NCBI GenBank assembly: GCA_019038695.1
Contig: JAHOYZ010000028.1
Span: forward strand, 12,492 to 76,491
Origin: Candidatus Zixiibacteriota bacterium
GTDB taxonomy: Bacteria; Zixibacteria; MSB-5A5; GN15; FEB-12
Length of the DNA stretch: 64,000 nt
Reading direction: 5' to 3'
In this document: positions 1 to 64,000 of the stretch, piece by piece
Layout: each line of letters starts with the position of its first letter
Numbering within the stretch: position 1 is the stretch's first letter
Notes under the pieces: model-generated
The model's database searches: none
Seen by the model: only the letters and a program-made list of their open reading frames with translations
Told to the model about the DNA's origin: nothing
Made by a program: the position numbers and the translations under genes

Positions 1-77
1 AAGGCGGTAACAACTACAGCCAGACCGATAACCCACCAGGGGTGATTGATAGAAAAATCTGTAAGTCCTCTCTTCAT
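1..77 (-). CDS. Partial (N-terminus only) membrane protein, possibly an MMPL/RND-type transporter
   Basis: GGAGG RBS then ATG at 77; MKRGLTDFSINHPWWVIGLAVVVTA resembles RND/MMPL N-termini; runs off the window. Confidence 0.5.
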   Translation of the reverse strand, partial: MKRGLTDFSINHPWWVIGLAVVVTA

Positions 78-363
78 GGCACTTCCTCCATCCGCTATTA
101 TTTGTCTTTCAGAGTTAGATAAGGAAGCGACAGAAATGATTCAGAAAATGGGACCATCGGAGATAAATTTGATCCCCAAATCCCTCTCCGGTCCAGCTTA
201 GGTCTACTGATGAGACTCGAAAGCAAACTAAAGGTAACACATAGACTGAGAAATACGCTGCAACTCTGATTGCATTTCTACTTGCACGTTTTTTTCAAAA
301 TGCCTACATTTTGTTAATACGCAATAAGATAGTATTGCATATACACATGCATAAGGAGTTGCA

Positions 364-1527
364 ATGCCGCTAAGCAAAGATAAAATTCTCCAATTTGACT
401 TGCTGGATGATGTCGATCTGGATAGAGCCATCGAACTCTTCCGACCAATAAACAGGATCAGTGGTCTATTGACTTTGGTTACTGAAATGCCCTCTTCACC
501 TCGAGTTCCTGCAGTGATTTTCAGGAATGAACTGAAACGGGCAGTTGGCAGTACTACTGCTATTGAGGGAAATACGCTGACCGAGAATGAAATAGCAGCG
601 GCTTTTGAGAAGTCTGACAAGGGCCAAACTCTCAATAGGCTGGAACAGGAGAACCAGAATATTCGCAATGTCTACGAGTTTTTAGTGGACCAAACCAGTG
701 CAGATGGTCCCACTGAGATGAGTGTTGGGTTTCTGCGACAGATGCACACATTCATCACTCGGGACTTGCCGGATCCGTCTAACAAGCCGGGCCAACTTAG
801 GACAGGGCAAGTCCACTTTGGGGTTCCTCTCCTTCCATCTCTCTTTCCAGATCAAGCTGGAGTTGAAACTGCGGTGGACGGATTCGTAAAGTGGTACAAT
901 TCCAGTCAACAGGGATTGGGTGGCGATCCGTTCCTAAAGGCCCTGATGTCGCACTACTATATATCCGAGATACACCCTTTCTTCGATGGAAACGGACGAA
1001 CCGCGCGAGCACTAGAAGCGTACTGCCTATTGACAGAAGCAAGAATGCCTAGCCAGTTTTTCTTTCTCCTGTCAAATTACTGGTATGGTAACAGAGACCA
1101 GTACTTACAAGAGCTACGAAATGTGCGGTCCACCGGATCAGTTGCGGAATTCGTCGGATTCGGCCTTACGGGTGTGCAAAAGGAGATGGATTACATCAGA
1201 GACAGAATTGTCATAAAGACAAGCCAATTAATGTTCAAGGACTATGTTCACTACCTATATCGTGAGAAGAAGAAACGCCCTCACCGCTTGATCAGACGGA
1301 TGGTAAACGTATTGGAGTTGCTCGTGGAAGATGAACCCCAACCGCTAAAGAAGTTCATGAGTTCTCCCCCCGTGAGAGCTCTATACTCCGGCGTCGATTC
1401 CAGTACTCGTTCTCGCCATCTGAAGAGGCTGCAGGAAAACAACTTGGTCCTGATATCAGGAAAGCGTGGCGCAGAAACCATCGAGGCGAATATTGGCATT
1501 CTCAGGGGTGTCGCCTACAATGTCTAA
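364..1527 (+). CDS. Fic family protein (AMPylase), class II-like, with C-terminal wHTH-like region
   Basis: Intact HPFFDGNGRTAR Fic motif; N-terminal TTAIEGN matches the (S/T)xxxE(G/N) inhibitory helix. Confidence 0.9.
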   Translation: MPLSKDKILQFDLLDDVDLDRAIELFRPINRISGLLTLVTEMPSSPRVPAVIFRNELKRAVGSTTAIEGNTLTENEIAAAFEKSDKGQTLNRLEQENQNIRNVYEFLVDQTSADGPTEMSVGFLRQMHTFITRDLPDPSNKPGQLRTGQVHFGVPLLPSLFPDQAGVETAVDGFVKWYNSSQQGLGGDPFLKALMSHYYISEIHPFFDGNGRTARALEAYCLLTEARMPSQFFFLLSNYWYGNRDQYLQELRNVRSTGSVAEFVGFGLTGVQKEMDYIRDRIVIKTSQLMFKDYVHYLYREKKKRPHRLIRRMVNVLELLVEDEPQPLKKFMSSPPVRALYSGVDSSTRSRHLKRLQENNLVLISGKRGAETIEANIGILRGVAYNV

Positions 1528-1539
1528 TAAATCGGTCCC

Positions 1540-1803
1540 TTATTTTCTCCCGAACTTCTTTTCCCAGTGTTTTCTCAGGAGACCCGTGAGCTTCTCTTCA
1601 AGCGCCTGTGGCAGCTGTTCTTCCACTCCGTCACGGCACAGTTTTACGGTCTGTTTGAGAGTGTCAACCATGATTCGGCAATTTCGGCATTCGCCCAGAT
1701 GGGCCTGGATTTCGGCGCACAGTTCGGGGGAAACACCGCCGTCGAGATAGTCGTTGAGATTACTTATGTATTCAGGACACTTTCCGGCCATATTCATCCT
1801 CAA
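1540..1803 (-). CDS. Soluble zinc-finger (zf-HC2/ZAS) anti-sigma factor
   Basis: HLGECRNC (HxxxCxxC); overlaps the 3' end of the ECF sigma gene. Confidence 0.88.
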   Translation of the reverse strand: MRMNMAGKCPEYISNLNDYLDGGVSPELCAEIQAHLGECRNCRIMVDTLKQTVKLCRDGVEEQLPQALEEKLTGLLRKHWEKKFGRK

Positions 1804-2395
1804 ACGTTTTTGCCAGCCGATCGCGCAACGCCAGCCGCGCTCTCAGAATACGCGACTTGGCCGAAGCATCAGACTGTTTGGTCAACCGGGCAACTTCCTT
1901 CACAGACAACTCTTCAACGTACCGTAAAATAAAGGCTTCCCGATACTTGTATGGTAACTCGTTGATAGCCTCGTCGATTATCTTTTTTAACTGCTCTGTT
2001 TCCAGTTGTTTATGCGGATCCCTCCAGTCGAACAGGGCTGATTGCTCATGGTTATGACTGCCACTGTCGGTGAGGCCAGGGAGATATTCTTCAATAGGCT
2101 TGAGGTCGGCCTGGCTTTTTTGCGCAAACCGGCCACGAGCGAAATTCAATGCAATAGTGTACAGCCAGGTACCGAACGAAGAATCCCCGCGAAACTGATC
2201 GATCTTGTCGATGGCTTTCAGCAGTGTATCCTGCATTATATCCTCGGCGTCCTGTTTGTTCTGTGTCAACCGACGAACCATAGCGTACACCTTGCCCTTG
2301 TGAGCATCCACCAGGGAAAGAAAGGCCTCAAAATCACCGGCCTTGGCTTTGGTTAACAGTTCCTTCTCACTCATTTGATAGCCAGGATAGGTCAT
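1772..2395 (-). CDS. ECF RNA polymerase sigma-70 factor
   Basis: Region 2 DAEDIMQDTLLKA/FGTWLYTIALN and region 4 LPYKYREAFILRY...SRILRARLALR. Confidence 0.93.
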   Translation of the reverse strand: MTYPGYQMSEKELLTKAKAGDFEAFLSLVDAHKGKVYAMVRRLTQNKQDAEDIMQDTLLKAIDKIDQFRGDSSFGTWLYTIALNFARGRFAQKSQADLKPIEEYLPGLTDSGSHNHEQSALFDWRDPHKQLETEQLKKIIDEAINELPYKYREAFILRYVEELSVKEVARLTKQSDASAKSRILRARLALRDRLAKTFEDEYGRKVS

Positions 2396-2489
2396 TTGAT
2401 TCAGGATATGAAGATAAATATTAAGGATGTCCGCTTGACCTTTGTTAAGCCCTCAACTTGAGGATTAGGAGGATACTCTGATGAGGAAA

Positions 2490-2518
2490 GCGGTGTTGGT
2501 TATACGAATTTCGCAACT
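2490..2518 (+). repeat. att-like repeat, L family
   Basis: GCGGTGTTGGTTATACGAATTTCGCAACT; family also at 3624, 13355, 17481, 17556. Confidence 0.8.
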
Positions 2519-2706
2519 ATCTGCAGTGGGAGGACACCAGGAACCTTCTTGAATCCTACACCGGGTTCTGCTGAGTGCCGGTCGCAACTGGGTGATGGAG
2601 AACGCGGCCCAAAGGACATTGCCAGAGCACAAACCGTGGCTTAGATTGCAACACCACTTGTCCGAATTGTCTAAAGACGTACTCGCCGGACCAAACCTGA
2701 CATTCT

Positions 2707-3420
2707 TCAATCCTTCACACAGCGCACTGACTTTCCCGCATACGGCCAACTTCCACCTCGAAGGATCTCAGCTGATCTATAACTCAAACTGGTATTGAGC
2801 ACTGTAGTAGCATTCAGGTAGGATGATGTCCAGAAATATGCCTCCTCTTCCATTCTATCAAAGTGGCCGGCGGGCATACGCTGGCCGCCGGGAAGGGCAG
2901 TAAATCCGTACTCATCTGAGGCTCCCGTGTTTGGACTGCGCCAATGGTTTGTCCCACGTTGTTTCAATTTACCACCGGCCGTGTAGTAGTCACCGACAAA
3001 ACCGATAAGAGTCTGCCATTCACTGTCGGACGCCACATGCCAACCTGCAGGAGCAATTTTGCGGCTATCAACTACCGCATACGAGTTATATATCCTTCCG
3101 TATGTGTCGATGATTGTATCACTGTTATTGTAGGAGCAGCAGGCACCGACTCTGGTTTCAAACCAGCCCGTATTGTCGGTGATTACGTTGATCTCATCGC
3201 CGTTGCGATAATGAGTCACGCGCAGGTTTTCAGCCATCCACCACTGGTTGCCAATCTTCACCGTGGCATAGACATTTCCATCAAGATCAGTGACACTCCC
3301 GGTTTCGATTGTGTTTTCATCACCTGAGTTAGCAGGATTGTCATCGCCACATCCCAAAGCGCAGAGAACCAGGCCGAGTGCTATCAGGATTGTGAAAAGA
3401 AAGAACCATGAAGATTTCAT
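2707..3420 (-). CDS. FISUMP (Fibrobacter succinogenes major paralogous domain) lipoprotein
   Basis: Lipobox ALGC; DLDGNVYATVKIGNQWWMAENL, PAGWHVASDSEW, SVRCVKD. Confidence 0.9.
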   Translation of the reverse strand: MKSSWFFLFTILIALGLVLCALGCGDDNPANSGDENTIETGSVTDLDGNVYATVKIGNQWWMAENLRVTHYRNGDEINVITDNTGWFETRVGACCSYNNSDTIIDTYGRIYNSYAVVDSRKIAPAGWHVASDSEWQTLIGFVGDYYTAGGKLKQRGTNHWRSPNTGASDEYGFTALPGGQRMPAGHFDRMEEEAYFWTSSYLNATTVLNTSLSYRSAEILRGGSWPYAGKSVRCVKD

Positions 3421-3623
3421 GACTCACCTCACGGTTTACCTAAGGTATTCATGTCAACATTAACATAGGCAGCATAGATCATACTGTCAATGTCGATTAG
3501 AATCGGCGAGATGCCGTCTGCTGCGAGGGAGATAGAAGAAATTTTGTCGTATATGACGGAAGTACTGCCTATCGACTGTCGTGGCGGGAGCGTAAGGCAT
3601 TGTTGTATTACGGCTTAATGAAA

Positions 3624-3652
3624 GCGGGGGTGGTTATGCGAAGCCCGTAATT
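3624..3652 (+). repeat. att-like repeat, L family (degenerate)
   Basis: GCGGGGGTGGTTATGCGAAGCCCGTAATT, ungapped alignment to the L consensus. Confidence 0.65.
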
Positions 3653-3839
3653 TTTATAGTGGGAAGCGACCAAACCAAAGGTGTTAATTCAAACAATATT
3701 ATAATAATGTGAGGGTTACTTACGATATTTGAGTTGCGAATGTAACCATTGGTCAATTGAAGACTGATGCAATAACGATGTCGGTACCGCCCTCGCTGTT
3801 GACGTTGCCGCAAATATAAAAGGGCACTTGAACGGATGA

Positions 3840-4892
3840 TTATGCCAACCCGCGGCTTTCGAGGCGTATCTTTTCCCAGGTTGGAAAATCTTTAGGCGGG
3901 TGGACTATCTCACTCTCCGGTTTTAGTTTCAATTCGATCGCTTCCTCTGGGCATTCTGTCACGCACAATCCGCATCCGATACATTGTTCACGTATGATAA
4001 CCGAAACATCATCCTCCGTTTCAATCGCGTTCACCTGGCATCTATCATGACAGGTCTGACAATCGCTGCAATTATCGGAGTCAACAACAGCGTAGTAGTT
4101 GGCATAGGCAACCGATTTACTTATGCCCCATTCTGTGATCCCCCGCAAAACGGCGCAACAGCATCCGCAACAATTGCAAATATACCCGATACCGTCAGTG
4201 ACGTTGCTAACGCAGTGCACCAGTCCGACTTCTTCAGCCTCATCAAGAAGCGCCAAAGCTTCTTCCTGCGATATAGAATCGAATCCCGGCGTTCCGCTCT
4301 GTAGATTGAACACCAGACAATTCCTGACAGGAAAATCACATTTTTGTCCCAGATGCGCTTTTTGAACCCGGCAAATACAATCATGATTGGCAAACGACTT
4401 CGCTTTCATAAGGATTTTCTTGACGTCATCGTATGGAAGCACCCAATCTCCCGTGACCGCACCCCGCACCGGAATCACGCGATGAAGCGCCGGATCATAC
4501 TTCATAATTCCTGCCGCTCCGCCGTCCGCGAGGTAATCATCAACCAACTGAGCCAGTTCCTTGTCCATGCTAAATACTTGTGCTTCATAAATCCCTACAA
4601 CGAACGGAGCCAATCGGAACTTCACATCGTCGGAGCTTCTATCAAGCCACACCAACCCTTTCTGAGCCATTTCTTTTAACGCGGCCGCCACCTCGTCGAC
4701 AGGAAGTCCGGCTCTATGCGCAATAGCTTTGGTCGGTTCCATTGTCCCGGTTAAACACCCCACCAGCTTTGCTTCTTCCTCCGAAAATATCTTCTGCAGC
4801 AATGTAATTTCAACATTGGAAGGAGTCCGCGGAAATCCGTTTGGTAATCTATCCAAAGCCTGCGCCAGTTTTTCATAAATTTCAGTATTCAT
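3840..4892 (-). CDS. 4Fe-4S dicluster protein with N-terminal wHTH-like region
   Basis: CSDCQTCHDRC and CIGCGLCVTECP ferredoxin motifs plus ICNCCGCCC; start taken at MNTEIY. Confidence 0.8.
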   Translation of the reverse strand: MNTEIYEKLAQALDRLPNGFPRTPSNVEITLLQKIFSEEEAKLVGCLTGTMEPTKAIAHRAGLPVDEVAAALKEMAQKGLVWLDRSSDDVKFRLAPFVVGIYEAQVFSMDKELAQLVDDYLADGGAAGIMKYDPALHRVIPVRGAVTGDWVLPYDDVKKILMKAKSFANHDCICRVQKAHLGQKCDFPVRNCLVFNLQSGTPGFDSISQEEALALLDEAEEVGLVHCVSNVTDGIGYICNCCGCCCAVLRGITEWGISKSVAYANYYAVVDSDNCSDCQTCHDRCQVNAIETEDDVSVIIREQCIGCGLCVTECPEEAIELKLKPESEIVHPPKDFPTWEKIRLESRGLA

Positions 4893-5089
4893 CCTTTTCC
4901 TGTCCTTCTGTATTAGTTCCCACTCATTCGTTCCCACCGGAACCTGCAATTAATGATTGATGCTATAAATAAGGGGAAGTATACCGATTGAATCAAGAAT
5001 AAATGTAATTAACGGGGGTCCTATGTCTAATGACACTCTTGTGTGGCGAGGATCCGTAAGTTATTGTGTATCAAAATAAGTAACCCCAA

Positions 5090-5108
5090 TATCACTCTCA
5101 GAAAACTT
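5090..5108 (+). repeat. T-family arm; perfect 17-bp inverted repeat with 6442-6458
   Basis: TCACTCTCAGAAAACTT (5092-5108) vs AAGTTTTCTGAGAGTGA (6442-6458). Confidence 0.75.
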
Positions 5109-5621
5109 TGGTGGAATTCGATTTCGAGGTGAGATACGGCTATTTCATTTTAATCGGAACGAGATGGAAAACAATTAAATAGAGGATTAGAACCCCATAT
5201 TCGCGTGGCAGCACAAGGAATTACACAATATTTTGACCATATTGTGACCGTTTTCCGGGGTGTATTTCAGCAGTAGCATCTTCTCGGTCACGACATGGTC
5301 TTCAGCCTGGAACCTATAGAATTGACGCATATCGAAACAGCTTTACCGGAGGAGTTAGTACCATATCAAACAACAGTATGCGCACCTGCCGGCTCTACCC
5401 AGTCGACAAGGGTTGAAGGGATTGGGATAGTCCTGAGTCATAACTGTCCTTTGAATCGTCGCAGGGATGAGGATGTTACTTTGTCCCAGTATAGCGGCAG
5501 CAAGCCACTGTCGTTACCCTGATTTACAAATGTAATTCCAAGGATTTATTGACACTGTCATTCCGGTATGCAGAATTGCCACACAAAACCGATGAATAAT
5601 AGTACATTAGAAGGCAAGAAT

Positions 5622-6281
5622 ATGATTAGAAGATTAGCTTTTTTTGTGGCACTGCTGGTGCCCTCTGTTGCAACTACAACCGAACGTATGATTGGCCTTG
5701 TCGAGGTCGCTGCTTTCCACGAGATCTCGGGTAAAGATGGACAGGACATACCCAGAGGGCCGGTTGTTTTATATGTAGAGCCAAATATTGACGCGAAGAT
5801 TGCGGTTGTCGTTCGAGACCATAAGCACTTGGAGTCCCGCGAACACAGCTACGAACAGGTGTCCGCTGTGGTTTACGATCGAACCAGAAATTCGGGTGGA
5901 GACTTCTGGTACAAGCTCCGGTACTTTGACGGGGAGAAGGAGATCTTTGGGTGGCTAAGCCAAACCGACGCCGGCAAGTTCCGAAGCTACCCTGATATCG
6001 TAGTACGCGATTTGACTTATTTGTCTGCCGATTGGGACAAACGGCTTTTCGAGCGCCCCGACACATCTGCTCCATTCAGACAATTTGAGGAATTGGGAGA
6101 ATATCCAGACGTGCGCGTGGCCGATGTTAAGTATGTTAACGAGGATGTCTGGTTTCTTGTCGTAGTAGTTGATGGTAATATCTGCACTGGCGGAGGAACT
6201 AACATCATTGCAACAGGCTGGGTATTAGCTTACGCAGAGAACGGCTCAGCTACAGTTTGGTACTACTCGCGCGGTTGTTGA
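5622..6281 (+). CDS. Hypothetical secreted protein
   Basis: Open 219-aa frame with signal-like MIRRLAFFVALLVPSVA; start uncertain. Confidence 0.6.
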   Translation: MIRRLAFFVALLVPSVATTTERMIGLVEVAAFHEISGKDGQDIPRGPVVLYVEPNIDAKIAVVVRDHKHLESREHSYEQVSAVVYDRTRNSGGDFWYKLRYFDGEKEIFGWLSQTDAGKFRSYPDIVVRDLTYLSADWDKRLFERPDTSAPFRQFEELGEYPDVRVADVKYVNEDVWFLVVVVDGNICTGGGTNIIATGWVLAYAENGSATVWYYSRGC

Positions 6282-6441
6282 AATCGTAAAATATACATTG
6301 TTAAAACGAGTAGTAATAATTGAGGATTTCTTACCCTGATCATACTATCCTCATTGTATATTTAGGTTTTAATCATTTGCAGGGCTTTTCGCCGCCTACC
6401 CCACGCATGAATATAAGATAACTGGAACGCAAATGCTGGAT

Positions 6442-6461
6442 AAGTTTTCTGAGAGTGAGGT
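6442..6461 (-). repeat. Inverted T-family arm
   Basis: Reverse complement ACCTCACTCTCAGAAAACTT; first 17 nt identical to 13890-13906. Confidence 0.75.
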
Positions 6462-6509
6462 TTGTTGGCTGACAGATGCTATAAGCTAATGAATAAAACG
6501 GTACAAAAA

Positions 6510-6541
6510 GCGGGGCATACGAAACGCGTTCATCAACTGGG
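6510..6541 (+). repeat. att-like repeat, R family
   Basis: GCGGGGCATACGAAACGCGTTCATCAACTGGG, aligns to the 9510 copy. Confidence 0.7.
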
Positions 6542-6719
6542 TAATTGAAAACATCGAAGCGTGAGACATCACACTCCTGCCATTTAACTTCTTCTTTCGC
6601 TATACCCACTTCAAGGTACCGGACCGTAGAAGAAGTGGACAGAAACTATTTGATGATGTATGATACATTGAAAGTTTTAATATCTTGTTTTGATGTCCAG
6701 TAGATTCATATAACGAGAA

Positions 6720-7376
6720 TTGTTACCCGTGAAGATAAAAGCTGTATTTTTTGATTTGGATGGAACAATAATTAGGAACACCGATTCTGTTAGATATCTC
6801 TGTATACAAAATGATAGATTAAGTGAATTTGAAAAAATAGAATGCCTTGAAGACGATAACAATATTCCGTGGATTGAGGCCGATTATCTTAAGGCAGAAC
6901 TAATCAAAGGCCTCAGTTTCAGAGATGCAGATGACAAATTCGATGACAATATAGAACTTATTCAGAATCTGGAAATGGTTTTGACATATTTGAAAGAAAA
7001 GGGAGTGAAATCGGTACTAATAACAGCAGGGCCAATTCAAGTTGCCAATATCCTCGGGACTAAATTTGATTTCGATGGTATTTATGGCAGTCAGTATGAA
7101 TTAAAAGACCAGAAATTTACCGGAAAGATCTTATCTCACCTGGGAAGTAAAGGAAAGGTAAATGGTCTTAATGATTTTTGTGCAAATAACAGTATTTGCT
7201 TGAACCAGTGTGTTGCAATTGGAGATAGCGAATCAGATATTGATATCTTTAAAAAATGTAGTAAGTCAATCGCCATAAACTATTCCGACGCATTGAAGGG
7301 AAAGGCATCTGATTATATTATCACCGATGATCTTTCGGACATTATTGATATTATTGAATCCTGGCTCGCCGAATAA
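6720..7376 (+). CDS. HAD-superfamily phosphatase (phosphoserine phosphatase-like, IB)
   Basis: FDLDGT motif I, ITAG motif II, GDSESD motif IV; AT-rich. Confidence 0.88.
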   Translation: MLPVKIKAVFFDLDGTIIRNTDSVRYLCIQNDRLSEFEKIECLEDDNNIPWIEADYLKAELIKGLSFRDADDKFDDNIELIQNLEMVLTYLKEKGVKSVLITAGPIQVANILGTKFDFDGIYGSQYELKDQKFTGKILSHLGSKGKVNGLNDFCANNSICLNQCVAIGDSESDIDIFKKCSKSIAINYSDALKGKASDYIITDDLSDIIDIIESWLAE

Positions 7377-7486
7377 GTAATGTCGAACTGATAATGTGGC
7401 TTCAGTATCATGGCGAGGTTGCTGGGATGCATATCGAAACTTTCTGGTAAGTAAGACAGGAGCATCTGGCTCCCGTCATATACTTG

Positions 7487-7981
7487 TTAGAAAGACCAGT
7501 TGACTATAGGAAAGACTGGAAACTGACCTCCCTGCTTGATGATATTCACCAATCCGATCTGCAAACCTTTCATGCTCAAGGCATAGTTGACAAGCCCAAG
7601 TTGAAATCCACTGGCGTGGCCAGCGTAGTTCACAACACCCCACTGGAACCCTTCGAAATTACCTTTGGTAATGTTCACCGCAGTGCTCTGCCAGCCCGTG
7701 AAGTCGGCGTCAACAAGACCGACAAACCCGAACTGCACACCCTTGGACATGCCCGAAGTAGAATGGCTGACAAGCCCCCAATCCAAGCCCGTGACATACT
7801 TATTCCGTCCGTACAGCAAACTGAGTCGAACACCTGATATTGGATTCTCTTCAGGAACGAGTTGAATCGGAGAAAACAACGAAAGCTGGATCGGCTTCTC
7901 CTGAGCCAGTACCGGCTGGGCAACAAGAATGAGAGTGAGGATCGCAACCCCGAATAGACTACAGTTTTTCTTAGACAACAT
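7487..7981 (-). CDS. Secreted protein with LA_2272-like GxQxGLVN repeats
   Basis: Signal peptide; repeated GFQWGVVNY/GFQLGLVNY/GLQIGLVN; terminal Phe. Confidence 0.7.
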   Translation of the reverse strand: MLSKKNCSLFGVAILTLILVAQPVLAQEKPIQLSLFSPIQLVPEENPISGVRLSLLYGRNKYVTGLDWGLVSHSTSGMSKGVQFGFVGLVDADFTGWQSTAVNITKGNFEGFQWGVVNYAGHASGFQLGLVNYALSMKGLQIGLVNIIKQGGQFPVFPIVNWSF

Positions 7982-8151
7982 ATCCTCCTATCTGTTGATT
8001 CCCACAATTACTAGGAACTCTAGTGATAAATATACGAAATCCCGTATCCATATTCAAGCTAAAGCAGATTCCACAAGATTGTGCAGCGGTTCAGCCTAAT
8101 CAGGACACGGTTGACTTGAAGTTAAGCCGTGTCTTGCTAAACAAGTAGAGT

Positions 8152-8244
8152 AGTTCTTGACAATGAACAGTCAACTGTTTGTTAATGTGTTGTATTGTAG
8201 GCTATTACGATAGATGCAGGGTTAACCGTTCAATACCCAGAATT
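8152..8244. repeat. Composite attP-like junction: inverted P arm, 25-bp palindrome, tRNA core, direct P arm
   Basis: AGTTCTTGACAATGAACAGTCAAC (8152-8175); TAAT-N17-ATTA (8183-8207); GCAGGGTTAACCGTTCAATACCCAGAATT (8216-8244). Confidence 0.7.
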
Positions 8245-8403
8245 TTTCATCTGAGTTTTCAGATCGATTAGGAATATTGGGAAAAGCGGTGTTGAGGTCA
8301 CAATCGACAGTATTTTTTGGATGCGATTTTGGCTCCAATAGCCCCGAGTCACATAAACTTTGGCAATGACGTTATTGGTTAGTAGTGGTGTTTTTTACTG
8401 AAA

Positions 8404-9486
8404 TCAGAATCGCTTCTGGTAGAAATGGCAGTAGGGCATTTTGCCGGTGTCTTCATAATAATCCTGATGGTATTCCTCGGCCGGCCAGAACTCTCCTGCA
8501 GGTACCACCTCGGTAACCACATCGAACCCCTTCTCCTTCAAAATCGTGATAAGCTCCAGAGTCACCTTTTCTTGTTCATCACTGGTTACCAGGACCGCCG
8601 ACCGATACTGCGGTCCAACATCTAGCCCCTGGCAATTGCTCTGAGTCGGGTCGTGGATTTCAAAAAAGAACCGTGCCAGAGTCTCAAAGGATGTCACCGA
8701 TGGGTCAAAGGTTATTTCGACAGTCTCCGTATGACCTGTCTGGCCTGCGCAGACTTCGCGGTAGCTCGGGTTCTCCGCCACTCCACCCATGTATCCGACC
8801 TCAGTTTCCAGTACCCCTTCCTGCTGGCGCAGCAGATGTTCGATTCCCCAGAAGCAGCCGCCAGCAAAATAAGCCTTCTCCACTCCTCTGGACGTTTCTA
8901 CGGGAACGAAGACGAGTGAGATGGAATTGACGCAGTGCCTGGTATTTTTAGGAGTGAAACCTTCGCGCAGAAAGACGTGACCCAGGTTTCCTTCACAGCT
9001 GACGCAGACAATCTCTGTTCGGTTGCCGTCGGTATCAGGCTGGTGCTTCACTGCTCCGGGTATTTCATCGTCGAAACTCGGCCAACCACAGCCTAATGAG
9101 AACTTGTCCTCCGATCGGTACAAAGGTGCATTGCACTGCTGGCAGATATATGTACCGATCTGTTTGTGATCATTGTACTTGCCACTGAACGACACTTCTG
9201 TACCCTTATGAACAATGACTCGCTCTTCTTCCAGAGTCAGCTTGTTGTATGTCATAATCTTCTCCTTGCTACCTGCTATATCTTCCGATTCTGCGATTGC
9301 ATAAGTCAGTAGCGTCATCAGAATCATGAGAATTGCGCCGGAGGTAAATTTTACTCGTCGCCTTATGCTCTTCAAATCATCCATCATGTGATAAAACGGT
9401 CTCGGGATACGATTTGTGCCCGGTTTCATCAACCCTTCCCGAGCCACCGGTATTGACATTACGAAACGAAGGCTTTGTAGGTACAA
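8404..9486 (-). CDS. msrAB: Bifunctional methionine sulfoxide reductase MsrB-MsrA, probably exported
   Basis: MsrB GCGWPSF and RHCVNS; MsrA FAGGCFWG and AEEYHQDY; hydrophobic N-terminal stretch; true start probably downstream of 9486. Confidence 0.93.
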   Translation of the reverse strand: MYLQSLRFVMSIPVAREGLMKPGTNRIPRPFYHMMDDLKSIRRRVKFTSGAILMILMTLLTYAIAESEDIAGSKEKIMTYNKLTLEEERVIVHKGTEVSFSGKYNDHKQIGTYICQQCNAPLYRSEDKFSLGCGWPSFDDEIPGAVKHQPDTDGNRTEIVCVSCEGNLGHVFLREGFTPKNTRHCVNSISLVFVPVETSRGVEKAYFAGGCFWGIEHLLRQQEGVLETEVGYMGGVAENPSYREVCAGQTGHTETVEITFDPSVTSFETLARFFFEIHDPTQSNCQGLDVGPQYRSAVLVTSDEQEKVTLELITILKEKGFDVVTEVVPAGEFWPAEEYHQDYYEDTGKMPYCHFYQKRF

Positions 9487-9509
9487 CTCAGGGTGAGCTA
9501 ACGAGAATG

Positions 9510-9545
9510 GCGGGGTGGACGAGACACGTTCCGCAACTGGGTGAT
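9510..9545 (+). repeat. att-like repeat, R family (longest tRNA-Asp homology)
   Basis: GCGGGGTGGACGAGACACG vs tRNA reverse complement GCGGGGTTGACGAGACTCG (17/19), followed by TTCCGCAACTGGGTGAT. Confidence 0.85.
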
Positions 9546-9584
9546 AGAGAATTCGGCAGCGTGATTATGGAGGAAGCAACGTCT

Positions 9585-9926
9585 CTACATTTCAGTAATC
9601 GCTTCCTTGGCCTCGTCCATGCTGTCATAGCAGTCGAATACTTGAATCAAGCGCGTTAATACCAGCAACTCTCGGACACTGTCAATTCTGGCTAAAGCTA
9701 CATGTCCGCCAGCCCTCTTCACTGAGGTATAACACCCTATCAACATACCGAGACCCTGTGAGTTGGTCCATTCGACATCACCCATATCTATTACAAACTT
9801 CCTTGTATTAGATTTGAGGTGGTCGTGGAGTCGGTTTCGACACATCACAGTGTCCTTACCGCCCATAATCTTCCCGGAGATACTGATGACAACAACATCG
9901 CCTTCCAATACATCCTTGAATTCCAT
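9585..9926 (-). CDS. STAS-domain anti-sigma factor antagonist
   Basis: VIDMGDVEWTNSQGLGML phospho-Ser motif; GGAG RBS. Confidence 0.88.
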   Translation of the reverse strand: MEFKDVLEGDVVVISISGKIMGGKDTVMCRNRLHDHLKSNTRKFVIDMGDVEWTNSQGLGMLIGCYTSVKRAGGHVALARIDSVRELLVLTRLIQVFDCYDSMDEAKEAITEM

Positions 9927-9997
9927 ATAGGGCTCCTTTCACATCAAGTGCGACATCTACCGCCCTTTGGTCCGCCACTTATTATCACTCTCCGCTC

Positions 9998-10359
9998 CTA
10001 TGGACACTCAGCTGGTGGTGCACCTCCGCCAAATAGATAAGCGACCAAAGCCGTTAGATCGGCGATATTAATCGTCTCTCCCGCATCACCGTTAACATTA
10101 GCTTCGGGAAGGCACTCTGGAGTTGCACCACCTCCGAAGAGGTATGCTACGAGCGCTGTAAGGTCAGCTATGTTAACAGCATCCTCTTGATCATAGTTGA
10201 CATTGCCGCGAATCGATGGGATGCAGCAACTTGGGGGAAGATTCATGAGTGCCATCAGAGCCCCCCCACCGCTGCCCATGAGGATGTCAACCGTACCATT
10301 CCCATCAAGATCGCCGACAGACTGAGACATATCAACAGGGCTGTAACATTACGTCGCAT
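9998..10359 (-). pseudogene. Split or truncated secreted FG-GAP/dockerin gene
   Basis: AGGAGG at 10365-10370, ATG at 10359, giving a 34-aa signal-like ORF (stop at 10255). The overlapping -1 frame encodes VGDLDGNGTVDIL plus a dockerin (GNVNYDQEDAVNIADLTALVAYLF x2). Confidence 0.6.
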
Positions 10360-10490
10360 CGTGGCCTCCTGCGGTGAGTATGTAATCTTCCCTACGATGC
10401 AGATCGACGGTGTGGTTATTTAAATATAGCGAGAATAGACCAAAAAGTCAATGCGGAAGTGTACAGAACATAGACTAATAAAGTCTATAA

Positions 10491-10520
10491 GCGGGCCCAA
10501 TATCACTCTCCCCAAACTTT
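10491..10520 (+). repeat. att-like repeat, T family
   Basis: GCGGGCCCAATATCACTCTCCCCAAACTTT. Confidence 0.7.
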
Positions 10521-10687
10521 TGTAGAATTCGAATTTTTTAATCCAATTCACATATTCAACCGCATCTGGAACACGTTGGCACATATTACGCTTACAGTAA
10601 GAAAGGAAGACCATTTATCCACTCCCGCTACCAGATTCCAACTTGGAAAAAGCTAGGCTTCTTGTTTATTCCGCATCCAGATACTAG

Positions 10688-12430
10688 TTGCGAGTGACCA
10701 CCCGGCTGTATATACTGTTATTCATGTCTGGAAGGGTCCTTAAGAACATCGAAACTGCAATCAGATGGTTGACCGTAACCACCACAGTATTTTTCCTGAT
10801 TGAGGAACTCGTAAGAGTTGTATGGTATGTGATAGGCGAATGGGGGATTTTTCAAGCAATAATTGATGGTGCTGTCCTTTATAAAATGGGCGAGACAGTC
10901 ATACTGATACCATTTTTCTTGCATATACATTGGAACGGCGTTTGGACTGCAGAGAGACTACGTGATTTTGTTAGAAAGACGCGATGGTTGATTTGGTTTG
11001 GGGGAATTTTAGCGCTGGTTGCATCATTTGACCTGTTCAACAGGGTTGACTGGTCATTGTGGACCATTCCGTTGATGGTAATAGCCCTGACTCTGCCCCC
11101 TGTCATGGGCTTTCTCACCAAAAGAAGGGCGGTGTGGAAAGGACGAATACTAGCAATGGCTATAGTTTTTCTAGTTTTTTGTCACTATGCCGTCAGTTTT
11201 ATTTTCACCGGTTATTTTATAACCCCTCTACCATCTTCTCATCCATCCCCAGCTAGCACCGCTCAAGGTCGATGGCAGCAAGATCTGGAGTATATGGCTG
11301 ATAACCTGCCCCGGCTTCATCTAAACGCGTTTCATACCGTTCAGAAGGAACAATTTGAGGGGGAGGTTACCAGTTTGTACGATGCCATCCCTAGTTTGGA
11401 CGAACATCAGATCATGGTTGGTTTTTACCGCATTACTGCTATGATTGGAGATGGTCACACGGCGATTACATCGTGGAGTGGTCCTGCAGCGGTCAAGTTC
11501 CCCATACGCTTGTACTGGCTGAGCGATGGACTATTTGTTATAGCGGCTACCGAAGAATACCGTAACATACTTGGTGGGAAGGTTTTGAGACTAGAAAATC
11601 TAACCGTCGATTCGGCTTTCAACGTTGTGAGCACCCTATTGCCATATGAGAGTGATGGATACTTGCTTCACAAGAGTGTGCGGTATCTTATCGACGTTGA
11701 TTTCCTCAAGGGGTTGGGCATCGCAAATGAAAATGGTCAGATGGCTCTCGTTGTTGAAAACAGAGATGGAGATACGATCTATACAAACCTTGAATCGGTA
11801 GCACAGGTAGGTCATCAAGAGTTGATCCGACTACCGGAAACTTTCCCTTCTTACATGTCACATTCTAGGGGCGAGTATTGGTCTGAATATTTTGATGACT
11901 ACAAGACAGCCTATCTAAAGTATAATTCTTTCACTAATCCGGTAGAGTTTCCGAAGTTCACGGAAGAATTCTGGGCGATGGTTGAAAATAAATCGGTCGA
12001 ATATGTCATTATAGATTTTAGAGAAAACAGCGGAGGATATTCCTCGTGCTTTGATAGCTTTTTTGAAAACATTCTATTGCACGACAACATCAACCAGAGA
12101 GGCCACTTGTATCATTTGACGAACCGGCGCACTTACTCTTCCGCATCGCTGTATACTGGAATTATTCGGCGTGATACAGAAGCCATTCTGGCTGGAGAAG
12201 AGATGGGCGGTGGTCTGAACCGATATGGAGACATGCGCACGTTCAAGCTACCGAATTCTGGTGTCAAAGTGAGCTATAGTACGAAGTACTTCGAACTCTG
12301 GCCTAACACACTCCCGCCTTTCGAGATGGATCTTTTGTTAAGTCTCTCATCCAAAGAATATTTCACAGGACAAGATCCAGTTCTAGATTCCGTGCTTCAG
12401 CTTATCAGGTTGAATATCGGCATAGATTAA
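10688..12430 (+). CDS. Membrane-anchored S41-family peptidase-like protein
   Basis: About 5 N-terminal TM segments; AMIGDGHT, IIDFRENSGG and TYSSAS are S41-type motifs. Confidence 0.75.
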   Translation: MRVTTRLYILLFMSGRVLKNIETAIRWLTVTTTVFFLIEELVRVVWYVIGEWGIFQAIIDGAVLYKMGETVILIPFFLHIHWNGVWTAERLRDFVRKTRWLIWFGGILALVASFDLFNRVDWSLWTIPLMVIALTLPPVMGFLTKRRAVWKGRILAMAIVFLVFCHYAVSFIFTGYFITPLPSSHPSPASTAQGRWQQDLEYMADNLPRLHLNAFHTVQKEQFEGEVTSLYDAIPSLDEHQIMVGFYRITAMIGDGHTAITSWSGPAAVKFPIRLYWLSDGLFVIAATEEYRNILGGKVLRLENLTVDSAFNVVSTLLPYESDGYLLHKSVRYLIDVDFLKGLGIANENGQMALVVENRDGDTIYTNLESVAQVGHQELIRLPETFPSYMSHSRGEYWSEYFDDYKTAYLKYNSFTNPVEFPKFTEEFWAMVENKSVEYVIIDFRENSGGYSSCFDSFFENILLHDNINQRGHLYHLTNRRTYSSASLYTGIIRRDTEAILAGEEMGGGLNRYGDMRTFKLPNSGVKVSYSTKYFELWPNTLPPFEMDLLLSLSSKEYFTGQDPVLDSVLQLIRLNIGID

Positions 12431-12457
12431 GGATCAGAGGGGTTATTGAAAAGAAAG

Positions 12458-12482
12458 AGCCCACGCATTAACGTGGGCTTTA
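12458..12482 (+). terminator. Intrinsic terminator after the S41 gene
   Basis: AGCCCACG-6-CGTGGGCT followed by TT. Confidence 0.6.
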
Positions 12483-12492
12483 TTGGTCTATG

Positions 12493-12520
12493 TCGGGCTG
12501 CTACTGACAGACTTGGAACT
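12493..12520 (+). repeat. att-like repeat, Q family
   Basis: TCGGGCTGCTACTGACAGACTTGGAACT; TACTGACAGACTTGGAAC identical at 18171. Confidence 0.75.
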
Positions 12521-12924
12521 TGTTTGGCTTCTCCAACACCGTGTGTAACCCCGGACTTGATGATACGTGTCAGGGCCTATCTATGTGATTGCCTGTGAAG
12601 GGTCTATATCAGTTCCGGTTCCAACTTCCCTCGCATCCGGCGTCTGCATGATCCGGCCCTTGAATCCAATCAAACGCAGCTGAATATAATCATACTGAGA
12701 AACAGGCTACCTCGCCTGTTCCCCGGCAGGGGGACATATTTATTAGTTGGAACTATAATGATAGTGGATTTGTTTAATCCATGATATGAAGAGTGGCCCG
12801 GATAGAGACACAGATATTTGCTTGCTGGCGGAGCCTTGCGACTATCCGGAACATTCCTGTAAAGAAATCGCAGAAATAACAGACGGCGGTTGCTTTCCAA
12901 GTGACCAACTAAGGAGAAATTGAT

Positions 12925-13296
12925 TTGAAGCTACGCAAAGAAGAATTACCAGTTGCCCTGGAGTTGCCTGTCGCGACATTTCGTGTCGCTGAATGGGATG
13001 ATATGGCGGTAGCGTATGTCGAACTGGCGGCGGGTGCCGACGCCACACCGCTGCTTGAAGGACTTCATGAGGACAAGTGTCAGTGTCCACATTGGGGGTA
13101 TATGCTCAAAGGGGCCATTCACGTTCGTTACGGCAATGGCGAAGTGGAGGTATGTCGAGCAGGTGAGATGTTTCATTGGCCGGCCGGGCATACAGTTTGG
13201 GTGGAGGAGGACACGTCCTTCGTCGAATTCAGTCCAAGGAAAGAACTCAAGGAGTTGTACGACCATATAGGTAAGAAACTGGCGTCCGCTTCCTGA
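12925..13296 (+). CDS. Cupin-domain protein
   Basis: CQCPHWGYMLKG and WPAGHT motifs; AAGGAG RBS, TTG start. Confidence 0.85.
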   Translation: MKLRKEELPVALELPVATFRVAEWDDMAVAYVELAAGADATPLLEGLHEDKCQCPHWGYMLKGAIHVRYGNGEVEVCRAGEMFHWPAGHTVWVEEDTSFVEFSPRKELKELYDHIGKKLASAS

Positions 13297-13316
13297 GAGA
13301 TTTGGCCTGGTAGGAA

Positions 13317-13341
13317 AAGCCCCCTGCAAACGAGGGGGCTT
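13317..13341 (+). terminator. Intrinsic terminator after the cupin gene
   Basis: AAGCCCCC-9-GGGGGCTT. Confidence 0.6.
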
Positions 13342-13354
13342 CTTCATATCTATG

Positions 13355-13383
13355 GCGGGTTTGGTTATACGAATTTCGCAACT
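13355..13383 (+). repeat. att-like repeat, L family
   Basis: GCGGGTTTGGTTATACGAATTTCGCAACT. Confidence 0.8.
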
Positions 13384-13519
13384 TCTTGATGTATGAGATA
13401 GGCAATTCTTATTTGGAATTGTAGAGATTATAATACTGTGCTACTAGAGTGGACTTACATCTCTTGCTGCTATTAGGACTTCTTAGATCGAAGATCTACT
13501 AAGTAAACCGAACAACAGC

Positions 13520-13807
13520 TCAGCGATCAATAATATACCTTTTTACTATAATCTCAATTATCTTATGAAGGATCATTACGACAATCACTCCGAAAACAAT
13601 GAGTATTAAATGTGCCAATACTGGAACTCCTTGTTCTGTATCTATAAAACCATCAAGGAATTCATAACCTCTTATCGGAATTGTTAAGATGTAGGCTATT
13701 ACAAATAGTATGGAAGCGATAAGTCTACGTTGTCTCCAATAATACCAATCTTTCCATCGCATAGCGTAATATAAGAAAAAAAACTCACCGTTCAATTGAT
13801 ATTGCAA
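13520..13807 (-). CDS. Hypothetical small membrane protein
   Basis: Two hydrophobic segments, AT-rich; start uncertain. Confidence 0.5.
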   Translation of the reverse strand: MQYQLNGEFFFLYYAMRWKDWYYWRQRRLIASILFVIAYILTIPIRGYEFLDGFIDTEQGVPVLAHLILIVFGVIVVMILHKIIEIIVKRYIIDR

Positions 13808-13880
13808 TCAAAATAACCTTGAGGGTTTATGAGATGTGCTCGAACCGGTATCTCATTGTAATACAGGGGGATGAGAAAAA

Positions 13881-13910
13881 GCGGGGTGGACCTCACTCTC
13901 AGAAAATTTT
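13881..13910 (+). repeat. att-like repeat, T family
   Basis: GCGGGGTGGACCTCACTCTCAGAAAATTTT; inverted partner at 17409-17423. Confidence 0.8.
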
Positions 13911-14021
13911 GTGGTGTTCCGTTTTTCTATTCGGTTACACTATGCCACGACCAGTGGAAGACGTTGGAAGTCAATAAAATGCGACAAGTAAGGTATGGCA
14001 AAAAGAAGATCGTCCTTGCTG

Positions 14022-15008
14022 TTATTTCTCGTCAAAGGTGATGACCACTTTTCCTCGTGCGTGTCCTTTTTCAACATATCGGATCGCCTCAGGAGTTTCA
14101 CTCAAAGAGTACTTCCTATCTACTACAGGCGCTATTTTGCCGGCCTCCAAAAGCTCCTTTATGAAGACCAAATCTGCCTGATTCACGTTCGCCATGAATG
14201 AAATAACTTTTCTATCCTTCATCCTTGCAATAAGAGGATTGAAAATCAGCGATTGTAGAATACTCGAAGTTGATGAAGAGCCGCCAACTCCGACATATAT
14301 GCCGGTAGCTTTTAGCACGCGCAGAGGCTTTCGTATTGAATGAAATGCGGCATTGTCTAAGATCAGATCATACACCTTCCCGCTCAACCAGAAGTCTTCT
14401 TTAGTATAATCTATCACGTGATCTGCGCCAATCGACCGAACCATCTCGAAGTTTTTTCCGCTACACACTCCGGTTACTTGCGCTCCTAGCATCTTAGCTA
14501 TCTGTATCGCAAATGTCCCCACTCCACCGGATGCGCCGTTGATCAAGACATGTTGTCCTGATTGCAGTCGTCCGTGATCACGAAGAGCCTGCAACGCTGT
14601 AATGCCGGCGACCGGCACAGTTGCCGCCTGCTCAAGAGTCATGGCTGTCGGCTTCAGCACCAATTTGTCCTCGCGAACACACGCATATTCTGCAAATCCA
14701 CCCATGCTCGAGCCAAAGACTTCGTCACCAACCTTAAACTGAATTACATCCTTACCAACAGCTTCAACCCGGCCAGCCATGTCGGCACCGAGTATCTGGT
14801 GTTTCGGTTTCAGAAGTCCAAAGCCCATTAGTCGAACCAGAAAAGGCTCGCCACGTAGAATGTGCCAGTCAAGCGGGTTCACCGACGCCGCATGTATCTT
14901 TACCAAAGCTTGATTGTCTGTTGGCGCGGGCTTGTCGACTTCTTTCAGTTCCAAGATATCGGGCGATCCATATCTTGTGCGTACGATAGCTTTCATATTA
15001 AACCCCAA
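14022..15008 (-). CDS. NAD(P)-dependent MDR-family oxidoreductase (zinc-independent, quinone reductase-like)
   Basis: SVNPLD, NGASGGVGTFAIQ, GHARGKVVI. Confidence 0.92.
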   Translation of the reverse strand: MGFNMKAIVRTRYGSPDILELKEVDKPAPTDNQALVKIHAASVNPLDWHILRGEPFLVRLMGFGLLKPKHQILGADMAGRVEAVGKDVIQFKVGDEVFGSSMGGFAEYACVREDKLVLKPTAMTLEQAATVPVAGITALQALRDHGRLQSGQHVLINGASGGVGTFAIQIAKMLGAQVTGVCSGKNFEMVRSIGADHVIDYTKEDFWLSGKVYDLILDNAAFHSIRKPLRVLKATGIYVGVGGSSSTSSILQSLIFNPLIARMKDRKVISFMANVNQADLVFIKELLEAGKIAPVVDRKYSLSETPEAIRYVEKGHARGKVVITFDEK

Positions 15009-15024
15009 TGTTTAATACACGATA

Positions 15025-15642
15025 TTAGCGGTTCGTTGTTTTCCTTCTCCTAAATTCATCTTTCGATATTGTCCTTGTTAGGTGATAATATAGGAATAAT
15101 TTTTTTACGATAAATATTATCCCAGTTCTAACATATAGATAAAGTACAACTCCTATTAAAGCTAATATAGTACCCACTCCTGTGGGAAGAACTGCACCAA
15201 TTGTAAATGTCATACCAATGACAAATCCTAAGAAACATTCTGCTCGATAAATTGGATAGAACAGAGCCAATAGAAAAAGTCCATACATCATATAGCCTGA
15301 AAGATTTGAATAACCAAGAGTGAAAAATACAGAAAGTAGTATTCCGAATGATAAAGCAAAGAGAAACCCGTAAGTATATTTTATTGGAAAATTTAATAGG
15401 TTTGACTTATTATCATTATTACGAATTAGTCGTTTTTGTATGCGATAAGTTAAAGACAATGTAAGTAAAGGAAGTAAGAGACCACTCCACCAATTAGAAA
15501 TTTTAGGCAAATCCCCCCGTTGTAATATATGGTGGCTTGGTACACCACCATGGTAGTGATCCCATATCAATAGTGACCATATGCCAACTGTTACTATTCC
15601 TGTAAAATATAGACTTCTTTTATAAAACGTTTTTTCGGTCAT
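15025..15642 (-). CDS. Hypothetical multi-pass membrane protein
   Basis: About 5 TM segments; HGGVPSHHIL motif; very AT-rich. Confidence 0.7.
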   Translation of the reverse strand: MTEKTFYKRSLYFTGIVTVGIWSLLIWDHYHGGVPSHHILQRGDLPKISNWWSGLLLPLLTLSLTYRIQKRLIRNNDNKSNLLNFPIKYTYGFLFALSFGILLSVFFTLGYSNLSGYMMYGLFLLALFYPIYRAECFLGFVIGMTFTIGAVLPTGVGTILALIGVVLYLYVRTGIIFIVKKLFLYYHLTRTISKDEFRRRKTTNR

Positions 15643-15720
15643 AATGATTTGATTTTAAGCGGCTTGTTATTTTTTCTTTTCTTGTTGTCTACTGTCAATA
15701 GGCGAAACTGTCTATTGTCA

Positions 15721-16431
15721 TTATTGTCTTTCAATTGCTGATATATTGTTTTTTACACCTTTAATTAAGAGCCATAGGGTTATTGAAATTTCTCCTAGAA
15801 TCAAGAAAGGCATTGCGAATTGTGTAACAATAGTTTGGTAATCAGGAAAAAGTAAAGATACGAATGAATGTATGATGTAAGCTATACCATTAAGAATTAG
15901 AAAAACCCCAATTAAACGAGGGATGAATCCCGATTTATAAGCCAAATAACCAAATGGCAAAAGCCAAAGTCCCCAGAACATTTCTAATGTCAAACTCCCG
16001 TAATTATTAATTTTTAGAAAAAGCATTGCCAAATCTTGTCTTTGACTAAGTTCAAATGTTTTCAATACTTCGCCTTTAAAAATCATAAGGGAAGCAATAC
16101 TAAATCCGTCCATAATAAAAATCACAGGAATTGTCACAGAAAACAATGCTACTATAAGTAAAGCTTGATGTTTATTCACTTGTTCGAACAATTTATAAAG
16201 AGCGAATAATAAAAAGATACAAATAGTAACACTAAGAAGATCATTTATTATACCTGTTCGAAACATAAACTCATTACTTAGTAATTTATTGGCTGTGGCA
16301 ACTGCATTGCCCGCAACAATAGTTTGTGAAGGAACATATATCATCCCATATATGCCAGTTATTACCCAAATAAGATATAGTCCGCCAGCAAGTCTTGCGG
16401 TCTTTTTTAGAGTGAACACTTTATTTTCCAT
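15721..16431 (-). CDS. DUF4386 family membrane protein
   Basis: ARLAGGLYL, FWGLWLLPFGYL, GEISITLWLLIKG. Confidence 0.85.
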   Translation of the reverse strand: MENKVFTLKKTARLAGGLYLIWVITGIYGMIYVPSQTIVAGNAVATANKLLSNEFMFRTGIINDLLSVTICIFLLFALYKLFEQVNKHQALLIVALFSVTIPVIFIMDGFSIASLMIFKGEVLKTFELSQRQDLAMLFLKINNYGSLTLEMFWGLWLLPFGYLAYKSGFIPRLIGVFLILNGIAYIIHSFVSLLFPDYQTIVTQFAMPFLILGEISITLWLLIKGVKNNISAIERQ

Positions 16432-16461
16432 ATATCTATTTTTATTAGATTTTTGTAATTT

Positions 16462-17178
16462 CTATTGATTTACCGGATTTGGCTGAGCTTTTAATCCCTT
16501 AATCAGAAGCCAAAAACCTAATGTTAGTTCGAAAATAGTTAAAGGCACATCGAACAAACCTATGTGAACTATCTCTCCATAGCCAGGGAAAATGAGGTAA
16601 GCAAAAGCACAGAACACACACCATGCCGATGATGTGATGCCAAAAATAGCTAATGTCTTTGGTATATACTTTGATTTGAGCAATAGGTAGCTGCAAACCG
16701 TAGCAGCTAATCCCCAGAACGGCAGGCCAACATAGTATGCGTCCCAACTATTGTTAAGAAGTAACCTCGATAGGGCTTGTAATTGATCTGTCTCAAAGAC
16801 TTTCAGGAAACCGGCATCACCCAGAAGGCGCAACGCACCAAATGTATTGATAGCCATAATGGCCCACATAGAAGCATATACGAACCTGGTTAATGCTGCT
16901 GTCAGAGCAAAATTCTTGTTAACCGGCTTGAGTATCACATAAAGCGATGTTGACATTAAGATCAGGGTTGCAAGGTAGATTAGATTACAAATAATGTTGA
17001 AACGAAACAATGTTTCATGTGCCAACATGTTCCGGGCAGTTTCTGCAACATCCGAAACGATAAACCGAAAGCCGACGCTGTAATTTGAAATAACTACAAT
17101 TGCGATCGCGAATATTAAAGTGAATCCAGCGATTCGTGCGGCCTTGTGTTGTGACTCATTGGGTGCGATGTTTGTCAA
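16462..17178 (-). CDS. DUF4386 family membrane protein (paralog)
   Basis: AARIAGF, LLLKSKYIPK, FELTLGFWLLIKG. Confidence 0.85.
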   Translation of the reverse strand: MTNIAPNESQHKAARIAGFTLIFAIAIVVISNYSVGFRFIVSDVAETARNMLAHETLFRFNIICNLIYLATLILMSTSLYVILKPVNKNFALTAALTRFVYASMWAIMAINTFGALRLLGDAGFLKVFETDQLQALSRLLLNNSWDAYYVGLPFWGLAATVCSYLLLKSKYIPKTLAIFGITSSAWCVFCAFAYLIFPGYGEIVHIGLFDVPLTIFELTLGFWLLIKGLKAQPNPVNQ

Positions 17179-17480
17179 ATCAATTCGTCCTTTCCGGAAG
17201 GATTAGAGTATTTCCATGCATACTAATCCTGTATTCTTTCACAGATCTAAATCATTATTCTAAGGAATACGAAGTTCCCACCCCAGATGTTTCACGGAGA
17301 AGCACGGCCAGTCTTTGGAACTACAGCATCGAAGTATCGCCTGAATTCGCGTGCTAAATTTTTCCGACGTCTCGATACACCAGTAGCAAAGAGGAAAGAT
17401 TGGTAAAGAGTTTTGTGAGAGTGCTGTTAGCGATTCGGAGCGGCCGCTAACTCATCGGAATCCTAATAGATATAATAAAA

Positions 17481-17584
17481 ACGGGGTTTGTTAGATGATC
17501 TTCGCAACTTTTGTTTTACGAGAGAATTGAATTAGCCCTTTAGACTATTGAAAAAGCGGGGTTGGTTGTACGAATTTCGCAACT
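17481..17584 (+). repeat. Doublet of L-family att-like repeats, 75 bp apart
   Basis: ACGGGGTTTGTTAGATGATCTTCGCAACT (17481) and GCGGGGTTGGTTGTACGAATTTCGCAACT (17556). Confidence 0.8.
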
Positions 17585-17726
17585 TTTTGCTGCATGACAA
17601 TTACATGATGGGGAGGGTGGAATGTGTAGAAGTAGGGAGAGGTTGAGATGGATGTTGTCTACGAAGACACTTGTTGAATATTTCTCTCTTTGGCTGGTAG
17701 TTAGTTTAGACTGGAGGATGAAATAG

Positions 17727-17984
17727 ATGAATGCTTATAAAATCGAAATCGGGGAAGCTGTTCGAGTACGCAAGATGTTCTTTTACGAAACTCAAATTGC
17801 TTATGCCGGGATGCCGAGTGCGGATATATATTCATTGGTAATTGTAAATACCGAAGCTCATAATTCCTGGTCGTTTAATCTCTATGTACCTGTTAGAAAA
17901 AAAGAGATTAAGATAAGCAAGGGGACAATCCGGGTGGTTAGGGTTGATGAGAATTCGGTTGAGTTTGAGTTCTTGAAGAATTGA
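17727..17984 (+). CDS. Hypothetical protein
   Basis: 85-aa ORF between att-like repeats; GGAGG upstream. Confidence 0.45.
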   Translation: MNAYKIEIGEAVRVRKMFFYETQIAYAGMPSADIYSLVIVNTEAHNSWSFNLYVPVRKKEIKISKGTIRVVRVDENSVEFEFLKN

Positions 17985-18099
17985 TGGAGCGGATTGGTCT
18001 GAAACGACACTGTCAAATATGCAAAGTGATAAGGAGTGTCAATGATTAGACTCGAACTGAAAAGGAGTGTATGTGAATGTAGAACAACGACTTATATAA

Positions 18100-18188
18100 G
18101 CGGGGTTGACTGTTCAATACCCAGAACTTTTCGGATGAGGTTCCGGCTGGCCTAGGACAAAGCGGGCCGTTACTGACAGACTTGGAAC
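18100..18188 (+). repeat. P-family plus Q-family att-like repeats, 62 bp apart
   Basis: GCGGGGTTGACTGTTCAATACCCAGAACT (18100) and GCGGGCCGTTACTGACAGACTTGGAAC (18162). Confidence 0.82.
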
Positions 18189-18582
18189 ATATCTACTTAC
18201 CAATCCAAACCCGAAGGTCATGGAAGTGCTTGAACCAGTGGGACGGTTGTCTGCTTGGCGTGTGACGAACTGAGCGAAGCTGGTTTGCGGGTCAGCTGCT
18301 ATCACTGGTTAAGTACACTGGTTCCTATTGATGCTTCTATTCCCGGTCATAATTTCTCGACTATGGAGCAGAGTCCATATTGGCCGCGGCAAAACATCCA
18401 GGCCGTCTTTGAGACTATTTGCTTGCTCGTAAATGCCACACTATAGATAATGCGGTGGTTGATTGATATGAAACTATGGAAGTGACTGCCTTTGAAGCCA
18501 AACCAGATATGTTGGACGGTCACGAAACAGCTCTACTAAATTTCGATGCCAGACTTAATCCTAAGATGAAGGGAGGAGAAAG

Positions 18583-19086
18583 TTGAAAAAGATGCTCGTA
18601 GTCTCATTACTTTTTCTTGCAATATGTACTACCTGTTCAATGGCAGGTGAGGCAAGCCACAAGAAGACTGCTTTGGAGCTCCTGGAGATCACTAACGCAG
18701 AAGAGACGTTTGATCAAATGTTGACATCAATGGAAAGCATGATGGAACAACAGCTGATAGCAACCGATCTGACACAAGAGGCAAAAGAAGCTTCGCAAGC
18801 TATGCAGAAGGAGATGATGGATTGGATGTCTGGGTTCTTTAGTTGGGAACAGCTACGAGAACAGTACGCTGATATCTATGTTGAAGTCTTCACTGAAGGT
18901 GAATTGAAGGAGCTTATTGAATTCTATCAATCTCCTATTGGACAGAAGTTTCTCAGCAAGATGCCAGACATCATTCAAAAGTCAATGGAATTGACGCAAA
19001 CTGTGGCTTTGGATATGTGGCCAGAGTTTAATGAACGACTTCAGAAGAGAATCTTGGAACTCGATGAAGAGCAGGAAGACGACTAG
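18583..19086 (+). CDS. DUF2059-family secreted protein
   Basis: Signal peptide; FTEGELKELIEFYQSPIGQK; GGAGG RBS, TTG start. Confidence 0.85.
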   Translation: MKKMLVVSLLFLAICTTCSMAGEASHKKTALELLEITNAEETFDQMLTSMESMMEQQLIATDLTQEAKEASQAMQKEMMDWMSGFFSWEQLREQYADIYVEVFTEGELKELIEFYQSPIGQKFLSKMPDIIQKSMELTQTVALDMWPEFNERLQKRILELDEEQEDD

Positions 19087-19311
19087 TTTTCAGACATAAC
19101 ACAAGCATATCACGAATGTGACCGCGCACAGACTGTGCAGCGATATATCGTTCAGAGTTTGTTCTGGAAGTTCGAATTGGCACATAGCTGAAGTATTGCA
19201 GTATTCAGTTCTAAGAGCAGCTACTAACAGGTTTTGCACGATTCTGCAATCCGGGAAGGCAACCGAAATCAGGCAGAAGATTAGCTGCATTGAAGCCTCG
19301 AGTGCCTAGAC

Positions 19312-19440
19312 CTGACAGTCTTGGAAACGCTAAGTCGATCGTTCGTAGCTGGATATGTAAATGCGGGGTTGACTGTTTAATACCCAGAACTTTTAGGATG
19401 TGGTTTAGGCTATGCTGACAGGAAACTCGGGGTTGACTGT
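19312..19440 (+). repeat. Triplet of att-like repeats (Q arm, P, P-like)
   Basis: CTGACAGTCTTGGAAAC (19312); GCGGGGTTGACTGTTTAATACCCAGAACT (19363); TCGGGGTTGACTGT (19427). Confidence 0.78.
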
Positions 19441-20005
19441 ACGTCTTCAGACAATCCGGACAAAGCACCTTGAGGCCCAAGCCATAGTCTGTACTCTGTC
19501 ACCTGTCCATCATATCAACTGAGTCGATGAGAGTAGAGCGCAATACTAGTATGACACCGATTCCAATCTTAGAATGCGTTAGATGGGAAGCAGAAAATCG
19601 AGAAAGGAGCGGCACGACAATATGTGATGCCACTGGCTACAATGAATGGCGGAGAAAGTAGGCTTCTAACCGAAGTACACAGACATTTACTCACATGTCA
19701 TAATCTGTATTAAACAGAAAACAACCGAGAAATGGCACAAATCTATTATATGTACTTGCAAGCTATTGGGAGACAAGGCCGAGCAACAGACTCAAGTCCT
19801 CTCACGCCAACCATCTTGTCATCCCCGACTAAGACACAATTGGACGCCAAGACAGGGAAGAGGCAACAGCTATTACGGAAGCATGCAATGTGATTTGAAA
19901 TGGACTTTGCTTACAGTCATCTCGAAACTGCTTCAAAATGAAAGAACCAACTCTTGACCGCCGTCGTAAGGCTGTGTAGATGAGGGGATTACAGCCTACG
20001 TCTTG

Positions 20006-20093
20006 CCGGGGACTGCGAGACATTCTCCCCGATCAAGAGATGTGCAATATCGTTAGGTTACAACAAGAAAGCGGGCTTTACGAGACGAGTTCC
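20006..20093 (+). repeat. Doublet of degenerate R-family att-like repeats
   Basis: CCGGGGACTGCGAGACA (20006) and GCGGGCTTTACGAGACGAGTTCC (20071), with CGAGAC at the same offset as in the 9510 copy. Confidence 0.55.
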
Positions 20094-20227
20094 TAAAAGC
20101 CTCGTCAAGCCGTTCTCTCATGCTTTTGCGGATCTGGAGCAAGGTCGGGGAGCAATCCACCCGCTGGCATCTCTGCCAGCGGGCTCATGTCTAATCGAAT
20201 GTTCAGTAGGTCGAAGTCGGCTTCCGG

Positions 20228-21466
20228 CTATCCGAAGATGACACGCGCTATAAGCAGTTGCAAGTCGCTGATGGTCACCACGCCATCGCCGTCAAGGTCA
20301 CCCGATTCGATTGAATTGGGCGCCGGACCACCCAGGAAGAGATAGCTTACCATATATGTTAAATCGGCAATATTAACTTGGCCGTCGAGATTCAAGTCAC
20401 CCGAAATGTGACCAATGAGCGTGACATCGCCAAGAAACAGAAACGGCGAGCCATCATAGTACATGCCTGAAACTGTGTAGGTCTCGGACACGGTGTCCCA
20501 GAACGTCATGTAGCCAAGAATAAAGTCTCTCATCGGGCAGGTGATTTCCAGCACACCGCCGGTGAAGTCGGGATGCGAACCGAGGAGCGTTGTCGCAACC
20601 GGCGCAATGCCACCATTGATCTGCACCGTTGAGGGATCAATGTCAACGACCGTGTGCCCATCGGTAATATCCCCGACATAGATACTAGTCGTGAGCACGG
20701 GAACGGTATAAGCCTGGTAAGTGTGCATCGTGTCCGGATCGATCAGAGACACTCCGTTCGATCCGCAATTCCCTTCCAGAGAATTAAGTCCCTCTGACCA
20801 GAGCTCAAGGTTCCACGTAAAGCCAGCATCGTCAATAAGATCCAACCATTCTCCGTTGTAATTGTTGTACGTGGCGTTACTTCGCGGTGGAACAATAACA
20901 CCATCATCTACGACTACGTCCAGTAAGTCGAAACCGAGAGCGGTCGGAACCCAAAGTCCTGCATAGTAGGGTCCTGTCACACAGCATGGGTCGGGAAAAG
21001 GCAGACTCACGATGTAAGCCCCTGGGCTGGGGAAACTGACAGTGTACAGTGGCCCTGGGCATATCACATTACCTATGACGTCGGGGTCACCATAATCGAA
21101 CACGAGTGGCTGCATTTCAACGGTCAATGCCTGTTGCACGTGGACGGCCCAGTTGATGGCCGTAACTTCGAAGGGGTAGGTATTAAGGCATCCTGTCTCG
21201 ACCGGATCTTGATAGGCGGCGTAGTACTCCTCCCCGTATAACCACCCACCGACGAAGTAGGCTAGGCCGCCCTGCCACTCGCCGTCACAGAAGGCACGGT
21301 TGCCACCCTGGTCGGGCTGAATTAATTGGGGCGTGATGTTTACAGGTGTCGCGGTTAACGCAATGGCCTTCACTTGCTGTGGTTTTTCAATCGGGTCTGC
21401 CCAGGATGGTGCGATCAGGAGCACCAGCAGTCCCATGGCAACCAGGAGCGTAAAGGTTCGCTTCAT
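20228..21466 (-). CDS. Secreted protein with C-terminal dockerin-like domain
   Basis: AGGGAG RBS, MKRTF signal peptide; GDLNLDGQVNIADL and GDLDGDGVVTISDL duplicated Ca-binding repeats. Confidence 0.85.
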   Translation of the reverse strand: MKRTFTLLVAMGLLVLLIAPSWADPIEKPQQVKAIALTATPVNITPQLIQPDQGGNRAFCDGEWQGGLAYFVGGWLYGEEYYAAYQDPVETGCLNTYPFEVTAINWAVHVQQALTVEMQPLVFDYGDPDVIGNVICPGPLYTVSFPSPGAYIVSLPFPDPCCVTGPYYAGLWVPTALGFDLLDVVVDDGVIVPPRSNATYNNYNGEWLDLIDDAGFTWNLELWSEGLNSLEGNCGSNGVSLIDPDTMHTYQAYTVPVLTTSIYVGDITDGHTVVDIDPSTVQINGGIAPVATTLLGSHPDFTGGVLEITCPMRDFILGYMTFWDTVSETYTVSGMYYDGSPFLFLGDVTLIGHISGDLNLDGQVNIADLTYMVSYLFLGGPAPNSIESGDLDGDGVVTISDLQLLIARVIFG

Positions 21467-21737
21467 GACAATCTCCCTTCTGTGGATAAGTGAATATCGC
21501 AGTACAGACCTAATGTAGTCTATTTTGCCCTTGTCGTCAAAGCTTTTTGCAGTGTACGGAGGCACAGATGGAACTTTGTGAACGCACCGCTCCTTTTTGA
21601 ACCCGTCGTGTTTATAGCAAACGCATCAACGCCGATGAGATCGTCCCATACCTCTCAATTATTCCGATGTACTGCAGTACAACTAAATACGGGTCTGGGC
21701 GGGGATACGGTTGAGGAGATCGGAGCGAACAAGGAGG

Positions 21738-21812
21738 AGTTCTGTGTGTTGAACAGTTGGCGTTCTGCTAATGAACTGTATTGTAGTAGATTACGATAGA
21801 TGCGGGGTTGAC
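21738..21812. repeat. attL-like block abutting tRNA-Asp: inverted P arm, 25-bp palindrome, core
   Basis: AGTTCTGTGTGTTGAACAGT at 21738; TAAT-N17-ATTA at 21769-21793; AGTT-to-core distance 64 bp, as at 8152/8216. Confidence 0.75.
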
Positions 21813-21876
21813 GAGACTCGAACTCGCGGCCTCCTGCGTGACAGGCAGGCGTTCTAACCAACTGAACTACAACCCC
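21803..21876 (-). tRNA. trnD: tRNA-Asp (GTC)
   Basis: GGGGTTG/CAACCCC acceptor stem, CCTGC-CTGTCAC-GCAGG anticodon arm, GTTCGAG T-loop; CCA not encoded. Confidence 0.97.
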
Positions 21877-21950
21877 GTTATGGGTATATCCACTTATCGA
21901 CAATCTCTTGCCGATCCTTTGCCATCGCGCCTCGGGGTCACCCAAAATAC

Positions 21951-22024
21951 TGGGCGATACTGGATTCGAACCAGTGACCCCCTGCGTGTAAAGCAGGTGC
22001 TCTAACCAACTGAGCTAACCGCCC
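21951..22024 (-). tRNA. trnV: tRNA-Val (TAC)
   Basis: GGGCGGT/ATCGCCC acceptor stem, CCTGC-TTTACAC-GCAGG anticodon arm, GTTCGAA T-loop. Confidence 0.97.
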
Positions 22025-22140
22025 TTCACGACGCAACCGCATCGGCGAACAAGTATAGTCAAAGTCTCAAAAAAAGCAAGGCCAAATCCTGCCCTGACGG
22101 AAAACTTAGAAAAATGTCTCGGGGCAGTGGATTTTCGCCT

Positions 22141-22356
22141 CTAACCCTCGCGCACCGGAAGAACATGAATCGCCTTGACAACCAGCAGAACTTCGTCGCC
22201 GACTTTGAGGGCGAGGTCTTTGGCCGATTCGGTAGTCAAAACCGAGGCCATCTGGCAGGGCTCGGTGATATCAAACTTCACCAGCGACATTACATCACCT
22301 TCCTTCACCGACATCACCTTACCCTGGATACAATTGCGAGCGCCGTATTTCATCAC
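22141..22356 (-). CDS. Molybdate-binding TOBE (Mop/molbindin) protein
   Basis: GARNCIQGKV, SVLTTESAKDLAL, VVKAIHV; GGAGG RBS. Confidence 0.9.
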   Translation of the reverse strand: MMKYGARNCIQGKVMSVKEGDVMSLVKFDITEPCQMASVLTTESAKDLALKVGDEVLLVVKAIHVLPVREG

Positions 22357-22443
22357 CTACCTCCTCGTTTGATTACAGTCTACGCCCATATCGAAACAAC
22401 AGGCCACGCCTGTGTCAAGGTTTGACAGAACCCCAACACGAAC

Positions 22444-22471
22444 AAAAAAGGCGGAGCGTCCTTGCTCCGCC
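22444..22471 (-). terminator. Intrinsic terminator upstream of the mop gene
   Basis: GGCGGAGC-6-GCTCCGCC-TTTTTT on the minus strand. Confidence 0.7.
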
Positions 22472-22665
22472 ATACACCTGGGACTCTGCATACATGCAGG
22501 TATGTGCTTTCCCTAAACCCGGTAGTCCGGCCCTCCCATAGTGCCTACTAGTTAAACAATCCATTCCCCCGGTTGGTTCACTTCGTTTGGCTTTGTCCAT
22601 TATGTTGCATCACGCCAACGACTGACGCATAATGGACTAACTGATTTAAGATCGGAGGTTGTTCG

Positions 22666-23061
22666 ATGGCCAGCCCAACTATGGCAGTGGATATTGTAAT
22701 TGTCTATCCTGACGGCGACGTAGTACTCATTGAGCGCGGTGTGGAGCCATTCAAAGGCACTTGGGCGTTGCCCGGTGGAGGGGTTGAGATCGGAGAGACG
22801 GTTGAGCAGGCGGCAGTGCGGGAGGCCAAAGAGGAAACCGGTCTGGATATTCGGCTGGAATACCTGGTCGGAGTCTATTCTGATCCCGGGCGCGATCCCC
22901 GCGGTCACACCGTCTCGATTGTCTATCGTGCCATACCGATTGGAGGGGAACTATACGCCGATACCGATGCGGCTAAGGTGATCAAAACAAGTGATTATCT
23001 TAATATCTCGCTGGCTTTCGATCATGACCGGATTATCCGAGACGCTCTTGACGAGGGGTAG
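22666..23061 (+). CDS. NUDIX hydrolase (ADP-ribose pyrophosphatase-like)
   Basis: GGGVEIGETVEQAAVREAKEETGL Nudix box; RDPRGH. Confidence 0.92.
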   Translation: MASPTMAVDIVIVYPDGDVVLIERGVEPFKGTWALPGGGVEIGETVEQAAVREAKEETGLDIRLEYLVGVYSDPGRDPRGHTVSIVYRAIPIGGELYADTDAAKVIKTSDYLNISLAFDHDRIIRDALDEG

Positions 23062-23285
23062 ACTGCGATCATGTGGCGACAGCTTCCGTCCATGTTCACG
23101 TTCGGTGCGAAAGAGTCTTCGACAAGAAAACGTCCAGCCCATACACGCCTGGGACTCGCCACCGAAAAAATCGAACCCTTTTGCTAAAACTTTCGTCTGA
23201 TATAGTATGTGTTGTGGAGTACCAATGCGTCCAATTCGAGATTCAAGAACAATGTAAATAGACAAATCCAGTGGAGGTAACCGTC

Positions 23286-24830
23286 ATGGGAGACATGACC
23301 CGAAGAGATTTTGTCAGAGTAGGAGCACAGGGACTAGCTCTGGCCGCCATTCCTGTGGTCTTTAGAGTAAACCCCGCCGCCGCTTTTTCAGTCCCGGCTG
23401 GGGGAGACACGCGCTTGAGTACTTTCCTCGACCATTTTAGCGTAAGTGAAACCGACATTCGCCAGGTAATGGGAGTGGCTCTCGAACGGGGTGGAGATTT
23501 CTGTGACCTGTTTTTCGAACATCGCATCACCAACTGGGTCGGACTAGAGGATGAAGCTGTCAACCAAGCTTACAGTACTATTGATCTGGGACTTGGCATT
23601 CGTGTTTTGGAGGGCGACCAGTCAGGTTTCTCCTTTACCGAGGAACTCACTCTCCAAGCCATGAAGAGGGCTGCACGGACAGCGTCGAGGATTGCCAAAG
23701 AGACCGCCAATGCGGCTCCCGAAAAACTTGCATTCGCAGAGACGCCGGACTATCACGTCATAAAGCAGCCCTGGGAACAAGTAGGTATTGATCAAAAAAT
23801 ACCGTACCTCCAGAAGATCAACAGCAATATTCACAGCCTCGACAAAAGGATAATAAAGTCGCGGCTATGGTTTGGTGATCAGACTTCATATTGCATGATT
23901 GCGACCTCCGACGGCCTGATCGTGTGCGACTATCGACCCATGACCCAGATAGCCGCCTCGTGCACAGCCGAACAGGGCAACCAGCGCGAGAAGAACGGGT
24001 TCAGCCTTAGCGGTCGCCAGGATCTCAATTTCTACAGTCAGGTCAACATTGATCGTATCGCCAAAGAAGCCGTGGGACGTACGGTGCGTCTGTTCGACGC
24101 TGTCAAACCGGAAGCAGGCGAAATGGAAGTTGTTCTCGCGGCCGGCAACTCCGGTATTCTGCTCCACGAAGCGATTGGTCACGGTATGGAGGCTGATTTT
24201 AACCGTAAGGGGATTTCGATATTCGCTGACAAGATCAACAAAAAGGTGGCCGAGGACTTTGTTTCGATCGTCGATGACGGCACCTGTGAGCACGCCCGCG
24301 GCTCATTGAACGTCGATGATGAAGGCAACAATACCGAGAAGACTTTCCTCGTCGAAAACGGTATTCTCAAGAGCTACCTTCACGATAACATCAGCGCCAA
24401 ACATTATGGTGTTACTCCTACCGGCAACGGACGCCGGCAATCCTTCCGCTATCCACCCATGCCCCGCATGAGGTGTACTTATATGCTGCCGGGTCCGCAT
24501 ACCAAAGATGAGATTATCGCCAGTTGCAAAAAAGGCATTTACGCTGAGTCATTCAACAATGGTGAAGTCCACATCGGGGCCGGTGATTTCACCTTCTATG
24601 TCAATTCCGGTAACCTGATCGAGAACGGCAAACTGACCGCCCCGATCAAGGACATCAACATTATTGGCAATGGTCCGGAGGTTCTCCGCAACATTGTCAT
24701 GGTGGGTGATGATCCCAGGTTAGCCGAAGGTGGCGGTATGTGTGGTAAGAACGGTCAGGGAGTGCCCACTTCGATGGGACTACCGACGGCCAAAGTTTCG
24801 GCCATTACAGTGGGAGGTGTGTCCTCGTGA
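23286..24830 (+). CDS. tldD: TldD metalloprotease with Tat-like signal peptide
   Basis: LHEAIGHGMEAD and CGKNGQ motifs; N-terminal TRRDFVR; GGAGG RBS. Confidence 0.92.
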   Translation: MGDMTRRDFVRVGAQGLALAAIPVVFRVNPAAAFSVPAGGDTRLSTFLDHFSVSETDIRQVMGVALERGGDFCDLFFEHRITNWVGLEDEAVNQAYSTIDLGLGIRVLEGDQSGFSFTEELTLQAMKRAARTASRIAKETANAAPEKLAFAETPDYHVIKQPWEQVGIDQKIPYLQKINSNIHSLDKRIIKSRLWFGDQTSYCMIATSDGLIVCDYRPMTQIAASCTAEQGNQREKNGFSLSGRQDLNFYSQVNIDRIAKEAVGRTVRLFDAVKPEAGEMEVVLAAGNSGILLHEAIGHGMEADFNRKGISIFADKINKKVAEDFVSIVDDGTCEHARGSLNVDDEGNNTEKTFLVENGILKSYLHDNISAKHYGVTPTGNGRRQSFRYPPMPRMRCTYMLPGPHTKDEIIASCKKGIYAESFNNGEVHIGAGDFTFYVNSGNLIENGKLTAPIKDINIIGNGPEVLRNIVMVGDDPRLAEGGGMCGKNGQGVPTSMGLPTAKVSAITVGGVSS

Positions 24831-24890
24831 ACTTCGGAAAAAACAGACCGGAAAACAGGACACCACAAATGAGAAAACAAGGTTGGAATC

Positions 24891-26213
24891 ATGAATAGTA
24901 AGGAAAGACTGGCTCTGGCCCACTGGGTAGCCACAGAAGCCAATAAGAACGGTGCCGATGAGGCCGCCGTCAATCTCAGCAACTCTCGAGATGTGAGCGT
25001 ACAGTTTAGAGATCGTACGCTTGAAGAACTCAACGAATCGGTTCAGAACTCGCTTAGTCTCAGTATCTACGCCAACCATCGCTACTCGGCGCATACGACC
25101 AATGATCTCCGCAAGGAATCGTTGGAACGGTTTATTAGTGAAGCGGTGGCGATGACGAAGTATCTCAGCGAAGATGAGTTCCGCACCCTGCCCGACCCTA
25201 AACACTATACCGGTAGGGAGGATATCGACCTGCAGGTGTATGACGAAGCGTATGAGTCGGTCACTTCCGATGAAAGGATCAGGATCGCTACCGCGATTGA
25301 AGACGCCGCTCTGGGTCACAGCGACCGCCTTATCTCCTGCACCACCGGGTTCAACGATTCGCTTTATGAATCGGTTAAGGTGCACAGTAACGGCTTCGAG
25401 GGAGTACGTCGCGGGACCAGTTTTTCGGCCGGGGCCGAGGCAACCGTCAAAGGGGACGGGGACAATCGACCCGAGGATTGGGACTGGAGAACGGTTCGAT
25501 TCCTGAAGGACATGCCCGCTCCCGAGCAGCTCGGTATCAACGCCGTCAATCGCGCCCTGGGCAAACTCGGCCAGAAGAAGATCGAGTCCGGCACGTATGA
25601 CATGATTATCGAAAACCGAACTGCAGGACGATTCATCTATCCGCTCTATGGCCCCATGCAGGCGTCGTCTTTGCAGCAAAAAAACTCCTGGCTCGATGGC
25701 AAACAGGGCGAGAGAATAGCCTCCGACAAACTCACGATGATTGACGATCCCTTCATCAAGAGCGGCCTCGGTTCGAGGTTATTCGATGGTGATGGCATCG
25801 CTACAAAACAGCGTACTATCGTCGATAAAGGCATTCTGAAGTCCTACTATATCGACTGGTATTACGGTCGCAAGATGGGGCTGGAACCAACCGTCGGCTC
25901 ATCGACCAACCTGACTTTCGGATTGGGTAACCGCTCCCTTGACGAAATGGTGAAAGGCCTCGAGAGGGGCATCCTGGTGACCGGTTTTATCGGCGGCAAT
26001 TCCAATTCGCTCACCGGTGATTTCTCCTACGGCATCATGGGCAAACTGATCGAAAACGGTCAGGTCGTGCACCCGGTCAACGAGATGAACATCTCCGGAA
26101 TCCTGGTCGATATCTGGAATCAATTGGAGGAGATGGGCAACGACGAGTGGGTCTACTCTTCGTGGCGTCGCCCATCAATGTACTTCAAGGATGTTCAATT
26201 TAGCGGCATCTAA
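24891..26213 (+). CDS. pmbA: PmbA/TldE family protein
   Basis: Follows tldD; DDPF...FDGDG and TGDFSYG motifs. Confidence 0.9.
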   Translation: MNSKERLALAHWVATEANKNGADEAAVNLSNSRDVSVQFRDRTLEELNESVQNSLSLSIYANHRYSAHTTNDLRKESLERFISEAVAMTKYLSEDEFRTLPDPKHYTGREDIDLQVYDEAYESVTSDERIRIATAIEDAALGHSDRLISCTTGFNDSLYESVKVHSNGFEGVRRGTSFSAGAEATVKGDGDNRPEDWDWRTVRFLKDMPAPEQLGINAVNRALGKLGQKKIESGTYDMIIENRTAGRFIYPLYGPMQASSLQQKNSWLDGKQGERIASDKLTMIDDPFIKSGLGSRLFDGDGIATKQRTIVDKGILKSYYIDWYYGRKMGLEPTVGSSTNLTFGLGNRSLDEMVKGLERGILVTGFIGGNSNSLTGDFSYGIMGKLIENGQVVHPVNEMNISGILVDIWNQLEEMGNDEWVYSSWRRPSMYFKDVQFSGI

Positions 26214-26231
26214 CAGTTATCTGACAAAATC

Positions 26232-26264
26232 AACGCCAGTCCACAGATAGTGGGCTGGCGTTTT
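26232..26264 (+). terminator. Intrinsic terminator
   Basis: AACGCCAGTCCAC-5-GTGGGCTGGCGTT-TT. Confidence 0.75.
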
Positions 26265-26499
26265 CTTCTGATTCACCATTACCTGTCGCATTGGTCGTAA
26301 ATTTCCCTGGTCTTCCGGTTTAATTAGTCTTCCCTGATTGCCGAAGAGCGCGACATCAACTTTTCAAAATCCATCGCACCCAGCATCACCCCAATCCTGA
26401 AAAATCCAGACAAACATAAACAAACAATAATATCCTTGACATAACAGTATCAAATACCGATATTAGTCATAGAACCGAATAAAACAAGGATAGGTTGCT

Positions 26500-27309
26500 A
26501 TGAGCGATACCAAAAACTCGATACTCGACTATTTCCCCACGCTCCACAACACCGAGGAATATTTCACCAGGATTACCAACGAGGATGGGGCGACAGGGCG
26601 GATACTCAAACAGTACCTCATGCTGATATTGTTTGCCTTTCTCTATGGCGCAGTCATGGGTGGCTACCACAGCGCTCTTCAGGCGGTCGTGGCGGGAGGG
26701 AAAGTGGCCGTGTTGTTTACACTCGCGCTGATAATATGTTTTCCCGCCCTCTTCATTATCCAGTTCATTCTCGGGTCGCGGCTGCGGCTGTTGCAGATGG
26801 TGTCGATCATCCTGTCAGGGTTTGTGCTCACCTCGGCCATCATGGTTTCGTTCTCGCCGATTGTGATCATCTTCCTGCTCACCGGCAGCAACTACTATTT
26901 CCTGCAACTGCTGCACATCCTGATTTTCGTTCTGTCGGGGGCGTTCGGGATGAAAACCGTTGTCGATGCTTTGAAATTCTCCTGCGAGAAAAAATCAGTC
27001 TACCCTCAGACTGGTGTGGTGGTGTTTCGTTTCTGGGTTGTTATTCTGGCTTTTGTGGCGATTCAACTGGCCTGGAACCTGCGACCGTTCCTGGGTGATC
27101 GCGGCCAGCCGTTTGCGTTGTTCCGCGCCTACGAAGGGAATTTTTACACAGCCCTGATCTACTCAGCCCGACAACTCCTCGACGACATTGATCAACCACC
27201 CCAAACCTACTCCCCTTCGAGCGGCATGTATCGTCTTGACGATGGCACCGCGGCCGATACAACGCTACAATCGTTCGAGCGTGATTATCTGGGAGGCGAC
27301 ACACTGTGA
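26500..27309 (+). CDS. Conserved hypothetical membrane protein (about 5 TM, Yip1-like topology)
   Basis: Hydrophobic segments; QLAWNLRPFLG motif. Confidence 0.7.
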   Translation: MSDTKNSILDYFPTLHNTEEYFTRITNEDGATGRILKQYLMLILFAFLYGAVMGGYHSALQAVVAGGKVAVLFTLALIICFPALFIIQFILGSRLRLLQMVSIILSGFVLTSAIMVSFSPIVIIFLLTGSNYYFLQLLHILIFVLSGAFGMKTVVDALKFSCEKKSVYPQTGVVVFRFWVVILAFVAIQLAWNLRPFLGDRGQPFALFRAYEGNFYTALIYSARQLLDDIDQPPQTYSPSSGMYRLDDGTAADTTLQSFERDYLGGDTL

Positions 27310-27533
27310 AGACGGACATCATGACTCTCGAAGAAGTAGCTCGTTACCTGAAAGTCAAGCCGCAGACGATATATACCTGGGCGCAGGAGAAACGGATCCC
27401 AGCCGCGAAATTGGGCAAAGAGTGGCGGTTCAAGAGATCGCTCATTGATGAATGGTATCTTCAGCACATAGACGGTAAATTTGAAGCCGTAATCCAGAGC
27501 TGCCAGCAGAAGCAGACTAATGATGAGGAATAG
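27306..27533 (+). CDS. Excisionase-family (MerR-like) HTH DNA-binding protein
   Basis: MTLEEVARYLKV..TIY....IPAAKLGKEWRF; GTGA overlap with the upstream gene. Confidence 0.88.
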   Translation: MKTDIMTLEEVARYLKVKPQTIYTWAQEKRIPAAKLGKEWRFKRSLIDEWYLQHIDGKFEAVIQSCQQKQTNDEE

Positions 27534-27605
27534 TTAGACTACTGCGAGAGACTCGATGGAACAGAGCCCGTCACGGGAGCCTTCCGACTTCATACGGATT
27601 AACTG

Positions 27606-29825
27606 CTAGTTAGAACGTAACGAGGTCTTCTGCACAAGTACAGATATGGACAGGCCGAGTGCAATATAGCCACAGATGACCTCTATCACGGCAAGAAGCT
27701 GCGCGGGCCAATAAGAAGCAAGTCGATAGGCGGTGCTGTCCATTGAGCAGAACTTAGTGCAACTGAATATCAGTGTATGCAAGAAATCCACCTGTCTGTG
27801 GTCAACCGTTACCCAACCGAAAAGGGCGTAAACGCACGCACACGCAAGAATCACGGCAGCACTCGCAAGCATTACCCACCAGATGTGTTCTCCATATCTG
27901 GTCAGGCCACCCCAAAACCTGAGAGTCCAGTTTCCCTGAGCGCTTAGTCCGACCTGTAGCTTTCGTATATCCGATAATCTGTCATCATTACCGTATTTTG
28001 TCATCTGGGTGATTAGCTTTCCGCAAACCTTCTTCTTCATTGCGTACGCCTCACCGTCGCTCACGGATATTTCATCGCACAGACGGAAAACCTCTTGCAT
28101 TACGGAAGAATCTCCGAGCCAATCCAAGGGTCCTAGCCAATTCGGCTCATAGTGCTTGATCCTCGCAAGCAGGAGATCCTCCAAGCACTCGAGCACCTCC
28201 CGGTTCCCTCTATCTCGTGATATCCTCGCAAGAGCGTCAAGTGACTCCAGTTCGCCCTGCTTGTCTCCAGCTGATGAGAAACTCCTCGCGGCAAGATTGA
28301 TACAGTTCCTTGCCGATTCGAAGTCATTCTTACTTTCAAAGCCCGCGCAGAGAGCGCTGTACGCTTTGGCAGCCTTATCATGGTGCCCGGTCTTCACCAA
28401 GTGCTCGGATTCTCTTTCGCAAAGCGCAGCAAGTCTGACATCTTTCATTTGGTCGTTTTTGACCGCATTGGACGCAACCGTAACAGCCTTACCCCAGTAA
28501 GTGCCAGCCTTCTCCGAAAGCTGCAATACGTCGCACAAGTAGGCTGCCATTTCAAGAGCCTTCAGCCTGTTTTCGGGGCGTGCCTTTTCGTCAAGTAGCT
28601 GCAAAGCTTGCTCAGTGTGCCTTAGGGCGAGGTTATGGTCAGGTATCTCCGCGGCGGCCTCTCCCGCCTTCAAGTACTCCAATGCGACGAGTTCATGGCT
28701 GGTTTGGAACTCCTGGCTCCCGGCACGCCTCAGATGCTCCTCCATCTTCTCTTCCCATGTTGGCGCATTTCGTCTCTCCTTGATTACGGCGATTACTTCG
28801 GGGGGCATCATAACGAGCTGGTCGTCGATGACCGGTGAATCGACAATTCCCGCGACAACGTCAACTGGGGCACCATACTCCCTTATTACTTCAACGCAAT
28901 CCAGTGGACGTCTCTGATACCGCGCTTCCATTATTCTCGAGTAGCTTTCAAAGTGGGCCTTGAAATCGGAAGGTATACGATATGACAAGTAACAAAGAAG
29001 TAAACCTTCACGCTCTTGGCAAACCGGACCGTCCACGTAGAGGAACTTCCAATAGGTATCAAAGCTGATATCGGGAGTCTCTTTCCTGTTTTTCTCTACG
29101 GCTCGCTTATTGGTCACATCACCCGCATCTGCCAGCTGAAGTAATGCCTTGAGGAGTCTCATTCTAATACCCGAAGGAGTCCAGGAGGCTGCTACAGGCC
29201 AGTAACTCTTGTGAAGTCCGGCAATTGCCGCAACATAGTAGGCGCTATCTATTGATTTCAAAGCCTGAGACAGATCGGGGAACACTTTGGTCTTGCCTTC
29301 GTGTGCTTCCCTGATATACTTCTCTGAGAAGTTAGCATGTTCGTTATAGAGATACGCACATTGAGTCTTTTCCAACTTCTCGAAAACCGCTGATTCGAAT
29401 TTGTCCGCCTCATAGTCGCGCATGTAGAAATAGCAATACATTCCAACATCGTGCAAGTAAACTGCCGAACACAAGACGAACAACTCAACAGCTGAAAGCC
29501 TTACCTTCAATCGGGCCTCAATCGGAGCAAGAAACACAAACATGCGCTTCGCATGCTCCCATCCGTTCTTGGCCATGAACTTTGGCTTGGGAGAGCCCTC
29601 AGTTATTTCCCTGATGTGTCCGTCCAACCTCTGGAGTTGGCCATACAGTCGGGCATCAAGTAGTTTCAGTCTGGTTTCCAAAGTCTCAAGCAACGGTAGT
29701 ACCCCCGTGGAATCGATGTAGCCGGTAGGGCCACTGCTCGTACTGGTGTCCTCCGTGGAAAGGTCGTACGTGTCTCCGGCTGGAGCAGAGTACTGAGTCT
29801 GTAAAGCTGTTGAGCCTGAAGCCAT
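27606..29825 (-). CDS. HD-CE-type HD domain, helical TPR-like region and C-terminal 2TM channel-like domain
   Basis: EHAKRM, AVYLHDVGM, LLQLADAGD..KRA; C-terminal TM-pore helix-TM (LTRYGE...FSCTKF); ORF is open from 29852. Confidence 0.65.
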   Translation of the reverse strand: MASGSTALQTQYSAPAGDTYDLSTEDTSTSSGPTGYIDSTGVLPLLETLETRLKLLDARLYGQLQRLDGHIREITEGSPKPKFMAKNGWEHAKRMFVFLAPIEARLKVRLSAVELFVLCSAVYLHDVGMYCYFYMRDYEADKFESAVFEKLEKTQCAYLYNEHANFSEKYIREAHEGKTKVFPDLSQALKSIDSAYYVAAIAGLHKSYWPVAASWTPSGIRMRLLKALLQLADAGDVTNKRAVEKNRKETPDISFDTYWKFLYVDGPVCQEREGLLLCYLSYRIPSDFKAHFESYSRIMEARYQRRPLDCVEVIREYGAPVDVVAGIVDSPVIDDQLVMMPPEVIAVIKERRNAPTWEEKMEEHLRRAGSQEFQTSHELVALEYLKAGEAAAEIPDHNLALRHTEQALQLLDEKARPENRLKALEMAAYLCDVLQLSEKAGTYWGKAVTVASNAVKNDQMKDVRLAALCERESEHLVKTGHHDKAAKAYSALCAGFESKNDFESARNCINLAARSFSSAGDKQGELESLDALARISRDRGNREVLECLEDLLLARIKHYEPNWLGPLDWLGDSSVMQEVFRLCDEISVSDGEAYAMKKKVCGKLITQMTKYGNDDRLSDIRKLQVGLSAQGNWTLRFWGGLTRYGEHIWWVMLASAAVILACACVYALFGWVTVDHRQVDFLHTLIFSCTKFCSMDSTAYRLASYWPAQLLAVIEVICGYIALGLSISVLVQKTSLRSN

Positions 29826-29958
29826 CTTCACTCCCGCGGTCCGGATCACCAAGGTGCCCAGTCAAGCAACGCGTTCCGTCAGCGGTTAGAGAATTAAAAG
29901 GGGGAGGAATCCGACAGTGCAATCGGTCGTGTTTCCCTACGCCCTTGCTATCATTACC

Positions 29959-29987
29959 ATTATACAAATAAAATCGGTTATTTGCAA
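29959..29987 (-). promoter_or_regulatory. Sigma70-type promoter upstream of the HD protein
   Basis: TTGCAA-17bp-TATAAT with extended -10 TG. Confidence 0.6.
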
Positions 29988-30302
29988 CCGAAACTTGACA
30001 ATTGGCTCTCTGTTTGTTTATCGGACAGAAGCCTACTGTCAACATCGACCGTTCACCATGGCAAGTACTCAATGTGCCCCCGGCTTCATAAGCCATTGAC
30101 ATTCGGTTTGTTACGCTACTCCAACAACCCAACGAGATTTCTCCCTTTGGCCAGTCCCTTAGAATGAACCAAGTTAGCGATCTCACGCGAAAAAGCAACA
30201 ACAAAATCCCCCCGAGACCAGAATCTTGAGACTCGGCCCGTCAGTTCGAAACCAACGAGTAATTGCACCAAGGCTCCCTTTTGCGGTTCCGCGAATCTCC
30301 CC

Positions 30303-31079
30303 CTACCCCTTCGCCTTGATCAGAAACATCAGAGGATACGGCGTCGGGCCGTCGGGTGGATAGTAGTAACCGTCTTTCTCGTTCCAGTCTTCCTCGCGGG
30401 CGTAGCACAACTTGTTGTATTCCTCGACTTGCTCTATCGTCAGGCCAGCTCTAATCAACGCATTGATCATGTCAGCTAATGTATGCGGATATTCGACGGA
30501 ATCTTCTTCTATGGTATATTCGCGATCACAATAATCCTTCTCACCGGCATACCGTTGCGGCTCGGTATCAAAATACGACAACCCTTCTTCAAGCATAACA
30601 TTACTCATCGGGTGGATATCGACAATGAGAAACGTCCCGCCCTTCAGAAGGTAGTGCGCCACAACTTCAGCCCAACGATCCAGATCGGAAATCCAGCAGT
30701 GTGTCCCGTAGGTTTGAATGATAATATCGAAACGGTCGTCGATTTTCCCGATCAGTTCGAGCACATCAGATCGCACAAATTCGGCTTTGAGATGGGCGTC
30801 ATTTTTCAGTAGGTTGGCCAACTCAATCGAGCGGTCAGAGATATCTACGCCGGTGACAATCGCACCGCGTCGCGACCAGGCCAGACTGTCCTTTCCAAAA
30901 TGACAGAACAGATGCAGCAGCTTTTTTCCAGTCACATCCCCCAGTGCTGATAGTTCTAACGATTTGAGAGGGCATTGACCCTGTAGGAACTCTTTGACCT
31001 TATAGCCCGGGTGATAGTAGTGAACATCAGCAATCTCGTTCCAGAGTTTGCGGTTCTGCTTGTGGCCGGAGTCGGGCAC
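30303..31079 (-). CDS. Class I SAM-dependent methyltransferase
   Basis: LHLFCHFGKD, GVDIS; GTG start overlapping the lptG stop (TAGTG). Confidence 0.88.
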   Translation of the reverse strand: MPDSGHKQNRKLWNEIADVHYYHPGYKVKEFLQGQCPLKSLELSALGDVTGKKLLHLFCHFGKDSLAWSRRGAIVTGVDISDRSIELANLLKNDAHLKAEFVRSDVLELIGKIDDRFDIIIQTYGTHCWISDLDRWAEVVAHYLLKGGTFLIVDIHPMSNVMLEEGLSYFDTEPQRYAGEKDYCDREYTIEEDSVEYPHTLADMINALIRAGLTIEQVEEYNKLCYAREEDWNEKDGYYYPPDGPTPYPLMFLIKAKG

Positions 31080-32158
31080 TATTTTCTGGCCTTGAGCATA
31101 GAGAATATTCCAATCAACAGGAAAAAACCATTCACCCCCCAGATTGCCAACTCGCGGGGTATTTTTTCGTTGTAACCAACCGACTGGAGAATGCGAAACA
31201 TTATGAAATACGCCAGCGATATCAGCGCCCCGACCGACACCGAAACCGCAATCCCCCCGCGTCGAGGATTGGAAGCAAACGGAATGCACATAAGTACAAC
31301 GATAAACGATGACAGCGGGTATGAATACTTGATACCCAGATCAACCGCCTCCCGCGCATATGGCCCACCGACCCTTTTCATCAAGTCAATGTACTGCTTG
31401 AGTTCTTCGATACCCATGTCTTCAGGTTTGCCGATCCGTTTGGCGAGGTCTTTCGGTTTATCCTGAATATCTTGGAGATATAAGATGTCAAACTCCTGGT
31501 ATGTTTCCCCGATGGTTTCGGAGAAAATCCGCTCTGTGCCATTACGAGCAATCCATCGGTTTTCGCGATACATAACGGTGGGGGCTGTGATGATTCTGGC
31601 GAGGCGGTTGTTTTCGGTGATGTACACACTTAGGTCGCGCCCTTCCCGACGATCAGCATTGAACCGACTCATAGTATAGAAATACCCCGGACGAACCTGG
31701 CGATAAACATTTGAGACCTGGGCATCCGACGCTCGGGAACGTTTCTCAATGACATACTCCTTGATCTCCAGTCGTCGCATATTGGCCGGAGGATAGATGT
31801 ACTCATTGTAGTAGAAATGCGCCCCCGACAACAACAGCGCGGCCACCGCATAAGGCGCCGCGATTCTATAGAGCGATAGCCCGGAGGACTTCATTGCCAG
31901 CATTTCGTTACGTCGAGCAATGATTGACACCGAGAAAAGGGTAGCGATAAGAATGAACATGGGTAGAAATGATTTGAGTACCCACCCGCCCCAGTAGGAA
32001 TAGTATTCCACAATCGTGAGCAACGGCACATCGTGGTCTACGAAATCACGTAACTCTTCAATGATATTGATAATGATGATTGTCAGTCCGAACACAATCG
32101 TCACCACCAGAAGGGAAGCGAAAAAAGATTTCAACAGGTACAGGTCAATCTTTTTCAT
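31079..32158 (-). CDS. lptG: LPS export ABC transporter permease LptG
   Basis: MKKIDLYLLK, NEMLAMKSSG, KYSYPLSS; paired with lptF. Confidence 0.85.
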   Translation of the reverse strand: MKKIDLYLLKSFFASLLVVTIVFGLTIIIINIIEELRDFVDHDVPLLTIVEYYSYWGGWVLKSFLPMFILIATLFSVSIIARRNEMLAMKSSGLSLYRIAAPYAVAALLLSGAHFYYNEYIYPPANMRRLEIKEYVIEKRSRASDAQVSNVYRQVRPGYFYTMSRFNADRREGRDLSVYITENNRLARIITAPTVMYRENRWIARNGTERIFSETIGETYQEFDILYLQDIQDKPKDLAKRIGKPEDMGIEELKQYIDLMKRVGGPYAREAVDLGIKYSYPLSSFIVVLMCIPFASNPRRGGIAVSVSVGALISLAYFIMFRILQSVGYNEKIPRELAIWGVNGFFLLIGIFSMLKARK

Positions 32159-33494
32159 TATCGCTCCCGGTATCAGCCCGGTGGAAATACGAGAAAATCG
32201 GTTTTTCGGTAACAACCTTGTAGATGAGGAATAGGCCAATCCCACCAAGAAGGAAATTAGCGCTCCACATCGCCCAGAATGGCGGTACCAACCCACGGTC
32301 AGCCAGGTCCTCACCGCCAATCAAAAAAGCCCAGTAGAGAACAAAGAGGCCGATGGAAATAGCGATAGCCACCCCCATCCCACCTCTGCGGGAGATAACT
32401 GCCAACGGCGCACCGATAAGGATAAAGGCCAGCGATGCTGCCGGGATTGAGTATTTCTTGTAAATTTCAATTGTAAACTTGTTCACCAGCTTGGTTTGGG
32501 CTGCGATCTGCTGCCGACTGCGCTGGACCACCTTGTACTGGTTAGCTGCCTGCCTTTGTATTCGTTCAAATGCAGCAATATCATCGATAGTTGTATCAAC
32601 GGGGGGAGCCAAACTGTCTGAGAAAAGAAAATCGAACCGTCGCCCAAGCTGATTGGTAATCTTTTCCTCGAAAGGTCCAATTGTCGCCAGCGCCCGATCC
32701 ACAGTCGCCTGCATTTGATCAATGGGCATTTCCCGGTCGGTGCGGTAATCCTGAGCGGTCCGCTTCAACTCGGTTCCAGGTCCAGCGACGTTTAGAACAT
32801 GCTTGTCGAATGCCATCCGTCGATAGTTGGCCGGCTCCTCGGTATCGAGCTTGTGGATCTCTCCATTGTGAAGGGTGAACTGCATATTCATGCCGTTGTC
32901 AGTGCTTTCGAGAAACCCATACTCCGCGACCACTATCTGGGGTTTGGTAGCGTTCCTGGTGTCAGTGATGCGTACACCCTCAACGCGGGAAGTCGTATGA
33001 TTAACCTTATCAATCAGCACCAGATAGCCGGGAATGTCGGAGATAAACACACCGGACCGGAATACCAGAGTAGGCCGCATGGCAGCAATGTCCCCCCACA
33101 GCAACCGGGCACGTTTGTTAAGGTCAGGAAGAATGCGATCATTAAACTCAATCATACCCACCATCAAAACACACCCCACAACCATCAAAGGGGCTATGAC
33201 CCGCATCAGGTGAATACCGGAAGATTTGATAGCCGTTATTTCGAAGTCCGATGTGAGGCGGCCAAAAGCAATAAGAACCGCCACCAGAACCGACATCGGT
33301 ACCGAGAGGGCAAGCATCCAGGCCAGGTTGAAAAAGACCAGCTCCAATGCGACCCAGATCGACAGATCCTTGTCAATGACATGATCAATGATCTTCGGCA
33401 CATAGTCGATCACCAATAGAAACGTGATTGCCATAAAGGCAAAAAGGAACGGAGCAATGTGCTCCCTCAATATGTAGCGAGTCAGTTTCTTCAT
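32145..33494 (-). CDS. lptF: LPS export ABC transporter permease LptF
   Basis: YILREHIAPF, FGRLTSDFEITAIKSSG, KKYSIP. Confidence 0.87.
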   Translation of the reverse strand: MKKLTRYILREHIAPFLFAFMAITFLLVIDYVPKIIDHVIDKDLSIWVALELVFFNLAWMLALSVPMSVLVAVLIAFGRLTSDFEITAIKSSGIHLMRVIAPLMVVGCVLMVGMIEFNDRILPDLNKRARLLWGDIAAMRPTLVFRSGVFISDIPGYLVLIDKVNHTTSRVEGVRITDTRNATKPQIVVAEYGFLESTDNGMNMQFTLHNGEIHKLDTEEPANYRRMAFDKHVLNVAGPGTELKRTAQDYRTDREMPIDQMQATVDRALATIGPFEEKITNQLGRRFDFLFSDSLAPPVDTTIDDIAAFERIQRQAANQYKVVQRSRQQIAAQTKLVNKFTIEIYKKYSIPAASLAFILIGAPLAVISRRGGMGVAIAISIGLFVLYWAFLIGGEDLADRGLVPPFWAMWSANFLLGGIGLFLIYKVVTEKPIFSYFHRADTGSDNEKD

Positions 33495-33614
33495 AGGGTC
33501 ACAGTAGCATTCTGTCGGCAATATATTGCTTATACATGCTACGGCAAGATAATATCAAGAAACAGCGGGGGAACTGTCATAGTGACTGCACATTGAGTGT
33601 TGCTTATGGAATTA

Positions 33615-33644
33615 TACCCGGCAGACGTCACCGTCTGCCGGGTA
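33615..33644 (-). terminator. Hairpin after fumC
   Basis: Perfect 13-bp stem TACCCGGCAGACG/CGTCTGCCGGGTA. Confidence 0.6.
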
Positions 33645-33665
33645 CATTAGCTATTCTGTTGCGGT

Positions 33666-35057
33666 CTACTTCTTCGGCCCGATCATCTTCTCTGGACGAA
33701 CCTTCTCATCAAACTCTTCCGCCGTCAACAGCTTCAGTTTCATGGCCGCTTCCTTGAGCGTACTGCCGTCAGCATGAGCTGTCTTGGCGATCTTGGCCGC
33801 ATTGTCATAACCCACATGTGGATTAAGGGCGGTGACCAGCATGAGAGAGTTGGTCAGGTTCTTCTTGATGTTCACTTCGTTGGGCTCAATCCCAACCGCG
33901 CAGTTCAGGTCAAACATATCACAGGCGTCGGCCAGCAGCCGAATCGACTGAAGCAGGTTGAAGATCATCACCGGCTTGAATACATTAAGCTCGAAATGAC
34001 CCGTCGCGCCGCCGATATTTACGGCCACGTCGTTGCCCATAACCTGTGCGCAGACCATTGTCATAGCCTCACACTGGGTCGGGTTGACCTTACCCGGCAT
34101 GATCGAAGACCCCGGTTCGTTGGCTGGCAGGACCAGTTCACCGATACCGCAACGTGGACCGGAAGCGAGAAAACGAATATCGTTGGCGATCTTCATCAAG
34201 GAACAGGCAAGAGTTTTCATAACGCCCGAGGCCTCGACGATAGCATCATGCGTCGCCAGCGCTTCAAACTTATTGGGCGCGGTGACAAACGGCTGGCCGC
34301 TTATTTTGGCTATCGCCGCCGCCGACTTCACAGCAAAATCAGGATGCGTATTGAGACCGGTGCCGACAGCCGTTCCGCCAAGAGCCAACGGGTAGAGACG
34401 CTTGAGACAGTCATTGATCCGGTCCAGACCAAGCGTAAGTGCCGCCGCATAGCCGGAGAACTCCTGCCCCAGTGTTAGCGGTGTGGCGTCCATCAGATGT
34501 GTACGACCAATCTTGATGATGTTATCGAAGTCGCTGGATTTTTTTTCCAGCGTGTCACGTAACTTAGTAACCATCGGGATCAGTCGCCGGTGGATTTCCT
34601 CGACAGCGGCGATGTGCATCGCGGTTGGAAAAGTATCGTTGGACGATTGAGCTTTGTTGACATCGTCGTTGGGGTGGACCGGCTTTTTTGAACCCATTTC
34701 GCCGCCGGCTAATTCGATAGCGCGGTTTGCTATCACTTCGTTGGAGTTCATATTGGTCTGAGTACCCGAACCGGTTTGCCAGACGACCAGCGGGAAATGT
34801 TCATCCAACTTGCCGTTGATGACTTCGTCGGCGGCCTTCACGATAAGATCACATTTCTCTTTGGGCAGAGTTCCCAATTCCGTGTTGACCTGTGCGGCGG
34901 CTTTCTTGAGAATACCCAGAGCGCGAATGAGTTCACGCGGCATTCTTTCGCCGCCGATGCGGAAATTCTGTATTGAGCGTGCGGTTTGACAGCCATAGTA
35001 TTTGTCGGCCGGCACTTTCATCTCGCCCATTGTATCTGTTTCAATGCGGTAGTCCAT
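33666..35057 (-). CDS. fumC: Fumarate hydratase class II
   Basis: [13 protein letters not shown] signature; [11 protein letters not shown]. Confidence 0.97.
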
Positions 35058-35224
35058 GATTCCTCCGTGTGGCAGCTATTCGATTGCCGCCTGTCAATAA
35101 CGACCCAATTTCTGTTGTGGGAATATACACATTATGCCGGACGGGGCAAGCCGGATCAAGGATGGGCTTGATTTGTCGGGCGCAATTCCATATACTTTTG
35201 CAAACATCTTGTGGGGAGGTATTC

Positions 35225-36223
35225 ATGAAGCATTGTTTTTCGGGAACATTAAGTTTGTGCCTGTCGCTGTTATTGGTGATCGCACTGTTCTGCTCGGAAA
35301 TTCAGGCGGTAACTGTTTACCAACTGGAGTTGACCGACGGAACGATTTTCGAAAGCATTTCATTCAAAATCGACGATGTCTATAAGGTTATTACTTTTAA
35401 CGAGGATGGAAAGAAGCGCAATATTAGCTTCACCGAGATTGCCGGGATTTATAACGCTGATGGAAGCGACATTACCGAAATACTGCTGGGGCCCGGCTAC
35501 GGAGCCGCCGCAAAGAGTCAAACTCGCCAAGAGACGCAGCCAATAGACTCGGGTGGTCAAACAGCCGTGGACCAGAAACAGTCAGGATGGGTATCCGAAA
35601 CCTCAGAGAAATACAAGCAGGGCCAGAAAGCACTATATTCAGTGGCTTTCCGCCTGGGGGGCAACTACAGTATCCCCGCCACCGATTATTATGATGGAAT
35701 CAAATCCGGTTTGGGTTATGGCTTTGACATCGTAGTCCCGGTAACCAGAAAAATCGCAATTCGAGGTACGATCTCAAAATCAGGGATGGAAGATGATCCC
35801 GACCAACTGCTCTCCGGTTCCGGGATGGTGCCCATTAGAGATAACCTGAGTCTGGATGTCTGGCGTTACTTCGTGTCTGCCGAATACTACAGCTGGCCCA
35901 GGTACGTCGAGGGCAGCAAGACGATGTATTACCTGTATTCCGGTTTAGGGGCTATCAGTCATTCGTTCTCCGGTAGCATTCTTGCCCTTGATATCAGCAC
36001 GGATGAGATATGGGCCGTGACGTATGAGTCGCAGAGCAAGTTTGCCTTCACTTTGGGTGGCGGGCTGGTGACCATGTTCTCGAACTCTCTGGGACTTGAT
36101 ACCCGTGCTGCGGCGGATCTTGTTATCGTGGGGACTGACTCAAACGAGTACGGCATGTATGGCAGAACCCAGCAAGCACTTGTATTCGATCTTAAGGTTG
36201 GTCTAGTGGCCATGATTAGATGA
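35225..36223 (+). CDS. Secreted protein with C-terminal outer-membrane beta-barrel
   Basis: GGGAGG RBS, signal peptide, alternating beta-strand pattern. Confidence 0.7.
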   Translation: MKHCFSGTLSLCLSLLLVIALFCSEIQAVTVYQLELTDGTIFESISFKIDDVYKVITFNEDGKKRNISFTEIAGIYNADGSDITEILLGPGYGAAAKSQTRQETQPIDSGGQTAVDQKQSGWVSETSEKYKQGQKALYSVAFRLGGNYSIPATDYYDGIKSGLGYGFDIVVPVTRKIAIRGTISKSGMEDDPDQLLSGSGMVPIRDNLSLDVWRYFVSAEYYSWPRYVEGSKTMYYLYSGLGAISHSFSGSILALDISTDEIWAVTYESQSKFAFTLGGGLVTMFSNSLGLDTRAAADLVIVGTDSNEYGMYGRTQQALVFDLKVGLVAMIR

Positions 36224-36260
36224 TCATTATCGGACAATTCACAACGTAAGGAGGACTGTT

Positions 36261-36803
36261 ATGATAACATTTCATCGTATGTCGCTATTGGTTCTACTGG
36301 GGCTCCTGCTAGTATTCATGGGTTGCACCAAACCATACAAAATAACGCACGACCTGGAGGCTCCAATCCGGCCGCCATCCGCCTGCACAATCGGTGAAAT
36401 CACCGATGGCCTTCCATTCGATACCAAGGATGAAGATAAACCAACCATCGAACACATCGACATGTTCCGAGGTTACCTTGAAGAAGAACTGTCGAAGAAG
36501 GAGATTTTTGGAACGGTTGGAGATCTCAGCGCCGATGCCCAATACCGGGTTGAAGGAACAATACTTGAGTTCAAAAAAGGTAGCGGATTTGTGCGCTTCA
36601 TGATTGGCTTTGGATTGGGTAGTGCCATACTAACCGTGGAACTCCGTCTTATTGAGACCGAGAGCGGGATCACTCTGTTTGCCGGTAATTTCAAGCGGAA
36701 AATTTCAGATTGGGGGGAGTCAGGCGACAAGACCTTTGAGAACGTGGCCAAGGACTTTGCCAAAGAACTTAAGAAGCAGTTGAAGAAACTTAACAAAGGT
36801 TAA
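36261..36803 (+). CDS. DUF4410-like lipoprotein
   Basis: Lipobox FMGC; KKGSGFVRFMIGFGLG. Confidence 0.7.
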   Translation: MITFHRMSLLVLLGLLLVFMGCTKPYKITHDLEAPIRPPSACTIGEITDGLPFDTKDEDKPTIEHIDMFRGYLEEELSKKEIFGTVGDLSADAQYRVEGTILEFKKGSGFVRFMIGFGLGSAILTVELRLIETESGITLFAGNFKRKISDWGESGDKTFENVAKDFAKELKKQLKKLNKG

Positions 36804-36837
36804 TATCCTAATCTTGCAAAGCCATCCGTACAATAAC

Positions 36838-36870
36838 AAGAGGCCGAAACCACAAAGGTTTCGGCCTCTT
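36838..36870. terminator. Bidirectional terminator between convergent genes
   Basis: AAGAGGCCGAAACC-5-GGTTTCGGCCTCTT. Confidence 0.8.
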
Positions 36871-36926
36871 AAATTCTATCGTGAACACCGGACTATCCAA
36901 TAATATGCCCGGAGCCAAACGGTCGA

Positions 36927-37202
36927 CTAATAGCCACCACCTCCACCACGCGGACCACCCTCGCGCGAACGAGCCTGGTTGACATTGACCTCGCGACCGG
37001 CGATTTCAGTGCCGTTGATGCCATCGATTGCTGCCTGTGCGGCGCTATCGTCGGGCATTTCCACAAACGCAAAACCACGTGAGCGGCCGCTTGAACGATC
37101 AGTAATGATCTTGGCCGAGGACACTTCACCATGCTGCTCAAAAAGCTCACGAAGACCGTCTTCGGTCGCGTCGAACGAAAGATTGCCAACAAAGATATTC
37201 AT
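36927..37202 (-). CDS. RRM RNA-binding protein
   Basis: RNP2 IFVGNL, RNP1 RGFAFVEM, Gly-rich tail. Confidence 0.95.
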   Translation of the reverse strand: MNIFVGNLSFDATEDGLRELFEQHGEVSSAKIITDRSSGRSRGFAFVEMPDDSAAQAAIDGINGTEIAGREVNVNQARSREGGPRGGGGGY

Positions 37203-37296
37203 CAGTATCTCCTAATACAAATATCGGTACTTCTTTTCCCTAACCCTGCTTAAGGCATCATAGATCACCCTCCCTTATGGATTCTGAATCTCTCGT

Positions 37297-38880
37297 CTAT
37301 GAATTCTCAATCTTCTTCTTCTCAACAAGCTGTGCCAATATTTGTGAAACCGGCACTGTTCCGTCCTTTAAGTCTCTCATCTGCGGAAACAGGATGACAT
37401 CGCGAATAGTATGCTGATTGGTCAACAGCATTACCATGCGGTCAATGCCAAATCCGAGTCCGCCTGTCGGTGGCATACCGTAGGTCAGGGCGGTGATGAA
37501 ATCATCGTCAAGCGGCTGCGCCTCGTCATCACCAGCTTCGAGCGCTTTGCCCTGTTGCATGAATCGCTCCATCTGATCCACGGGGTCGTTAAGCTCACTG
37601 AAAGCGTTACCCATCTCCTGCCCGGCAATGAACAATTCAAACCGTTCAGTGAGGCGATCATCCTCCCGGTGTTTCTTCGCCAGGGGAGAGATTTCTACCG
37701 GATAGTCGGTGATAAAAGTCGGCTGGATCAGATTAGGCTCGACCTTCAGTTCCCACACAGCCTCGACACATTTTCCCCAGTTGATCAATTTTGTGTCGTC
37801 GGCCCCGAGCTTAACCGCCGCTGCTTTGGCATCTTCGTAGGACATCGTCATAAAATCAAGTTCGGTGGCTTCTTTGACCGAATCGATCATTGAGATCCAC
37901 TTGAATTTCGGCTCGAAATCAATTTCGTGTTCGTCATAGGGTAGTTTGTATGCGCCGTGAAGTTCAAAAACAACGTGCCGAAAAAGATCCTCCAGCAACA
38001 CGGCAATATCACGATAGTCAGCGTACGCCCAGTACACTTCCACCATCGAGAACTCAGGATTATGCGAACGGTCAAGTCCTTCGTTGCGAAAATCTTTGCA
38101 AAACTCCCACACTTTATCGAAGCCACCTACAATAAGGCGCTTGAGATAAAGCTCGTCGGCAATACGAAGATACATCTGCATATCGAGCTTCTCGTGGTGG
38201 GTGCGAAATGGTTTGGCGTTACCGCCGCCATAAATCGGCTGAAGAATAGGCGTCTCCACCTCAAGAAAATCCCGGCCATTGAGAAACTCACGGATAGTTG
38301 CAATGATCTTCGTACGTTTGACAAATGTTTCACGTACTTCGGCATTAACAATTAGATCCGCATAGCGACGACGGTAGCGCGTCTCGACATCCTTCAGACC
38401 AGCATGCTTATCCGGTAACGGATGAAGAGCTTTGCAGAGCAGTTCGAAATTGCTGACGCTGAGGGTCTTCTCACCCGTGCGAGTGACAAACAGCGTCCCC
38501 TCGCAACCAATGATATCCCCCAGGTCAATATCATTGAAAAGTCCAAAGGCATCTTCACCGACGTTATTGATTTTTACATATAACTGAAGACGGCCGGTGC
38601 TGTCATGGAGATCGGCAAAGAAGACTTTGCCCATCTTCCGCTTGAGCATGATGCGACCGGCCAGTTTAACAACTGTTTCCGATTCTGCTAATTGGTCAAA
38701 CTGATCCAGAACTTCGCTGACCAGATGATCACGGTCATAACGGTAAGGATAGGGGTTGGTTCCACTTGAGCGCAGTTGCCGTGCCTTGTCGTAGCGATTA
38801 CCAATTAACTCGGCCAGAGGGATTTGAATCTCCTCCTGAGTCGCTTCATCCTGCTTCTGTTTTCCCTGTTGCTTGGACAA
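37297..38880 (-). CDS. lysS: Lysine--tRNA ligase (class II)
   Basis: FRNEGLDRSHNPEF, YGMPPTGGLGFGIDR. Confidence 0.97.
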   Translation of the reverse strand: MSKQQGKQKQDEATQEEIQIPLAELIGNRYDKARQLRSSGTNPYPYRYDRDHLVSEVLDQFDQLAESETVVKLAGRIMLKRKMGKVFFADLHDSTGRLQLYVKINNVGEDAFGLFNDIDLGDIIGCEGTLFVTRTGEKTLSVSNFELLCKALHPLPDKHAGLKDVETRYRRRYADLIVNAEVRETFVKRTKIIATIREFLNGRDFLEVETPILQPIYGGGNAKPFRTHHEKLDMQMYLRIADELYLKRLIVGGFDKVWEFCKDFRNEGLDRSHNPEFSMVEVYWAYADYRDIAVLLEDLFRHVVFELHGAYKLPYDEHEIDFEPKFKWISMIDSVKEATELDFMTMSYEDAKAAAVKLGADDTKLINWGKCVEAVWELKVEPNLIQPTFITDYPVEISPLAKKHREDDRLTERFELFIAGQEMGNAFSELNDPVDQMERFMQQGKALEAGDDEAQPLDDDFITALTYGMPPTGGLGFGIDRMVMLLTNQHTIRDVILFPQMRDLKDGTVPVSQILAQLVEKKKIENS

Positions 38881-38935
38881 TATTGTTTTCCCTTAGTCGA
38901 TTATTCAAAACCATTCGTTAACATATTCCGAGCTG

Positions 38936-39445
38936 TCATACGTCAGCTTGTTTCCGTTTGAAGGCTGTTCGCACAGGAGAAGGTACCAAACCGCCGATAT
39001 CACCACCGTGCAAAGCAATATCGCGGACTATCGTCGATGACAAATAGACCCAGGATAGCGAAGGCATTAGAAAGACAGTTTCGATATCCCGCGCCAGCTT
39101 GCGGTTGATCAATGCCATCTGAAACTCTATCTCAAAATCCGATACCGCTCGCAACCCACGTACAATTGCCTGAGCCTTGTTCTGGGTGGCAAAATCAGCC
39201 AGCAATCCGTCGAATCCAACCACTGTCACCTGTCGCTTGAATGATTTCCGGCTAAGCGACTGCTCAATCAGTTTGATCCGTTCGTCAAAATCAAACAACG
39301 GGTTCTTATCATCGTTCTTGGCAACAGCCACGATCAATTCACCGAAAAGATGACACGCTCGTTCTATTAGAGAAAGATGTCCATTGGTTATGGGATCGAA
39401 GGTCCCTGGATAGACGGCACGGTTCTTTTTGTTCTTTGTGATCAC
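38936..39445 (-). CDS. coaD: Phosphopantetheine adenylyltransferase
   Basis: YPGTFDPITNGH, RGLRAVSDFE. Confidence 0.97.
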   Translation of the reverse strand: MITKNKKNRAVYPGTFDPITNGHLSLIERACHLFGELIVAVAKNDDKNPLFDFDERIKLIEQSLSRKSFKRQVTVVGFDGLLADFATQNKAQAIVRGLRAVSDFEIEFQMALINRKLARDIETVFLMPSLSWVYLSSTIVRDIALHGGDIGGLVPSPVRTAFKRKQADV

Positions 39446-39521
39446 ACTGTAATTAACTCAATAGCCTACAATTAGCAAGCGTATCTCGTCAACTTATGTT
39501 GAGAGGGGAATTTTGGCAAGA

Positions 39522-40388
39522 TCAATTATCCGAGGCTAATCCGAGAGCTACCAGATAGTTCTCCAGCGGTAGCTCAGCGGCTTTGTTCGGCTCGGCGAAG
39601 AACCCGGAATTGAAACGAGGTTTGGCTACGGGAACAGTGAAATATCGCCCCAGTTCGGTCATGACATCATCACCAAGCTGCTTTCCGGAAACCAGGAGCG
39701 CGGCCATTGGCAGTGTAATGCGATCCTTGAACAATGTTGCCAATTGGAAGTTGATAACCGTCTTGAGTTCTATAGCCAGCTTCTCTCGTCCCGCTCGGGA
39801 AGATAGGTCAAACTGTTTGGTATTCAAACGCGAGAGTCCAACGATAGACTGGTTGAGTACAAAACATATCGATGCCAGACCGTCGGCCTCATCCACCAGA
39901 CAAATCAACTCGCCGCCATGAGGATGGCAGAACGTCAGATACCCGTACCCCAGACCAGCCGCCCGGGCCAGACCGGTTGGAACAGTGGACAATCCTGCGA
40001 CGTGGGAGAAGGGATTGATGATGTCGTCCAATACTGTTTGAAGGCGAACCGCCAGAGCCAGTTGCCAGTTCTCCAGGCCGGTGTCAACAAAATCGAAAGA
40101 ATAGTCGGATTCATCATCGAGTAGCGATTGCGCCATCTCAAAACGTGCTCGTGTATCGAGGTCTATTCCTCCGGCGGTTTCGAGGTGCAGCTTCTTGACA
40201 ATCACCCGGTCATCAGGCACAGCCATAACCACGTCGCCATCCTTCAACAGGTGGTGGCCGTTCAAATGGCTCCGTTCGTAGCGTACCAGAGCCTGTACGC
40301 TGGGGCGACCCTGGCCGTGAACCACCCGCGCGACATGATAAACACCGTCATGGCAATCTACGCCGATTTTTGTCCGTTCGGGTGACAC
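39522..40388 (-). CDS. Divergent PilM-like (actin-fold) protein
   Basis: N-terminal KIGVD; AVPDDRVIVKKL; LLVSG; YLVALGLA C-terminus. Confidence 0.5.
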   Translation of the reverse strand: MSPERTKIGVDCHDGVYHVARVVHGQGRPSVQALVRYERSHLNGHHLLKDGDVVMAVPDDRVIVKKLHLETAGGIDLDTRARFEMAQSLLDDESDYSFDFVDTGLENWQLALAVRLQTVLDDIINPFSHVAGLSTVPTGLARAAGLGYGYLTFCHPHGGELICLVDEADGLASICFVLNQSIVGLSRLNTKQFDLSSRAGREKLAIELKTVINFQLATLFKDRITLPMAALLVSGKQLGDDVMTELGRYFTVPVAKPRFNSGFFAEPNKAAELPLENYLVALGLASDN

Positions 40389-40768
40389 TATCTTGTTATC
40401 CGTAAGTATGGGCGTAGCTTCTCGAACGTCCGGGCACCAATGCCCTTGACGTTGGTAATGTCTATCTCATGGTTGAAACGATGACTCTGGCGATACTTAA
40501 CAATACGATCAGCCAGCGCCGGGCCGATCCCCGGCAACAGTTCCAGAGAATCGGCTGGAGCAGTATTGGGATCAAGCACAAATACACCGGTGAATATCTG
40601 TTCGTTTTCACCCAGGAACACTTCAAACGGCGGGGAGTCTTTCTGGGGCGTGCCCACAGCTCTAACCAGAAGCCATCCGCCCAGGAGTACTACAGAACAG
40701 GTCATCACAGCCAGGAACTTCAACTGTGTAGATGAGAAATCAAAAAAACGATTCATGGATCCCGCCAA
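40388..40768 (-). CDS. comEA: ComEA-family helix-hairpin-helix DNA-binding protein
   Basis: LLPGIGPALADRI and VKGIGARTFEKL HhH motifs; N-terminal TM. Confidence 0.8.
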   Translation of the reverse strand: MAGSMNRFFDFSSTQLKFLAVMTCSVVLLGGWLLVRAVGTPQKDSPPFEVFLGENEQIFTGVFVLDPNTAPADSLELLPGIGPALADRIVKYRQSHRFNHEIDITNVKGIGARTFEKLRPYLRITR

Positions 40769-40863
40769 TAATGTCTGTTTGGCAGAATATACAGGCCCGA
40801 GAAGCGAAACGCAACCGGAGGGGTACAGGGAATATTAAGTGTATTCGTGGTCCGAGATCTACC

Positions 40864-41412
40864 CTATGGCTTTTCGTAGGTGTCGGCTTCGCCGGAAACG
40901 CGGTGCAGTATTTTGTAGCTTTTGATGCGCTGGTCAGCTTCAAAACCCCAGCCACGGGCGATGGCGTCAGGTCGAATGATGCGTACAAAGGCATCAGTGT
41001 AGATACGGTCGGTTTTCGGATTCCAGTGCAATAGCTCGGTTTCCAGCTGCGTGGAATCGGCTGTGGCCACTACTACATGGCCATAAATGACAAACAGACC
41101 GGTCTGTTCGCGGATAAGGGCCGAATCGCCGGTAATTACGGAGTTCAACTGCCCCAGGGAGTCATAGCTTTGGATATCCAGGTTGTAGGCCATGGTTGAA
41201 TCCTGGGCTTCGAACTGGGTGATTTTCTCAGCGACTATTTCAGTAGTCACGCGACCACCATCGTATAGGTTTATCCGCGCTCCACTGACCTCGGAATCAG
41301 GCCGCCCGGTAGTATCGACAGCACTCGTGTTGCCGTTTGACGGAGACTCATTGGAACATCCAATCAGTACTACAAGCAGCAATAATGTAACGGTCAAAAA
41401 TCTATAAAACAT
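40864..41412 (-). CDS. lptC: LPS export protein LptC
   Basis: QLETELLHWN..IYTDAFVRI; located in the kds operon. Confidence 0.75.
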   Translation of the reverse strand: MFYRFLTVTLLLLVVLIGCSNESPSNGNTSAVDTTGRPDSEVSGARINLYDGGRVTTEIVAEKITQFEAQDSTMAYNLDIQSYDSLGQLNSVITGDSALIREQTGLFVIYGHVVVATADSTQLETELLHWNPKTDRIYTDAFVRIIRPDAIARGWGFEADQRIKSYKILHRVSGEADTYEKP

Positions 41413-41472
41413 CTGATCTCCATTTACCTTGTATGCATATCGGCGCCTAAAGACGATGTTTCCAGCAAAATG

Positions 41473-42378
41473 TCAAGCGGTTTTTTCCGGGCGGGTGTGC
41501 CAGCGGTTGTGCAGCCAGATCCATTGCGACCGGTATTGGTCAATTATGGCCTCCAATTCGGACACGCAGGCCTGAGTCACGGCACGGGCGTCTGCGGTCT
41601 TATCGCCTGTTGGAGATATACTTACGGCGGGGCGGATAATAATCTTGTAGCGGTTTTCATCGATTCGGACACAGGCCATAGGGACAAAAGCCGACCCGGC
41701 TCGAAGTCCCAGAAAAGCCTGACCGATAGGAGTGTAGGCTGGTCGTCCGAACCAGTTGATAAAATCACCACGGACTCGGTGGGAGTCAGTGTCTATCAGA
41801 ACCCCGATACCGCCGTTGCCGGCCAGCCAGCGCAGGAGTGTGCGCGGCGACTCATTTGTTGAGAAATTCGCCAGACCAGATGCTTTTCGGTTGGCTACGA
41901 GTAATTGATCCAGACGCCGGTCATACATCTCGCGGCCAATCACGGCAATCGGATACCCCACCGCACCAAGATAAGCTGCCATCAACTCGAAATTGCCAAT
42001 ATGACCTGTGATACCCAGCATCCCTTTGCCCGCAGCAAAAGCAGCGTGATAATGTTCCAGCCCTTCCACCGTCACAAGCGATTTGAAATCATCGAAATGC
42101 TTCTGAAACCGGACTACATCCGTCAGATTCTTGCCACTGTTAATAAAAAACTCACGGCCAATCCGGGTACGGTCAGCTGTGGTCAGACGGTCGCCGTATA
42201 CCATCGTGAGATGGCGGTTTATGCGGAACTGGTCACGGCCTGAAAGCTTCCAGACAATGAGGCCAATCCAGGCTCCCACCGCCTGTGATACGCGACGCGA
42301 CACCAGATTCAGGATAGCTATCATTGCTATCGCCAGATAATAGATAGCGCCCCGCTTGAGCCTCTTGCCCAGCCGCAT
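41473..42378 (-). CDS. Lipid A late acyltransferase (LpxL/HtrB family)
   Basis: TGHIGNFE (HxxxxE), LIDTD, QWIWLHNRW. Confidence 0.85.
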   Translation of the reverse strand: MRLGKRLKRGAIYYLAIAMIAILNLVSRRVSQAVGAWIGLIVWKLSGRDQFRINRHLTMVYGDRLTTADRTRIGREFFINSGKNLTDVVRFQKHFDDFKSLVTVEGLEHYHAAFAAGKGMLGITGHIGNFELMAAYLGAVGYPIAVIGREMYDRRLDQLLVANRKASGLANFSTNESPRTLLRWLAGNGGIGVLIDTDSHRVRGDFINWFGRPAYTPIGQAFLGLRAGSAFVPMACVRIDENRYKIIIRPAVSISPTGDKTADARAVTQACVSELEAIIDQYRSQWIWLHNRWHTRPEKTA

Positions 42379-42380
42379 AG

Positions 42381-43346
42381 TCAGACCAGTTTTGACTTCA
42401 AAATATCGTGCAGGTGCAGAATGCCGACCAAATGATTCTGGTCGTCCACAGTCGGAAGCTGCGTGATGGCGTGCTTCTCCATCAGAGCCAGCGCGGAATC
42501 AAGAATAGCGTCGGCCGAGATTGATTTCGGATTCTTGATCATTACCTCGGCAGCCGTCAGATCATAGAAGTCATCCCCGCCTTCGGCTACACGGCGCAAG
42601 TCGCCATCGGTGAAAATCCCTGCCACGCACCCGGCCTTATCGATCATCGCCACACAGCCCAACCTCTTGCTGGTCATTTCCAGAATCATTTCTTTCATAG
42701 TTGTTTCCGGTTTTGCCAGTGGTAGTTCGTCGCCCTCATGATGCAGTTCTCTCACCCGTTTCAGAAGACGCATTCCCAGCGCCCCGCCCGGATGAAGCTG
42801 CGCGAAATCGTTGGGACCAAAATTACGAGCTTTCAGCAGAGCTACCGCAAGAGCATCGCCCATAACCAGTGCGGCCGTTGATGACGAAGTCGGTACCAGG
42901 ATATTTGGGCAAGCTTCTTCGGCCACCGAACAATCAAGGACAATATTGGCCCGTCGCGACATCTCAGAATCAGGCGTCCCGGATAGAACAATAACGGGAG
43001 TCGACAAACGCTTAGCGGCAGCCACCACAAGCTCTGATTCCCCTAATCGTCCAGATTTGGAGATCAACATCAACACATCCTCTTTCCGGATTAACCCCAT
43101 ATCCCCATGGATCGCCTCTGCCGGATGCAGGAAAAATGAAGAGATACCGGTCGAATTGAAAGTAGCCGCGATCTTCTTGCCGATCAGACCCGACTTACCC
43201 ATCCCCGAAACAATTACCCGTCCCCGACAATTCAGGATGGCATCAACGGCCAAATCAAATTGTCCATTGAGCTTGTCGGCCAAAGCTGCTACAGCTTCGG
43301 CTTCGATCCGGATTACTTCTGCCGCGTGTCGTGTTAGTTCACTCAT
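42381..43346 (-). CDS. kdsD: Arabinose-5-phosphate isomerase (KpsF/GutQ, SIS plus 2 CBS)
   Basis: SGMGKSG, HPAEAIHGDMG, HPGGALG. Confidence 0.95.
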   Translation of the reverse strand: MSELTRHAAEVIRIEAEAVAALADKLNGQFDLAVDAILNCRGRVIVSGMGKSGLIGKKIAATFNSTGISSFFLHPAEAIHGDMGLIRKEDVLMLISKSGRLGESELVVAAAKRLSTPVIVLSGTPDSEMSRRANIVLDCSVAEEACPNILVPTSSSTAALVMGDALAVALLKARNFGPNDFAQLHPGGALGMRLLKRVRELHHEGDELPLAKPETTMKEMILEMTSKRLGCVAMIDKAGCVAGIFTDGDLRRVAEGGDDFYDLTAAEVMIKNPKSISADAILDSALALMEKHAITQLPTVDDQNHLVGILHLHDILKSKLV

Positions 43347-43873
43347 ACCAAAAAGTCTCTGGTATTCTTGCCAATCGCATCAAAATAGTCCTCAAGAACC
43401 TCGCGCACGGCTCCTTTACCCCCTGGAGCGGTGGTCACGTAGTCAACAACCTTTATCAGCTCAGACGATGAGTCAGCCACTGCTATAGAAAGACCGACTT
43501 TCTCAGCCAGGCTGATATCCAATATCTCATTCCCGACAAAGGCAATATGATCAAAGTCGAGCTTAAGTTCTTCCAGCAACGGCGTTATCTGCTTGACCTT
43601 GTCTTTTCTTGCCTGCAGGATATGCTTCACCCCCAGGTCTTTCATCCGCGTATCGGTAGCCGGTGAATACCGACCGGATACTACGGCGATCTCCAGTCCA
43701 CTTCGCATTGCCAGGACAATAAACAAACCGTCGGAGATATTGAACTTCTTGAGCTCCAGACCACTGGGACCAAAGAAAATGCTGTCATCGGTCAACACAC
43801 CATCCACGTCCAGCGCCAGCAACTTGATTTTGCCTATCCGTTCCCGGAATTCATCATGTGAGAGCTTGGCCAT
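43343..43873 (-). CDS. kdsC: Kdo 8-phosphate phosphatase
   Basis: LDVDGVLTD, GGKGAVRE. Confidence 0.93.
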   Translation of the reverse strand: MAKLSHDEFRERIGKIKLLALDVDGVLTDDSIFFGPSGLELKKFNISDGLFIVLAMRSGLEIAVVSGRYSPATDTRMKDLGVKHILQARKDKVKQITPLLEELKLDFDHIAFVGNEILDISLAEKVGLSIAVADSSSELIKVVDYVTTAPGGKGAVREVLEDYFDAIGKNTRDFLV

Positions 43874-44677
43874 CTATTTCTCCTGCTGAGTTGCTTCGCG
43901 TACGTGCATCACGGTAGTCAGTAGTTCCCTCATCTTGTCCAGAGGCAACATCGCCCCGGCATCAGAGAGGGCTGACGACGGATCAGGATGCGTCTCAACA
44001 AAAAGTCCATCGATCCCGACCGCTACTGCCGCTTTGGCCATCGGAATTACATAATCCGGCTGGCCGGTCGAGACCTTACCGGCTCCGCTGGGTTTCTGAA
44101 GCGAATGGGTGGCGTCAAAAACGGTCAGACCATGTTGCTTCATAATTAGAAGTGACCGGAAATCGACAACCAGGTTGTGATATCCGAACGTCGTTCCGCG
44201 TTCAGTCAGCATCAGTTTGTCAGTGTTAGCCTTGGTAACAACATGGGCCATATCTTCGGGAGCCATAAACTGACCTTTCTTGATATTGACCCATTTGCCG
44301 GTGGCTGCAGCTCGTACAATGAGGTCCGTCTGGCGACACAGGAAAGCCGGAATTTGAAGAACATCAACAACCTCGGCCACTTGATCCACTTCAGTGGTCT
44401 CATGAACATCAGTCAGCACCGGCAGGCGGAGCCTGTCTTTTACAGTTTTAAGGATAGATAAACCTTGTTCGATTCCATGACCGGTGAAGGATGACCCTGA
44501 AGTCCGATTGGCCTTCTTAAAAGACGCCTTGAATATGTATGGAATGTCATGTTGGCGGGCCAACTCGGCCACGTGCTCGGCAATCTCCAGGACAAGAGCT
44601 TCCGATTCGATCACGCATGGTCCGGCGATTAGGAAAAAGTCACCGCTTGCGATTCTTGTGAGTGTTTTCTCAATCAT
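43874..44677 (-). CDS. kdsA: Kdo 8-phosphate synthase
   Basis: KANRTS, QIPAFLCRQT, NIKKGQF, FDATHS. Confidence 0.97.
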   Translation of the reverse strand: MIEKTLTRIASGDFFLIAGPCVIESEALVLEIAEHVAELARQHDIPYIFKASFKKANRTSGSSFTGHGIEQGLSILKTVKDRLRLPVLTDVHETTEVDQVAEVVDVLQIPAFLCRQTDLIVRAAATGKWVNIKKGQFMAPEDMAHVVTKANTDKLMLTERGTTFGYHNLVVDFRSLLIMKQHGLTVFDATHSLQKPSGAGKVSTGQPDYVIPMAKAAVAVGIDGLFVETHPDPSSALSDAGAMLPLDKMRELLTTVMHVREATQQEK

Positions 44678-44716
44678 CGTTGGGAATATACACTACCGAC
44701 ATCAAAAAGAAAGCCC

Positions 44717-44735
44717 AAACCGGCGAAGCCGGTTT
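44717..44735 (-). terminator. Hairpin at the 3' end of the 551-aa gene
   Basis: AAACCGGC-3-GCCGGTTT followed on the minus strand by a T-rich run. Confidence 0.5.
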
Positions 44736-46389
44736 AGTATAGATAGTGCGATAGTGAGACGGAGAAGCTGTACTTGCTCCCATCGGACTCATTTGCTCCA
44801 AACAAATCCTCGCTTGCGCTGTCATTCCACCCATATTTAACACTGGCGTACAAAGACGTTGGAATCGATAGACGGTAGGTTAGATTTGATGAAATGTCGA
44901 ATTGATTGCTCTCCCCCGACCAATACTCAGTGATGTATATGCGGCTCCCCCGAGATACTCTGCGAAAATCCGACGATAGCTGGTCATGGTTGTGACGGTA
45001 GTTCAATCGCGTCGACAGCGTAGTGCGGGAGTTGACAATATATGACAGAATCCCCGAGAAAGAGACATCGTATCTATCGTTGTACTCTCGGTTGATCCTG
45101 GTAGTCGTATCCACGTCATTGGTGGGCCTTTCCTCGTAAGTAACCTCCGAGTGAAGATAGTAGTGACCAACGGCATTAAAATCAATCTGCCATTGACGCC
45201 GGAAAGGGACACTATACTCCAACATTGCAGTCAAGTAAGTGTCGTTTTCCAAGTGCTTCTGATATTCATAGCTATCCACATCTGAACTACTAATGTAGAC
45301 GGTATCAATGACATTAGGGGTGTCTGGATGGTATTGAGTGCGAAGAGCTTCATTGTGCTCTGTTGACGATATGTGACGGGAATCGTGAATGTACCTTGTA
45401 CCGATCCCAACTCGTATACGGCTTCCGAACCGCCGACCTGATCTGGGGAAGTAGTCCCAGACATCCTGCACCAGGAGATAGCCGTATGGCCCCATGTCGG
45501 GAGTGTATCCTTTGGCTTGCAAGAATGAAAGAATGGCATTGAGCGCCTCGATCCGATGCAGTCGCTTATCGACGGAGTGCTGAAGGCGGTACCGGTAAAT
45601 GGTGTCACACAGAGTGAACATATGCTCGGTTGAAACCTGACCACTTAGAAGTCCTTCTTTCTGTAGTTCGTCCACCAAATACATAGCAGTGGAGGAATAT
45701 CCTCCTTCGTACATGTGACCCCAGCCGGGAGTGGCTCTGATTTCAAATGCTACAGACCGTTCATCCACATCCAGATCTTCGGATCTGACTATTTCTAAGA
45801 GGTGACGAGAGCCGCCATAATTGTTTAGATCGTGGACGTCTTTTGTCTTCCTGTGATCATTGGGAATTTCGTTGTATTGATAGCGGAAATCGAATATGGA
45901 GGAAACAAAGAAATCGCCGGAGACATACTGCCCGACATCTGCATTAGCAGACAATTCACCCCAATAGGAACTAGCAGAATTGTCTGAGTGCCGACTATCG
46001 CTATCTAGAAACTGTGTGTAGGTTTGTGACGTCTTCGAGGAGGATCGGTTTCCGGACAGTGAGAGCCCAATATCTGTAGTAAGAAAGCGCTGTGGAGTTT
46101 CGTAGCGGTAATTCATCGACGAACCAATGTCAACCCCCCTTGAATCACTGTCATTGGTCCGATCCGACACCACCTGATACGGATTGGTTGCACTGTCTAA
46201 ACTCGTGGCATCGCCACCCGACATCCCCACCGAGCCATCAACCTTCCACTGGAAATCGGTGAACTTCTCTGGTATGTAATCGCTTATCTTGAATGCTCCT
46301 GAGGCACCCCAGGCCGAGCCTGTCATCATGGAAACGATGATTAATGTCAGTAATGCGTACGGTATTTTGCTCACAATTGACCTCCCCAA
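44734..46389 (-). CDS. Hypothetical secreted or outer-membrane protein
   Basis: Signal peptide; aromatic-rich beta-strand pattern ending SLSHYLY. Confidence 0.65.
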   Translation of the reverse strand: MGRSIVSKIPYALLTLIIVSMMTGSAWGASGAFKISDYIPEKFTDFQWKVDGSVGMSGGDATSLDSATNPYQVVSDRTNDSDSRGVDIGSSMNYRYETPQRFLTTDIGLSLSGNRSSSKTSQTYTQFLDSDSRHSDNSASSYWGELSANADVGQYVSGDFFVSSIFDFRYQYNEIPNDHRKTKDVHDLNNYGGSRHLLEIVRSEDLDVDERSVAFEIRATPGWGHMYEGGYSSTAMYLVDELQKEGLLSGQVSTEHMFTLCDTIYRYRLQHSVDKRLHRIEALNAILSFLQAKGYTPDMGPYGYLLVQDVWDYFPRSGRRFGSRIRVGIGTRYIHDSRHISSTEHNEALRTQYHPDTPNVIDTVYISSSDVDSYEYQKHLENDTYLTAMLEYSVPFRRQWQIDFNAVGHYYLHSEVTYEERPTNDVDTTTRINREYNDRYDVSFSGILSYIVNSRTTLSTRLNYRHNHDQLSSDFRRVSRGSRIYITEYWSGESNQFDISSNLTYRLSIPTSLYASVKYGWNDSASEDLFGANESDGSKYSFSVSLSHYLY

Positions 46390-46534
46390 TCGTAGATCGT
46401 AATGCAGCTTGTAGTGTGCCCCCCAAAGCTGGTGGCACTGTTTCTACTCATACATCTGTAATGTGATTTTCTTTCACATCAAAGACGATTTTTTCAGCAT
46501 GGATAAGAACCTTGGTAGTGGCAAGAATGCCTGC

Positions 46535-47890
46535 CTAGTTATTGATCCCCGTTGAAGGCGCCGGTATGCGTCCCCCGCGAGCAACGAAATGATGCGATGA
46601 AAATTTCGACACCGGCATTATCGGCGCCGTCCCAAGCAGACCGCCATAGTCAACCGACTGTCCAACTATCTTACCCGGCACGGGAATAATACGCACCGCC
46701 GTAGTTTTGTTATTCACAACACCAATAGCAGCTTCATCGGCAATGATGCCGGCGATTGACTCAGCTGGTGTATCTCCCGGCACCGCTACCATATCAAGCC
46801 CGACCGAACAAACTGCGGTCATAGCCTCAAGTTTCTCAATCGAAATAGCCCCCGCCTCGACGGCACGGATCATGCCGGCATCTTCACTCACCGGAATAAA
46901 CGCACCCGATAAACCTCCGACGTACGATGATGCCATCAGTCCACCTTTCTTGACGGCGTCGTTGAGCATCATAAGAGCCGCCGTCGTGCCGTGACAACCG
47001 CATCGTTCGAGACCCATTGCTTCGAGTATGTCCGCGACGCTGTCCCCTTCGGCGGGAGTGGGAGCCAGTGACAGGTCAATGATTCCGAACGGTATGCCCA
47101 ATTTCTCAGAAACCTTGCGACCAACCATCTCGCCCATACGGGTAACTTTGAAAGCGGTCCGCTTGATCACTTCCGCCAACGCCCCAAGATCACACTGCCC
47201 TGCTTTCTTTACCGCATGAAGAACCACTCCCGGTCCGGAGATACCGACATTGATCACCGTCTCCGGCTCGGTTACGCCGTGAAACGCTCCGGCAATAAAC
47301 GGGTTGTCCTCGACCGCATTGGCGAACACGACCAGCTTACAACAACCGATTGCCTGGTCGGTTTTCTCCGCCGTCTGTTTAATGATGCGACCCATCAGGG
47401 CGATAGCATCCATATTAATCCCGGCATTGGTCGAGGCCACATTGACACTGGAACACACGCGTTGGGTGTTTGCTAAGGCATGGGGGATAGACTCTATCAA
47501 GTTACGATCTCCGACCGTCATACCTTTTTGCACAAGGGCGCTATAACCCGCCAGATAATCAATCCCGAGTTCTGCCGCGCATTGGTCGAGTGTTTCCGCA
47601 ACTGATATCATAGTTGCGACATCGTGCCCGTCGGCGACGATTGCGATTGGCGTGACGGAGATCCGTTTATTTGCGACAGGAATACCGGACTCGCATGAGA
47701 CAGTCTCAACCGTCTTGACATGGTGTTCGGCAGTCTTCAGTAGTTTCTCTCTGATATTGGCGACTAGTCGCTTGGGGTCACGACTGGCGCAGTCACGCAG
47801 GGAGATACCGAGTGTGACGGTTCTGATATCGAGGTGAGCCACCTCGGTCATGTGTATCGTTTCGGTTATTTCTTGCGGATCGTATGGCAT
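46535..47890 (-). CDS. DUF711/UPF0210 ('PFL family') protein
   Basis: [41 protein letters not shown]. Confidence 0.92.
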
Positions 47891-48046
47891 ATGTCGCTCA
47901 CTTAGAGTCTCATGTTTTTCTGTGTCGTTCCCGTAGCTCGGTCAGTCCTGCGGAGGCAGGAATCCAGCAAGCTTCATCTCTTCTCTCCAATGTCGAAACT
48001 GAAGACAGTTTCGACCTACTCAGCATATTCCTCGCAGAGTGAGTCC

Positions 48047-48634
48047 CTATATCCTATGCATATACTGGAAGGTGTCTTCGTGCATCACGTACACCTTCAT
48101 GCCCAATTGGGTCTCCGTCGCCTGAATACGATCTCGCAGGGCCGAGAAATCAATGGTACAATTCGTGATGTTGACCACCATAATCATCGAGAAAAACTCC
48201 TGCATCAGTGTCTGCGAGATATCCTCAATCGAACAACTCAACTCCGCTAATACAGCCGTAATTGCCGCCACCACCCCTGGGCGATCCTGGCCAAAGGACG
48301 CAATAATAATACGCGTCTTTTCGACTTTTTCGATCTGCTCATACAATCCCCCCTGCTGGCTCACCATCTCTTCTCCGGGAGGTAACGGCGGGGGGGGCGA
48401 AGCCCCTTTTTCCGCTTTTGGATTCAGGTCCAGATTAGAGTGCGGTCCCTCTGGGTCCGGGGTACGGGGTACTTCGCAGGTTGCCCCTGTGATCTCCGGG
48501 TTCGCCTGCTGTTTCTGCATCGCATCGACAACAGAATCAACCACCCGTCGCAACGCTTTAGCATCGAGTTGTTGCCCTACTCTTCCAGCGACAATCTCGG
48601 CGATCTTGCCGATTTCAAAATCAGATAATGACAT
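48047..48634 (-). CDS. ACT-domain protein with N-terminal helical (encapsulation-peptide-like) extension
   Basis: C-terminal GQDRPGVVAAIT..IEDISQT..FQYMHRI is the ACT type usually paired with DUF711; about 100 extra N-terminal residues. Confidence 0.85.
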   Translation of the reverse strand: MSLSDFEIGKIAEIVAGRVGQQLDAKALRRVVDSVVDAMQKQQANPEITGATCEVPRTPDPEGPHSNLDLNPKAEKGASPPPPLPPGEEMVSQQGGLYEQIEKVEKTRIIIASFGQDRPGVVAAITAVLAELSCSIEDISQTLMQEFFSMIMVVNITNCTIDFSALRDRIQATETQLGMKVYVMHEDTFQYMHRI

Positions 48635-48688
48635 CGTATATTGGACCTTCTATATATAATATCTCGTTTTCGTCACCAATCTGTTTCT

Positions 48689-48760
48689 GCAGGAGCGCAG
48701 GGCTCCTGCCCTACCAAGAACAGGCAATGCCTGCTGGATTCCTGCTTTCGCAGGAATGAC
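48689..48760. repeat. Two REP-like palindromes
   Basis: Minus strand GTAG-GGCAGGAGCCCTGCGCTCCTGC; plus strand TGGATTCCTGCTTTCGCAGGAATGAC. Confidence 0.7.
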
Positions 48761-48814
48761 AGAGCCTCGCGATAACAGGCGTCACCAGGTTTCTCATAAA
48801 CCAGGCGATACCGG

Positions 48815-49369
48815 CTACAATATATCTCGCAGCAACTCCGGTCGCGGCGATGGTATTACCACCGTGTTGACCAGCATTCCTTCCCGCGAGACAACTTCCG
48901 TCCCAGCGGCAACAGCCGATTCCACCGCGCCCACTTCACCAGTCAACGTCACAAACGCTTTTCCACCCAACGCCATCGCCAGCCGTATTTCAATCAAACG
49001 CACCTCGGCTGCTTTCACCGCCGCGTCCGCTCCTTCAATCAACGTCGCCACCGAGAACGATTCGATTATGCCGAGCGCGTCGAGTTCATCGACTTGTGTG
49101 GAACCTGACAAAGCGGGGAAAACATCCGGGTGGACATTGGGAATAATAAAGGTCTCAATGACACTCTCGGCGCCATACTCTTCCCCGGCAGCAATCGAGT
49201 TCTTTATTGCCTGAACGTCACCGGCTATGAGATTGATATATTTACCGGAACAGATCGTGCGGCTTATCACCAACTCAACGCTGGCCGCCTTGACCATCGC
49301 ATCCGCCGAGCCGATTCCTTTGGCAATCGAGCTGTATTCGATTAATCCTATCGCATTGTATTCCATCAT
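48815..49369 (-). CDS. BMC-T shell protein, PduT-like
   Basis: Two BMC domains (AIGLIEYSS; ALGIIESFS); TICSGK carries the PduT-type Fe-S Cys. Confidence 0.9.
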   Translation of the reverse strand: MMEYNAIGLIEYSSIAKGIGSADAMVKAASVELVISRTICSGKYINLIAGDVQAIKNSIAAGEEYGAESVIETFIIPNVHPDVFPALSGSTQVDELDALGIIESFSVATLIEGADAAVKAAEVRLIEIRLAMALGGKAFVTLTGEVGAVESAVAAGTEVVSREGMLVNTVVIPSPRPELLRDIL

Positions 49370-50688
49370 CAGGCCTCTATTGTAATCGCTTCGTTCACAT
49401 CAACAACCCGCCCGTTAATCGATGCGTGGATATTTGCTCCCACAGACGAGTCTGCTATTTGAGCAATCAATTGCCCTACAGTGACATTGTCACCCGGTCC
49501 TACTGTGGGTACTGAAGACGTACCCAGATGTTGTTTTAGTGGAATAATAACTCGCTCGGGGTGAACCGTATCATCGGTCCAGACAGCGGGTGTGTCATAT
49601 TGGGCCAAGCCCAGCTTGCGTGTTAATTTCTTCGTTAGCACTTTGCGATGGGCTTGCATCGGATGGGCCGCGAGCGGCCTATTGGGTGGCGTGTATTCTA
49701 TGTTCTTCAAACCTATGTTTGTCTTGGACCGAACACAGGCTTGCCTGGGGTCCAGTTCTTCCGGACAGGCATACAGCGAACAAAGATTACACTCGGAACA
49801 ATTGACCGCGAACTTGCCCCAGTAATCCTCTTTTTCTCCGGCAAATCCAAGTGATCGCATCACTTTGTGCGGCTGTATATCGTACCCAAGTAAATAGCGA
49901 GGACAATACTCGGTGCAGTAGCTACACTGATCGCACGCCGACTGGCCGATCCGCTTGATTTCCGAAATCGCAAGCGATCTTTTCCTAATGAGGTAGTGAT
50001 CTACGGGTAATACAATGTACCCCCCACTAAGCTTAGTTACCGGATTTTCAAAAGAGGGCACTCGTGCCCCCATCATTGCGCCGCCGTCGAGAACGGCAAT
50101 CTCGCCCGATATGGACGGCCCGCCAGCAAGAGCGATAACATCACTGATTGATGTCCCGATAGGCACTTTCAGTGTGACTGGATTATTAACCGCTCCCGCC
50201 ACGGTGATGAATTTCTCAGTCACCGGCACGCCGATACTGGCCAATGCTACGTTGAGCAACGTCTCGACATTGGACACGACACATCCGATATCGACCGGGT
50301 AACCACCGTACGGAATAAGTCGCCCGGTTGCTTCATAGACCAGAACGTATTCGTCACCGGCCGGATAGTGGTCGCCCATTTCAAAAATCTCAATACCGGT
50401 GCCACCAAATATCCGACGGAACTGACCGATTTGATCTTGCGCTTTTGCTTTGATCCCCAGGATACGTCGTGAAGCGCCTACGGTGTCGGCCGCGAGTTTC
50501 ATTCCTTTGTGGACTTCATCGGGAAATTGGCGCATCAATTCTTTGTCTTTATACAGCAGTGGTTCGCATTCTGCGCCATTGGCGAGTAGAACCTCTACCT
50601 GGGTATTGTACTTCAGGTGAGTAGGAAAGCCTGCCCCACCGGCCCCGACTACTCCAGCGTCACGAACTTGTTCTACAAGGGAAGGCAT
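49369..50688 (-). CDS. PduS/RnfC-like Fe-S flavoprotein
   Basis: GVVGAGGAGFPTH, NGAECEP, CDQCSYCTEYCP, CSECNLC. Confidence 0.9.
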   Translation of the reverse strand: MPSLVEQVRDAGVVGAGGAGFPTHLKYNTQVEVLLANGAECEPLLYKDKELMRQFPDEVHKGMKLAADTVGASRRILGIKAKAQDQIGQFRRIFGGTGIEIFEMGDHYPAGDEYVLVYEATGRLIPYGGYPVDIGCVVSNVETLLNVALASIGVPVTEKFITVAGAVNNPVTLKVPIGTSISDVIALAGGPSISGEIAVLDGGAMMGARVPSFENPVTKLSGGYIVLPVDHYLIRKRSLAISEIKRIGQSACDQCSYCTEYCPRYLLGYDIQPHKVMRSLGFAGEKEDYWGKFAVNCSECNLCSLYACPEELDPRQACVRSKTNIGLKNIEYTPPNRPLAAHPMQAHRKVLTKKLTRKLGLAQYDTPAVWTDDTVHPERVIIPLKQHLGTSSVPTVGPGDNVTVGQLIAQIADSSVGANIHASINGRVVDVNEAITIEA

Positions 50689-50710
50689 AGTATCAGTTGA
50701 ACCTCATGAC

Positions 50711-50875
50711 CTATAGTTCCTCAACCAGATCAGTGGCATCGCCGAAACCGAGTTGGTTGGCTCGTTCGTGCTCCCGAAGCCACCACACTATTCCCACTAT
50801 CGCCGTCACACCCAACAGGAGCCCGACGATGTGGTACCAGCGCAGATACCGCATGGCAAGTTTGATAATGCTCAT
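50711..50875 (-). CDS. 54-aa single-TM protein (not in the ORF track)
   Basis: ATG overlaps the BMC-P stop (ATGA); MSIIKLAMRYLRWYHIVGLLLGVTAIVGIVWWLREHERANQLGFGDATDLVEEL. Confidence 0.65.
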   Translation of the reverse strand: MSIIKLAMRYLRWYHIVGLLLGVTAIVGIVWWLREHERANQLGFGDATDLVEEL

Positions 50876-51198
50876 TGTAAAGCCTTCTTGAATGTTACCC
50901 GTTCCGGGTCAAGATCGCCGTTGTAGTACTCCGGTTTGATATCGTATTCATCAATGATCCCTATCACAGCCGCCTCAATCGACATATCTTCGTTGCCGAC
51001 TGCCACTCTGGCCGCCCGGCCATAAGCCACCATGACCAATTCACCTTCACCCGCACCGAGAACATCAGCGGCCACAATAGTGTCGGTGTTGGGCGCTTTG
51101 TTAAGATTATACGGCTGAATGATGAGGAACTTCGCACCGGTGGTGTTGTCTGTCTTTTGAGTCGCCCATAGTGAGCCGACCACTCTTCCAATAAACAT
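50872..51198 (-). CDS. BMC-P vertex protein (EutN/CcmL family)
   Basis: MFIGRVVGSLWATQK, VAADVLGAGEGELV, AAVIGIID. Confidence 0.93.
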   Translation of the reverse strand: MFIGRVVGSLWATQKTDNTTGAKFLIIQPYNLNKAPNTDTIVAADVLGAGEGELVMVAYGRAARVAVGNEDMSIEAAVIGIIDEYDIKPEYYNGDLDPERVTFKKALQ

Positions 51199-51202
51199 AT
51201 CT

Positions 51203-51784
51203 CTATTCCAAATCCAAAAGGTTTGATATCGCTTCTATCAGTTTCGATTTCTTGGCTTGAGAGATTTCCCGCCCTTTGAGACTCAACCCCTCTAAAGTAC
51301 GAGCATACCGTCGAAGCTCAGCGACGGTCATACTCTTCAACATCTGAGGTGTAACTTTACTCCCCGGAACATCACCTCTCGCACTGGAATCAGGTAATTT
51401 CCTTTTTCTTGAAGGACGGCCGCCACTCTGTTTAGTACCGCCTTCAGCGGCTCCCGACTCGGGATCAAGCGACGGACGGTGATCATCGGTATGATACTTT
51501 GACACAAAGCGGCGCGCAGGTAGAATTGCATCAAGACCATCGTCCGCGTTGGCAATTATCGTGACTGCCACAATTTCACCGACACGCTCCGCTGCCGCCG
51601 TCGATGCTTCGCATGCCGCCTGCACTGCTCCCAACTCACCCTCAATCCTGAGAGTGAGAAATGAAGCATCGGTTAACTCTACCGATGACACCACTATTCC
51701 GGCCGCCTTAGCGGCTGCATCGGTAGCCTCGATAGCGGCTATAAGCCCATGTGTCTCAATCAGACCCAGTGCATTTCGTGGCAT
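51203..51784 (-). CDS. BMC-H shell protein with linker and C-terminal small helical domain
   Basis: ALGLIETHGLIAAIEATDAAAKAA...GELGAVQAA; tail MTVAELRRYAR..KKSKLIEAI. Confidence 0.88.
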   Translation of the reverse strand: MPRNALGLIETHGLIAAIEATDAAAKAAGIVVSSVELTDASFLTLRIEGELGAVQAACEASTAAAERVGEIVAVTIIANADDGLDAILPARRFVSKYHTDDHRPSLDPESGAAEGGTKQSGGRPSRKRKLPDSSARGDVPGSKVTPQMLKSMTVAELRRYARTLEGLSLKGREISQAKKSKLIEAISNLLDLE

Positions 51785-51928
51785 AGTATGAAATAATACC
51801 GCATCGGATGGAAAAAGTAAATTGATTATCTATCTGATTGCGGGAAAAACACACTTGCCACTCACATTGTCGAGAAGATATCCACAATTGTGCATAATGC
51901 CACCTCGTGGTGATGCCACCTCGTGGAT

Positions 51929-51967
51929 AAAAAACGGTCACCCGTGCTCCCCTCAAGCACGGGTGAC
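51929..51967 (-). terminator. Intrinsic terminator in the BMC operon upstream region
   Basis: GTCACCCGTGCT-7-AGCACGGGTGAC-CG-TTTTTT. Confidence 0.8.
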
Positions 51968-52029
51968 AAACCGCCAAAGAGAAAAAACATTGTCCGTCTT
52001 TGAGACGGCGCTCAGGGAGTAAAATACAA
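51929..52029 (-). ncRNA. Candidate ~100-nt small RNA or attenuator leader
   Basis: Lies between a -24/-12 promoter and a strong terminator; internal CCGTCT/AGACGG hairpin; no useful ORF. Confidence 0.4.
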
Positions 52030-52039
52030 TTATAGTACG

Positions 52040-52055
52040 AGCAATCTGTGTGCCG
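52040..52055 (-). promoter_or_regulatory. Sigma54 (-24/-12) promoter candidate
   Basis: CGGCAC-ACAGA-TTGCT with correct GG-to-GC spacing; a TATAAT at 52029-52034 also allows a sigma70 reading. Confidence 0.6.
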
Positions 52056-52352
52056 TAGCCAGGGGCAGCGCCATTGAATTGCTATAACCGAGTGTTATAT
52101 AAGAAGATAACAATGCGGCCATACGGACACTGTAAGAGGTTACCATTTGCAGTTCGTACGATTGTACGAGAGGGAGAACAAAGAAAAGCGGTAAGTGCAT
52201 GATAATCACACACTTACCGCCACCAAGGAATATATGTTCACCTTCGTGCCAAAGCACGACAGGTTCATTATGTACAATGCTCACGCGCCTAATGCGACAA
52301 CAGAGCTGCCGACATTATTATAACGCTATGAACAGACTCAGCGATCAGCCGT

Positions 52353-54602
52353 TCAGTTAACGACACCTCCTTCACAGGAAATCCCGTATCTCTTTAGTTT
52401 GGTGCGAACGGTTGCCTCGTGAATCCCGAGTATCCGAGCCGCTCTGGATTTGTTGCCGCCCGATGCAAGCAACGCCTCATTTATGAGCCTCCGTTCGAAT
52501 TGCTCTACGCGCTCAAATAGAGATTTCTCACCCCGAGGTTGGTCTGCGGAAAAAATCGACCGCGACAACTCGATGAGGTCTCCTTCGGTTACCATCGCCG
52601 CCATCACTTCCAATCGTTTGATCTTGTTGACCAACTCGCGGACGTTTCCGGGCCAGTCATACTTGACAAACAGATGAACCAGTTCTGTCGGTATTTTCCC
52701 GTCATCAGTCAGACTGCATTGGCTCAGGAAGTGATTTAGCAATAACGGGATATCCTCTTTTCGTCGTTTGAGCGACGGAATGTGGAAGCTAATTCCGCTG
52801 ATTCGATAGAACAAATCACGACGGAAACTCCCTTTCTCAACCATCAGTTCCAGATTCTGGTTGGTTGCCGACACTAGCAGGATGTCCAGTTTGATCTCAG
52901 TAGTGGACCCGATTGGGATTACCCGACGAGTTTCCAGAACGCCAAGCAGCTTACTCTGCAACGAGAGTGGCAGGTCACCTATCTCGTCGAGATAAAGCAC
53001 TCCGCCGTTGGCCGAGGTCAGCAATCCCGGTTTGTCCTTGTCAGCACCCGTAAAAGCACCCTTGTGATAGCCGAACAACTCGGATTCAAGCAGAGTTTCG
53101 GGTATTGAAGCGCAGTTTACCGCCACAAAGGGACCATCGGGTCGGACCACGGAACGGAAATACCGCGCCATGTGATCCTTGCCGGTGCCAGTCTGACCGG
53201 TGAGCATCATCGGTAGATTCGAACGGCCGATTAGCGACAGCTGTTTTTTAAAGCTCTCGATCTCCGGGCAGGAAGTGAGAAACTCTGCCTTGCCGGCATT
53301 GCTGGTCGGTGCCTGATTGAGCTTATTTTGGTCGAGATCAGAATCTGTATCGGCGATCAGTCGCTGGATACGATCGACAACGTTGGTGATACCATCACGT
53401 CGATAAAACTCCTCAGCCCGGAAGAGATAGGTCAGTCGCTGACGCCGGGTGAATACTTTCGTCCGACCAGCGGCAATCAGAGTCTCCGCCTGAGCCACGC
53501 AAATACCGGATTCTGCCAACAGATCAAGCGATCTGCCATAATGATTGCGTGCATCCGACTCGTTGTCCTGAATCTCGGCAACCTGAGCTCTCAGACGCCA
53601 GAGCGCGCCAACTTCTTCGGTCACACCAGCCTTGTCCATAATGACCATAGCCCGCGCCACATAGCGCTGCGCCATCGGTAAGTTGCTCGACAAAACGGCA
53701 ACTTCGGCCAGATGCCTGAGCACACGACCGGTCAGAGTGGTCTCCGGATCGATCTTCTCGGTTATTGCCAAGGCCTGTTCAAGAATATCCCTAGCCGCAC
53801 CTAATTCGCCGGAGCGATATTTCAGTTCGCCAAGATAAGTCAGGTACATAACCTCATCGCGACGACAGTCGCATTGAACCAGTTGCTCACGAGCATTGTT
53901 GAGAGCGATTTCTGCGTCATCGAATCGGTCAGTCAGAATGTGAACATAGCCCAGCGACATATAAGCCCGGGGCAGCTCCTGAGTCTGACCGAGTTCTTCC
54001 GATAGTTCGATATTGATCTGCAAGTGACTACAGGCTTTTTCAAAATCTCCTACAAATGTGTGAATACGACCAATGTTACCCATCATGAAGGCCAGCTTGT
54101 GGCGATCATTGAGTCGACGGGCAATGTCTACTGCATCCATAAGGACGGTCAGAGCTTGGCTGAAGTCCGACTGCTTAAAAAACAGTCCGGCTAACAGGTT
54201 GAGCGCCCGACTCTGTCCCTCGGGACAGTCATTCCTGCGGAAAATTGATTCCGCATCACGAAAGGCCTTTTCCGCTTCCCTTAGTTCTCCCAGGTTGCGT
54301 AGTATCCCCCCGATTACTACAAAAGTTTCCGCCAATTCACGGCTGTCGCCAAACTCCGCCTGGAGAGTTTGAGCCGTTCGGGCGGTTCGCAACGCAACCG
54401 GGTAATCTGCGAGGGAAGCATAGGCCGTGGCGGCGAGACGCATAACTAGCGCCGCGCCCGGGCCGCCAGCACAGTCCAGTTCACTACGATTGTCCTCGTA
54501 GCAACTGATTGCGCTGGCGAAATCCCGCGAGGTAATCAATGACTCAAGATAGTGAGCCATTGCCTCGTGTATTCCACTGGCATTGTTTTCCATTTTCCTC
54601 AT
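52353..54602 (-). CDS. TPR-containing sigma54-dependent activator (bEBP, Fis-type HTH)
   Basis: N-terminal TPR-like helices; GQTGTGKD, ELFGYHKGAFTGA, LYLDEIG, WPGNVREL, GGNKSRAARILGI; no receiver domain. Confidence 0.93.
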   Translation of the reverse strand: MRKMENNASGIHEAMAHYLESLITSRDFASAISCYEDNRSELDCAGGPGAALVMRLAATAYASLADYPVALRTARTAQTLQAEFGDSRELAETFVVIGGILRNLGELREAEKAFRDAESIFRRNDCPEGQSRALNLLAGLFFKQSDFSQALTVLMDAVDIARRLNDRHKLAFMMGNIGRIHTFVGDFEKACSHLQINIELSEELGQTQELPRAYMSLGYVHILTDRFDDAEIALNNAREQLVQCDCRRDEVMYLTYLGELKYRSGELGAARDILEQALAITEKIDPETTLTGRVLRHLAEVAVLSSNLPMAQRYVARAMVIMDKAGVTEEVGALWRLRAQVAEIQDNESDARNHYGRSLDLLAESGICVAQAETLIAAGRTKVFTRRQRLTYLFRAEEFYRRDGITNVVDRIQRLIADTDSDLDQNKLNQAPTSNAGKAEFLTSCPEIESFKKQLSLIGRSNLPMMLTGQTGTGKDHMARYFRSVVRPDGPFVAVNCASIPETLLESELFGYHKGAFTGADKDKPGLLTSANGGVLYLDEIGDLPLSLQSKLLGVLETRRVIPIGSTTEIKLDILLVSATNQNLELMVEKGSFRRDLFYRISGISFHIPSLKRRKEDIPLLLNHFLSQCSLTDDGKIPTELVHLFVKYDWPGNVRELVNKIKRLEVMAAMVTEGDLIELSRSIFSADQPRGEKSLFERVEQFERRLINEALLASGGNKSRAARILGIHEATVRTKLKRYGISCEGGVVN

Positions 54603-54614
54603 CGCGTGTTACCC

Positions 54615-54983
54615 TTAATTACTGGAAGTTGTGGTCGCGGATTGTCCAATCTCCTCGTTCAAAGTACCGGTCTCCCCGGAAATATCATCTGAAATAGTGA
54701 TATCATCTTTGGGGTCATCAACGAACCAGATATTGATGATGAATTTCCACAGGAAAACATCATAGATGTTATTGCCTGCGATACAACCAAGTTCGCCTCC
54801 CCCGGATGAGGAAATTATGACCGAACCTCCATCCCAGACACTCTCACCACCCCACGGGTGGTCGTCGCCAGTTCCGTCAATTGCTCTGTATCCTTGAGGA
54901 TTCTGACGCGCTTCGGTATTACCGAGCGGAATTGCAATTAGTATCAGCACTACGGCCAATACAAAGATCAGTTGCTTCATCAC
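54615..54983 (-). CDS. Small secreted protein (candidate signalling pro-peptide)
   Basis: AGGAG RBS; signal peptide ending TEA; DDHPWGGE motif; ends 12 bp before the bEBP start. Confidence 0.7.
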   Translation of the reverse strand: MMKQLIFVLAVVLILIAIPLGNTEARQNPQGYRAIDGTGDDHPWGGESVWDGGSVIISSSGGGELGCIAGNNIYDVFLWKFIINIWFVDDPKDDITISDDISGETGTLNEEIGQSATTTSSN

Positions 54984-55088
54984 ATACTCCTTGGTTTAGA
55001 AATGCATGAACATATTTATCTTGTACAAAAACAGTCGGGGTTCGGGGTATAAGTCAGGTGGGGTTAGAATACTTAGTACCTCCACAGT

Positions 55089-55117
55089 ACGATAAGGCAT
55101 AACTACCATGCTGTCAA
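55089..55117 (-). promoter_or_regulatory. Sigma70-type promoter for the peptide-bEBP operon
   Basis: TTGACA-17bp-TATCGT. Confidence 0.5.
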
Positions 55118-55286
55118 CCTCTTTCTCTAATTCCGGAGCGAGTGGTTGTACAACTCCATGACAAACAATCTTGCATCAAAAAAGGTCAACGGCTAAGTTC
55201 AATACGAACCGAGTCTTGCTATGAGCACCCGGTAATCATACATGTGTAGTCCAAATCGTTGGACTCTGACACAGAAAGATTGCGAT

Positions 55287-56477
55287 ATGCGAACGATCTG
55301 TATTTTCATGATAGCAGCAACAGCTCTTGCAATGGTAACACTGCTTTCGTGTGGAAGTGGTGATGGTAGCGACAATAATGACGTTATTGGCGGTGGCAAC
55401 GGCGGGAACCCAATAGATCCGGACCAGATTCATCCCGGAAACGGGATTTTCCCAATTGCAGTCAGCTACGCGACGGCCAAGTACCCGTTATCTGTCTTTG
55501 CCTCTGATTTTAACGGCGATGGTGACAAAGATCTCGCTGTAGCGAGCGAACTGGGAAACAGCGTTACGATCCTGGACAATTCCGGAAATGGGACGTTTGC
55601 CTCCGGCTTCAACGTTATGGCCGGGAAAAAAGCATACTCGGTTTTTATGTCTGATCTCGACGGTGACGGTGACAGTGACTTGGCTGTCGCAAACAAGGAG
55701 AGCGACAACGTATCGATCCTAACCGGTGATGGTGATGGAACATTTGCCGTGGCTGTTAATTACCATGCGGGAAACAGTGCCTGCTGTATTGTCGGTGGTG
55801 ACCTTGACGGTGATGGAGATATCGACCTGGCCGTCGCCAATTATGATTCCGACAACGTATCTATTTTGATGAACGATGGCGATGCAACATTCGCGAGCGC
55901 GGTCAACTACGGAGTTGGTGATTACCCTTACTCCGTCGCCATCTCTGATCTGGACGGCGATGGTGACCTTGATCTGGCATCGCCCTGCTGGGGAGACGAC
56001 AAAGTTTCTGTGTTGAAAAACAACGGTGACGGAACCTTCGCTCCGGCAGCGAAGTTTGACACCGGGACCGATCCCTTCTCTATCTGTGCCGCTGATCTTG
56101 ATGGTGATGGAGATATCGACCTGGCCACCGCCAGTTACGGCTATACTGTGAATGATGTATCGGTCCTAAAGAACAACGGAGATGCAACTTTTGGTGCGGC
56201 CGTGAATTACGAAACCGGAGACAACCCACAATTCATTTGTGCTGCTGATCTTGACGGCGACAAAGATATTGATCTGGTGGTAGCTAATAAGGATTCCAAT
56301 GACATATCAGTTCTGAAGAACAACAGTAATGGAACATTTTCAGCCGCTGTCAACTACAACGCAGGCAATGGACCAAGTGGCGTGTTCGCTTCGGACCTGG
56401 ATGGTGATGGAGATTTGGATCTGGCCGTCGCCAATGCTTTGGCCGATAGCGTCTCAATCCTTATGAATGAAAAGTAG
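55287..56477 (+). CDS. FG-GAP/VCBS repeat lipoprotein
   Basis: Lipobox LLSC; about 7 DLDGDGDxDLA repeats of about 49 aa. Confidence 0.9.
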   Translation: MRTICIFMIAATALAMVTLLSCGSGDGSDNNDVIGGGNGGNPIDPDQIHPGNGIFPIAVSYATAKYPLSVFASDFNGDGDKDLAVASELGNSVTILDNSGNGTFASGFNVMAGKKAYSVFMSDLDGDGDSDLAVANKESDNVSILTGDGDGTFAVAVNYHAGNSACCIVGGDLDGDGDIDLAVANYDSDNVSILMNDGDATFASAVNYGVGDYPYSVAISDLDGDGDLDLASPCWGDDKVSVLKNNGDGTFAPAAKFDTGTDPFSICAADLDGDGDIDLATASYGYTVNDVSVLKNNGDATFGAAVNYETGDNPQFICAADLDGDKDIDLVVANKDSNDISVLKNNSNGTFSAAVNYNAGNGPSGVFASDLDGDGDLDLAVANALADSVSILMNEK

Positions 56478-56663
56478 CCAGCTGAGTATTGTAGTTCTCT
56501 TAAGTAAGGTAGGAGCACTGCGCACCTGCCGGCTGAAATGTCCAGTGTTATGGCAAGGGAGCCAAGGGGTGAGTCGTATTGGAATGTGCGTTCCGGATTA
56601 CAAATGGGCTATTGCCATACTCGATTACTCAATGGATATTACTGGATGCAAATTGGTTACATT

Positions 56664-58040
56664 ATGAAAATCACTACTGGATTCTTAGTCGCAATTATCG
56701 GGCTGGTTGCCGGGCTATCAGTGTTGGGGTGCTGGCAGTCAGATGAAGAAATCGCTCTTCGCAAATTCCCCTACCCATACCGGGCTGCTCTGTCTATTTG
56801 CTCGGATATTGACCGAACCACAAGCATCGAAAAATTCCTTGAAATACAGGAGTTCCTAAATTCGGACAAGGTAACAGCATATGGCTCAGGGCTTGGTCTC
56901 GACATCGGTAACTCGTTTTGGTTCTACAATCAATACTACCAGAAGCGAATGGAATTGCCTGCCTCTGATTCCTTGTCTGGGGAGGAAGCTACTTTTGATC
57001 CCAATCTGGGGATCTCGCTGTTTGTCGGAACTAGTGATAGTTTGTGGTCGCACGCAGGTACTATGGTGAGCCTCATAAGATCCGGTCACCTTGATTGCCT
57101 GCACAGTTATGGGCATTTCCAAGAAAACGGGTTCAGTCGTGAGCTGGCCATTCAAGCGATTGACCTGTTCGAAAGCGAGTCACTTGCCGTCGATGTATTC
57201 ATCAATCATGGGGCTGAGGAAAACCAGAACAATATTGGCGAGGCGTCATGGTTCCTCGGAGATAACCCTTCAACGGACATTTATCATGCCGACCTGACGG
57301 TCTCGATGGGCATCAAGTTCCTGTGGCGTGGACACTTATCCCACTGCATCGGTCAGGATGGATGTTTCTCGATTGTTAACTTGGCCAAGCAGGGCTATGA
57401 GTTCATACAAGACCTGATGTACACAGAACAGAGCTACCCACACGATAATAAACTGGTTCACGTTTGCGAACTTGATGATGGTCAGAAAGTTTTTGAATTT
57501 GTACGTTACAATAATCCCTGGGGTAAGTACTCCAACGCTAACGAGGAATTTTTCGCACATCAGCTCGGCCCGGATCAGGTTGATGACCTCGTTGAAAAAC
57601 AGGGCTATATGATCTTCTACACGCATTTGGGAACCAATCCACATCAACCATATCTGTCACCGTCAACAGTAGATGCTTTGCGATACATAGAGGAGAAGCA
57701 TGATCGGGGAGAGCTCCTGGTCGCAACGACCTCACAATTATTGAACTACTATGTCAACCAGAAACACCTATTCTGGCGAGAGGAAAACAGGCACGGTAGC
57801 TTGCACATAATGATCGATAGTATCGCTAATGAAGTAGAGGGATCCTATGTACCGAGCCACAAGGATCTTGCCGGAATAACTTTCTACGTTCCCGAAGATT
57901 GTGACGTAGTTCTGAGCGTAAACGGTGAACCTGTTCCGTTTGTGCGAAATGTAAAAGACCAGACCGGCAAAGAATCAGTTTCGATACCCTGGCGACGATT
58001 GGCGTTCCCTGATTCTGAGACACCGTTACCGCAGAACTGA
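56664..58040 (+). CDS. Secreted or lipoprotein, possibly with a polysaccharide deacetylase-like fold
   Basis: Signal/lipobox VLGC; ICSDID, DCLHSYGH, INHG, YTHLG candidate metal motifs. Confidence 0.55.
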   Translation: MKITTGFLVAIIGLVAGLSVLGCWQSDEEIALRKFPYPYRAALSICSDIDRTTSIEKFLEIQEFLNSDKVTAYGSGLGLDIGNSFWFYNQYYQKRMELPASDSLSGEEATFDPNLGISLFVGTSDSLWSHAGTMVSLIRSGHLDCLHSYGHFQENGFSRELAIQAIDLFESESLAVDVFINHGAEENQNNIGEASWFLGDNPSTDIYHADLTVSMGIKFLWRGHLSHCIGQDGCFSIVNLAKQGYEFIQDLMYTEQSYPHDNKLVHVCELDDGQKVFEFVRYNNPWGKYSNANEEFFAHQLGPDQVDDLVEKQGYMIFYTHLGTNPHQPYLSPSTVDALRYIEEKHDRGELLVATTSQLLNYYVNQKHLFWREENRHGSLHIMIDSIANEVEGSYVPSHKDLAGITFYVPEDCDVVLSVNGEPVPFVRNVKDQTGKESVSIPWRRLAFPDSETPLPQN

Positions 58041-58221
58041 TGGAAGTAGAGACCGTCTTCAAACCTGTCATCCCAAGAGAGCATTGGCAGGTTTATGGCA
58101 AAACACTTACCGATTCCAATCAAGGCAGCCGTCGAAATATTCGACTTCTACAAAGATGATATTCGCAACGAGTACAGGTACGCGGCAGACATAAAAGTCT
58201 GCCGCGCATCTATTCTTACAT

Positions 58222-59736
58222 TTAGAATCCGTAGATCTCACCATACTTGGTGTTCATATAGTCGATCAATGGTTTGTGATCCAGCGGTTTGCCGGTGACT
58301 TTCTTGCACAAGTCCCGTGCCCGATAGCGCTGACCATGAATGTGAATGTTCTCAAGCAACCACTGCCGCAGGTTTGTAAACTCGCCGCGCTCGAACTGCT
58401 GATCCAGGTCAGACATATCCTGTTTGGCCTTGTCAAAGAAACAGGCGCTGTACAAATTGCCCAGAGTGTAAGTCGGGAAATACCCTACTAACCCCGCCGA
58501 CCAATGGACATCCTGAAGGCAACCATTGGAGTCCTTGTCGACTTCGATACCAAAGTATTTCTTGAAACGACTGTTCCATTCACCAGGTAAATCGGCCGGT
58601 TTGAGATCGCCGGTCAGGAGTACCCGCTCCAACTCGAAGCGGAGAAGAATGTGCAGATTGTATGTAGCTTCATCGGCCTCGACGCGGATAAACGACGGCG
58701 TGACATTGTTGATAGCGCCATAGAAATCATCGAGCGAAACACCGGCCAGGGATTTCCTGAACAGTCGTTGTGCTTGCGGCAGGAAGTATTTCCAGAATGA
58801 TTTGGAGCGACCTACCTGGTTCTCCCACATACGCGACTGTGACTCATGGATACCCAGCGAAACCGCCTCGCCCATTGGCAGGCCGAAATTGTTGGCCTTG
58901 TCCAGTCCAGCTTCATAAAGACCGTGCCCAGCTTCGTGCATAGTGCCAAACAGGGCATCGTTGAGACGATTGGGATTGTAACGAGTGAGAATACGCGTAT
59001 CGCCGTAACCAATGCCGGTGCAGAACGGATGGGTCGTTATGTCCAGCCGCCCGGTGTTAAAGTCGAAGCCCATCGCCGCCGCCACCGATTCACCAAAGAT
59101 CTTCTGAAGATTGACGTCATACTCGCGCTCGACAATCGACACATCAGGTTTTTTTGGGGCGTCTTTGACCTTTTTCAACATAGTAACCAATTCGTTGCGC
59201 AGATTCTTAAAAACATCTACGATGTCGTCAACTGTCGCGCCCGGTTCGTAATCATCCAGCAGAGCATTGTATGGTTCCCCTTCGTAGCCATAGGCTTCCG
59301 CTTTCCTCTTCTCCAGAGCGAGCACCTTTTCCAGCCACGGCAGGAAAATCTTGAAATCGGATTTGGCTCGGGCATTTACCCAATGTTCGTTAGCAAGAGC
59401 GGTCGTCTTGGTGATCTCTTCCACCAAATCGGTTGGCAGTTTGGTTTGTTTGTCGTATTGCCAGCGCAGTTCACGAATATTGGCTGCCTCAGGAGAGGTG
59501 GCATCCTTCACAATATCCGATTGTTCCAATTCGGAGATCAACTCGCCCACTTTTGGGTCGGTGAACTGAGTGTGGGTCAAGTTCGATAGCAGACCAAGTT
59601 GGTCGGCGCGTAGAGCTGCGCCACCGGCTGGCATAAAGGTGTGCTGATCCCAGTACAGTATTGAGCCTGTGGAGCCAAGCAATGAAATTTTCTTACATCG
59701 CTCGACCAGTTCATCGTACGAAGCTTTTGCTGACAT
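58222..59736 (-). CDS. M32 carboxypeptidase (Taq-type)
   Basis: HPFC, HEAGH, IHESQS, IRVEADE, DVHW, FPTYTLG. Confidence 0.95.
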   Translation of the reverse strand: MSAKASYDELVERCKKISLLGSTGSILYWDQHTFMPAGGAALRADQLGLLSNLTHTQFTDPKVGELISELEQSDIVKDATSPEAANIRELRWQYDKQTKLPTDLVEEITKTTALANEHWVNARAKSDFKIFLPWLEKVLALEKRKAEAYGYEGEPYNALLDDYEPGATVDDIVDVFKNLRNELVTMLKKVKDAPKKPDVSIVEREYDVNLQKIFGESVAAAMGFDFNTGRLDITTHPFCTGIGYGDTRILTRYNPNRLNDALFGTMHEAGHGLYEAGLDKANNFGLPMGEAVSLGIHESQSRMWENQVGRSKSFWKYFLPQAQRLFRKSLAGVSLDDFYGAINNVTPSFIRVEADEATYNLHILLRFELERVLLTGDLKPADLPGEWNSRFKKYFGIEVDKDSNGCLQDVHWSAGLVGYFPTYTLGNLYSACFFDKAKQDMSDLDQQFERGEFTNLRQWLLENIHIHGQRYRARDLCKKVTGKPLDHKPLIDYMNTKYGEIYGF

Positions 59737-60053
59737 CTCTTTACTCCAATATGATTGAGGATTTTGCGCTCAAGGCGTTTCAATCCGGTTTTTCGATCCA
59801 ACTGCCAAGATAGTCAAAAGGCGGCTTACAGGCAATACGCTATACGGAATCAATTGTTGCTCCCAAAGAAAATACTCTACAAATCCCTGTTCATGTATTA
59901 TATTGATATGGTAAGCACAACACCGCTCCACAGCTGAATCCACATTCCTGAGCCGACATCCCGACGCGTGCCAACCAGACATGACGGGCAGAGTTCCGCC
60001 ATGACCACCGGGAATCTCTGCCTATTAAGATAACCTACCGTCAGGAGGAAGCT

Positions 60054-60407
60054 ATGAGAACGTTTGTGCTAATGTCAAAGCTGGCGCCACACGGACCAAG
60101 TCTGATTGATGTAGCCGCCAAAGTCAAGGAGGGCGCGAGCACGGGTCGACAATGGGTTGAACGGGTCACTCAGACTTGCCCGGAAGTGAAGTTTCTGGCC
60201 CACTATGCGCTGCTGGGTTCTTATGACTTCATGGACATTTATGAAGCACCCGACGAAGAATCAGCCGCCAAAGTGTCTATGATTTGCGCTGCCGACGGAA
60301 CCTTCAATGCCGAAAGCTGGACCGCCATTCCCGACAAGCGGATTGCTCAGATTGCCAAAGAAATCGATAAGCCGGAGTTCTCTCCCGACTATCACTCAGG
60401 CGCGTGA
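60054..60407 (+). CDS. GYD-domain protein
   Basis: LLGSYDFMDIYEAPD; AGGAGG RBS. Confidence 0.85.
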   Translation: MRTFVLMSKLAPHGPSLIDVAAKVKEGASTGRQWVERVTQTCPEVKFLAHYALLGSYDFMDIYEAPDEESAAKVSMICAADGTFNAESWTAIPDKRIAQIAKEIDKPEFSPDYHSGA

Positions 60408-60488
60408 CGACACGATAGCTGATGACGAGCAACGACCGATGCTGAGTTCTTGCTTGGCATCGACGAAAAACATCGCCATCATTGATGG

Positions 60489-62003
60489 ATGATGAGACCC
60501 GATACTATCTACTCGGCTGCTGTGCGGCTGAGTCATTTCGCCGCTATCATACTGGTACTTGCTACCGGCTTGACCGGCTTGCGTCTGGCATGGCTAAGTG
60601 AGGGGCGACTTTCGTCGACTATGGCAGGTGTTGTTGATCTACTGGTTCCGTCGGGTACGATTCATCAATGGCACTTGTACTTCGGGCTGACTCTGGCGGC
60701 TGTCGGTTTGTTCCATCTTCTGTATTCAGCACTGTCGGGCGAAAGAAGACGTCTGGTTGGTCTATTCTATGTTGGTCCCTATTCGCTTCTGAAAAAAATC
60801 ACTTACCTGGGCGGCTTTGGTGTGGGGTTGGTCGCTATTCTCACCGGTATCTCAATTCATGCCGGTCTTTATGCTGGACCGGACGGCTATCTGTTCAACT
60901 CAGTCATTCATAGCTGGTGCGCTCGACTGTTGCTCTTGTTTGCGGCAGGGCATCTAATAGAAGTAGTGATCAATAAGGATACGAGAATCAATGCCATCTT
61001 TTTGGCCCGGCCATTCGCCGGGAGTTGGTCACCAAGAGTCGCACTAATAACCACGATAATCTGCCTTGTAGTGACAGGGACGATTTCTGTCGCTCTGGAT
61101 AGCCCAACCACTCTTCGGTGCCACTCTCGCAATCGGGGCATTGTCATTGACGGACGCGTATCTGATATCGAATGGTATGGCGTCGATTCAATTGTCGTGC
61201 AAACCAGCGGAGGAGCCAACTTTCAAGTAGGGACAGCCGCGGTCACAATCAAAGCTTTTCATAATCTCCAGAGAGTCTACTTCCTCGTCCGTTGGAATGA
61301 TGCTACCCCATCATTCAATCGCCACCTCATCAAGGATGGTGACCAGTGGTGCGAGGAAGTTTCGGAGTACGCTGATCGTTTTGGAGAGGCGATCTATTCG
61401 GAAGATCAACTCGGGCTGTTTTGGTTTCGCGATCCGGGCGGCTGTGCGGCTACATGCCATGTCGGCGAGGGCGACCGGATGGGATTGCACTACACTGATA
61501 ACGACACCATTGACGGGTGGCAGTGGATGGCGGTCAGTACCAACCCGGCGCTGGAAGCTGATGATCGCTGGTGGGGACTGCGCGATAATGATTCGACTGG
61601 CGGACGTCATACCGACAATAAGGCAGCTGGAGGATACGTTTCCAATCTCAACCGGGACTGGAAACAACCGTATTTTCTTCCAACCCATCGCGCAGTGCGC
61701 GATTGGATATGGCTCGGCTCCTCTGGTTACGAAGCCTACGCCGATAGTCTGGATATCTTTGTGTCCGGTGATCGGGTGCCGGCGGTTTTAGTAGCTCCAA
61801 CTACCGGTGGCCGTGGGGATGTAACGGCACGAGGAATCTGGCATAACGGTGTATGGACAGTGGAAATATCTCGTCTTCTCGCAGCCGAATCACCGCATGA
61901 TATATCCCTGCGCGGTGAGCTGTTTCTGGGAGTGGCCTTGTTTGATAATGCTCAATCCCATCACTCATATCATCTCCGCCCGATAAAGGTCGTGGTGGAA
62001 TGA
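60489..62003 (+). CDS. Cytochrome b-like membrane domain fused to an ethylbenzene-dehydrogenase-type heme-binding domain
   Basis: TM His residues; YFLVRWND, EDQLG, CAATCH, GIWHNGVWTVEISR, VALFDN. Confidence 0.72.
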   Translation: MMRPDTIYSAAVRLSHFAAIILVLATGLTGLRLAWLSEGRLSSTMAGVVDLLVPSGTIHQWHLYFGLTLAAVGLFHLLYSALSGERRRLVGLFYVGPYSLLKKITYLGGFGVGLVAILTGISIHAGLYAGPDGYLFNSVIHSWCARLLLLFAAGHLIEVVINKDTRINAIFLARPFAGSWSPRVALITTIICLVVTGTISVALDSPTTLRCHSRNRGIVIDGRVSDIEWYGVDSIVVQTSGGANFQVGTAAVTIKAFHNLQRVYFLVRWNDATPSFNRHLIKDGDQWCEEVSEYADRFGEAIYSEDQLGLFWFRDPGGCAATCHVGEGDRMGLHYTDNDTIDGWQWMAVSTNPALEADDRWWGLRDNDSTGGRHTDNKAAGGYVSNLNRDWKQPYFLPTHRAVRDWIWLGSSGYEAYADSLDIFVSGDRVPAVLVAPTTGGRGDVTARGIWHNGVWTVEISRLLAAESPHDISLRGELFLGVALFDNAQSHHSYHLRPIKVVVE

Positions 62004-62029
62004 TGCTTGTATGAGGACGCAGCCGTCAA

Positions 62030-63190
62030 TCAGTGCCCAGAATGGTCAAGATATGGTGCAATCACTCCCCATTCAGCAGCCGTGAAACCCTCTCGGACAA
62101 ACGGCCCATCGTCCGGAGGAGCTTGAATTGCAATAGGTCGATTGAAAGGACGAATCAATAGCAATTGCCTCATGATACTTGTTGGCTGCGGCAGGATCGC
62201 CAGATCAATCAATGAGTTCACATCCTGTGGATATACGCCATAGTACGGAGCATCGTCCAGCAATGGAACCCAGTAGGTTACAAAGTCGTCAATCTCTCTA
62301 CCAACAAACCCAAGATTTGTGAGGAGCGTTCGGAACTCCAATTCCAATCTGTCAGTGGTCAGCATCCAGCCGGCATCGGTATTGAAATCACAGGGCAGAA
62401 GTGCCTCATAGAATAAGTAATCGTAGGTGTCATCAATGATCCCGTCCGGCGACACCTCTACGTTCCAGCCCATATTATAGGGCGGTTCCGACTCGGTAAC
62501 ATGACCTCCATTGGGAAAGGACAGAGTTACCGCAACCTGTGCCTCAGTCTCAGGATAGAGGTAGAGATTGGGGGCCATGGCTTGCTGGGGCTCTATGTAT
62601 GACAGATCTTCGTAGTCAGTTCCTCCCCCGTTGCTGAGATCAAGTACATAGGACACCCCTTCGCACATGAACTCGCACGTGTAGTCTCCAAGTGGAAGAT
62701 CACCAACGCCGTAGCGTCCCTGTTCATCGGTTGTAATTGATTTGCGGAGGCGTCCTGGGCCATGCAGCTCCATCGTCTTGTTGGCATGATAGCTATCCGC
62801 AAAAAAACCCTGTACGCCAAATATCACTCCGGTCATAGATCGTGGGTATCCGGCTACCGAATCCAGGTCGACCGAAATCATCTCCCCCTTCTCGCAGAAA
62901 TACAACTCTGTGTAGTAGTCGTCGGCCACAGCATAAATGTAGTATTGTGCCGAGTCATAATATGGGTTGGATTCGTAAACATCAATGACAACATCACCCT
63001 CAGTAGGCAAGATCATCGAATCGAGAAGTGTCCCCCACCCATTTGAATAAATTGAAAGCTTGATATCGGTCGCAACCCCAGGCACTGGCTTTGGTTGTCC
63101 GCCCTGGCTATTTGTTCCGTTGTCATCACAGCCGAGCATGCACGCGGCTACCAGGACCAGGATCAGCAAGATCGTGATTGGCTTCAACAT
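62030..63190 (-). CDS. Hypothetical lipoprotein with conserved C-terminal domain
   Basis: Lipobox MLGC; APNLYLYP...YDYLFYEA...EIDDFVTYW...EWG. Confidence 0.7.
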   Translation of the reverse strand: MLKPITILLILVLVAACMLGCDDNGTNSQGGQPKPVPGVATDIKLSIYSNGWGTLLDSMILPTEGDVVIDVYESNPYYDSAQYYIYAVADDYYTELYFCEKGEMISVDLDSVAGYPRSMTGVIFGVQGFFADSYHANKTMELHGPGRLRKSITTDEQGRYGVGDLPLGDYTCEFMCEGVSYVLDLSNGGGTDYEDLSYIEPQQAMAPNLYLYPETEAQVAVTLSFPNGGHVTESEPPYNMGWNVEVSPDGIIDDTYDYLFYEALLPCDFNTDAGWMLTTDRLELEFRTLLTNLGFVGREIDDFVTYWVPLLDDAPYYGVYPQDVNSLIDLAILPQPTSIMRQLLLIRPFNRPIAIQAPPDDGPFVREGFTAAEWGVIAPYLDHSGH

Positions 63191-63362
63191 GAATCACCTC
63201 CCATTGTGTCGTGCAACTCAGCGACATCGGGTGTTCCTACTCCCCTCACTCCGGTACCCACTATCAAACTCAGTATACAGATTTACAGATCCGGTAGCAA
63301 GCTATGGGGCAATGTCACCCTACCAGGCTATGCCTGTGATCAGAGTCGAAGGCTAACGGCAA

Positions 63363-63390
63363 ACCCGGCCCAAACGAATTTGAGCCGGGT
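63363..63390 (-). terminator. Terminator-like hairpin after the OmpA gene
   Basis: ACCCGGCTCAAA-4-TTTGGGCCGGGT followed by TT. Confidence 0.6.
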
Positions 63391-63473
63391 ATGCGACGAA
63401 ACGTCTATTAGTTCCGGAATTGTAGCCGCCGCCACGTAATGGCGATAGCGATGTTTTTCAATAACCTCTTAGC

Positions 63474-64000
63474 TTAGAACTGACGGATTACTTCGATCTC
63501 AACCCTTCGGTTCATACGGCGACCAGCGGCAGTGCCATTATCGCCGATCCAGTATTGCGGGTCTTCACCCAAACCCACAGTCTCCATACGGTCGGCGGCA
63601 ATTTCTTTGCTGACCAGGTACTTCTTCACTGTCTCAGCACGGTTGGTGGAGAGCATCAGATTGTACTGCTCCGAATTGAGCGAATCGGTATAGCCGCGAA
63701 TCTCTATACGGAAATACGGATATGCTTTCAAAGATACTGCAACACTGTCGAGTATGGCATGTGCCTCCGGGCTGATAGTATACACATCCGAGGCATACTT
63801 CACCTCGCCGTAGAGCATCAGCGTCTCTTCCAACTTTGAAGCCGTGGGACAACCAACTGAGTCAACTTCCACACCCGCCGGTGTGTCGGGACAACGGTCG
63901 CTCATGTCTGGCACACCGTCTTTGTCGCTATCAACAGGGCAACCATCGGCATCTACAGTCACACCGAGTGGAGTGTCAGGACACTTATCAGTCAAATCCG
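63474..64000 (-). CDS. OmpA-family protein with TSP3-like Ca-binding repeats (partial, 5' end outside the window)
   Basis: DSDKDGVPDMSDRCP repeats; IRGYTDS, LSTNRAETV, NRRVEI. Confidence 0.92.
   Translation of the reverse strand, partial: DLTDKCPDTPLGVTVDADGCPVDSDKDGVPDMSDRCPDTPAGVEVDSVGCPTASKLEETLMLYGEVKYASDVYTISPEAHAILDSVAVSLKAYPYFRIEIRGYTDSLNSEQYNLMLSTNRAETVKKYLVSKEIAADRMETVGLGEDPQYWIGDNGTAAGRRMNRRVEIEVIRQF

Follow-up and report, generated by a model that had tools for sequence, protein, structure and literature searches.

The tRNA-Asp region described here is a gene-collecting hot spot, a miniature of the SCC or Dehalococcoides ssrA-island kind, because its cassettes begin with a half-site of a large serine recombinase (LSR) and the LSR, absent here, is found at the same spot in relatives. 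Within the window, by which we mean the whole 64-kb stretch of contig C12 that was analysed, 20 co-oriented att-type sites and the tRNA-Asp anchor split a low-GC island (2490-21801) into 20 cassettes, and these sites are donor-type (P) half-sites of a tRNA-targeting LSR. The array most probably arose by serial LSR-mediated insertions at the tRNA-Asp end, a reading that we hold with moderate confidence, and the inserted units were probably recombinase-less cassettes supplied in trans.

The first-pass annotation of this DNA had described about 20 co-oriented att-type recombination junctions anchored at tRNA-Asp, and this description holds. All 15 of the sites it listed were found at the same coordinates, every one on the plus strand and with AACT or AATT at the reported offset of 26-29 or 25-28, and five further sites (5083, 7413, 8286, 19427 and 20071) bring the count to 20 junctions plus the tRNA. 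Measured from the GC, AACT lies at 26-29 in the L, P and R arms, at 25-28 in the T, Q and U arms and at 20-23 in the tRNA. The strict pattern GCGGG-N20-21-AAYTK has seven matches in the window, every one of them plus-strand and between 3624 and 19392, against about 1.0 expected, and none of 100 shuffles reached seven. An nhmmer profile built from the array sites and run against the contigs of the genome, a scan that the first-pass annotation had proposed, gave matches at three places only: the array itself (C12:14976-32587, plus strand), the tRNA-Asn island of C13 (a single site) and the end of contig C16 (likewise a single site); since the matches are limited to these few loci, the motif is not a genome-wide REP, terminator or other repeat. 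Neither a tyrosine nor a serine recombinase was found on C12, as had been noted for the immediate surroundings. The claim that each arm family recurs at least three times stands for L, P, T and Q, but R is less uniform (9510, with 2561, 6510 and 20071 as variants), and a sixth family, U (GCGAGGTTGCTGGGATGCATATCGAAACTTT), was found at 7413. Similarly, the proposed modules of one to four genes in mixed orientation account for 14 of the 20 cassettes, with assorted accessory genes as cargo, but the other six are empty units of 62-75 bp. The GC content of the island is 0.39-0.48, versus about 0.51 in the remaining window, with the tRNA-proximal cassette as the exception (0.52).

All cassettes lie on the plus strand and are described here from the distal junction towards the tRNA, with the strand of each cargo gene in brackets. 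Cassette 1 (2490-2560) is an empty unit of 71 bp at the distal junction, and its L arm (GCGGTGTTGGTTATACGAATTTCGCAACT) also occurs in at least five other genomes. Cassette 2 (2561-3623; R-like arm, CCGGGTTCTGCTGAGTGCCGGTCGCAACTGGGTGATGGAG) encodes a Fib_succ_major lipoprotein of 237 aa (2707-3420, minus), and cassette 3 (3624-5082; L-like arm, GCGGGGGTGGTTATGCGAAGCCCGTAATTT) encodes a 4Fe-4S protein of 369 aa (3840-4949, minus). Cassette 4 (5083-6509), whose site was missing from the earlier list, has a T arm with a decayed core (AACCCCAATATCACTCTCAGAAAACTTTGG) and encodes 237 aa without a Pfam match (5568-6281, plus), while cassette 5 (6510-7412; R-like arm, GCGGGGCATACGAAACGCGTTCATCAACTGGG) carries a HAD hydrolase (6720-7376, plus). 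The newly recognised site of cassette 6 (7413-8215) bears the U arm, a type that occurs in relatives too; its product of 164 aa has no Pfam match (7487-7981, minus), and the 65 nt at the end of the cassette share homology with the 65 nt preceding tRNA-Asp. The empty cassette 7 (8216-8285, 70 bp; P arm, GCAGGGTTAACCGTTCAATACCCAGAATTT) is found again, together with the next arm, in the tRNA-Asn island (C13:20079-20175). Then come cassette 8 (8286-9509; P2 arm, GCGGTGTTGAGGTCACAATCGACAGTATTTTTT) with an MsrB-MsrA fusion (8404-9486, minus), cassette 9 (9510-10490; R arm, GCGGGGTGGACGAGACACGTTCCGCAACTGGG) with a STAS protein (9585-9926, minus) and a dockerin-like protein (9998-10330, minus), and cassette 10 (10491-12492; T arm, GCGGGCCCAATATCACTCTCCCCAAACTTTTGT) with an S41 peptidase-like protein of 580 aa (10688-12430, plus). 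Cassette 11 (12493-13354; Q arm, TCGGGCTGCTACTGACAGACTTGGAACTT) encodes a cupin (12925-13296, plus) and cassette 12 (13355-13880; L arm) a membrane protein of 95 aa (13520-13807, minus). Four minus-strand genes make up the cargo of cassette 13 (13881-17480; T arm, GCGGGGTGGACCTCACTCTCAGAAAATTTTGTGG): a quinone-oxidoreductase-like gene (14022-15008), one for a 205-aa membrane protein (15025-15642) and two DUF4386 genes (15721-16431 and 16462-17178).

Cassette 14 (17481-17555; L-like arm, ACGGGGTTTGTTAGATGATCTTCGCAACTT) is again empty, with 75 bp, and precedes cassette 15 (17556-18099; L arm, GCGGGGTTGGTTGTACGAATTTCGCAACTT), which encodes 85 aa (17727-17984, plus) and whose arm, at 17553-17589, is seen in many differing contexts across other metagenomes. 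Cassettes 16 (18100-18161, 62 bp; P arm, GCGGGGTTGACTGTTCAATACCCAGAACTT) and 18 (19363-19426, 64 bp; P arm) are empty; between them, cassette 17 (18162-19362; Q arm, GCGGGCCGTTACTGACAGACTTGGAACAT) carries a DUF2059 gene (18583-19086, plus) and ends with a Q-like arm remnant (19311-19328). Cassette 19 (19427-20070; unclassified arm, TCGGGGTTGACTGTACGTCTTCAGACAATCC) has no ORF above 64 aa, and the tRNA-proximal cassette 20 (20071-21801), with a degenerate R or tRNA-like arm (GCGGGCTTTACGAGACGAGTTCC), encodes a dockerin protein of 445 aa (20228-21565, minus). An inverted, core-less copy of a P arm stands 40-64 nt before the tRNA junction (21741-21766, minus); other inverted arms are seen at 8150-8176 (P-like) and 6443-6470 (T-like). 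The anchor, tRNA-Asp(GTC) (21802-21876, minus), has a 3' end that reads GCGGGGTTGA on the plus strand, and its neighbour tRNA-Val(TAC) (21951-22024, minus) is conserved in that place across the phylum.

At the junctions the cassette end is followed by a short stretch, A-rich or ...ATG, then by GCGG(G), which hardly varies and matches the terminal bases of the tRNA (...CCCCGC[CA], read on the tRNA strand), and finally by the P arm. The crossover lies within this core, and the ~30 nt to its right are the P half-site with which the next cassette begins on its tRNA-distal side. Within the arm, the proximal block GGGGTTGA(C) is a copy of the tRNA acceptor strand and may bind the recombinase domain, while the distal AACT(T) box is a copy of the T-loop GAACT shifted 5-6 bp outward relative to the tRNA. 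This box, whose fixed distance the first-pass annotation had left unexplained, could be the zinc-ribbon-domain motif at attP spacing, an assignment that is approximate because the distance from the presumed centre is 22-26 bp for the box and 16-24 for the motif of the Listeria enzyme. Between these blocks, ~13 nt are free to vary, giving rise to the arm families L, P, P2, R, T, U and Q. The last ~24 nt of tRNA-Asp (acceptor 3' strand plus T arm, with GAACT 19-23 from the GC) are a recipient-type (B) half-site. The zinc-ribbon-domain motif is 5 bp nearer the centre in attB than in attP (Rutherford et al. 2013, PMC3783163), and the +5/+6 shift of AACT matches this LSR offset, so that the array sites are read as P-type half-sites. 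The same +5/+6 offset is present in the intact LSR element that this genome has at tRNA-Arg (C27:874 vs 17906) and at the Asn-type site C13:20254. Thus the sites are not displaced copies of the tRNA 3' end, as had been supposed; GCGGGGTTGA plus arm is an element-borne, P-type mimic of the acceptor and T arm. When 55 junctions taken from over 20 genomes are compared, the positions from the GC to +30 have high information content, and those beyond -4 on its left have none. GCGGG is invariant while the core's positions 6-10 change together with the family of the arm, which fits a 2-bp crossover and not an identical overlap of 6-8 bp; the crossover dinucleotide is probably GG, since GC and CG are palindromic.

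In relatives, these arm families are linked to LSR genes and to tRNA-Asp, and the enzyme tied to the sites is therefore an LSR and not the tRNA-targeting tyrosine-type integrase that had been assumed. In genome G019, the gene for a 489-aa protein that combines Resolvase, Recombinase and Zn_ribbon_recom domains is convergent on tRNA-Asp, its stop codon being the TGA of GGTTGA, and a Q arm forms the distal end of this element. Of 285 Zixibacteria genomes, 94 have homologues, and in the 30 best loci the LSR 3' end adjoins a convergent tRNA 25 times (Asp six times, also Asn, Gln, Arg, Ser, His and Glu). The 3' end of the gene also runs directly into T arms (G148, where the LSR is intact and the arm is that of cassette 10, and G142), a U arm (G144), L arms (G075:C259 and metagenome contig L171) and P/P2 arms (G093 and G150), and of the near-identical LSRs in three genomes of one genus, one adjoins tRNA-Asp, another a T arm and the third a U arm. 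The genome studied here, which is 96% complete, has no LSR of the Asp clade; its two LSRs are located at tRNA-Arg and tRNA-His.

Between genera, the arms keep 85-100% identity where the core genes have about 75%, and cargo turnover is complete: no cargo gene is common to the array and two congeneric genomes, in agreement with the expectation that module content varies among relatives. Populations were compared through assembled contigs of public metagenome runs, which are short, of low depth and drawn from mixed relatives. In run X11 a T arm takes the place of the L arm behind the cupin cassette (cassette 11), and the break falls at GCGG. The T arm of cassette 4 stands behind different cassettes in two runs, following the HAD cassette in X12 and adjoining the 6510 arm, there an empty unit, in X14. 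A contig of run X10 is without the 75-bp unit of cassette 14, with precise ends (joint 17474>17553), and run X7 has a P unit directly against tRNA-Asp. Cassettes are thus re-ordered exactly at the GCGG core in natural populations.

If serial insertion is correct, some 20 insertions made by tRNA-targeting LSRs would have been stacked at the very tip of the tRNA-Asp 3' end, with new DNA entering at the tRNA-proximal junction and pushing older cassettes outward. A cassette would need only two things, its P arm at one end and, at the other, ...GC(CA) with a T/A-rich trailer; the tRNA end would thereby be restored, and the next insertion would find an attB-like site. Delivery and shuffling in trans could be the work of LSRs from the 11-25-kb elements that occupy tRNA-Asp in relatives. 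Three of nine Asp-type-clade LSR genes are followed by another arm, so insertion beside an occupied site also occurs, and a picture in which attB is regenerated only by recombinase-less cassettes is incomplete. Canonical LSRs require two half-sites and recombine only attP with attB. As the recombinase-less junctions have one recognisable half-site only, insertion or excision of such cassettes would need relaxed rules, as reported for Ccr.

The first-pass annotation had posed the choice as one between a graveyard of elements and a platform loaded in trans, and this proved to be the actual choice. The cassettes could be deletion remnants of complete 10-25-kb LSR elements, in which case recombinase-less cassettes never moved by themselves and the array is inert; we regard this as unlikely, though deserving of serious consideration. 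It would suit the complete sites that canonical LSRs require and the lack of any LSR at the array to move anything, and LSR C-terminal fragments of 100-250 aa are kept at some junctions in relatives (G150, G093, G075, G001 and G122), as are two LSR tail remnants in the tRNA-His island of this genome. However, the P' half-site on the LSR C-terminal side, or LSR remnant, is kept in only 4 of the 55 junctions and in none of the 20 in the array, where random decay should have left a continuum of pseudogene pieces. The cassettes are too small and too clean for decayed elements, because the island contains no LSR fragment (tblastn, E<1) and many cassettes are shorter than an LSR gene; these and the six 62-75-bp units end cleanly right past a gene terminator. 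Arm conservation far above background and the permutation of cassette order at the core between populations also argue against inert remnants.

Tandem accretion by a tyrosine integrase of the Islander or tycheposon type, with each site a tRNA-Asp 3' end displaced by the integrase, is very improbable. Tyrosine integrases usually target tRNA genes, and this genome has a classical case at tRNA-Met (C15: integrase at 7364, repeat of at least 22 nt at 43572) and a tRNA-Lys array (C6) that retains long exact tRNA copies. At the Asp array, in contrast, identity to the tRNA is only ~5-10 nt, the remainder being the offset mimic, and several array-bearing relatives have only Xer-size tyrosine recombinases, far from their arrays. 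The reading is largely refuted by the arms that abut LSR genes, the variation in the core and the lack of a tyrosine recombinase on C12. It is more doubtful still that the sites have nothing to do with recombination and represent a REP-like repeat, a promoter or terminator module or an sRNA gene resembling a tRNA end. They do fall between long family-matched ORFs, after A-rich runs and sometimes after terminator hairpins, but they correspond to no Rfam family, sigma-70 promoter and terminator scans gave no match at them, their orientation is independent of the flanking genes, and in relatives they are joined directly to LSR stop codons; a generic repeat is also at odds with the genome-wide profile scan, which confined the motif to tRNA islands and a single orientation. 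A true integron platform (IntI with attI/attC, or cassettes of the Xer/dif-module type) has next to no chance, for in spite of the small, mostly single-gene cassettes between short conserved sites and the empty units, the array departs from it in sites (GTT...AAC and not AAC...GTT, without the R''-L''/L'-R' imperfect palindrome, and with arms unlike the dif inverted 11-mers), anchor (a tRNA end, not attI), enzyme (no IntI or other tyrosine recombinase nearby) and genes, which face both ways and have their own terminators.

The integron-like character suggested at first is therefore not borne out: the array differs from an integron in being without IntI and attC palindromes and in its mixed gene orientation. 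The closest known systems are the Dehalococcoides ssrA islands (DsiB) and SCC, and it is to staphylococcal SCC, as a hot spot that collects genes, that the tRNA-Asp array can be likened in miniature.

The array lies on the plus strand at 2490-21801 and abuts the gene for tRNA-Asp(GTC) (21802-21876, minus strand), which has tRNA-Val (21951-22024, minus strand) as its tRNA neighbour and whose 3' end reads GCGGGGTTGA in plus-strand view. All 15 of the sites listed in the first-pass annotation exist, on the plus strand only, with AACT or AATT at offset 26-29 or 25-28. Five extra junctions were found at 5083 (a T arm with a decayed core), 7413 (U, a sixth family), 8286 (P2), 19427 and 20071, where "arm" denotes the variable stretch of about 30 nt to the right of GCGG(G) by which junctions are sorted into families. 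The resulting 20 junctions split the region into 20 cassettes, of which six are empty at 62-75 bp and the others contain one to four genes on either strand. The strict pattern GCGGG-N20-21-AAYTK matches seven times in the 64-kb window, only on the plus strand and only within 3624-19392, compared with about 1.0 expected, and none of 100 shuffles reached seven. GC content is 0.39-0.48 in the island and about 0.51 in the remaining window. The cargo includes a Fib_succ_major lipoprotein, a 4Fe-4S protein, a HAD hydrolase, MsrBA, a STAS protein, two dockerin proteins, an S41-like peptidase, a cupin, a quinone-oxidoreductase-like protein, two DUF4386 proteins and a DUF2059 protein; no mobility genes were found among it, and exact-protein look-ups across other assemblies returned matches from the source sample only.

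Viewed on the tRNA strand, a site consists of an arm ending in ...AGTT-N15/16, then (C/T)CAACCCCGC, then TTTT... or CAT.... The match to the tRNA is limited to about 5-10 nt and the next stretch is the family-specific arm rather than the tRNA T arm, with the R and L arms resembling a diverged tRNA T arm. Inverted, core-less copies of T- or P-type arms are present at 6443-6470, 8150-8176 and 21741-21766, 40-68 nt to the left of three junctions, and their alignment scores reach at least the 99th percentile for random segments of the island. A 65-nt right end is common to the cassettes ending at 8215 and 21801; these features may have been left by inverted insertions, or may represent a family of cassette ends. 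Beyond two T arms (5171-5255 and 13876-13980), 65-100 nt of downstream sequence are kept at 76-86% in five other genomes, in several copies each, so that the T-arm cassettes have more in common than the 30-nt half-site.

No tyrosine or serine recombinase was found on the window's contig (C12), and no remnants of a large serine recombinase (LSR) within the island. The LSR gene came to light by clustering ORFs from the arrays of relatives, in which both the LSR domains and their linkage to the sites are present. Of 285 Zixibacteria genomes, 45 contain the pattern GCGGGGTTG-N15-17-AACTT, with 60 matches in total where the reversed control gives 21; L, P, P2, R, T and U sequences recur among the matches, and co-oriented arm arrays are located downstream of tRNA-Asp in relatives such as G150, G073 and G157. 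Another relative, G019, has a 489-aa LSR (Resolvase, Recombinase and Zn_ribbon_recom domains) whose gene is convergent with tRNA-Asp; in reverse complement, the final codons of this gene, ...TGG CGG GGT TGA, give the tRNA's ...TCAACCCCGCCA, and a Q arm closes the element at its far end. LSR homologues are found in 94 of the 285 genomes, and in 25 of the best 30 loci a convergent tRNA gene abuts or overlaps the LSR 3' end (Asp in six, plus Asn, Gln, Arg, Ser, His and Glu). The LSR reads straight into an arm at three further loci, of type T in G148 and G142 and of type U in G144; truncated LSR tails adjoin an L arm (G075) and P/P2 arms (G093, G150), and an intact LSR is followed by an L arm on one metagenome contig. 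Since the arms abut LSR genes or form element ends in relatives, each arm family of the window is tied to the LSR family. An idea that some cassettes carry an LSR only was dropped, as the 1.5 kb upstream of the LSR genes contains no site.

In the LSR tree the target tRNA tracks the clade (16 changes versus 21.1 with shuffled labels, and no shuffle of 200 was that low). The tree has two Asp clades, hosts of different families and classes are intermixed, and three near-identical LSRs of one genus adjoin tRNA-Asp, a T arm and a U arm, respectively. LSR relatives outside the phylum (27-40% identity, loci L089-L130) have a convergent tRNA adjoining the 3' end in 24 of 42 loci, including those of Patescibacteria, Alpha- and Gammaproteobacteria, Cyanobacteria, Elusimicrobia, Desulfobacterota and Dehalococcoidales, the tRNAs being Ser, Gly, Gln, Asn, Pro and Val. 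We found neither a tRNA-end-targeting LSR clade nor cassette arrays of this kind described in the literature that we searched. At LSR gene 3' ends (loci L033-L062, e.g. L022:1241-1300) the last 45 nt or so, AAAGCCCTTCAGC-N6-GCTGAAGGG..., form a GC-rich hairpin that encodes ...KPF..IAEG... and is followed by a T run on the tRNA strand; the LSR coding end may double as a transcription terminator of the invaded tRNA. Many proteins in the cargo of tRNA-Asp arrays of relatives (L013, L014, L018, L032) are large, secreted and equipped with a dockerin or T9SS sorting domain, for example a C10 peptidase-dockerin, a tricorn-like S41 protease and TPR/FlgO proteins, and the two dockerin proteins of the window's island match this secreted-protein cargo.

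The spacing of two short motifs suggests what the arms are. Counted from the G of GC, tRNA-Asp has GAACT at 19-23, the reverse complement of the T-loop GTTC that is universal in tRNAs. (C/G)AACT stands at 25-29 in arms of families L, P and R and at 24-28 in those of families T, Q and U, which places AACT alone at 25/26-28/29 in the arms versus 20-23 in tRNA-Asp. The genome's own tRNA-Arg element likewise shows a shift of +5 at its far end (C27:874), and an Asn-type site (C13:20254) shows one of +6. The proximal motif GGGGTTGA(C) is common to the donor arms and the tRNA recipient half-site, and the information profile of 55 junctions consists of GCGGGGTTGA, a low-information spacer and AACTT. 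In the Listeria A118-family integrase, the recombinase-domain motif is common to the attP and attB half-sites, and the zinc-ribbon-domain motif is 5 bp nearer the centre in attB than in attP (Rutherford et al. 2013, PMC3783163). From the shift geometry, this rule and the two-block profile, we infer that the arms are P-type (attP-like) half-sites mimicking the tRNA acceptor and T arm at donor spacing. AACT would then be the zinc-ribbon-domain motif at donor spacing, its box being a few bp farther from the presumed centre than that of the Listeria enzyme. Only GCGG(G) is invariant across arm families, positions 6-10 co-vary with the arm, and breakpoints in population data fall inside GCGG. This pattern would fit a 2-bp crossover inside GCGG, probably at GG since GC and CG are palindromic, and does not fit the long identical overlap of a tyrosine recombinase.

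The recombinase-less junctions could be the product of cassette insertion or of the decay of larger elements. Their left flank holds no information beyond AAA or ATG at -1 to -4 (51 of 55 junctions have none beyond 4 nt), and because they comprise a half-site and centre only, they are not canonical attP or attL sites. The P' sequence of the LSR C-terminus, AAAGCCCTTCAGC-N6-GCTGAAGGGACTCAAACTCAAAAATG, is kept in four of the 55 junctions and in none of the 20 in the window. No symmetric P' half-site was found in the recombinase-less junctions; the few inverted arm copies 45-65 nt off are not general. Many cassettes stop just past a terminator hairpin, followed by ...tctatg or an A-run, and on the tRNA strand the cassette end restores ...GC(CA) plus a T-rich trailer. 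Arms are 85-100% identical between genera, compared with about 75% for core DNA. None of the window's cargo is present in two congeneric genomes, so the module content is not invariant among relatives; invariance is what the first-pass annotation had named as an outcome that would count against it. Synteny with these two genomes gave no conserved flank that could define an empty site. Population data came from Logan contigs (assembled contigs only) of independent marine-sediment and cold-seep metagenomes, in which the same cassettes recur at 92-99% identity with different joins that break at the core. The cupin cassette is followed by GCGG and a T arm in run X11, where the window has an L arm; the HAD cassette is joined to the T arm of cassette 4 in X12; the 6510 arm is an empty unit beside that same T arm in X14; the 75-bp unit at 17481 is precisely absent in X10; and a P unit directly abuts tRNA-Asp in X7. 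The L arm at 17553-17589 occurs in many unrelated metagenome contexts.

Together the left flanks, the cassette ends, the conservation of arms relative to cargo and the metagenome joins favour insertion and shuffling by site-specific recombination over the slow decay of large elements. On this comparative evidence we lean slightly towards a platform into which cassettes would be inserted and within which they would be shuffled. Three points weaken that reading: no Asp-type LSR was found in the window's genome, canonical LSRs require two half-sites, and some LSR genes precede another arm, which shows that insertion next to an already occupied site also happens. We regard the pure decay of large LSR elements as fairly unlikely.

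For the platform, the following mechanism can be proposed. Three parts would make up a mini-cassette: a single P-type half-site, a gene bearing its own signals, and the tRNA's final few bases. Such mini-cassettes would be put in at the tRNA end by an LSR provided in trans, and each insertion would remake the tRNA and a fresh attB; because both would be rebuilt each time, arrays could grow without limit and reshuffle in populations. The universal T-loop GTTC would be a ready-made zinc-ribbon-domain motif, with which recombinases could hop between tRNA species. That Zixibacteria possess such a gene-capture platform, integron-like in outcome, built on LSRs and filled in trans with mini-cassettes at the tRNA end, is put forward tentatively, and we hold it with less confidence than the shuffling of cassettes as such. 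The proposal may extend to many other phyla that have related LSRs at tRNA 3' ends.

The interpretation in the first-pass annotation is partly supported: recognition of the sites as att-type junctions at tRNA-Asp stands, while tRNA duplication by a tyrosine-type integrase and a true integron do not. A tRNA island of the Islander or tycheposon type would have a tyrosine integrase at its end and, at the far end, a displaced and nearly exact copy of the tRNA 3' segment; the contig has no such integrase, and the copies match the tRNA for about 5-10 nt before giving way to the arms, in contrast to the tRNA-Met locus on contig C15 and the tRNA-Lys locus on C6, which keep long exact tRNA copies. Action of a tyrosine integrase in trans fares no better, as relatives with arrays often have Xer-size enzymes only. 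Against an integron, the sites read GTT...AAC, not AAC...GTT, within about 30 nt and are conserved in sequence on one side only, the genes are on both strands, and neither attC palindromes nor an IntI-type recombinase was found: contig C12 has no PF00589 match, the genome's five lying elsewhere. Xer/dif modules were likewise rejected, as the arms are neither inverted 11-mers nor attC palindromes. A REP or terminator repeat, which would be common genome-wide in both orientations and was the other outcome that the first-pass annotation had named as counting against it, is out, because exact and profile scans of the genome place the sites in tRNA islands only. In the whole 3.28-Mb assembly the site profile matches only the island (C12:14976-32587), the tRNA-Asn island on C13 (once) and the end of C16 (once), and the bare 9-mer GCGGGGTTG elsewhere has no A-rich lead-in and no arm. 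A known RNA family (Rfam at E<=1 gives the two tRNAs only), a tRNA-like fold of the 62-75-bp units (no 5' acceptor partner by eye, none by ARAGORN) and promoters or terminators, including FCB-type and sigma-54 promoters read by eye (consensus scans fall off the sites, and site orientation is independent of gene orientation), were all dismissed.

The same genome contains two intact LSR elements, at tRNA-Arg(CCT) on contig C27 and at tRNA-His on C3, neither of which belongs to the Asp clades. The C27 element (L074, C27:874-17980) is 17 kb long. Its 490-aa LSR has a reading frame that enters the tRNA by 40 nt, and the element also carries a weak tyrosine-recombinase-like gene beside the LSR, two unknown genes, a gene for a 1780-aa secreted protein and a complete type I restriction-modification system (HsdR/S/M); at its far end AGTT is 5 bp farther out than the tRNA's GGTT. 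The LSR on C3 (L075, C3:609-13401) converges on tRNA-His and is about 24% identical to that on C27. Two remnants of an LSR C-terminal coding end are present at 10727-10948 and 13321-13401, the latter beside a copy of the tRNA-His end, and this locus is a small stack in which recombinase tails are still visible. On C6 (L076, C6:92260-96675), the 3' end of tRNA-Lys(CTT) recurs downstream of the gene as four exact 14-nt copies at intervals of 0.8-1.5 kb. Each copy bounds a module of one gene, and no recombinase was found on the contig. These copies keep GTTCGAAT at tRNA spacing, unlike the Asp sites; one is a 45-nt exact tRNA copy and the others have T-arm insertions. Because of this spacing and the long exact copies we keep the array apart from the Asp system, and it is probably a different one, perhaps tyrosine-type. 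In the tRNA-Asn island (L077, C13:20020-23111), a P unit with a P2 arm shows about 90% identity to window 8216-8310. The island also has an arm of L type on an Asn-like core (GCTCCCCCAG), which agrees with tRNA-Asn in other Zixibacteria and not with the host's own, a duplicated 75-nt tRNA-Asn trailer and, at C13:22751, 24 nt identical to the 3' end of tRNA-Asp, with tRNA (B-type, attB-like) spacing. Combined, these features suggest exchange between arrays at different tRNAs.

If our reading is correct, tRNA-anchored flexible islands are not exclusive to tyrosine integrases, and a widespread LSR clade, present in a third of Zixibacteria genomes and with tRNA-abutting relatives in other phyla, reads the tRNA acceptor and T arm. 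With its two motifs, 5-6-bp offset and T-loop, the system would offer a test case from nature for the structural model of donor-recipient discrimination by serine integrases. One-gene cassettes with a single half-site and no recombinase would raise the question of how an LSR moves them; if it can, this would be a second, independent route to integron-like gene capture. LSRs are valued as genome-engineering tools, and a family that follows tRNA acceptor stems in its specificity and changes from one tRNA to another could inform their retargeting.

In integrons, the IntI tyrosine recombinase acts on folded single-stranded attC sites, imperfect RYYYAAC...GTTRRRY palindromes of 57-141 bp, and co-oriented cassettes accumulate at attI with a common promoter. 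The array resembles them in outcome only, having small, mostly one-gene cassettes at one anchor, permuted order and empty or near-empty units; it differs in enzyme class, mixed gene orientation and its anchor at a tRNA 3' end, and has neither attC structure nor a common promoter. Staphylococcal-type SCC elements (SCCmec, pseudo-SCC and ACME, with CcrAB or CcrC) are closer, being inserted by LSRs at the 3' end of the protein-coding gene rlmH (orfX). Each insertion regenerates the integration site, which leads to stacking, and members without a recombinase are thought to be moved in trans through the same short flanking sites. In the array, too, a conserved housekeeping gene would receive LSR-driven insertions at its 3' end, units are stacked and members lack a recombinase, but its target is a tRNA and its sites mimic tRNA, whereas SCC elements are larger (3-60 kb), typically have two cooperating recombinases and show no tRNA mimicry.

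Tycheposons of Prochlorococcus form tRNA-anchored islands in which newcomers displace older elements outward, leaving scattered partial tRNAs and niche-adaptive cargo; 910 of 937 elements use tyrosine recombinases, they carry integration and replication modules, and their repeats are true partial tRNAs (bioRxiv 10.1101/2020.12.28.424599). The array is similarly a flexible island built at a tRNA by repeated integration, although its junctions appear to be LSR half-site mimics and its cassettes have no mobility genes. Its sites are like those of A118-family integrases (PMC3783163) in having two blocks per half-site, the proximal one common and the distal one shifted by about 5 bp, with little other identity needed. 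They are unlike them in that the offset is 5 or 6 bp, the distal box would be a few bp farther from the presumed centre, and the recipient half-site is a tRNA T arm plus acceptor strand; the Zixibacteria LSR and the A118 integrase show weak similarity (E about 2e-6).

The nearest published system is the ssrA genomic islands of Dehalococcoides, which use the CcrB-like LSR DsiB, whose gene 3' end always overlaps attL and reads into the target RNA gene (McMurdie et al. 2011, PMC3146451). Those islands stand in tandem, separated by a 20-bp copy of the ssrA end with a conserved motif beside it that has no match to ssrA, and some lack the integration module and have been proposed to be cis-mobilisable (PMC3146451). 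Shared with them are an LSR 3' end overlapping the target RNA gene (in relatives), tandem units, recombinase-less members, bounds made of short copies of the RNA 3' end and extra conserved nucleotides beside the repeat for which the target has no match. In contrast, the targets here are tRNA genes (Asp in the window; Asn, Gln, Arg, Ser, His and Glu in relatives) rather than tmRNA or rlmH, the cassettes are 0.06-3.6 kb and mostly single-gene where ssrA islands are about 10 kb or more, no second recombinase like DsiA was seen, nor any integration module of six genes, the arms fall into several families in which the T-loop mimic is explicitly offset by 5-6 bp, and the host phylum is Zixibacteria. 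The array is best read as an LSR accretion of the SCC and ssrA-island type, differing in its tRNA targets, miniature cassettes, arm families and T-loop mimic.

Follow-up and report, generated by a model that had tools for sequence, protein, structure and literature searches.

The segment at 8140-8249 of the window, which is the whole analysed stretch of 64,000 nucleotides from the genome of an uncultivated bacterium of the FCB group, is probably an internal joint between modules that were integrated site-specifically and accreted as an array downstream of a tRNA-Asp gene, the array having been built by large serine recombinases (LSRs). Several observations carry this reading: a long repeat that links the joint to the tRNA gene, an array of co-oriented sites between the two, the conservation of these sites in relatives despite cargo turnover, LSR genes of relatives that end within the tRNA core, and a 50-bp palindrome that one class of site forms with the last codons of such a gene. 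The best match of the TldD protein of this bacterium (68%) is to metagenome-assembled genomes (MAGs) of Ignavibacteria and Zixibacteria.

The repeat itself is unambiguous. Without a gap, 8148-8226 aligns with 21734-21812 at 57 of 79 identical positions (72%), and when the tRNA core is excluded the agreement between the two blocks is 45 of 64 nt. Sliding each copy of the 79-nt block along both strands of the window gives a chance level of 19.8 identities (sd 3.9) and a next-best match of 39 of 79; the observed identity is far above this background, and base composition therefore does not account for the repeat. An earlier note on this DNA had proposed that the block next to the tRNA-Asp gene is duplicated at the 8216 junction, and its reservation that the alignment might be no better than chance can be set aside. 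Similarity extends leftward to about 8140 and 21726 and no further, and comparison of the genes to the left of the two copies, which encode a 164-aa signal-peptide protein and a 445-aa dockerin protein, revealed no homology. The shared architecture that the earlier note described is present in all its listed details, except that the spacer it gave as five or six nucleotides has six in both copies: AGTTCT-N6-TGAACAGT occupies 8152-8171 and 21738-21757, TAAT-N17-ATTA follows at 8185-8209 and 21771-21795, the distance from AGTT to the start of the core is exactly 64 nt in each, and TGTATTGTAG and ATTACGATAGATGC are common to both blocks. The core reads GCAGGGTTAAC at 8216 and GCGGGGTTGAC at 21802, the latter being the 3′ end of the minus-strand tRNA-Asp(GTC), and a direct copy of the arm, CGTTCAATACCCAGAATT, follows 3′ of the 8216 core at 8227-8244. 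This arm is rare: its 18-nt form, TGTTCAATACCCAGAACT, has four matches in the window at up to three mismatches where 0.04 are expected, and across the genome it is found at this locus and in a single copy on contig C13, and nowhere else. An independent Logan contig (SRR14477496) is 100% identical to window positions 4378-10800, so the junction is neither an assembly chimera nor a binning artefact of the MAG; this contig was the sole match when other assemblies were checked for alternative arrangements, and the dockerin gene is not on record.

Read from left to right on the plus strand, the joint consists of three parts. The first is the distal copy of what we call the X arm (8140..8215), which is the right-end arm of the module on its left, contains most of the ungapped match to 21734-21812, and translates in the recombinase frame as *FLTMNSQLFVNVLYCRLLR*MQG*. 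It is followed by the degenerate core GCAGGGTTAAC (8216..8226), in which 9 of 11 nt are those of the tRNA-Asp 3′ end and which is the presumed crossover region, and then by a B-type left-end arm, CGTTCAATACCCAGAATTTTTCA (8227..8249; called P-type in the earlier note), which belongs to the module on the right. Some 70 nt beyond the first core is a second core-like site, AAAAGCGGTGTTGAGGTCACAATCG... (8282..8325, plus strand), and the pairing of a B site with a second site is kept on C13. The tRNA-proximal copy of the X arm (21726..21801, plus strand) belongs to the module next to tRNA-Asp, of which it is the right-end arm, and it translates as EFCVLNSWRSANELYCSRLR*MRG*. The anchor of the array is the tRNA-Asp(GTC) gene (21802..21876, minus strand), whose last 11 nt (21802-21812, GCGGGGTTGAC on the plus strand) are the core that is copied through the array, together with its conserved neighbour tRNA-Val(TAC) (21951..22024, minus strand); the array is confined to the 3′ side of tRNA-Asp. 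A search of positions 1-24000 with Rfam returned these two tRNAs and no other RNA, and the idea that the arms are tRNA-like or another known RNA was rejected on that result. Two further B-type sites, both on the plus strand, have perfect cores: one at 18096..18132 (GCGGGGTTGACTGTTCAATACCCAGAACTTTT; core at 18100) in which the arm is perfect as well, and one at 19359..19395 (core at 19363) with a single arm mismatch, which is the left end of this type nearest to the tRNA. The 8216 site, with two core and two arm mismatches, is the most degenerate of the three B-type left ends. The X arm has a T-type counterpart in the long right end of a T-type module (6442..6509, plus strand), which is made up of an inverted T arm and a spacer and translates as KFSESEVCWLTDAIS*.

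The first letters of the array motif, (A)AAGCGGGGTTG..., are the tRNA-Asp 3′ end in reverse complement. Counting the tRNA's own end, the motif is present at least 16 times at 2490-21802, always on the plus strand. Arm classes were defined by the 20-35 nt 3′ of the core. Besides the B type (TGTTCAATACCCAGAACTTTT; 8216, 18100 and 19363), these are the A type (GGTTGTACGAATTTCGCAACTTTT; 2490, 3624, 13355, 17481 and 17556), the T type (ATCACTCTCnnnAAACTTTTG; 5080, 10491 and 13881) and the D type, in which a longer T-arm-like fragment of the tRNA is followed by CAACTGGGTGAT (6510, 9510 and 20071), all on the plus strand; one core-like site at 19427, also on the plus strand, is unclassified. The co-oriented sites outside the B type span 2486..20110 and stand between mostly single, unrelated genes, the cargo comprising Fib_succ_major, Fer4 (ferredoxin-domain), HAD, MsrBA, STAS, dockerin, S41 peptidase, ADH, DUF4386 (twice) and DUF2059 proteins, ORFans and others. 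Sites lie 5′ of some genes and 3′ of others, and the neighbouring genes may be on either strand. Certain arms have inverted partners, namely the perfect 17-bp pair 5092/6442, the T-type pair 13894/17409 and the B-type pair 8227 and 21738. Across the genome the sites are confined to the tRNA-Asp and tRNA-Asn loci; enrichment of the position weight matrix on contig C12 is circular, because the matrix was trained there, and the independent hits are those on C13 and in relatives only. The ORFan cargo of 5568-6281 was sought in 160 genomes and no homologue was found. Two stretches, 12431-12945 (515 nt) and 19087-20227 (1141 nt), contain no ORF of at least 80 aa in the gene list used. A repeat family, CTACTGACAGACTTGGAAC, has copies at 18163 and, within these ORF-poor stretches, at 12494, 19214 and 19308; the stretches may be eroded modules, or the repeats a fifth arm class.

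Thus far the locus has two features of an accretion array, namely an intact tRNA 3′ end accompanied by partial copies in the same orientation, and a variable region beside a conserved flank. A third feature, a recombinase gene or its recognizable remnants inside the array, is not seen here. No recombinase was found among the array ORFs scanned, a lenient tblastn search of the 20-kb array for LSR or integrase pseudogenes returned nothing credible, and matches to PF00589 or to LSRs are absent from the array, which holds only tail-like remnants of about 25 codons. The genome has five PF00589 matches, all on other contigs and all XerC/XerD-like or phage-type. The candidate integrase that the earlier note looked to is encoded neither in the array nor on this contig.

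The arrangement of the joint can be understood if a circular module recombines with the terminal ~11 nt of the tRNA gene (core GCGGGGTTGAC) and in doing so restores the tRNA 3′ end. With each integration the older end, plus everything behind it, would be displaced further from the tRNA. Since older ends would be displaced outward in this way, an internal joint would consist of the older module's right arm, the core, and the newer module's left arm, in that order, and an attP site has its parts in the same order. At 8216, X is a copy, since diverged, of the arm next to the tRNA today, and the left arm is one of three B-type copies. The proposal of an attP-like joint between two modules therefore survives as far as the anatomy of right arm, core and left arm is concerned, but the interval 8216-21802, put forward as a possibly excisable unit of 13.6 kb, is not a single P-type element: it is a composite of about ten modules with at least 11 further co-oriented sites inside it. 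In this lineage the builders would be LSRs, with genes located at the right end of autonomous elements and terminating inside the core. Given that the array is without a recombinase, its modules would be either fossils or movable only with a recombinase supplied in trans, and some capacity for movement may remain.

Comparison with relatives shows that the sites persist where the cargo does not. The tRNA-Asp/tRNA-Val pair is kept by many relatives, and the tRNA-Asp 3′ regions of 12 of them have no gene in common with the window array. Two genomes of the same genus share with window positions 2400-22000 the tRNAs, an 81-nt stretch of a dockerin gene, and stretches of 39-106 nt at A, B, T and D sites. 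The latter lie on or beside the sites with 76-95% identity (A, 91-95%; B, 92-93%; T, 76-86%; D, 86%), and none of the cargo genes of this interval is shared with either genome. Conservation of sites despite complete turnover of cargo is the signature of a recombination-site family, which decaying scars alone would not leave. Related elements that share the left end seen at 8216, as the earlier note's proposal presupposes, are found not only within the genus but also in other families of the order and in metagenomes. Specifically, B-type sites with unrelated left flanks are present in other families of the order and on eight further metagenome contigs, and the B arm comes after GCGGGGTTG in four genomes (G001, G024, G145 and G149) and on eight metagenome contigs; the B-type site is absent from the viral contigs searched. 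The T type is more widespread, its exact 16-mer TCACTCTCCCCAAACT being found in 57 of 160 genomes and 43 of 79 genera of the order (reversed control, 0). Copies of this 16-mer on one contig always have one orientation and are 1-7 kb apart, and in G043 seven T-type sites lead up to the tRNA-Asp/tRNA-Val pair, with no recombinase.

Large co-oriented T-type arrays, with up to 18 exact 16-mers per genome, were also noted at loci L134 (G043:C25), L135, L136, L137 (G135) and L138 (G149). None of these contigs has a recombinase, and the array on G043:C25 ends at tRNA-Asp/tRNA-Val. The right end of a typical unit in a T-type array runs from an intrinsic-terminator hairpin through caaAGTCTATG to the core.

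Repetition of the right arm at two successive junctions is likewise recurrent. It is seen in G014 (155 nt, 97%), around a single-gene 1.1-kb unit beside tRNA-Asp, in G043 (117 nt, 99%), and on C13 of this genome at tRNA-Asn (100 nt of the tRNA-Asn flank, 88%, the copies being 2.8 kb apart). These repeats fit tandem units with homologous right ends, as the earlier note proposed, and they would also be expected from Campbell-type insertion of a circle carrying X, core and arm.

The nature of the recombinase is suggested by relatives in which two LSR families, LSR1 and LSR2, abut tRNA-Asp; their domains are Resolvase, Recombinase and Zn_ribbon. The C-terminus is ...KWRG* in the LSR1 of G019 and ...EFAESDKKRG* in the LSR2 of G021, and in both genes the stop codon is a TGA within the tRNA-Asp core GCGGGGTTGA, which means that the element's own recombinase gene provides the new 3′ end of the tRNA. 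Tail remnants of LSR1 abut cores in G001 (of the same genus), G024 and G021, and on metagenome contig L121 a remnant of LSR2 abuts a B-type arm; intact LSR genes thus stand beside att sites in G019 and G021, remnants do so in G001, G024 and L121, and no LSR gene lies in the window. The intact LSR1 element of G019 is bounded on the opposite side, at a distance of 25 kb, by an A-type site, and a small unit in G024 has a B-type arm as its left end and an LSR1 tail remnant as its right end. A suppressor-like tRNA beside the G024 remnant was considered and rejected, as ARAGORN makes no call there.

Canonical attP sites of LSRs are about 50 bp long and symmetric, being imperfect inverted repeats around a short crossover that resemble attB little outside the core, and each half-site is about 25 bp. 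In G021 the last codons of LSR2, AGTTTGCTGAGAGTGA, repeat the T-type arm TCACTCTCnnCAAACT in inverted orientation, and the codons and the arm together make a 50-bp imperfect palindrome centred on GCG|GGG. The T type therefore has the anatomy of an LSR attP. At the B-type joint of 8216 the identity of the 11-nt core fits this anatomy; its inverted arm, though, does not adjoin the core, from which it is 44 nt away and beyond an LSR half-site of ~25 bp, and it is absent from the LSR1 tails of relatives. Because the 20-kb array has no recombinase gene, nor any pseudogene that tblastn could detect, the link between the 8216 joint and LSRs is drawn from these relatives. The B-type arm would be a putative LSR half-site.

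The X arm is most simply understood in the same context. Many T-type units have a long right end, in which an inverted arm and 45-60 nt precede the next core, and when translated in the reading frame that the core dictates they yield a conserved peptide (EFAESEVGRFLKSITDCELRGYKKRG and KFAASEVCRFTEPITDCQLMGQKKR in G149; KFSESEVCWLTDAIS* at 6442 in the window). This conserved peptide marks the long right ends as fossil 3′ ends of a longer-tailed LSR2 subfamily. The two X arms, EFCVLNSWRSANELYCSRLR*MRG* and *FLTMNSQLFVNVLYCRLLR*MQG*, have the same layout and length as the long T-type tails, with the order EF...C...RG* that is found in the conserved ones. When the register is fixed by the core, X agrees with the 3′ ends of relatives' LSR1 genes in 24-30 of 64 positions, a value that ranks first or close to first when 536 other offsets are tried. 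On the strength of tail layout and register we read X as a decayed recombinase tail; stop codons interrupt its frame, and at the protein level it resembles LSR tails only weakly. Thus, X is probably what is left of the last ~25 codons of an LSR gene, and the inverted P arm and the TAAT-N17-ATTA motif, treated as separate elements in the earlier note, would represent the EFxxLNS codons and the codons that come after them in this decayed tail. It should be added that each X arm, at 8152-8175 and at 21738-21761, contains GTTGAC plus the B arm in inverted form, matched at 19 of 24 positions, and that a mere coding remnant does not explain this match. An intact LSR with an inverted B arm in its tail (GAGTTCTGGGTATTGAACAGT, EFWVLNS-type) was not found in the order; three extra pattern hits there were chance matches within unrelated coding regions.

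It is informative to consider the joint in light of readings that do not involve an accretion array. The simplest of these takes 8216-21802 as a single 13.6-kb island with imperfect direct repeats of ~87 bp, the product of one integration at tRNA-Asp whose integrase has since been lost. It accounts well for the fact that the two longest and most similar repeats of the region bracket exactly this interval, one of them including the tRNA 3′ end, and G029, where a 50-nt tRNA-Asp repeat is accompanied by a tyrosine integrase, supplies a classical precedent. However, at least 11 more core-like sites of several (four or more) arm classes lie inside the interval, and sites 18100 and 19363 also form attL/attR-like pairs with 21802 that are better preserved (no core mismatches, 0-1 in the arms) than the bracketing repeats, which are just 72% identical where internal B-type sites are near-perfect. 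Likewise, single genes with nothing in common make up the cargo and integrase remnants are absent, all of which makes a single island unlikely. The inverted arms that bracket cargo (8227 and 21738; the perfect 17 bp of 5092/6442; 13894/17409) would be expected if the modules were MITE-like non-autonomous units with terminal inverted repeats and a transposase elsewhere, the tRNA-like core being merely a preferred target. Yet only some units have such arms, most, including the G014 unit and the majority in G043, being without an inverted partner, and the array shows neither target-site duplications nor a transposase, of the DDE class or otherwise. Furthermore, the inverted T arms encode the conserved recombinase tail and in G021 are part of an intact LSR gene, and we regard the transposon reading as very unlikely.

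A different view of the arms is that they are shared promoters (TTGACT-N17..., AACTTTTG) or terminators and that the 79-nt repeat is an old local duplication. Indeed, TTGAC and a T-rich AACTTTT block occur at a fixed distance in the arms, and many right ends in relatives have intrinsic-terminator hairpins. This reading was nonetheless rejected because the orientation of the sites is independent of that of the genes, the sites having one orientation whatever the position or strand of the adjacent gene; that the tRNA 3′ end is copied in them and that they are confined genome-wide to the tRNA-Asp and tRNA-Asn loci adds to making it highly improbable. The resemblance to chromosomal integrons is more striking in outline, in that both have mostly single, often ORFan genes between co-oriented sites, and sites that are shared within the genus while the cargo differs; the inverted arms that flank the 8216 core could even suggest folded sites of the attC type, used by an integron integrase to insert cassettes beside the tRNA. 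Here, however, there is no IntI (integrase_gron scores reach at most 148 bits, with the cut-off at 265, and the proteins concerned are XerC/XerD-like or phage-type), no attI/Pc and no RYYYAAC/GTTRRRY boxes. Single-stranded folds of five junctions are no better than those of shuffled sequences (z from −0.74 to +0.93), the cassette genes are in both orientations, and the sites copy the 3′ end of a tRNA. That this is an integron in the strict sense is therefore extremely improbable.

The nearest known analogues of the array are the composite islands of staphylococcal cassette chromosomes (SCC) with ccr-less cassettes, and tycheposon islands. In SCC, LSRs integrate circular cassettes at the 3′ terminus of a single conserved gene, and modules that lack a recombinase need one supplied in trans. 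Successive insertions of SCC and SCCmec at rlmH (orfX) have given rise to tandem arrays with short direct repeats, in which ccr-less pseudo-SCC are included (10.1101/336396; PMC3900703). The array shares with these the tandem arrangement at the 3′ end of a conserved gene, the direct repeats, and the presence of modules without a recombinase. In contrast, the target here is a tRNA gene and not rlmH, the phylum is another, the modules are much smaller (often one gene, ~1-3 kb), several arm classes are interleaved, the stop codon of the relatives' recombinases lies inside the target core, and recombination is deduced from sequence comparison. In addition, the LSRs reach 111 bits against CcrB, for which the cut-off is 900, so that the comparison with SCC is a mechanistic analogy only.

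Tycheposons of Prochlorococcus use LSRs in 27 of 937 cases, and repeated integration at one tRNA drives older elements inward and leaves partial tRNAs and degenerate remnants (10.1101/2020.12.28.424599). A hypervariable island that is anchored at a tRNA and strewn with remnants is what we see here as well. Tycheposons, though, mostly have tyrosine recombinases, they bring replication modules with them, and fragments of their integrases stay behind, whereas here no recombinase fragment exceeds about 25 codons and the left-end arms fall into discrete classes that are conserved across genera. Accretion of CIMEs and ICEs in Streptococcus places att-bounded segments without a recombinase beside a resident integration site, the internal junctions being hybrid att sites. 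Recombinase-less segments bounded by att sites and hybrid internal joints are thus common to both systems, but CIMEs and ICEs use tyrosine integrases and usually involve one or two elements, and here there are ~15 sites and serine recombinases are implicated.

These comparisons invite a bolder speculation, which we consider possible but doubtful: that FCB-group bacteria of this order operate an integron-like gene-capture platform based on LSRs, for which the 3′ ends of tRNA-Asp and tRNA-Asn serve as docks. Small cassettes, often with a single gene, would have only a recombinase-tail-plus-arm site of ~50-100 bp and would be inserted and shuffled in trans, and joints such as 8140-8249 would be live equivalents of attP. 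If the arrays are active, they would constitute a second, mechanistically independent route to integron-style accumulation of cassettes, one that employs serine and not tyrosine chemistry, double-stranded sites of ~50 bp in place of folded attC sites, and a tRNA as the dock. They belong to a poorly known, uncultivated lineage, in which a single arm class already reaches 57 of the 160 genomes of the order. One can also imagine a use in the discovery of recombinase tools, given that the locus offers natural LSR/att pairs aimed at a universally conserved tRNA 3′ end, with partner sites that can be read from genomes. If they are only fossils, the arrays would still be a clear record of how mobile DNA accretes and erodes at a tRNA hotspot.

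The same genome holds two other islands at tRNA genes. A second, smaller array lies behind tRNA-Asn at C13:20074-23111 (L001:12074-15111); it contains a B-type site and a second site that are near-identical to window 8216-8310, an A-type-like site, and, 263 nt from tRNA-Asn, a 24-nt fragment of the tRNA-Asp 3′ end. At tRNA-Arg(CCT) there is a 17-kb island, C27:875-17921 (L100:8473-9980), both ends of which are marked by the 15-nt direct repeat TACCCCCGGCAGGAC. Its 490-aa LSR ORF overlaps the 3′ end of the tRNA by 40 nt, and just upstream are a weak tyrosine-recombinase-like ORF and then, further upstream, four large ORFs; two of these upstream ORFs were scanned (252 and 603 aa), and neither has a Pfam hit. 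This LSR is the only intact one in the genome; it is a paralog 42% identical to the G019 enzyme and has its best score with CcrB, below the cut-off. That the sole LSR here is directed at tRNA-Arg weighs against the LSR reading of the tRNA-Asp array, whereas the island has the same design as the tRNA-Asp LSR elements of relatives.

Among relatives, G029 has a classical tRNA-Asp island (L096, G029:C18), with a 294-aa tyrosine integrase beside the tRNA and, at a distance of 13 kb, a 50-nt repeat of the tRNA 3′ end; at least two classes of recombinase in the order hence use this hotspot. Several contigs (G016:C9, G004:C25, G009:C308, G003:C218 and G002:C202) break off at tRNA-Asp or no more than a few hundred bases from it, and such contig ends in many MAGs suggest that the DNA there is strain-variable or repeated. 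Lastly, in the first 200 nt of AAGA01009455.1 (L118) an A-, a D- and a B-type site follow one another within ~150 nt, with no cargo between them, and this run of sites looks as if entire modules were lost by site-to-site deletion.

Follow-up and report, generated by a model that had tools for sequence, protein, structure and literature searches.

The 64,000-nucleotide stretch of DNA analysed here (Candidatus Zixiibacteriota bacterium, GCA_019038695.1, contig JAHOYZ010000028.1; hereafter the window) probably contains the main locus of a bacterial microcompartment (BMC) of the metabolosome type, which is minimal, is encoded at two loci and has GlyXS/GlyXL as signature cargo. We put the probability of this reading close to 0.7. 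Seven ORFs at 46535-51784 on the minus strand, on which all window features below are located, code for BMC-H, BMC-P, a 54-aa protein and PduS-like, PduT-like, ACT and DUF711 proteins. This co-directional run, with an extended BMC-H and a small transmembrane ORF, was recovered as the initial annotation had described it. Aldehyde dehydrogenase, alcohol dehydrogenase, PTAC, aldolase and glycyl-radical enzyme were indeed not found in the locus or its flanks, however an acylating aldehyde dehydrogenase (AldDH) is encoded on another contig, C11, thus the lack of an aldehyde dehydrogenase is only local. Of the two readings then offered, a satellite locus or an uncharacterised BMC type with ACT-DUF711 as possible cargo, the uncharacterised type is favoured, but the window is the main locus and the real satellite, revealed by the inventory of shell genes, is the canonical BMC-H and AldDH pair on C11. 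A profile search of the genome yielded four PF00936 domains (BMC-H) and one PF03319 domain (BMC-P), with shell genes at two loci only and the acylating AldDH adjoining a shell gene. BMC-P, DUF711 and ACT occur once each in the genome, therefore both loci would have to contribute to a single organelle, with the sole GlyXL at its centre.

Shell, redox and regulatory genes of the main locus

The BMC-H of 193 aa (51203-51784) has a BMC domain at residues 5-79 (Pfam, E 4e-15) and a tail of 100 aa. Its edge motif is non-canonical, PRPH is missing and the motif reads ANADDG. In the alignment a conserved RYVSKYHPxDxRPPL motif is followed by a variable linker and the tail MTVxELRxxARxL..KGREISxANKxQLIDAI. 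Tail residues 146-189 were modelled by AF2 with a pLDDT of 85-96, the linker with values below 50. Among 20 family members, 11 gave sub-threshold matches to Rho_N and 6 to SAP, which suggests a SAP/Rho_N-like (HeH) tail. The BMC-P vertex protein (50872-51198; EutN_CcmL, E 6e-27) was the sole match in the genome search, and each BMC-positive genome of the window genome's family, f1, has a single BMC-P as well. The PduT-like BMC-T (48815-49369) is a tandem BMC protein (E 2e-45) and matches TIGR02526 eut_PduT (E 3e-39); with 135 bits it stays under the cut-off of 250 of this equivalog model, thus the protein is PduT-like and not an ortholog. The pore cysteine in its RTICSGK motif is kept in 15 of 15 sequences. 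The adjoining PduS-like flavin/Fe-S oxidoreductase (49369-50688) combines Complex1_51K (E 5e-42), SLBB, Fer4_17 and RnfC_N, and the eight cysteines of its two 4Fe-4S motifs are all kept in 22 of 22 orthologs. By these invariant cysteines, the PduS-PduT redox module looks intact. The 54-aa ORF between BMC-P and PduS (50711-50875) codes for a predicted single-pass membrane protein with an R/KWY(Y/H) motif, a TM helix as the one hydrophobic span and an acidic tail; it had no Pfam match. ORFs of 46-63 aa with the same layout occupy this position in 17 of 22 loci scanned, the window counted, and are missing in L029, L032, L036, L038 and L062.

Upstream of BMC-H is the gene for a sigma-54 enhancer-binding protein of 749 aa with a TPR sensor (52353-54602; TPR_12/TPR_MalT, Sigma54_activat with E 3e-57, HTH_8). 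Of 28 related loci, 17 have this activator immediately ahead of BMC-H; it is absent from a divergent clade located behind prmC. It is preceded by the gene for a small exported protein of 122 aa with a signal-peptide-like N-terminus (54615-54983); among the 28 BMC-type loci that were clustered, 13 have an ortholog of it immediately ahead of the activator. A sigma-54 -24/-12 promoter, CGGCAC-N5-TTGCT, was predicted from the sequence at 52040-52055. Of 19 related loci scanned, 10 have such an element about 200-270 nt ahead of the BMC-H ATG, and in another two it lies 1.4-1.6 kb upstream. A conserved RNA of approximately 100 nt is predicted at 51928-52029, composed of a 5' ACUCCC, a hairpin, a CU-rich tract and a hairpin with a GAGGGGA loop; it ends in an intrinsic terminator (51937-51967; a scan gave a 13-bp stem and a U-run). 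Alignment and folds of 10 loci revealed that the motifs and the second hairpin are kept, and no Rfam family matched. The RNA may be an sRNA or, alternatively, a leader that attenuates the BMC operon. A promoter scan placed a putative sigma-70-like promoter, TTTACT-N17-TATTAT, at 51793-51821, 8 nt before the BMC-H ATG; the alignment of 10 loci shows that its TTTACTTT and TAT(T/C)AT blocks are conserved. Expression would be tied to the adjacent TPR/sigma-54 activator and the conserved sigma-54-driven RNA.

Candidate cargo proteins

Contig C11 encodes the only canonical BMC-H of the genome (93 aa, K25/PRPH), directly followed by an EutE/PduP-type AldDH of 496 aa. The AldDH scored 599 bits against NF011927 (cut-off 403), and its best PDB match was 5JFL, the BMC AldDH of R. 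palustris (E 2e-123). Among 16 relatives, 15 have the pair as well, and every genome has the same four BMC domains. All 16 AldDHs, that of the window genome counted, start with VEDIVRLVLDEI-type N-terminal helices followed by P/S/T linkers of 25-70 aa. By its sequence, the C11 enzyme carries a classic N-terminal encapsulation peptide.

The ACT protein (48047-48634) has 195 aa, about twice the usual 90 aa, and matches ACT_6 with residues 108-182 only (E 4e-14). It is composed of an encapsulation-peptide-like module of two amphipathic helices (residues 1-42; 48509-48634), a disordered Pro/Ser/Gln-rich linker (residues 43 to ~100; 48335-48508; pLDDT 42-57) and a GlyXS-type ACT domain (UPF0237), which together with the stop codon spans 48047-48334. 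In the AF2 model residues 5-19 and 25-42 are helical and residues 44-88 disordered, and the ACT fold is confident; the hydrophobic moment of the tag reaches its maximum of 0.76 at residues 26-39. Residues 108-195 align with residues 5-91 of PDB 1ZPV, an ACT protein of 91 aa from S. pneumoniae (E 3e-12), and NF001220 matches residues 107-195 at profile positions 2-90 of 90. Homologs formed 114 clusters, most of them covering the whole query, and in the alignments 50 conserved N-terminal residues precede a linker of widely varying length and a complete ACT domain (total lengths of 177-252 aa among 23 homologs). A search of 1.84 billion representative proteins found the two-helix tag confined to ACT proteins. 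The extension is real and conserved and, as judged from sequence and model, has the architecture of an encapsulation peptide; at this level an amphipathic helix and a linker at one terminus are common to the AldDH and the ACT protein.

The DUF711/UPF0210 gene (46535-47890; PF05167, E 5e-185) is the sole copy in the genome by tblastn and lies 156 bp downstream of the ACT gene on the same strand. Its product scored 712 bits against NF003700 (cut-off 440) and aligns over the full length with PDB 2HA9 from S. pneumoniae (residues 4-448 with 3-443, E 5e-164). Price et al. (PLoS Genet 2026, PMC13759103; bioRxiv 10.1101/2024.10.14.618325) named 2HA9 GlyXL and the PF13740 ACT protein GlyXS, with glyoxylate as proposed product. 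The pair, present in about 885 genera, was genetically linked to glycine synthesis, and the product was predicted from genetics and docking; microcompartments were not mentioned in that study (PMC13759103). By these profile and structure matches, the DUF711 and ACT proteins of the window are GlyXL and GlyXS. All 46 sequences compared keep R23, R76, E336 and R400; these residues, judged by their similar numbering, probably correspond to the pocket predicted by Price et al. (R22, R75, E339 and R403 in B. breve). Only two substitutions are fixed in the BMC-linked copies. In the DUF711 tree these copies form one clade of 20 rows (19 BMC-linked and one cut contig; support 100/99) and a second of 4 rows (3 BMC-linked and one cut contig; support 100/100).

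Conservation of the gene order and alternative explanations

Full-length ACT proteins were encoded in the order BMC-H/BMC-P/PduS/PduT/ACT/DUF711 wherever the contig allowed, with one split locus; the same order in about 27 species-level genomes is far beyond chance. Unlinking of ACT/DUF711 in relatives had been named beforehand, together with a match to a described BMC type, as evidence against the initial reading, but the linkage to shell genes is kept down to 37-47% ACT identity. Within 10 kb of approximately 22 short ACT-DUF711 pairs from Lentisphaerota, Clostridia, Acidobacteriota and Ignavibacteria, shell genes were not present. Clustering of the genes within ±10 kb of 28 loci identified only seven recurrent groups, namely the exported protein, the activator, the genes with BMC domains (BMC-H with tail and PduT), BMC-P, PduS, ACT and DUF711, to which a separate scan added the small membrane ORF. 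The system has a patchy distribution in Zixibacteria and also occurs in a few neighbours. In a survey of 285 genomes of the phylum, the two same-genus relatives of the window genome lack all three markers. In L025 tagged ACT and DUF711 are present and the 10 kb upstream contain no shell gene, and another genome has a decaying pair with an in-frame stop in ACT and a DUF711 remnant of 59 aa.

An unlikely explanation, yet the most serious of the alternatives, assigns the tagged ACT protein a structural or regulatory function at the shell or at PduS-PduT, e.g., as a ligand-sensing gate, and not that of an adaptor; GlyXL would then be cytosolic and the adjacency inherited from an ancestral glyXS-glyXL operon. 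Some lineages (RBG_16_53_22-type Zixibacteria) possess BMC-H/PduS/PduT with a tagged but degenerate ACT protein in a genome without DUF711, thus the tagged protein may have a role of its own. The ACT-DUF711 spacer is an insertion hot spot in relatives, with 0-2.4 kb of unrelated genes, among them toxin-antitoxin or defence-like genes, and the BMC catalogue of 2021 names for FRAG4 an ACT protein specific to BMCs, and for ACI/MIC3 an ACT HMM, without mention of DUF711. Against this alternative, in family f1 of the phylum survey BMC-P was detected in 32 genomes and DUF711 in 30, with both in 28 of the 34 genomes that have either, and both were lost together; the six discordant genomes are incomplete MAGs (≤89% complete). 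L030 and L083 lack PduS/PduT and have the shell genes, ACT and DUF711. Moreover, the ACT domain is still a full, well-conserved GlyXS, and the sole GlyXL of the genome is nearly unchanged.

It is improbable that the locus is just the shell and redox module of an AldDH metabolosome whose true aldehyde-forming enzyme is encoded, unrecognised, elsewhere, with ACT-DUF711 as bystanders. The separate location of the AldDH with the canonical BMC-H would fit, as would the scattering of parts over several loci in FRAG-type BMCs (PMC8217296). However, the genome has shell genes at just those two loci, a genome-wide HMM scan detected neither the ACT tag nor the AldDH tag on any further protein, no third conserved gene accompanies the satellite in 16 genomes, and the ACT tag occurs only in BMC genomes. 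Least probable is a described catalogue type (FRAG1, FRAG4 or ACI/MIC3-like), which would reduce the novelty to annotation. In FRAG4 the N-terminal domain of an ACT protein is specific to BMCs, and FRAG1 includes a BMC-H with an EutK-like ordered C-terminal tail together with PduS/T pairs (PMC8217296); furthermore, the FRAG and 'fragmented (omitted)' loci resemble the present system in the distribution of parts over more than one locus and in their occurrence in FCB-group candidate phyla. [quoted passage not shown] The window genome also differs from these loci by its encapsulation-peptide-tagged AldDH, and DUF711 (PF05167) is missing from the HMM list and text of the catalogue and is not noted for any of its types. 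In the catalogue trees Zixibacteria shell proteins are marked 'fragmented (sat) (omitted)' and untyped (Sutter et al., Nat Commun 2021, PMC8217296, Supplementary Data 2). No named type fits, thus the agreement with a described type that would have spoken against the initial annotation was not observed.

Proposed organelle and comparison with known systems

For the preferred GlyXS/GlyXL organelle, gene content suggests facets of the canonical 93-aa BMC-H from C11, vertices capped by the single BMC-P, a PduT-type trimer with a [4Fe-4S] site in the pore and a minor BMC-H that would expose its SAP/HeH-like tail to the cytosol. The C11 AldDH would enter via its N-terminal encapsulation peptide. GlyXS appears to have gained two N-terminal helices as a targeting module, attached by a floppy linker, and it probably brings its partner GlyXL, which has no tag of its own, into the lumen as PduD does with PduC/E. 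PduS probably docks on PduT. The chemistry is the least certain part: GlyXL-GlyXS would form the aldehyde glyoxylate inside the shell, the AldDH would trap it as CoA thioester with reduction of NAD+, and PduS-PduT would move the electrons across the shell. PduL-type PTAC (PF06130), oxalyl-CoA decarboxylase and malate synthase are absent from the 96%-complete genome. Without the PTAC the core is incomplete, and it counts against this scheme that it provides no route for CoA recycling or for an oxalyl-CoA product.

If the reading is correct, this would be an undescribed organelle type. Recruitment into an organelle with an acylating AldDH would provide independent comparative evidence for an aldehyde as GlyXL product and pathway intermediate. 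Many catalogued BMC types of uncultivated phyla have no known substrate, and the locus offers a concrete candidate for a signature enzyme, whose putative targeting tag is well delimited. Tentatively, at somewhat less than even odds, GlyXS/GlyXL might be the long-missing signature enzyme of a whole set of shell-only or incomplete-core BMCs of uncultivated bacteria, in the present case Zixibacteria, confining glyoxylate; no earlier metabolosome would then have had as its core enzyme a member of the RNR/PFL barrel superfamily that is not a radical enzyme. The minimal shell, made of one BMC-H, one tailed BMC-H, one BMC-T and one BMC-P, could also be useful in engineering, as could the two-helix tag.

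The window pair resembles the GlyXL-GlyXS of Price et al. in the full-length DUF711 protein, an ACT part that equals the whole 91-aa GlyXS, adjacent genes on one strand in the order S then L and the invariant Arg/Arg/Glu/Arg positions, probably the predicted pocket. It differs by the 107-aa N-terminal tag and linker on GlyXS and by its place in a BMC operon with PduS/PduT. In addition, the organism has glyA and only part of the phylum has the system, in a patchy pattern, thus the role here is probably not the housekeeping glycine synthesis. An acylating AldDH closest to 5JFL and a PduS/PduT pair are shared with the glycyl-radical-enzyme microcompartments GRM1-6. In contrast to these, the window DUF711 matches only PF05167 and has no glycyl-radical domain (PF01228), the locus has no gene for an activating radical-SAM enzyme and the genome no PTAC; GlyXL is active aerobically and without catalytic Gly/Cys residues (PMC13759103). 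The Pdu/Eut metabolosomes differ in possessing a B12 enzyme, PduL, alcohol dehydrogenase and cobalamin-recycling genes, all lacking in the present system, whose ACT tag is built of two helices and does not occur in other protein families. With PduD/PduP/EutC it shares the amphipathic N-terminal helix and poorly conserved linker on the AldDH and on the small subunit of the candidate signature enzyme, an untagged large subunit that presumably piggy-backs, and the conserved PduT pore cysteine and PduS Fe-S motifs.

Gene content and conservation of the locus

The seven co-directional ORFs described at 46535-51784 in the initial annotation are all present on the minus strand, and Pfam backs each call. 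The run comprises a BMC-H of 193 aa (51203-51784; Pfam BMC domain at residues 5-79), a BMC-P (50872-51198; EutN_CcmL), a hydrophobic ORF of 54 aa with no Pfam match of its own (50711-50875), a PduS-like protein (49369-50688; Complex1_51K, SLBB, Fer4_17 and RnfC_N), a PduT-like protein with BMC domains in tandem (48815-49369), an ACT protein of 195 aa (48047-48634; ACT domain at residues 108-182) and a DUF711 protein (46535-47890; Pfam, E 5e-185). The usual metabolosome enzymes had been claimed to be missing, and none was found at the locus; for aldehyde dehydrogenase the claim held at the locus and failed genome-wide, such an enzyme (AldDH) being encoded beside a BMC-H on another contig (C11). 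Upstream of BMC-H are located a TPR/sigma-54 activator (52353-54602) and, on the same side, a small exported protein (54615-54983). The protein encoded directly downstream of DUF711 (44734-46389; 551 aa) begins like a signal peptide and had no match in Pfam and NCBIfam and no conservation in related loci; the genes kdsA-kdsC-kdsD-lpxL-lptC also lie downstream. The module boundaries could not be set by an empty-site comparison, because the 14 kb upstream of kdsA in a genome of the same genus share no gene with the window.

A sigma-54 -24/-12 element (CGGCAC-N5-TTGCT, 52055-52040) precedes the BMC-H ATG by 271 nt and was found again about 200-270 nt upstream of BMC-H in 10 of 19 related loci scanned. 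It would drive transcription of a conserved RNA, roughly 100 nt long and closed by a strong terminator (51967-51937); the RNA is a candidate sRNA or attenuating leader and is unclassified, as no Rfam family matched within 46300-52400 at E up to 1. Next to the BMC-H start codon is a conserved TTTACT-N17-TATTAT element. The palindrome CCACGAGGTGG occurs twice, 16 bp apart, in the stretch from the RNA terminator to the BMC-H promoter (51900-51926); the pair is not conserved in the aligned relatives.

Scanning with one genome per species yielded 54 loci, which tblastn synteny, in agreement with annotated contigs, separated cleanly in two. Full-length ACT loci, in records labelled Zixibacteria, GN15, 'Ignavibacteriales' MAGs and Calditrichaeota and in one divergent clade, present, where the contig permits, the order activator, BMC-H with tail, BMC-P, PduS, PduT, ACT, a gap of 0-2.4 kb, and DUF711. 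About 22 short ACT proteins (about 90 aa) form plain ACT-DUF711 pairs with no shell genes within 10 kb. The initial annotation had considered that ACT and DUF711 might prove unlinked in relatives; in the full-length ACT loci their linkage to shell genes is kept wherever the contig permits. Deviating loci are L030, without PduS/PduT, and L025, whose upstream 10 kb contain no shell gene. When every ORF up to 10 kb to either side of 28 loci was clustered, seven clusters recurred: the small exported protein, the activator, the BMC-domain genes (BMC-H with tail and PduT together), BMC-P, PduS, ACT and DUF711. In a separate scan, 17 of 22 loci had a membrane ORF of 46-63 aa separating BMC-P from PduS. 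The pore cysteine of PduT is kept in 15/15 and the Fe-S cysteines of PduS in 22/22 sequences.

The ACT-DUF711 spacer, 156 bp in the window (47891-48046), is an insertion hot spot in mid-operon, occupied in relatives by 0-2.4 kb of unrelated genes (e.g., L007:10704-11561, L017:10578-11875, L029:10658-12483): HD + HD_assoc, an Rx4H HEPN-like protein and several membrane proteins, and in five loci a SecB-like protein, HicB and a small opposite-strand ORF, the layout of TAC-type toxin-antitoxin systems. As these genes are unrelated to each other among relatives, they were rejected as extra cargo. The divergent clade has no activator and is positioned behind prfA-prmC. Zixibacteria without DUF711 carry behind prmC a reduced module (L080:7590-10450, L081:6737-9624) of BMC-H with tail, PduS, PduT and a 149-aa protein that consists of the tag and a degenerate ACT; fuller versions occupy the same site in L083 and L084. 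For ACI-type acidobacterial homologs the analysis covered one locus labelled acidobacterial (L041); it is a decaying copy, and its homologs are the divergent Zixibacteria clade.

Among 285 genomes of the phylum, the extended ACT was matched in 42, DUF711 in 53 and BMC-P in 63. The window's family has a single BMC-P in 32 genomes, DUF711 in 30 and both in 28, the six discordant genomes being 72-89% complete; the two genomes of the same genus lack extended ACT, DUF711 and BMC-P. Other families have BMC-P triplets without DUF711, which represent other BMC types. In another Zixibacteria family (f14, G231-G249), the DUF711 of twelve genomes is divergent and some 400 aa long (E ~1e-100 against the Pfam model); none of the twelve genomes matched extended ACT or BMC-P. 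BMC-linked copies form two strongly supported groups in the DUF711 tree, one of 20 rows (19 BMC-linked and one cut contig, support 100/99) and one of 4 rows (3 BMC-linked and one cut contig, support 100/100); a single origin is possible.

The tagged ACT protein and its DUF711 partner

Judged by homology, the 107 residues before the ACT domain are genuine and no ORF-calling artefact, because 114 clusters of homologs were obtained, most spanning the whole query. The alignment revealed a conserved N-terminal block, MSLSDFEIGKIAEIVAGKxGxxLDAKALRxVIDxVVDxL...NPEIxGATCEV, then a Pro/Ser/Gln-rich linker of very variable length and a complete ACT domain, which in the window protein aligns with the entire 91-aa S. 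pneumoniae protein 1ZPV. AlphaFold2 predicted helices at residues 5-19 and 25-42, disorder at 44-88 (pLDDT 42-57) and, with confidence, the ACT fold. Even the most divergent relatives retain the first helix, LSxxEIxxIxxxVxxR. In the main clade the tag module ends with NPEIxGATCEV (ACT residues 45-53, window 48476-48502), whose Thr-Cys is invariant; the motif is missing from the divergent clade. A profile search of 1.84 billion representative proteins for the tag on other enzyme families matched only ACT proteins of the same kind.

Price et al. ('GapMind 2026', bioRxiv 10.1101/2024.10.14.618325; PLoS Genet, 12 Nov 2026, PMC13759103) named the pair GlyXL/GlyXS: GlyXL, with 2HA9 as its S. pneumoniae member, is catalytic and GlyXS, a PF13740 ACT protein, regulatory. 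RB-TnSeq showed a requirement for both genes in Bifidobacterium breve and Methanococcus maripaludis when glycine was absent, and glyoxylate was proposed as GlyXL product from a transaminase requirement and docking (PMC13759103). Microcompartments are not mentioned there (PMC13759103), and a literature search found no paper coupling DUF711 with them. The window DUF711 aligns with 2HA9 along its whole length (E 5e-164). Residues R23, R76, E336 and R400, invariant across 46 DUF711 sequences, probably correspond by their similar numbering to the pocket R22/R75/E339/R403 of the B. breve enzyme. Since BMC-linked copies show fixed differences at just two positions, the GlyXL enzyme itself looks unchanged on sequence comparison, the change being the tag on its partner GlyXS. 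DUF711 as a glycyl-radical enzyme was rejected on literature; by its fold it is a member of the ten-stranded barrel superfamily, together with RNR and PFL-like enzymes (PMC4390871). The genome encodes one GlyXL only, and also glyA.

A second locus and the proposed organelle

The inventory of other shell genes, suggested in the initial annotation, was taken in the whole genome (3.28 Mb, 58 contigs, 96% complete). It holds a single BMC-P and, outside the window locus, one further BMC domain, a canonical BMC-H of 93 aa on C11 with the motifs K25 and PRPH. Directly after it follows an acylating AldDH of 496 aa (NF011927, EutE/PduP-type, 599 bits), whose best match among solved structures is the BMC enzyme 5JFL of R. 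palustris (E 2e-123). Its N-terminus, SVDEIVRLVLAEI followed by a Ser/Thr/Pro-rich linker, reads as the textbook layout of an encapsulation peptide. The window BMC-H is without PRPH, therefore the facet-forming hexamer and the sole vertex protein come from separate loci, which must together build a single organelle. In 16 genomes of relatives the BMC domains are constant at four each; the AldDH follows the lone canonical BMC-H in 15 of these (63-80% identity), and 16/16 AldDHs, that of the window genome counted in, bear the peptide and a linker of 25-70 aa. HMMs of the ACT and AldDH tags matched no further protein in the window genome. From these comparisons we infer a set of shell genes and two tagged proteins, strictly co-inherited. 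A 412-aa ORF after the AldDH was rejected as cargo, being conserved in 0/15 relatives. In 10 of 16 genomes (among L065-L078; L070:5796-6830), but not in the window genome, an HTH_11-WYL-WCX regulator immediately precedes the satellite BMC-H/AldDH; three genomes have a DJ-1/PfpI (glyoxalase III-like) gene after the AldDH (L070:9020-9592).

We propose GlyXS/GlyXL as the signature cargo of a metabolosome. The tag of GlyXS would bind the shell lumen and carry GlyXL in; GlyXL would make glyoxylate, an aldehyde, within the shell, the AldDH would turn it into a CoA thioester, and PduS-PduT would export the reducing equivalents. The PTAC PduL, looked for as a means of CoA recycling, was not found in the 96% complete genome, and neither were oxalyl-CoA decarboxylase and malate synthase, looked for as outlets for the AldDH product; a route from oxalyl-CoA to formyl-CoA is thus without support. 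The oxalyl-CoA decarboxylase model matched homologous TPP enzymes in 14/14 control genomes and nothing in the window genome, which suggests that the latter lacks an acetolactate-synthase-type TPP enzyme.

Another explanation assigns the tagged ACT protein an independent role, linked to the shell or to PduS/T. It draws on RBG_16_53_22 and other Zixibacteria that have BMC-H/PduS/PduT and a tagged, degenerate ACT protein with no DUF711 in the genome, on a decaying ACT/DUF711 pair in one genome, and on the unrelated genes gathered between ACT and DUF711. We regard such a separate role as unlikely. The role of an organelle with GlyXS/GlyXL as cargo would be accessory, probably catabolic or detoxifying, rather than housekeeping glycine synthesis, because its distribution is patchy, glyA is present and the regulator is of an inducible type.

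Relation to described microcompartments

Residues 99-193 of the window BMC-H (51203-51490) form a tail that ends in a confidently folded helix-extended-helix domain of 45 aa, resembling SAP/Rho_N/LEM nucleic-acid-binding motifs; the tail might anchor the organelle on DNA or RNA. It is reminiscent of EutK and of the 'EutK-like' tail of the catalogue type FRAG1. A match to a described BMC type had been envisaged in the initial annotation. DUF711 is listed in no type of the catalogue of Sutter et al. 2021, nor PF05167 in its HMM set (PMC8217296), and Zixibacteria shell proteins appear in its trees as 'fragmented (sat) (omitted)' (PMC8217296); one of these entries is a PduT gene beside a degenerate ACT protein. 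The locus is a real, conserved feature, best filed as a new form of metabolosome. The nearest descriptions are FRAG4, with an ACT protein with a BMC-specific N-terminus, and FRAG1, with a tailed BMC-H and PduS/T; both require BMC-P triplets, whereas the window genome has one BMC-P.

Follow-up and report, generated by a model that had tools for sequence, protein, structure and literature searches.

Organization of the locus

The window analysed here, a 64,000-nucleotide stretch of DNA from an uncultivated sediment bacterium of Candidatus Zixiibacteriota, contains a spacer of 568 nt between the gene of a sigma-54 activator and a microcompartment (BMC) operon; all of the relevant genes are on the minus strand. 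The activator gene (52353..54602) encodes a bEBP of 749 aa that matches Pfam PF00158 (3e-57) together with TPR_12, TPR_MalT and HTH_8, and whose domains run, from the N- to the C-terminus, from a TPR/MalT-like region through an AAA+ sigma-54 interaction domain to a Fis-type HTH. On the far side of the spacer the operon starts with a BMC-domain protein (ATG at 51784), followed by EutN, RnfC/PduS-like, tandem-BMC, ACT and DUF711 genes as assigned by domain search.

Behind the activator gene the minus strand carries first a putative distal enhancer, UAS1 (GTCGTGCTTTGGCACGAA, 52243..52260), a match to TTCGTA-N6-TACGAA about 206 bp upstream of the -24 GG with the core palindrome TCGTGC-N4-GCACGA (52259..52244), and then a proximal one, UAS2 (CTCGTACAATCGTACGAA, 52153..52170), about 116 bp upstream of the GG with the core palindrome TCGTAC-N4-GTACGA (52169..52154). 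Between the two sites lies a terminator-like hairpin of the activator gene (52187..52221); other loci have a hairpin at the equivalent place, at about -160. The predicted sigma-54 promoter, cGGCACacagaTTGCt (cGGCAC-acaga-TTGCt; 52040..52055), has its GG at 52054-52053 and its GC at 52042-52041, exactly spaced, and precedes a predicted small RNA of about 103 nt (51927..52029) with a 5' end predicted near 52029 and a score of 97.5 bits with covariance model R1.

The RNA begins with an unpaired, U/C-rich stretch in which a sequence scan finds ACUCCCU (52020..52014), and which contains the first putative seed, UAUUUUACUCC (family consensus GUCAUUUUUACUCC; 52016..52026), unpaired in the minimum free energy (MFE) fold and complementary to GGAGUAAAAUG. 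Hairpin 1 (CCGUCU-CAA-AGACGG, 51994..52008) follows, its sequence varying between genera while its pairing is kept, and then a C/U-rich linker with a U/C-rich tract (51987..51976) and a second candidate seed, UUCUCUUUGGCG (51972..51983), complementary to UGCCAAAGAGAA. The RNA ends in an intrinsic terminator (51929..51967) made up of a stem (51967..51937) of 12 perfect pairs (13 as counted by the scan), the loop GAGGGG (51954..51949) and a U-tract (T6, 51934..51929). Past the terminator, a sigma-70-type promoter of the BMC operon (TTTACT-N17-TATTAT, 51793..51821) ends 8 nt before the BMC ATG.

A first-pass annotation of this DNA had claimed an RNA start near 52029, a CTCCCT stretch, a hairpin, a U-rich tract and a terminator about 145 nt before the BMC start; all of these elements are present on the minus strand, the start as a prediction, and the BMC ATG lies 143 nt past the end of the RNA. 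The observed set of elements far exceeds chance.

A conserved sigma-54 promoter with paired enhancers

The correctly spaced -24/-12 element that the same annotation had called is exact in the window, and its GG and GC positions are conserved elsewhere. All 29 loci compared first have GG-N10-GC, with free variation in the five spacer bases; among 69 loci, at least 60 have it, 25 nt before the start of the RNA model. The exceptions among the 69 are a variant with GT for GC, a degenerate copy, a masked stretch, and L180, L182 and L183, three loci of one sister family that have the 3' half of the RNA and no recognisable sigma-54 promoter.

The enhancers are conserved as well: the proximal TTCGTA-N6-TACGAA site is found in 29/29 of the first loci and the distal site also in 27/29, and both palindromes occur in nearly all 69 loci at about -116 and -206 from the GG (range -106 to -129 for the proximal and -192 to -219 for the distal site, matching 9-12 of 12 positions), with some lineages having them at about -106 and -196 instead. 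Because they are also found at L020 and L023, two loci of the same genus in which the RNA module lies away from the activator gene, the sites belong to the RNA promoter and not to the end of the activator gene.

An ortholog of the activator is the usual neighbour. In 63 of the 69 loci it lies immediately upstream of the RNA, co-oriented and ending 220-530 nt before it, and this linkage suggests that the TPR activator is the protein that binds the TTCGTA-N6-TACGAA sites. The window's own genome has a single rpoN (C4:44861-45337, 193 bits), and the features of a sigma-54 promoter are found together: GG/GC spacing, rpoN with an AAA+ activator, and upstream sites about 100-200 bp away.

As the first-pass annotation had cautioned, a perfect TATAAT (52034..52029) overlaps this region, and the promoter might then be an ordinary sigma-70 promoter with a coincidental GG/GC match. 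The TATAAT is real, but it is absent from the homologous loci while GG-N10-GC stays, a sigma-70 scan finds no acceptable -35 and calls no promoter at 52034..52029, and the palindromes at -116 and -206 and the adjoining activator gene fit sigma-54; we regard a sigma-70 promoter as scarcely credible.

Distribution and structure of the RNA family

When the whole 568-nt spacer was used as a DNA query against 60 relatives, 16 of them matched, mostly at query positions 326-432, which correspond to window positions 52027..51921; judged by these matches, what is conserved in the spacer coincides with the predicted RNA and extends no further. A covariance model (R1) built from 15 copies of the RNA finds one copy in the window's own genome and matches in 117 of 285 Zixibacteria genomes, with a single copy in all but two. 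The RNA is present in almost every genome of the window's family and in members of three sister families, and across the 285 genomes the model gives no match outside one order. No Rfam family, Qrr included, was matched at E values up to 1 in the 7 kb of the window from 49000 to 56000. A 40-codon frame that starts at the RNA's sole ATG (51990) was considered and rejected, as this ATG is missing from the other copies in two alignments (A1 and A2); on this basis the RNA has no conserved reading frame, as is expected of an sRNA.

Covariation supports the predicted structure. It was scored on an alignment of 69 sequences that had been fitted to the terminator and so somewhat favours it: in the terminator stem 97% of the cells are paired and compensatory changes occur in 11 of 13 pairs, whereas hairpin 1, which is only roughly aligned because its register shifts between genera, has 76% of its cells paired in this crude alignment and double changes in 6/6 pairs. 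The observed pairing values were reached by none of 500 shuffles and by no slid control. The window copy folds with its first 16 nt free (z = -3.1 versus shuffles); a long-range CGCC/GGCG helix around hairpin 1 in its MFE fold was rejected, since it is not kept in other genera.

In sequence, four stretches of the RNA are conserved: the 5' end (GUCAUUUUUACUCC), the linker (CUUUUCUCUUUGG or GGUCCUCUUUUCUUUGG), the terminator stem and the loop GAGGGG, the last being near-invariant, in nearly all 69 copies.

Relation to the microcompartment operon

The gene that follows the RNA is not constant. It is a BMC-domain gene in about 33 of the 69 loci, at 59-161 nt past the RNA in most of these and farther, up to 309 nt, in a few; elsewhere it is a short-chain dehydrogenase (SDR), a PLD-like enzyme or a small lipoprotein-like gene, and in at least six loci the next gene is on the opposite strand and convergent. 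Behind the six best-scoring copies of the RNA, the 1.5 kb that were fetched contain no BMC gene. In addition, a TTTACT-N17-TATYAT promoter ending 7-8 nt before the BMC ATG is common to about 10 BMC-bearing loci of different genera, with no Shine-Dalgarno (SD) sequence between this promoter and the ATG in these loci, so the BMC operon looks as if it has its own promoter and an mRNA that is leaderless or nearly so.

These observations bear on the attenuated leader of the BMC operon that the first-pass annotation had offered beside an sRNA. Spelled out, the BMC genes would be transcribed from the sigma-54 promoter, the RNA would be their 5' leader, and the terminator would work as a conditional attenuator, to be overridden by some factor. 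A same-strand BMC gene so close behind the RNA in about 33/69 loci speaks for it, as do some short-spacer loci in which the BMC gene has a GGGAG SD and no obvious promoter. The constant downstream linkage of an attenuator or riboswitch leader is missing, however, and the RNA sequence is conserved whatever gene follows, including at the top-scoring copies that lack a BMC gene and the loci with a convergent neighbour; the terminator stem is long and strongly conserved, with no alternative antiterminator pairing seen; and the 5' end of the RNA co-varies with a partner elsewhere in the genome (see below). As the downstream gene varies and the BMC operon has its own conserved promoter, the RNA does not appear to be a BMC leader, and as an account of its main function this reading does not stand up: we judge it very unlikely. 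Instead, the RNA has the attributes of a stand-alone sRNA gene, its own promoter and its own intrinsic terminator, and the microcompartment operon next to it is probably transcribed separately. Some read-through from the sigma-54 promoter into the BMC gene may occur, but it would not be what conserves the RNA. The interval from the terminator to the BMC start was also considered as the site of another sigma-54 promoter; this was rejected, as the TGGCAT repeats found there have no GC at the right spacing.

The predicted target: an unlinked anti-sigma gene

The reverse complement of the conserved RNA 5' end, GGAGTAAAAATGAC, reads as an SD sequence, a spacer and a start codon. Searched for in 108 genomes of the family with one mismatch allowed, it is found at the RNA gene, and many genomes have another exact match at a different place; in 18 of 20 such sites examined, this is the junction between an ECF sigma gene and its anti-sigma gene. 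The sigma factor (191 aa; Pfam matches Sigma70_r2/r4_2/ECF) has a single-copy ortholog in 100 of the 108 genomes, and is followed by a gene of about 190 aa (85 aa in two genomes) whose product starts MTC and carries the H-x3-C-x2-C zinc finger of ZAS anti-sigma factors (Pfam zf-HC2). The two cistrons are 2-3 nt apart, and in the main family the duplex spans the sigma stop codon (GGAG-TAA-AA-ATG). In the window's own genome the operon lies on contig C10 (71680..70537; anti-sigma start at C10:71103), unlinked to the RNA. Three further genes lie downstream of the anti-sigma gene.

Junctions were then fetched regardless of their sequence, and 44 genomes that have both the RNA and the target were compared. 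A contiguous RNA-target helix of at least 12 bp is found in 32 of the 44 genome pairs and of at least 10 bp in 38, covering the anti-sigma AUG in 37/44 and the SD in 35/44. Cognate duplexes have a mean energy of -23.4 kcal/mol versus -19.6 for non-cognate ones, a value as low being reached in none of 10000 permutations, although these ignore phylogeny and related genomes inflate the significance.

The complementarity is kept through changes on both sides. Where the RNA reads GUCAUUCUUACUCC the target reads GGAGUAAGAAUGAC (U-A to C-G; G014, G015, G135 and G030), and an exchange of the same type joins RNA GUCAUUUCUACUCC to target GGAGUAGAAAUGAC in G031; an RNA stretch ending in UUGCUCC faces a target beginning with GGAGCAA in G029, G147, G145 and G036 (A-U to G-C); and a double change is seen in G136 (RNA GUCAUCUUAACUCC, target GGAGUUGAGAUGAC). 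In the window's own genus, G001 and G002 pair CUUUC in the RNA with a compensatory GGAAAG in the target, and in the window's own genome a one-base deletion has occurred on both sides, with four U in the RNA and four A in the target where the consensus has five of each. As far as these comparisons go, substitutions and indels co-vary between the RNA and the target across genera, and several of the changes are independent.

A prospective test came from a sister family (f3), whose RNA has an extra G and reads UAGCUCC: the 15-mer predicted from it, GGAGCTAAAAATGAC, occurs exactly twice in each of G058 and G162, in the RNA gene and at the sigma/anti-sigma junction. Among about seven f3 genomes searched, only two gave such an exact second match, and the one-mismatch matches in the other five are unrelated genes. 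In the one genus in which 4/4 genomes lack the RNA, the junction has drifted to GGAGUAGCAAUGCU.

Pairing is weaker in some members of the family, including the window's own genome, where the helix is only 11 bp (UAUUUUACUCC with GGAGUAAAAUG) and the seed has diverged. By energy alone the anti-sigma site ranks 13th to 109th of 2418 start regions there, start regions and intragenic control windows give the same distribution of duplex energies, and an ungapped complement scan of this genome yields no useful target; because the seed has diverged and the energy rank is uninformative, it is the comparison between genomes that carries the case for this target. SD motifs occur often in the window's own genome (42% of crude starts versus 12% in the control), and a match to GGAGTATAAATGAC at C3:128670 was discarded as a chance match in a different context. 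Elsewhere, pairing is short (4-9 bp) in G017, G021, G025, G035 and G098, confined to the SD in G158 and G018, and not detected at the junction in G003, G009 and G023.

What is expected of a base-pairing sRNA is thus found in the comparison, namely a conserved unpaired seed complementary to an mRNA start, with compensated changes, in tests that ignore phylogeny. The anti-SD-like stretch pointed out in the first-pass annotation turns out to be part of this seed, with a specific co-varying target.

A second candidate target and the terminator loop

The reverse complement of the linker, CCAAAGAGAAAAGA, recurs directly after the start codon of a gene for a small protein of 57-67 aa (MPKRKE...DCWHxYxLQ), which is present in 101 of the 108 family genomes and gives no Pfam match. 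In the window's own genome the gene is at C10:26685..26509, where UGCCAAAGAGAA forms the start codon and codons 2-4; the match with UUCUCUUUGGCG has 12 pairs and ranks 51st of 2419, and the candidate targets of this genome rank only in the top 0.5-4.5% by duplex energy. Among the 44 genomes, a linker helix of 10-21 pairs forms in 41 and starts at the AUG in 28 (G-U pairs allowed). RNAs with CCUCUUUGG pair with the Arg codon AGG in 5/5 cases and those with UCUCUUUGG pair with AGA in 22 of 28; cognate pairs have a mean energy of -23.2 kcal/mol and non-cognate ones of -22.1, a value as low being reached in 45 of 10000 permutations (phylogeny again ignored). This target is weaker than the anti-sigma gene, because purine-rich Lys/Arg/Glu codons readily pair with any C/U tract, because G-U pairs were allowed, and because the genus that has no RNA keeps the same small-protein codons. 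The C/U-rich linker may in addition repress this conserved protein, as a weaker candidate.

The usual chaperone of base-pairing sRNAs is Hfq. No Hfq match (PF17209) was found in the window's own genome, which is 96% complete, and the RNA is not assigned to the Hfq-dependent class; a CsrA gene is present. For the conserved GAGGGGA loop two roles are conceivable, binding of a protein or pairing with the linker's CUC, and many genomes have a similar motif, GAGGGG(G)A, some 30 nt before the start of the small-protein gene.

The RNA might then act mainly through a protein, for example by binding or titrating CsrA via the GAGGGGA loop and the C/U-rich tracts. A terminator loop can have any sequence, so the retention of GAGGGG in nearly all 69 copies is in keeping with such a role, as are the GGA in a hairpin loop, the combination of CsrA present and Hfq absent, and the related motif in front of the small-protein gene. 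The RNA has a single GGA-containing loop, whereas the known CsrA sponges, of the CsrB/RsmZ type, carry many, and a protein route would leave the 14-17 nt of co-varying anti-sigma complementarity unexplained; as the main mode of action we think it improbable. Protein and pairing roles are compatible, and CsrA could be a helper.

Proposed mechanism and direction of the effect

We consider it likely that the locus holds the gene of a trans-acting, base-pairing sRNA of about 100 nt through which the activator represses translation of the anti-sigma gene and frees the ECF sigma factor. This reading builds on what genome comparison provides: the promoter and its enhancers are conserved, as are the RNA and its structure, the activator gene is linked to the RNA, and the complementarity with the target co-varies. 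The TPR sigma-54 activator would bind the two palindromic enhancers and drive sigma-54 polymerase from the GG-N10-GC promoter; transcription, starting near the predicted 5' end, would be ended by the strong intrinsic terminator to give a stand-alone RNA in which a single-stranded 5' end is followed by the variable hairpin 1, the C/U-rich linker and the hairpin of the terminator. With its first 11-17 nt this RNA would pair with the SD and the start codon of the ZAS-type anti-sigma gene and block initiation of translation. With less anti-sigma made per sigma, the ECF sigma regulon would become active, and the sigma-54 signal would be relayed to a second alternative sigma factor. That the TPR-bEBP has its output through an sRNA, a proposal of the first-pass annotation, gains support from the conserved GG/GC, the linkage to the activator in 63/69 loci and the co-varying seed target.

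The direction of the effect is deduced from how such RNAs act in other systems: with its SD and AUG covered, the anti-sigma gene should be translated less, and the sigma factor should be released. In the main family, however, the sigma stop codon falls within the duplex too, so that the operon mRNA as a whole may be affected: pairing at the junction might down-regulate the entire operon, by mRNA cleavage or lost translational coupling, and so act as a brake on the ECF sigma. The coverage of both the stop codon and the anti-sigma start, with cistrons only 2-3 nt apart, would allow this, and ECF operons are usually auto-activated, so that loss of the mRNA would lower both proteins. Yet the duplex is centred on the anti-sigma SD and AUG, and in a sister family the sigma gene ends further upstream while the pairing still covers the anti-sigma start; the one characterised analogue, CJnc230 acting on flgM, raises sigma activity (PMC11187230). 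A brake therefore seems unlikely to us, and release of the ECF sigma by repression of its anti-sigma factor is the direction that we prefer.

At its widest, the system could be a complete, so far undescribed cascade, fixed throughout the order, in which an exported small protein and the TPR activator lead to a two-seed sRNA that silences both the ECF anti-sigma gene and the gene of the protein of about 60 aa, without Hfq and possibly with CsrA at the GAGGGGA loop. We offer this only tentatively, as possible rather than probable. If true, the activation of an ECF sigma by an sRNA that takes away its anti-sigma factor would have no known precedent, and no earlier sRNA-target pair in an uncultivated phylum would have been defined purely from trans-covariation.

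Comparison with known systems

In Vibrio, LuxO activates the sigma-54-dependent Qrr sRNAs, and one qrr gene adjoins luxO. The first-pass annotation had likened the present locus to this arrangement, and the likeness of layout holds: a short, terminator-ended sRNA with a sigma-54 promoter and conserved upstream activator sites is encoded beside the gene of its own putative activator. The RNA itself is not a Qrr. It matches no Rfam family, occurs as a single copy per genome and has other predicted targets, Hfq was not found in the window's own genome, and the activator differs from LuxO in having a TPR/MalT-like N-terminus and no receiver domain.

Stand-alone sRNA genes under sigma-54 and a dedicated activator are also known for CrcZ, with CbrB, and for the Myxococcus RNA Pxr. 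CrcZ is a protein decoy, as is GlmY, and to our knowledge none of GlmY/GlmZ, CrcZ and Pxr targets an anti-sigma factor. GlmY and GlmZ, with GlrR, likewise come from stand-alone sigma-54 sRNA genes with a dedicated activator (PMC3045617). Neither these two nor CrcZ or Pxr has a sequence relationship to the Zixibacteria RNA, as judged by the lack of an Rfam match.

Regulatory RNAs are, as far as we know, almost unknown outside the cultivated model phyla, and in this case genomes alone were enough to read out an sRNA family together with the type of promoter, the likely activator, the enhancers and a specific target; compensatory changes between two unlinked loci back the target prediction. The proposed wiring, from sigma-54 activator to sRNA to anti-sigma to ECF sigma, would join two alternative sigma systems via an RNA and give a concrete read-out for the TPR activator of these bacteria. 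The RNA occurs in a lineage that lacks Hfq, as C. jejuni does. A full-text literature search returned no example of an sRNA acting on an ECF anti-sigma factor, which is weak evidence of absence.

The only described parallel that we found for this wiring is CJnc230 (FlmE) of Campylobacter jejuni, an RpoN-dependent sRNA that represses the anti-sigma-28 gene flgM and raises FliA-dependent expression (Konig, Svensson, Sharma 2024, PMC11187230). The relay would be the same in the Zixibacteria, as predicted from sequence: a sigma-54-dependent sRNA represses an anti-sigma mRNA and a second sigma factor becomes more active. CJnc230 is cut from the 3' end of the flgE mRNA, whereas the Zixibacteria RNA has its own promoter, enhancers and terminator; CJnc230 targets FlgM and the Zixibacteria RNA would target a ZAS-type anti-sigma of an ECF sigma, and the two belong to unrelated families in different phyla. 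The Zixibacteria RNA would thus represent an undescribed RNA family in an uncultivated phylum, with a type of mechanism that is known and a wiring that is new.

RNA module apart from the activator gene

Both other genomes in the window's genus, G001 (locus L020) and G002 (locus L023), retain the predicted sRNA with its promoter and both enhancer sites, at a position away from the gene of the TPR-sigma-54 activator; a third close relative (L035) has no RNA behind the activator gene, where a convergent gene comes next. Because two loci keep the sites at a distance from the activator gene and the third has the activator gene without the RNA, the RNA module is, on this sequence comparison, a relocated one that has retained its putative sites for action in trans.

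Divergent, duplicated and missing copies

Three loci of family f2 (L180, L182 and L183, in genomes G043, G037 and G040) still have the C/U-rich tract and the GAGGGG terminator in place behind the activator gene, and the 5' half of the RNA copy differs in all three, with no GG-N10-GC element visible upstream; either the promoter type has changed at these loci, or the model has matched only a related 3' module. Only two genomes contain two sRNA matches, namely G177, where both are weak, and G007, where both lie on small contigs (C239:41-144 and C399:1047-1150) and may reflect either a genuine duplication or a duplicate introduced in assembly or binning. One locus, L173 (G115:C1, about 991,400-991,530), was left unscored, as the promoter and the 5' part of the RNA read as N, a stretch that is masked or withheld in the record.

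The sRNA is absent from all four genomes of genus g62 (G130-G133; loci L255-L258). In these genomes the sigma/anti-sigma junction, a candidate target of the RNA 5' end, has drifted, and the anti-sigma N-terminus reads MLH or MTH rather than MTC; the small-protein gene (MPKRKE...), a second, weaker candidate target, is retained with its first codons unchanged. A comparison of start-region sequences places a GAGGGG(G)A motif about 30 nt 5' of the start of this small-protein gene in most genomes (G000:C10:26720-26700 in the window's own genome); the motif is identical to the near-invariant terminator loop of the sRNA. The own genome encodes CsrA (G000:C28:7321-7476), and no Hfq gene was found in its 96%-complete assembly.

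BMC genes behind the RNA

Directly 3' of the RNA terminator, on the minus strand, a 16-bp unit occurs twice in tandem (window 51897-51926), each time with the small palindrome CCAC-GAG-GTGG, so that CCACGAGGTGGCAT is present twice; no counterpart of this repeat was seen in other genera, and it may serve as an operator of the BMC promoter. That promoter, a conserved TTTACT-N17-TATYAT motif (window 51793-51821, minus strand), ends 7-8 nt 5' of the BMC ATG and recurs before the BMC ATG at nine further loci (L126, L131, L133, L138, L144, L148, L152, L163 and L164). Since the motif ends so close to the ATG, and no Shine-Dalgarno sequence lies between them in the window or at these nine loci, the mRNA from which the first BMC gene is translated is probably leaderless or nearly so.

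At another nine loci (L134, L031, L150, L156, L159, L165, L166, L177 and L181) the BMC-domain gene that follows the RNA, after a gap of only 59-80 nt, is more distantly related (31-38% identical) and has no EutN gene beside it. Several of them carry GGGAGC immediately 5' of the BMC ATG, which could offer the ACUCCC of the RNA an additional pairing partner.
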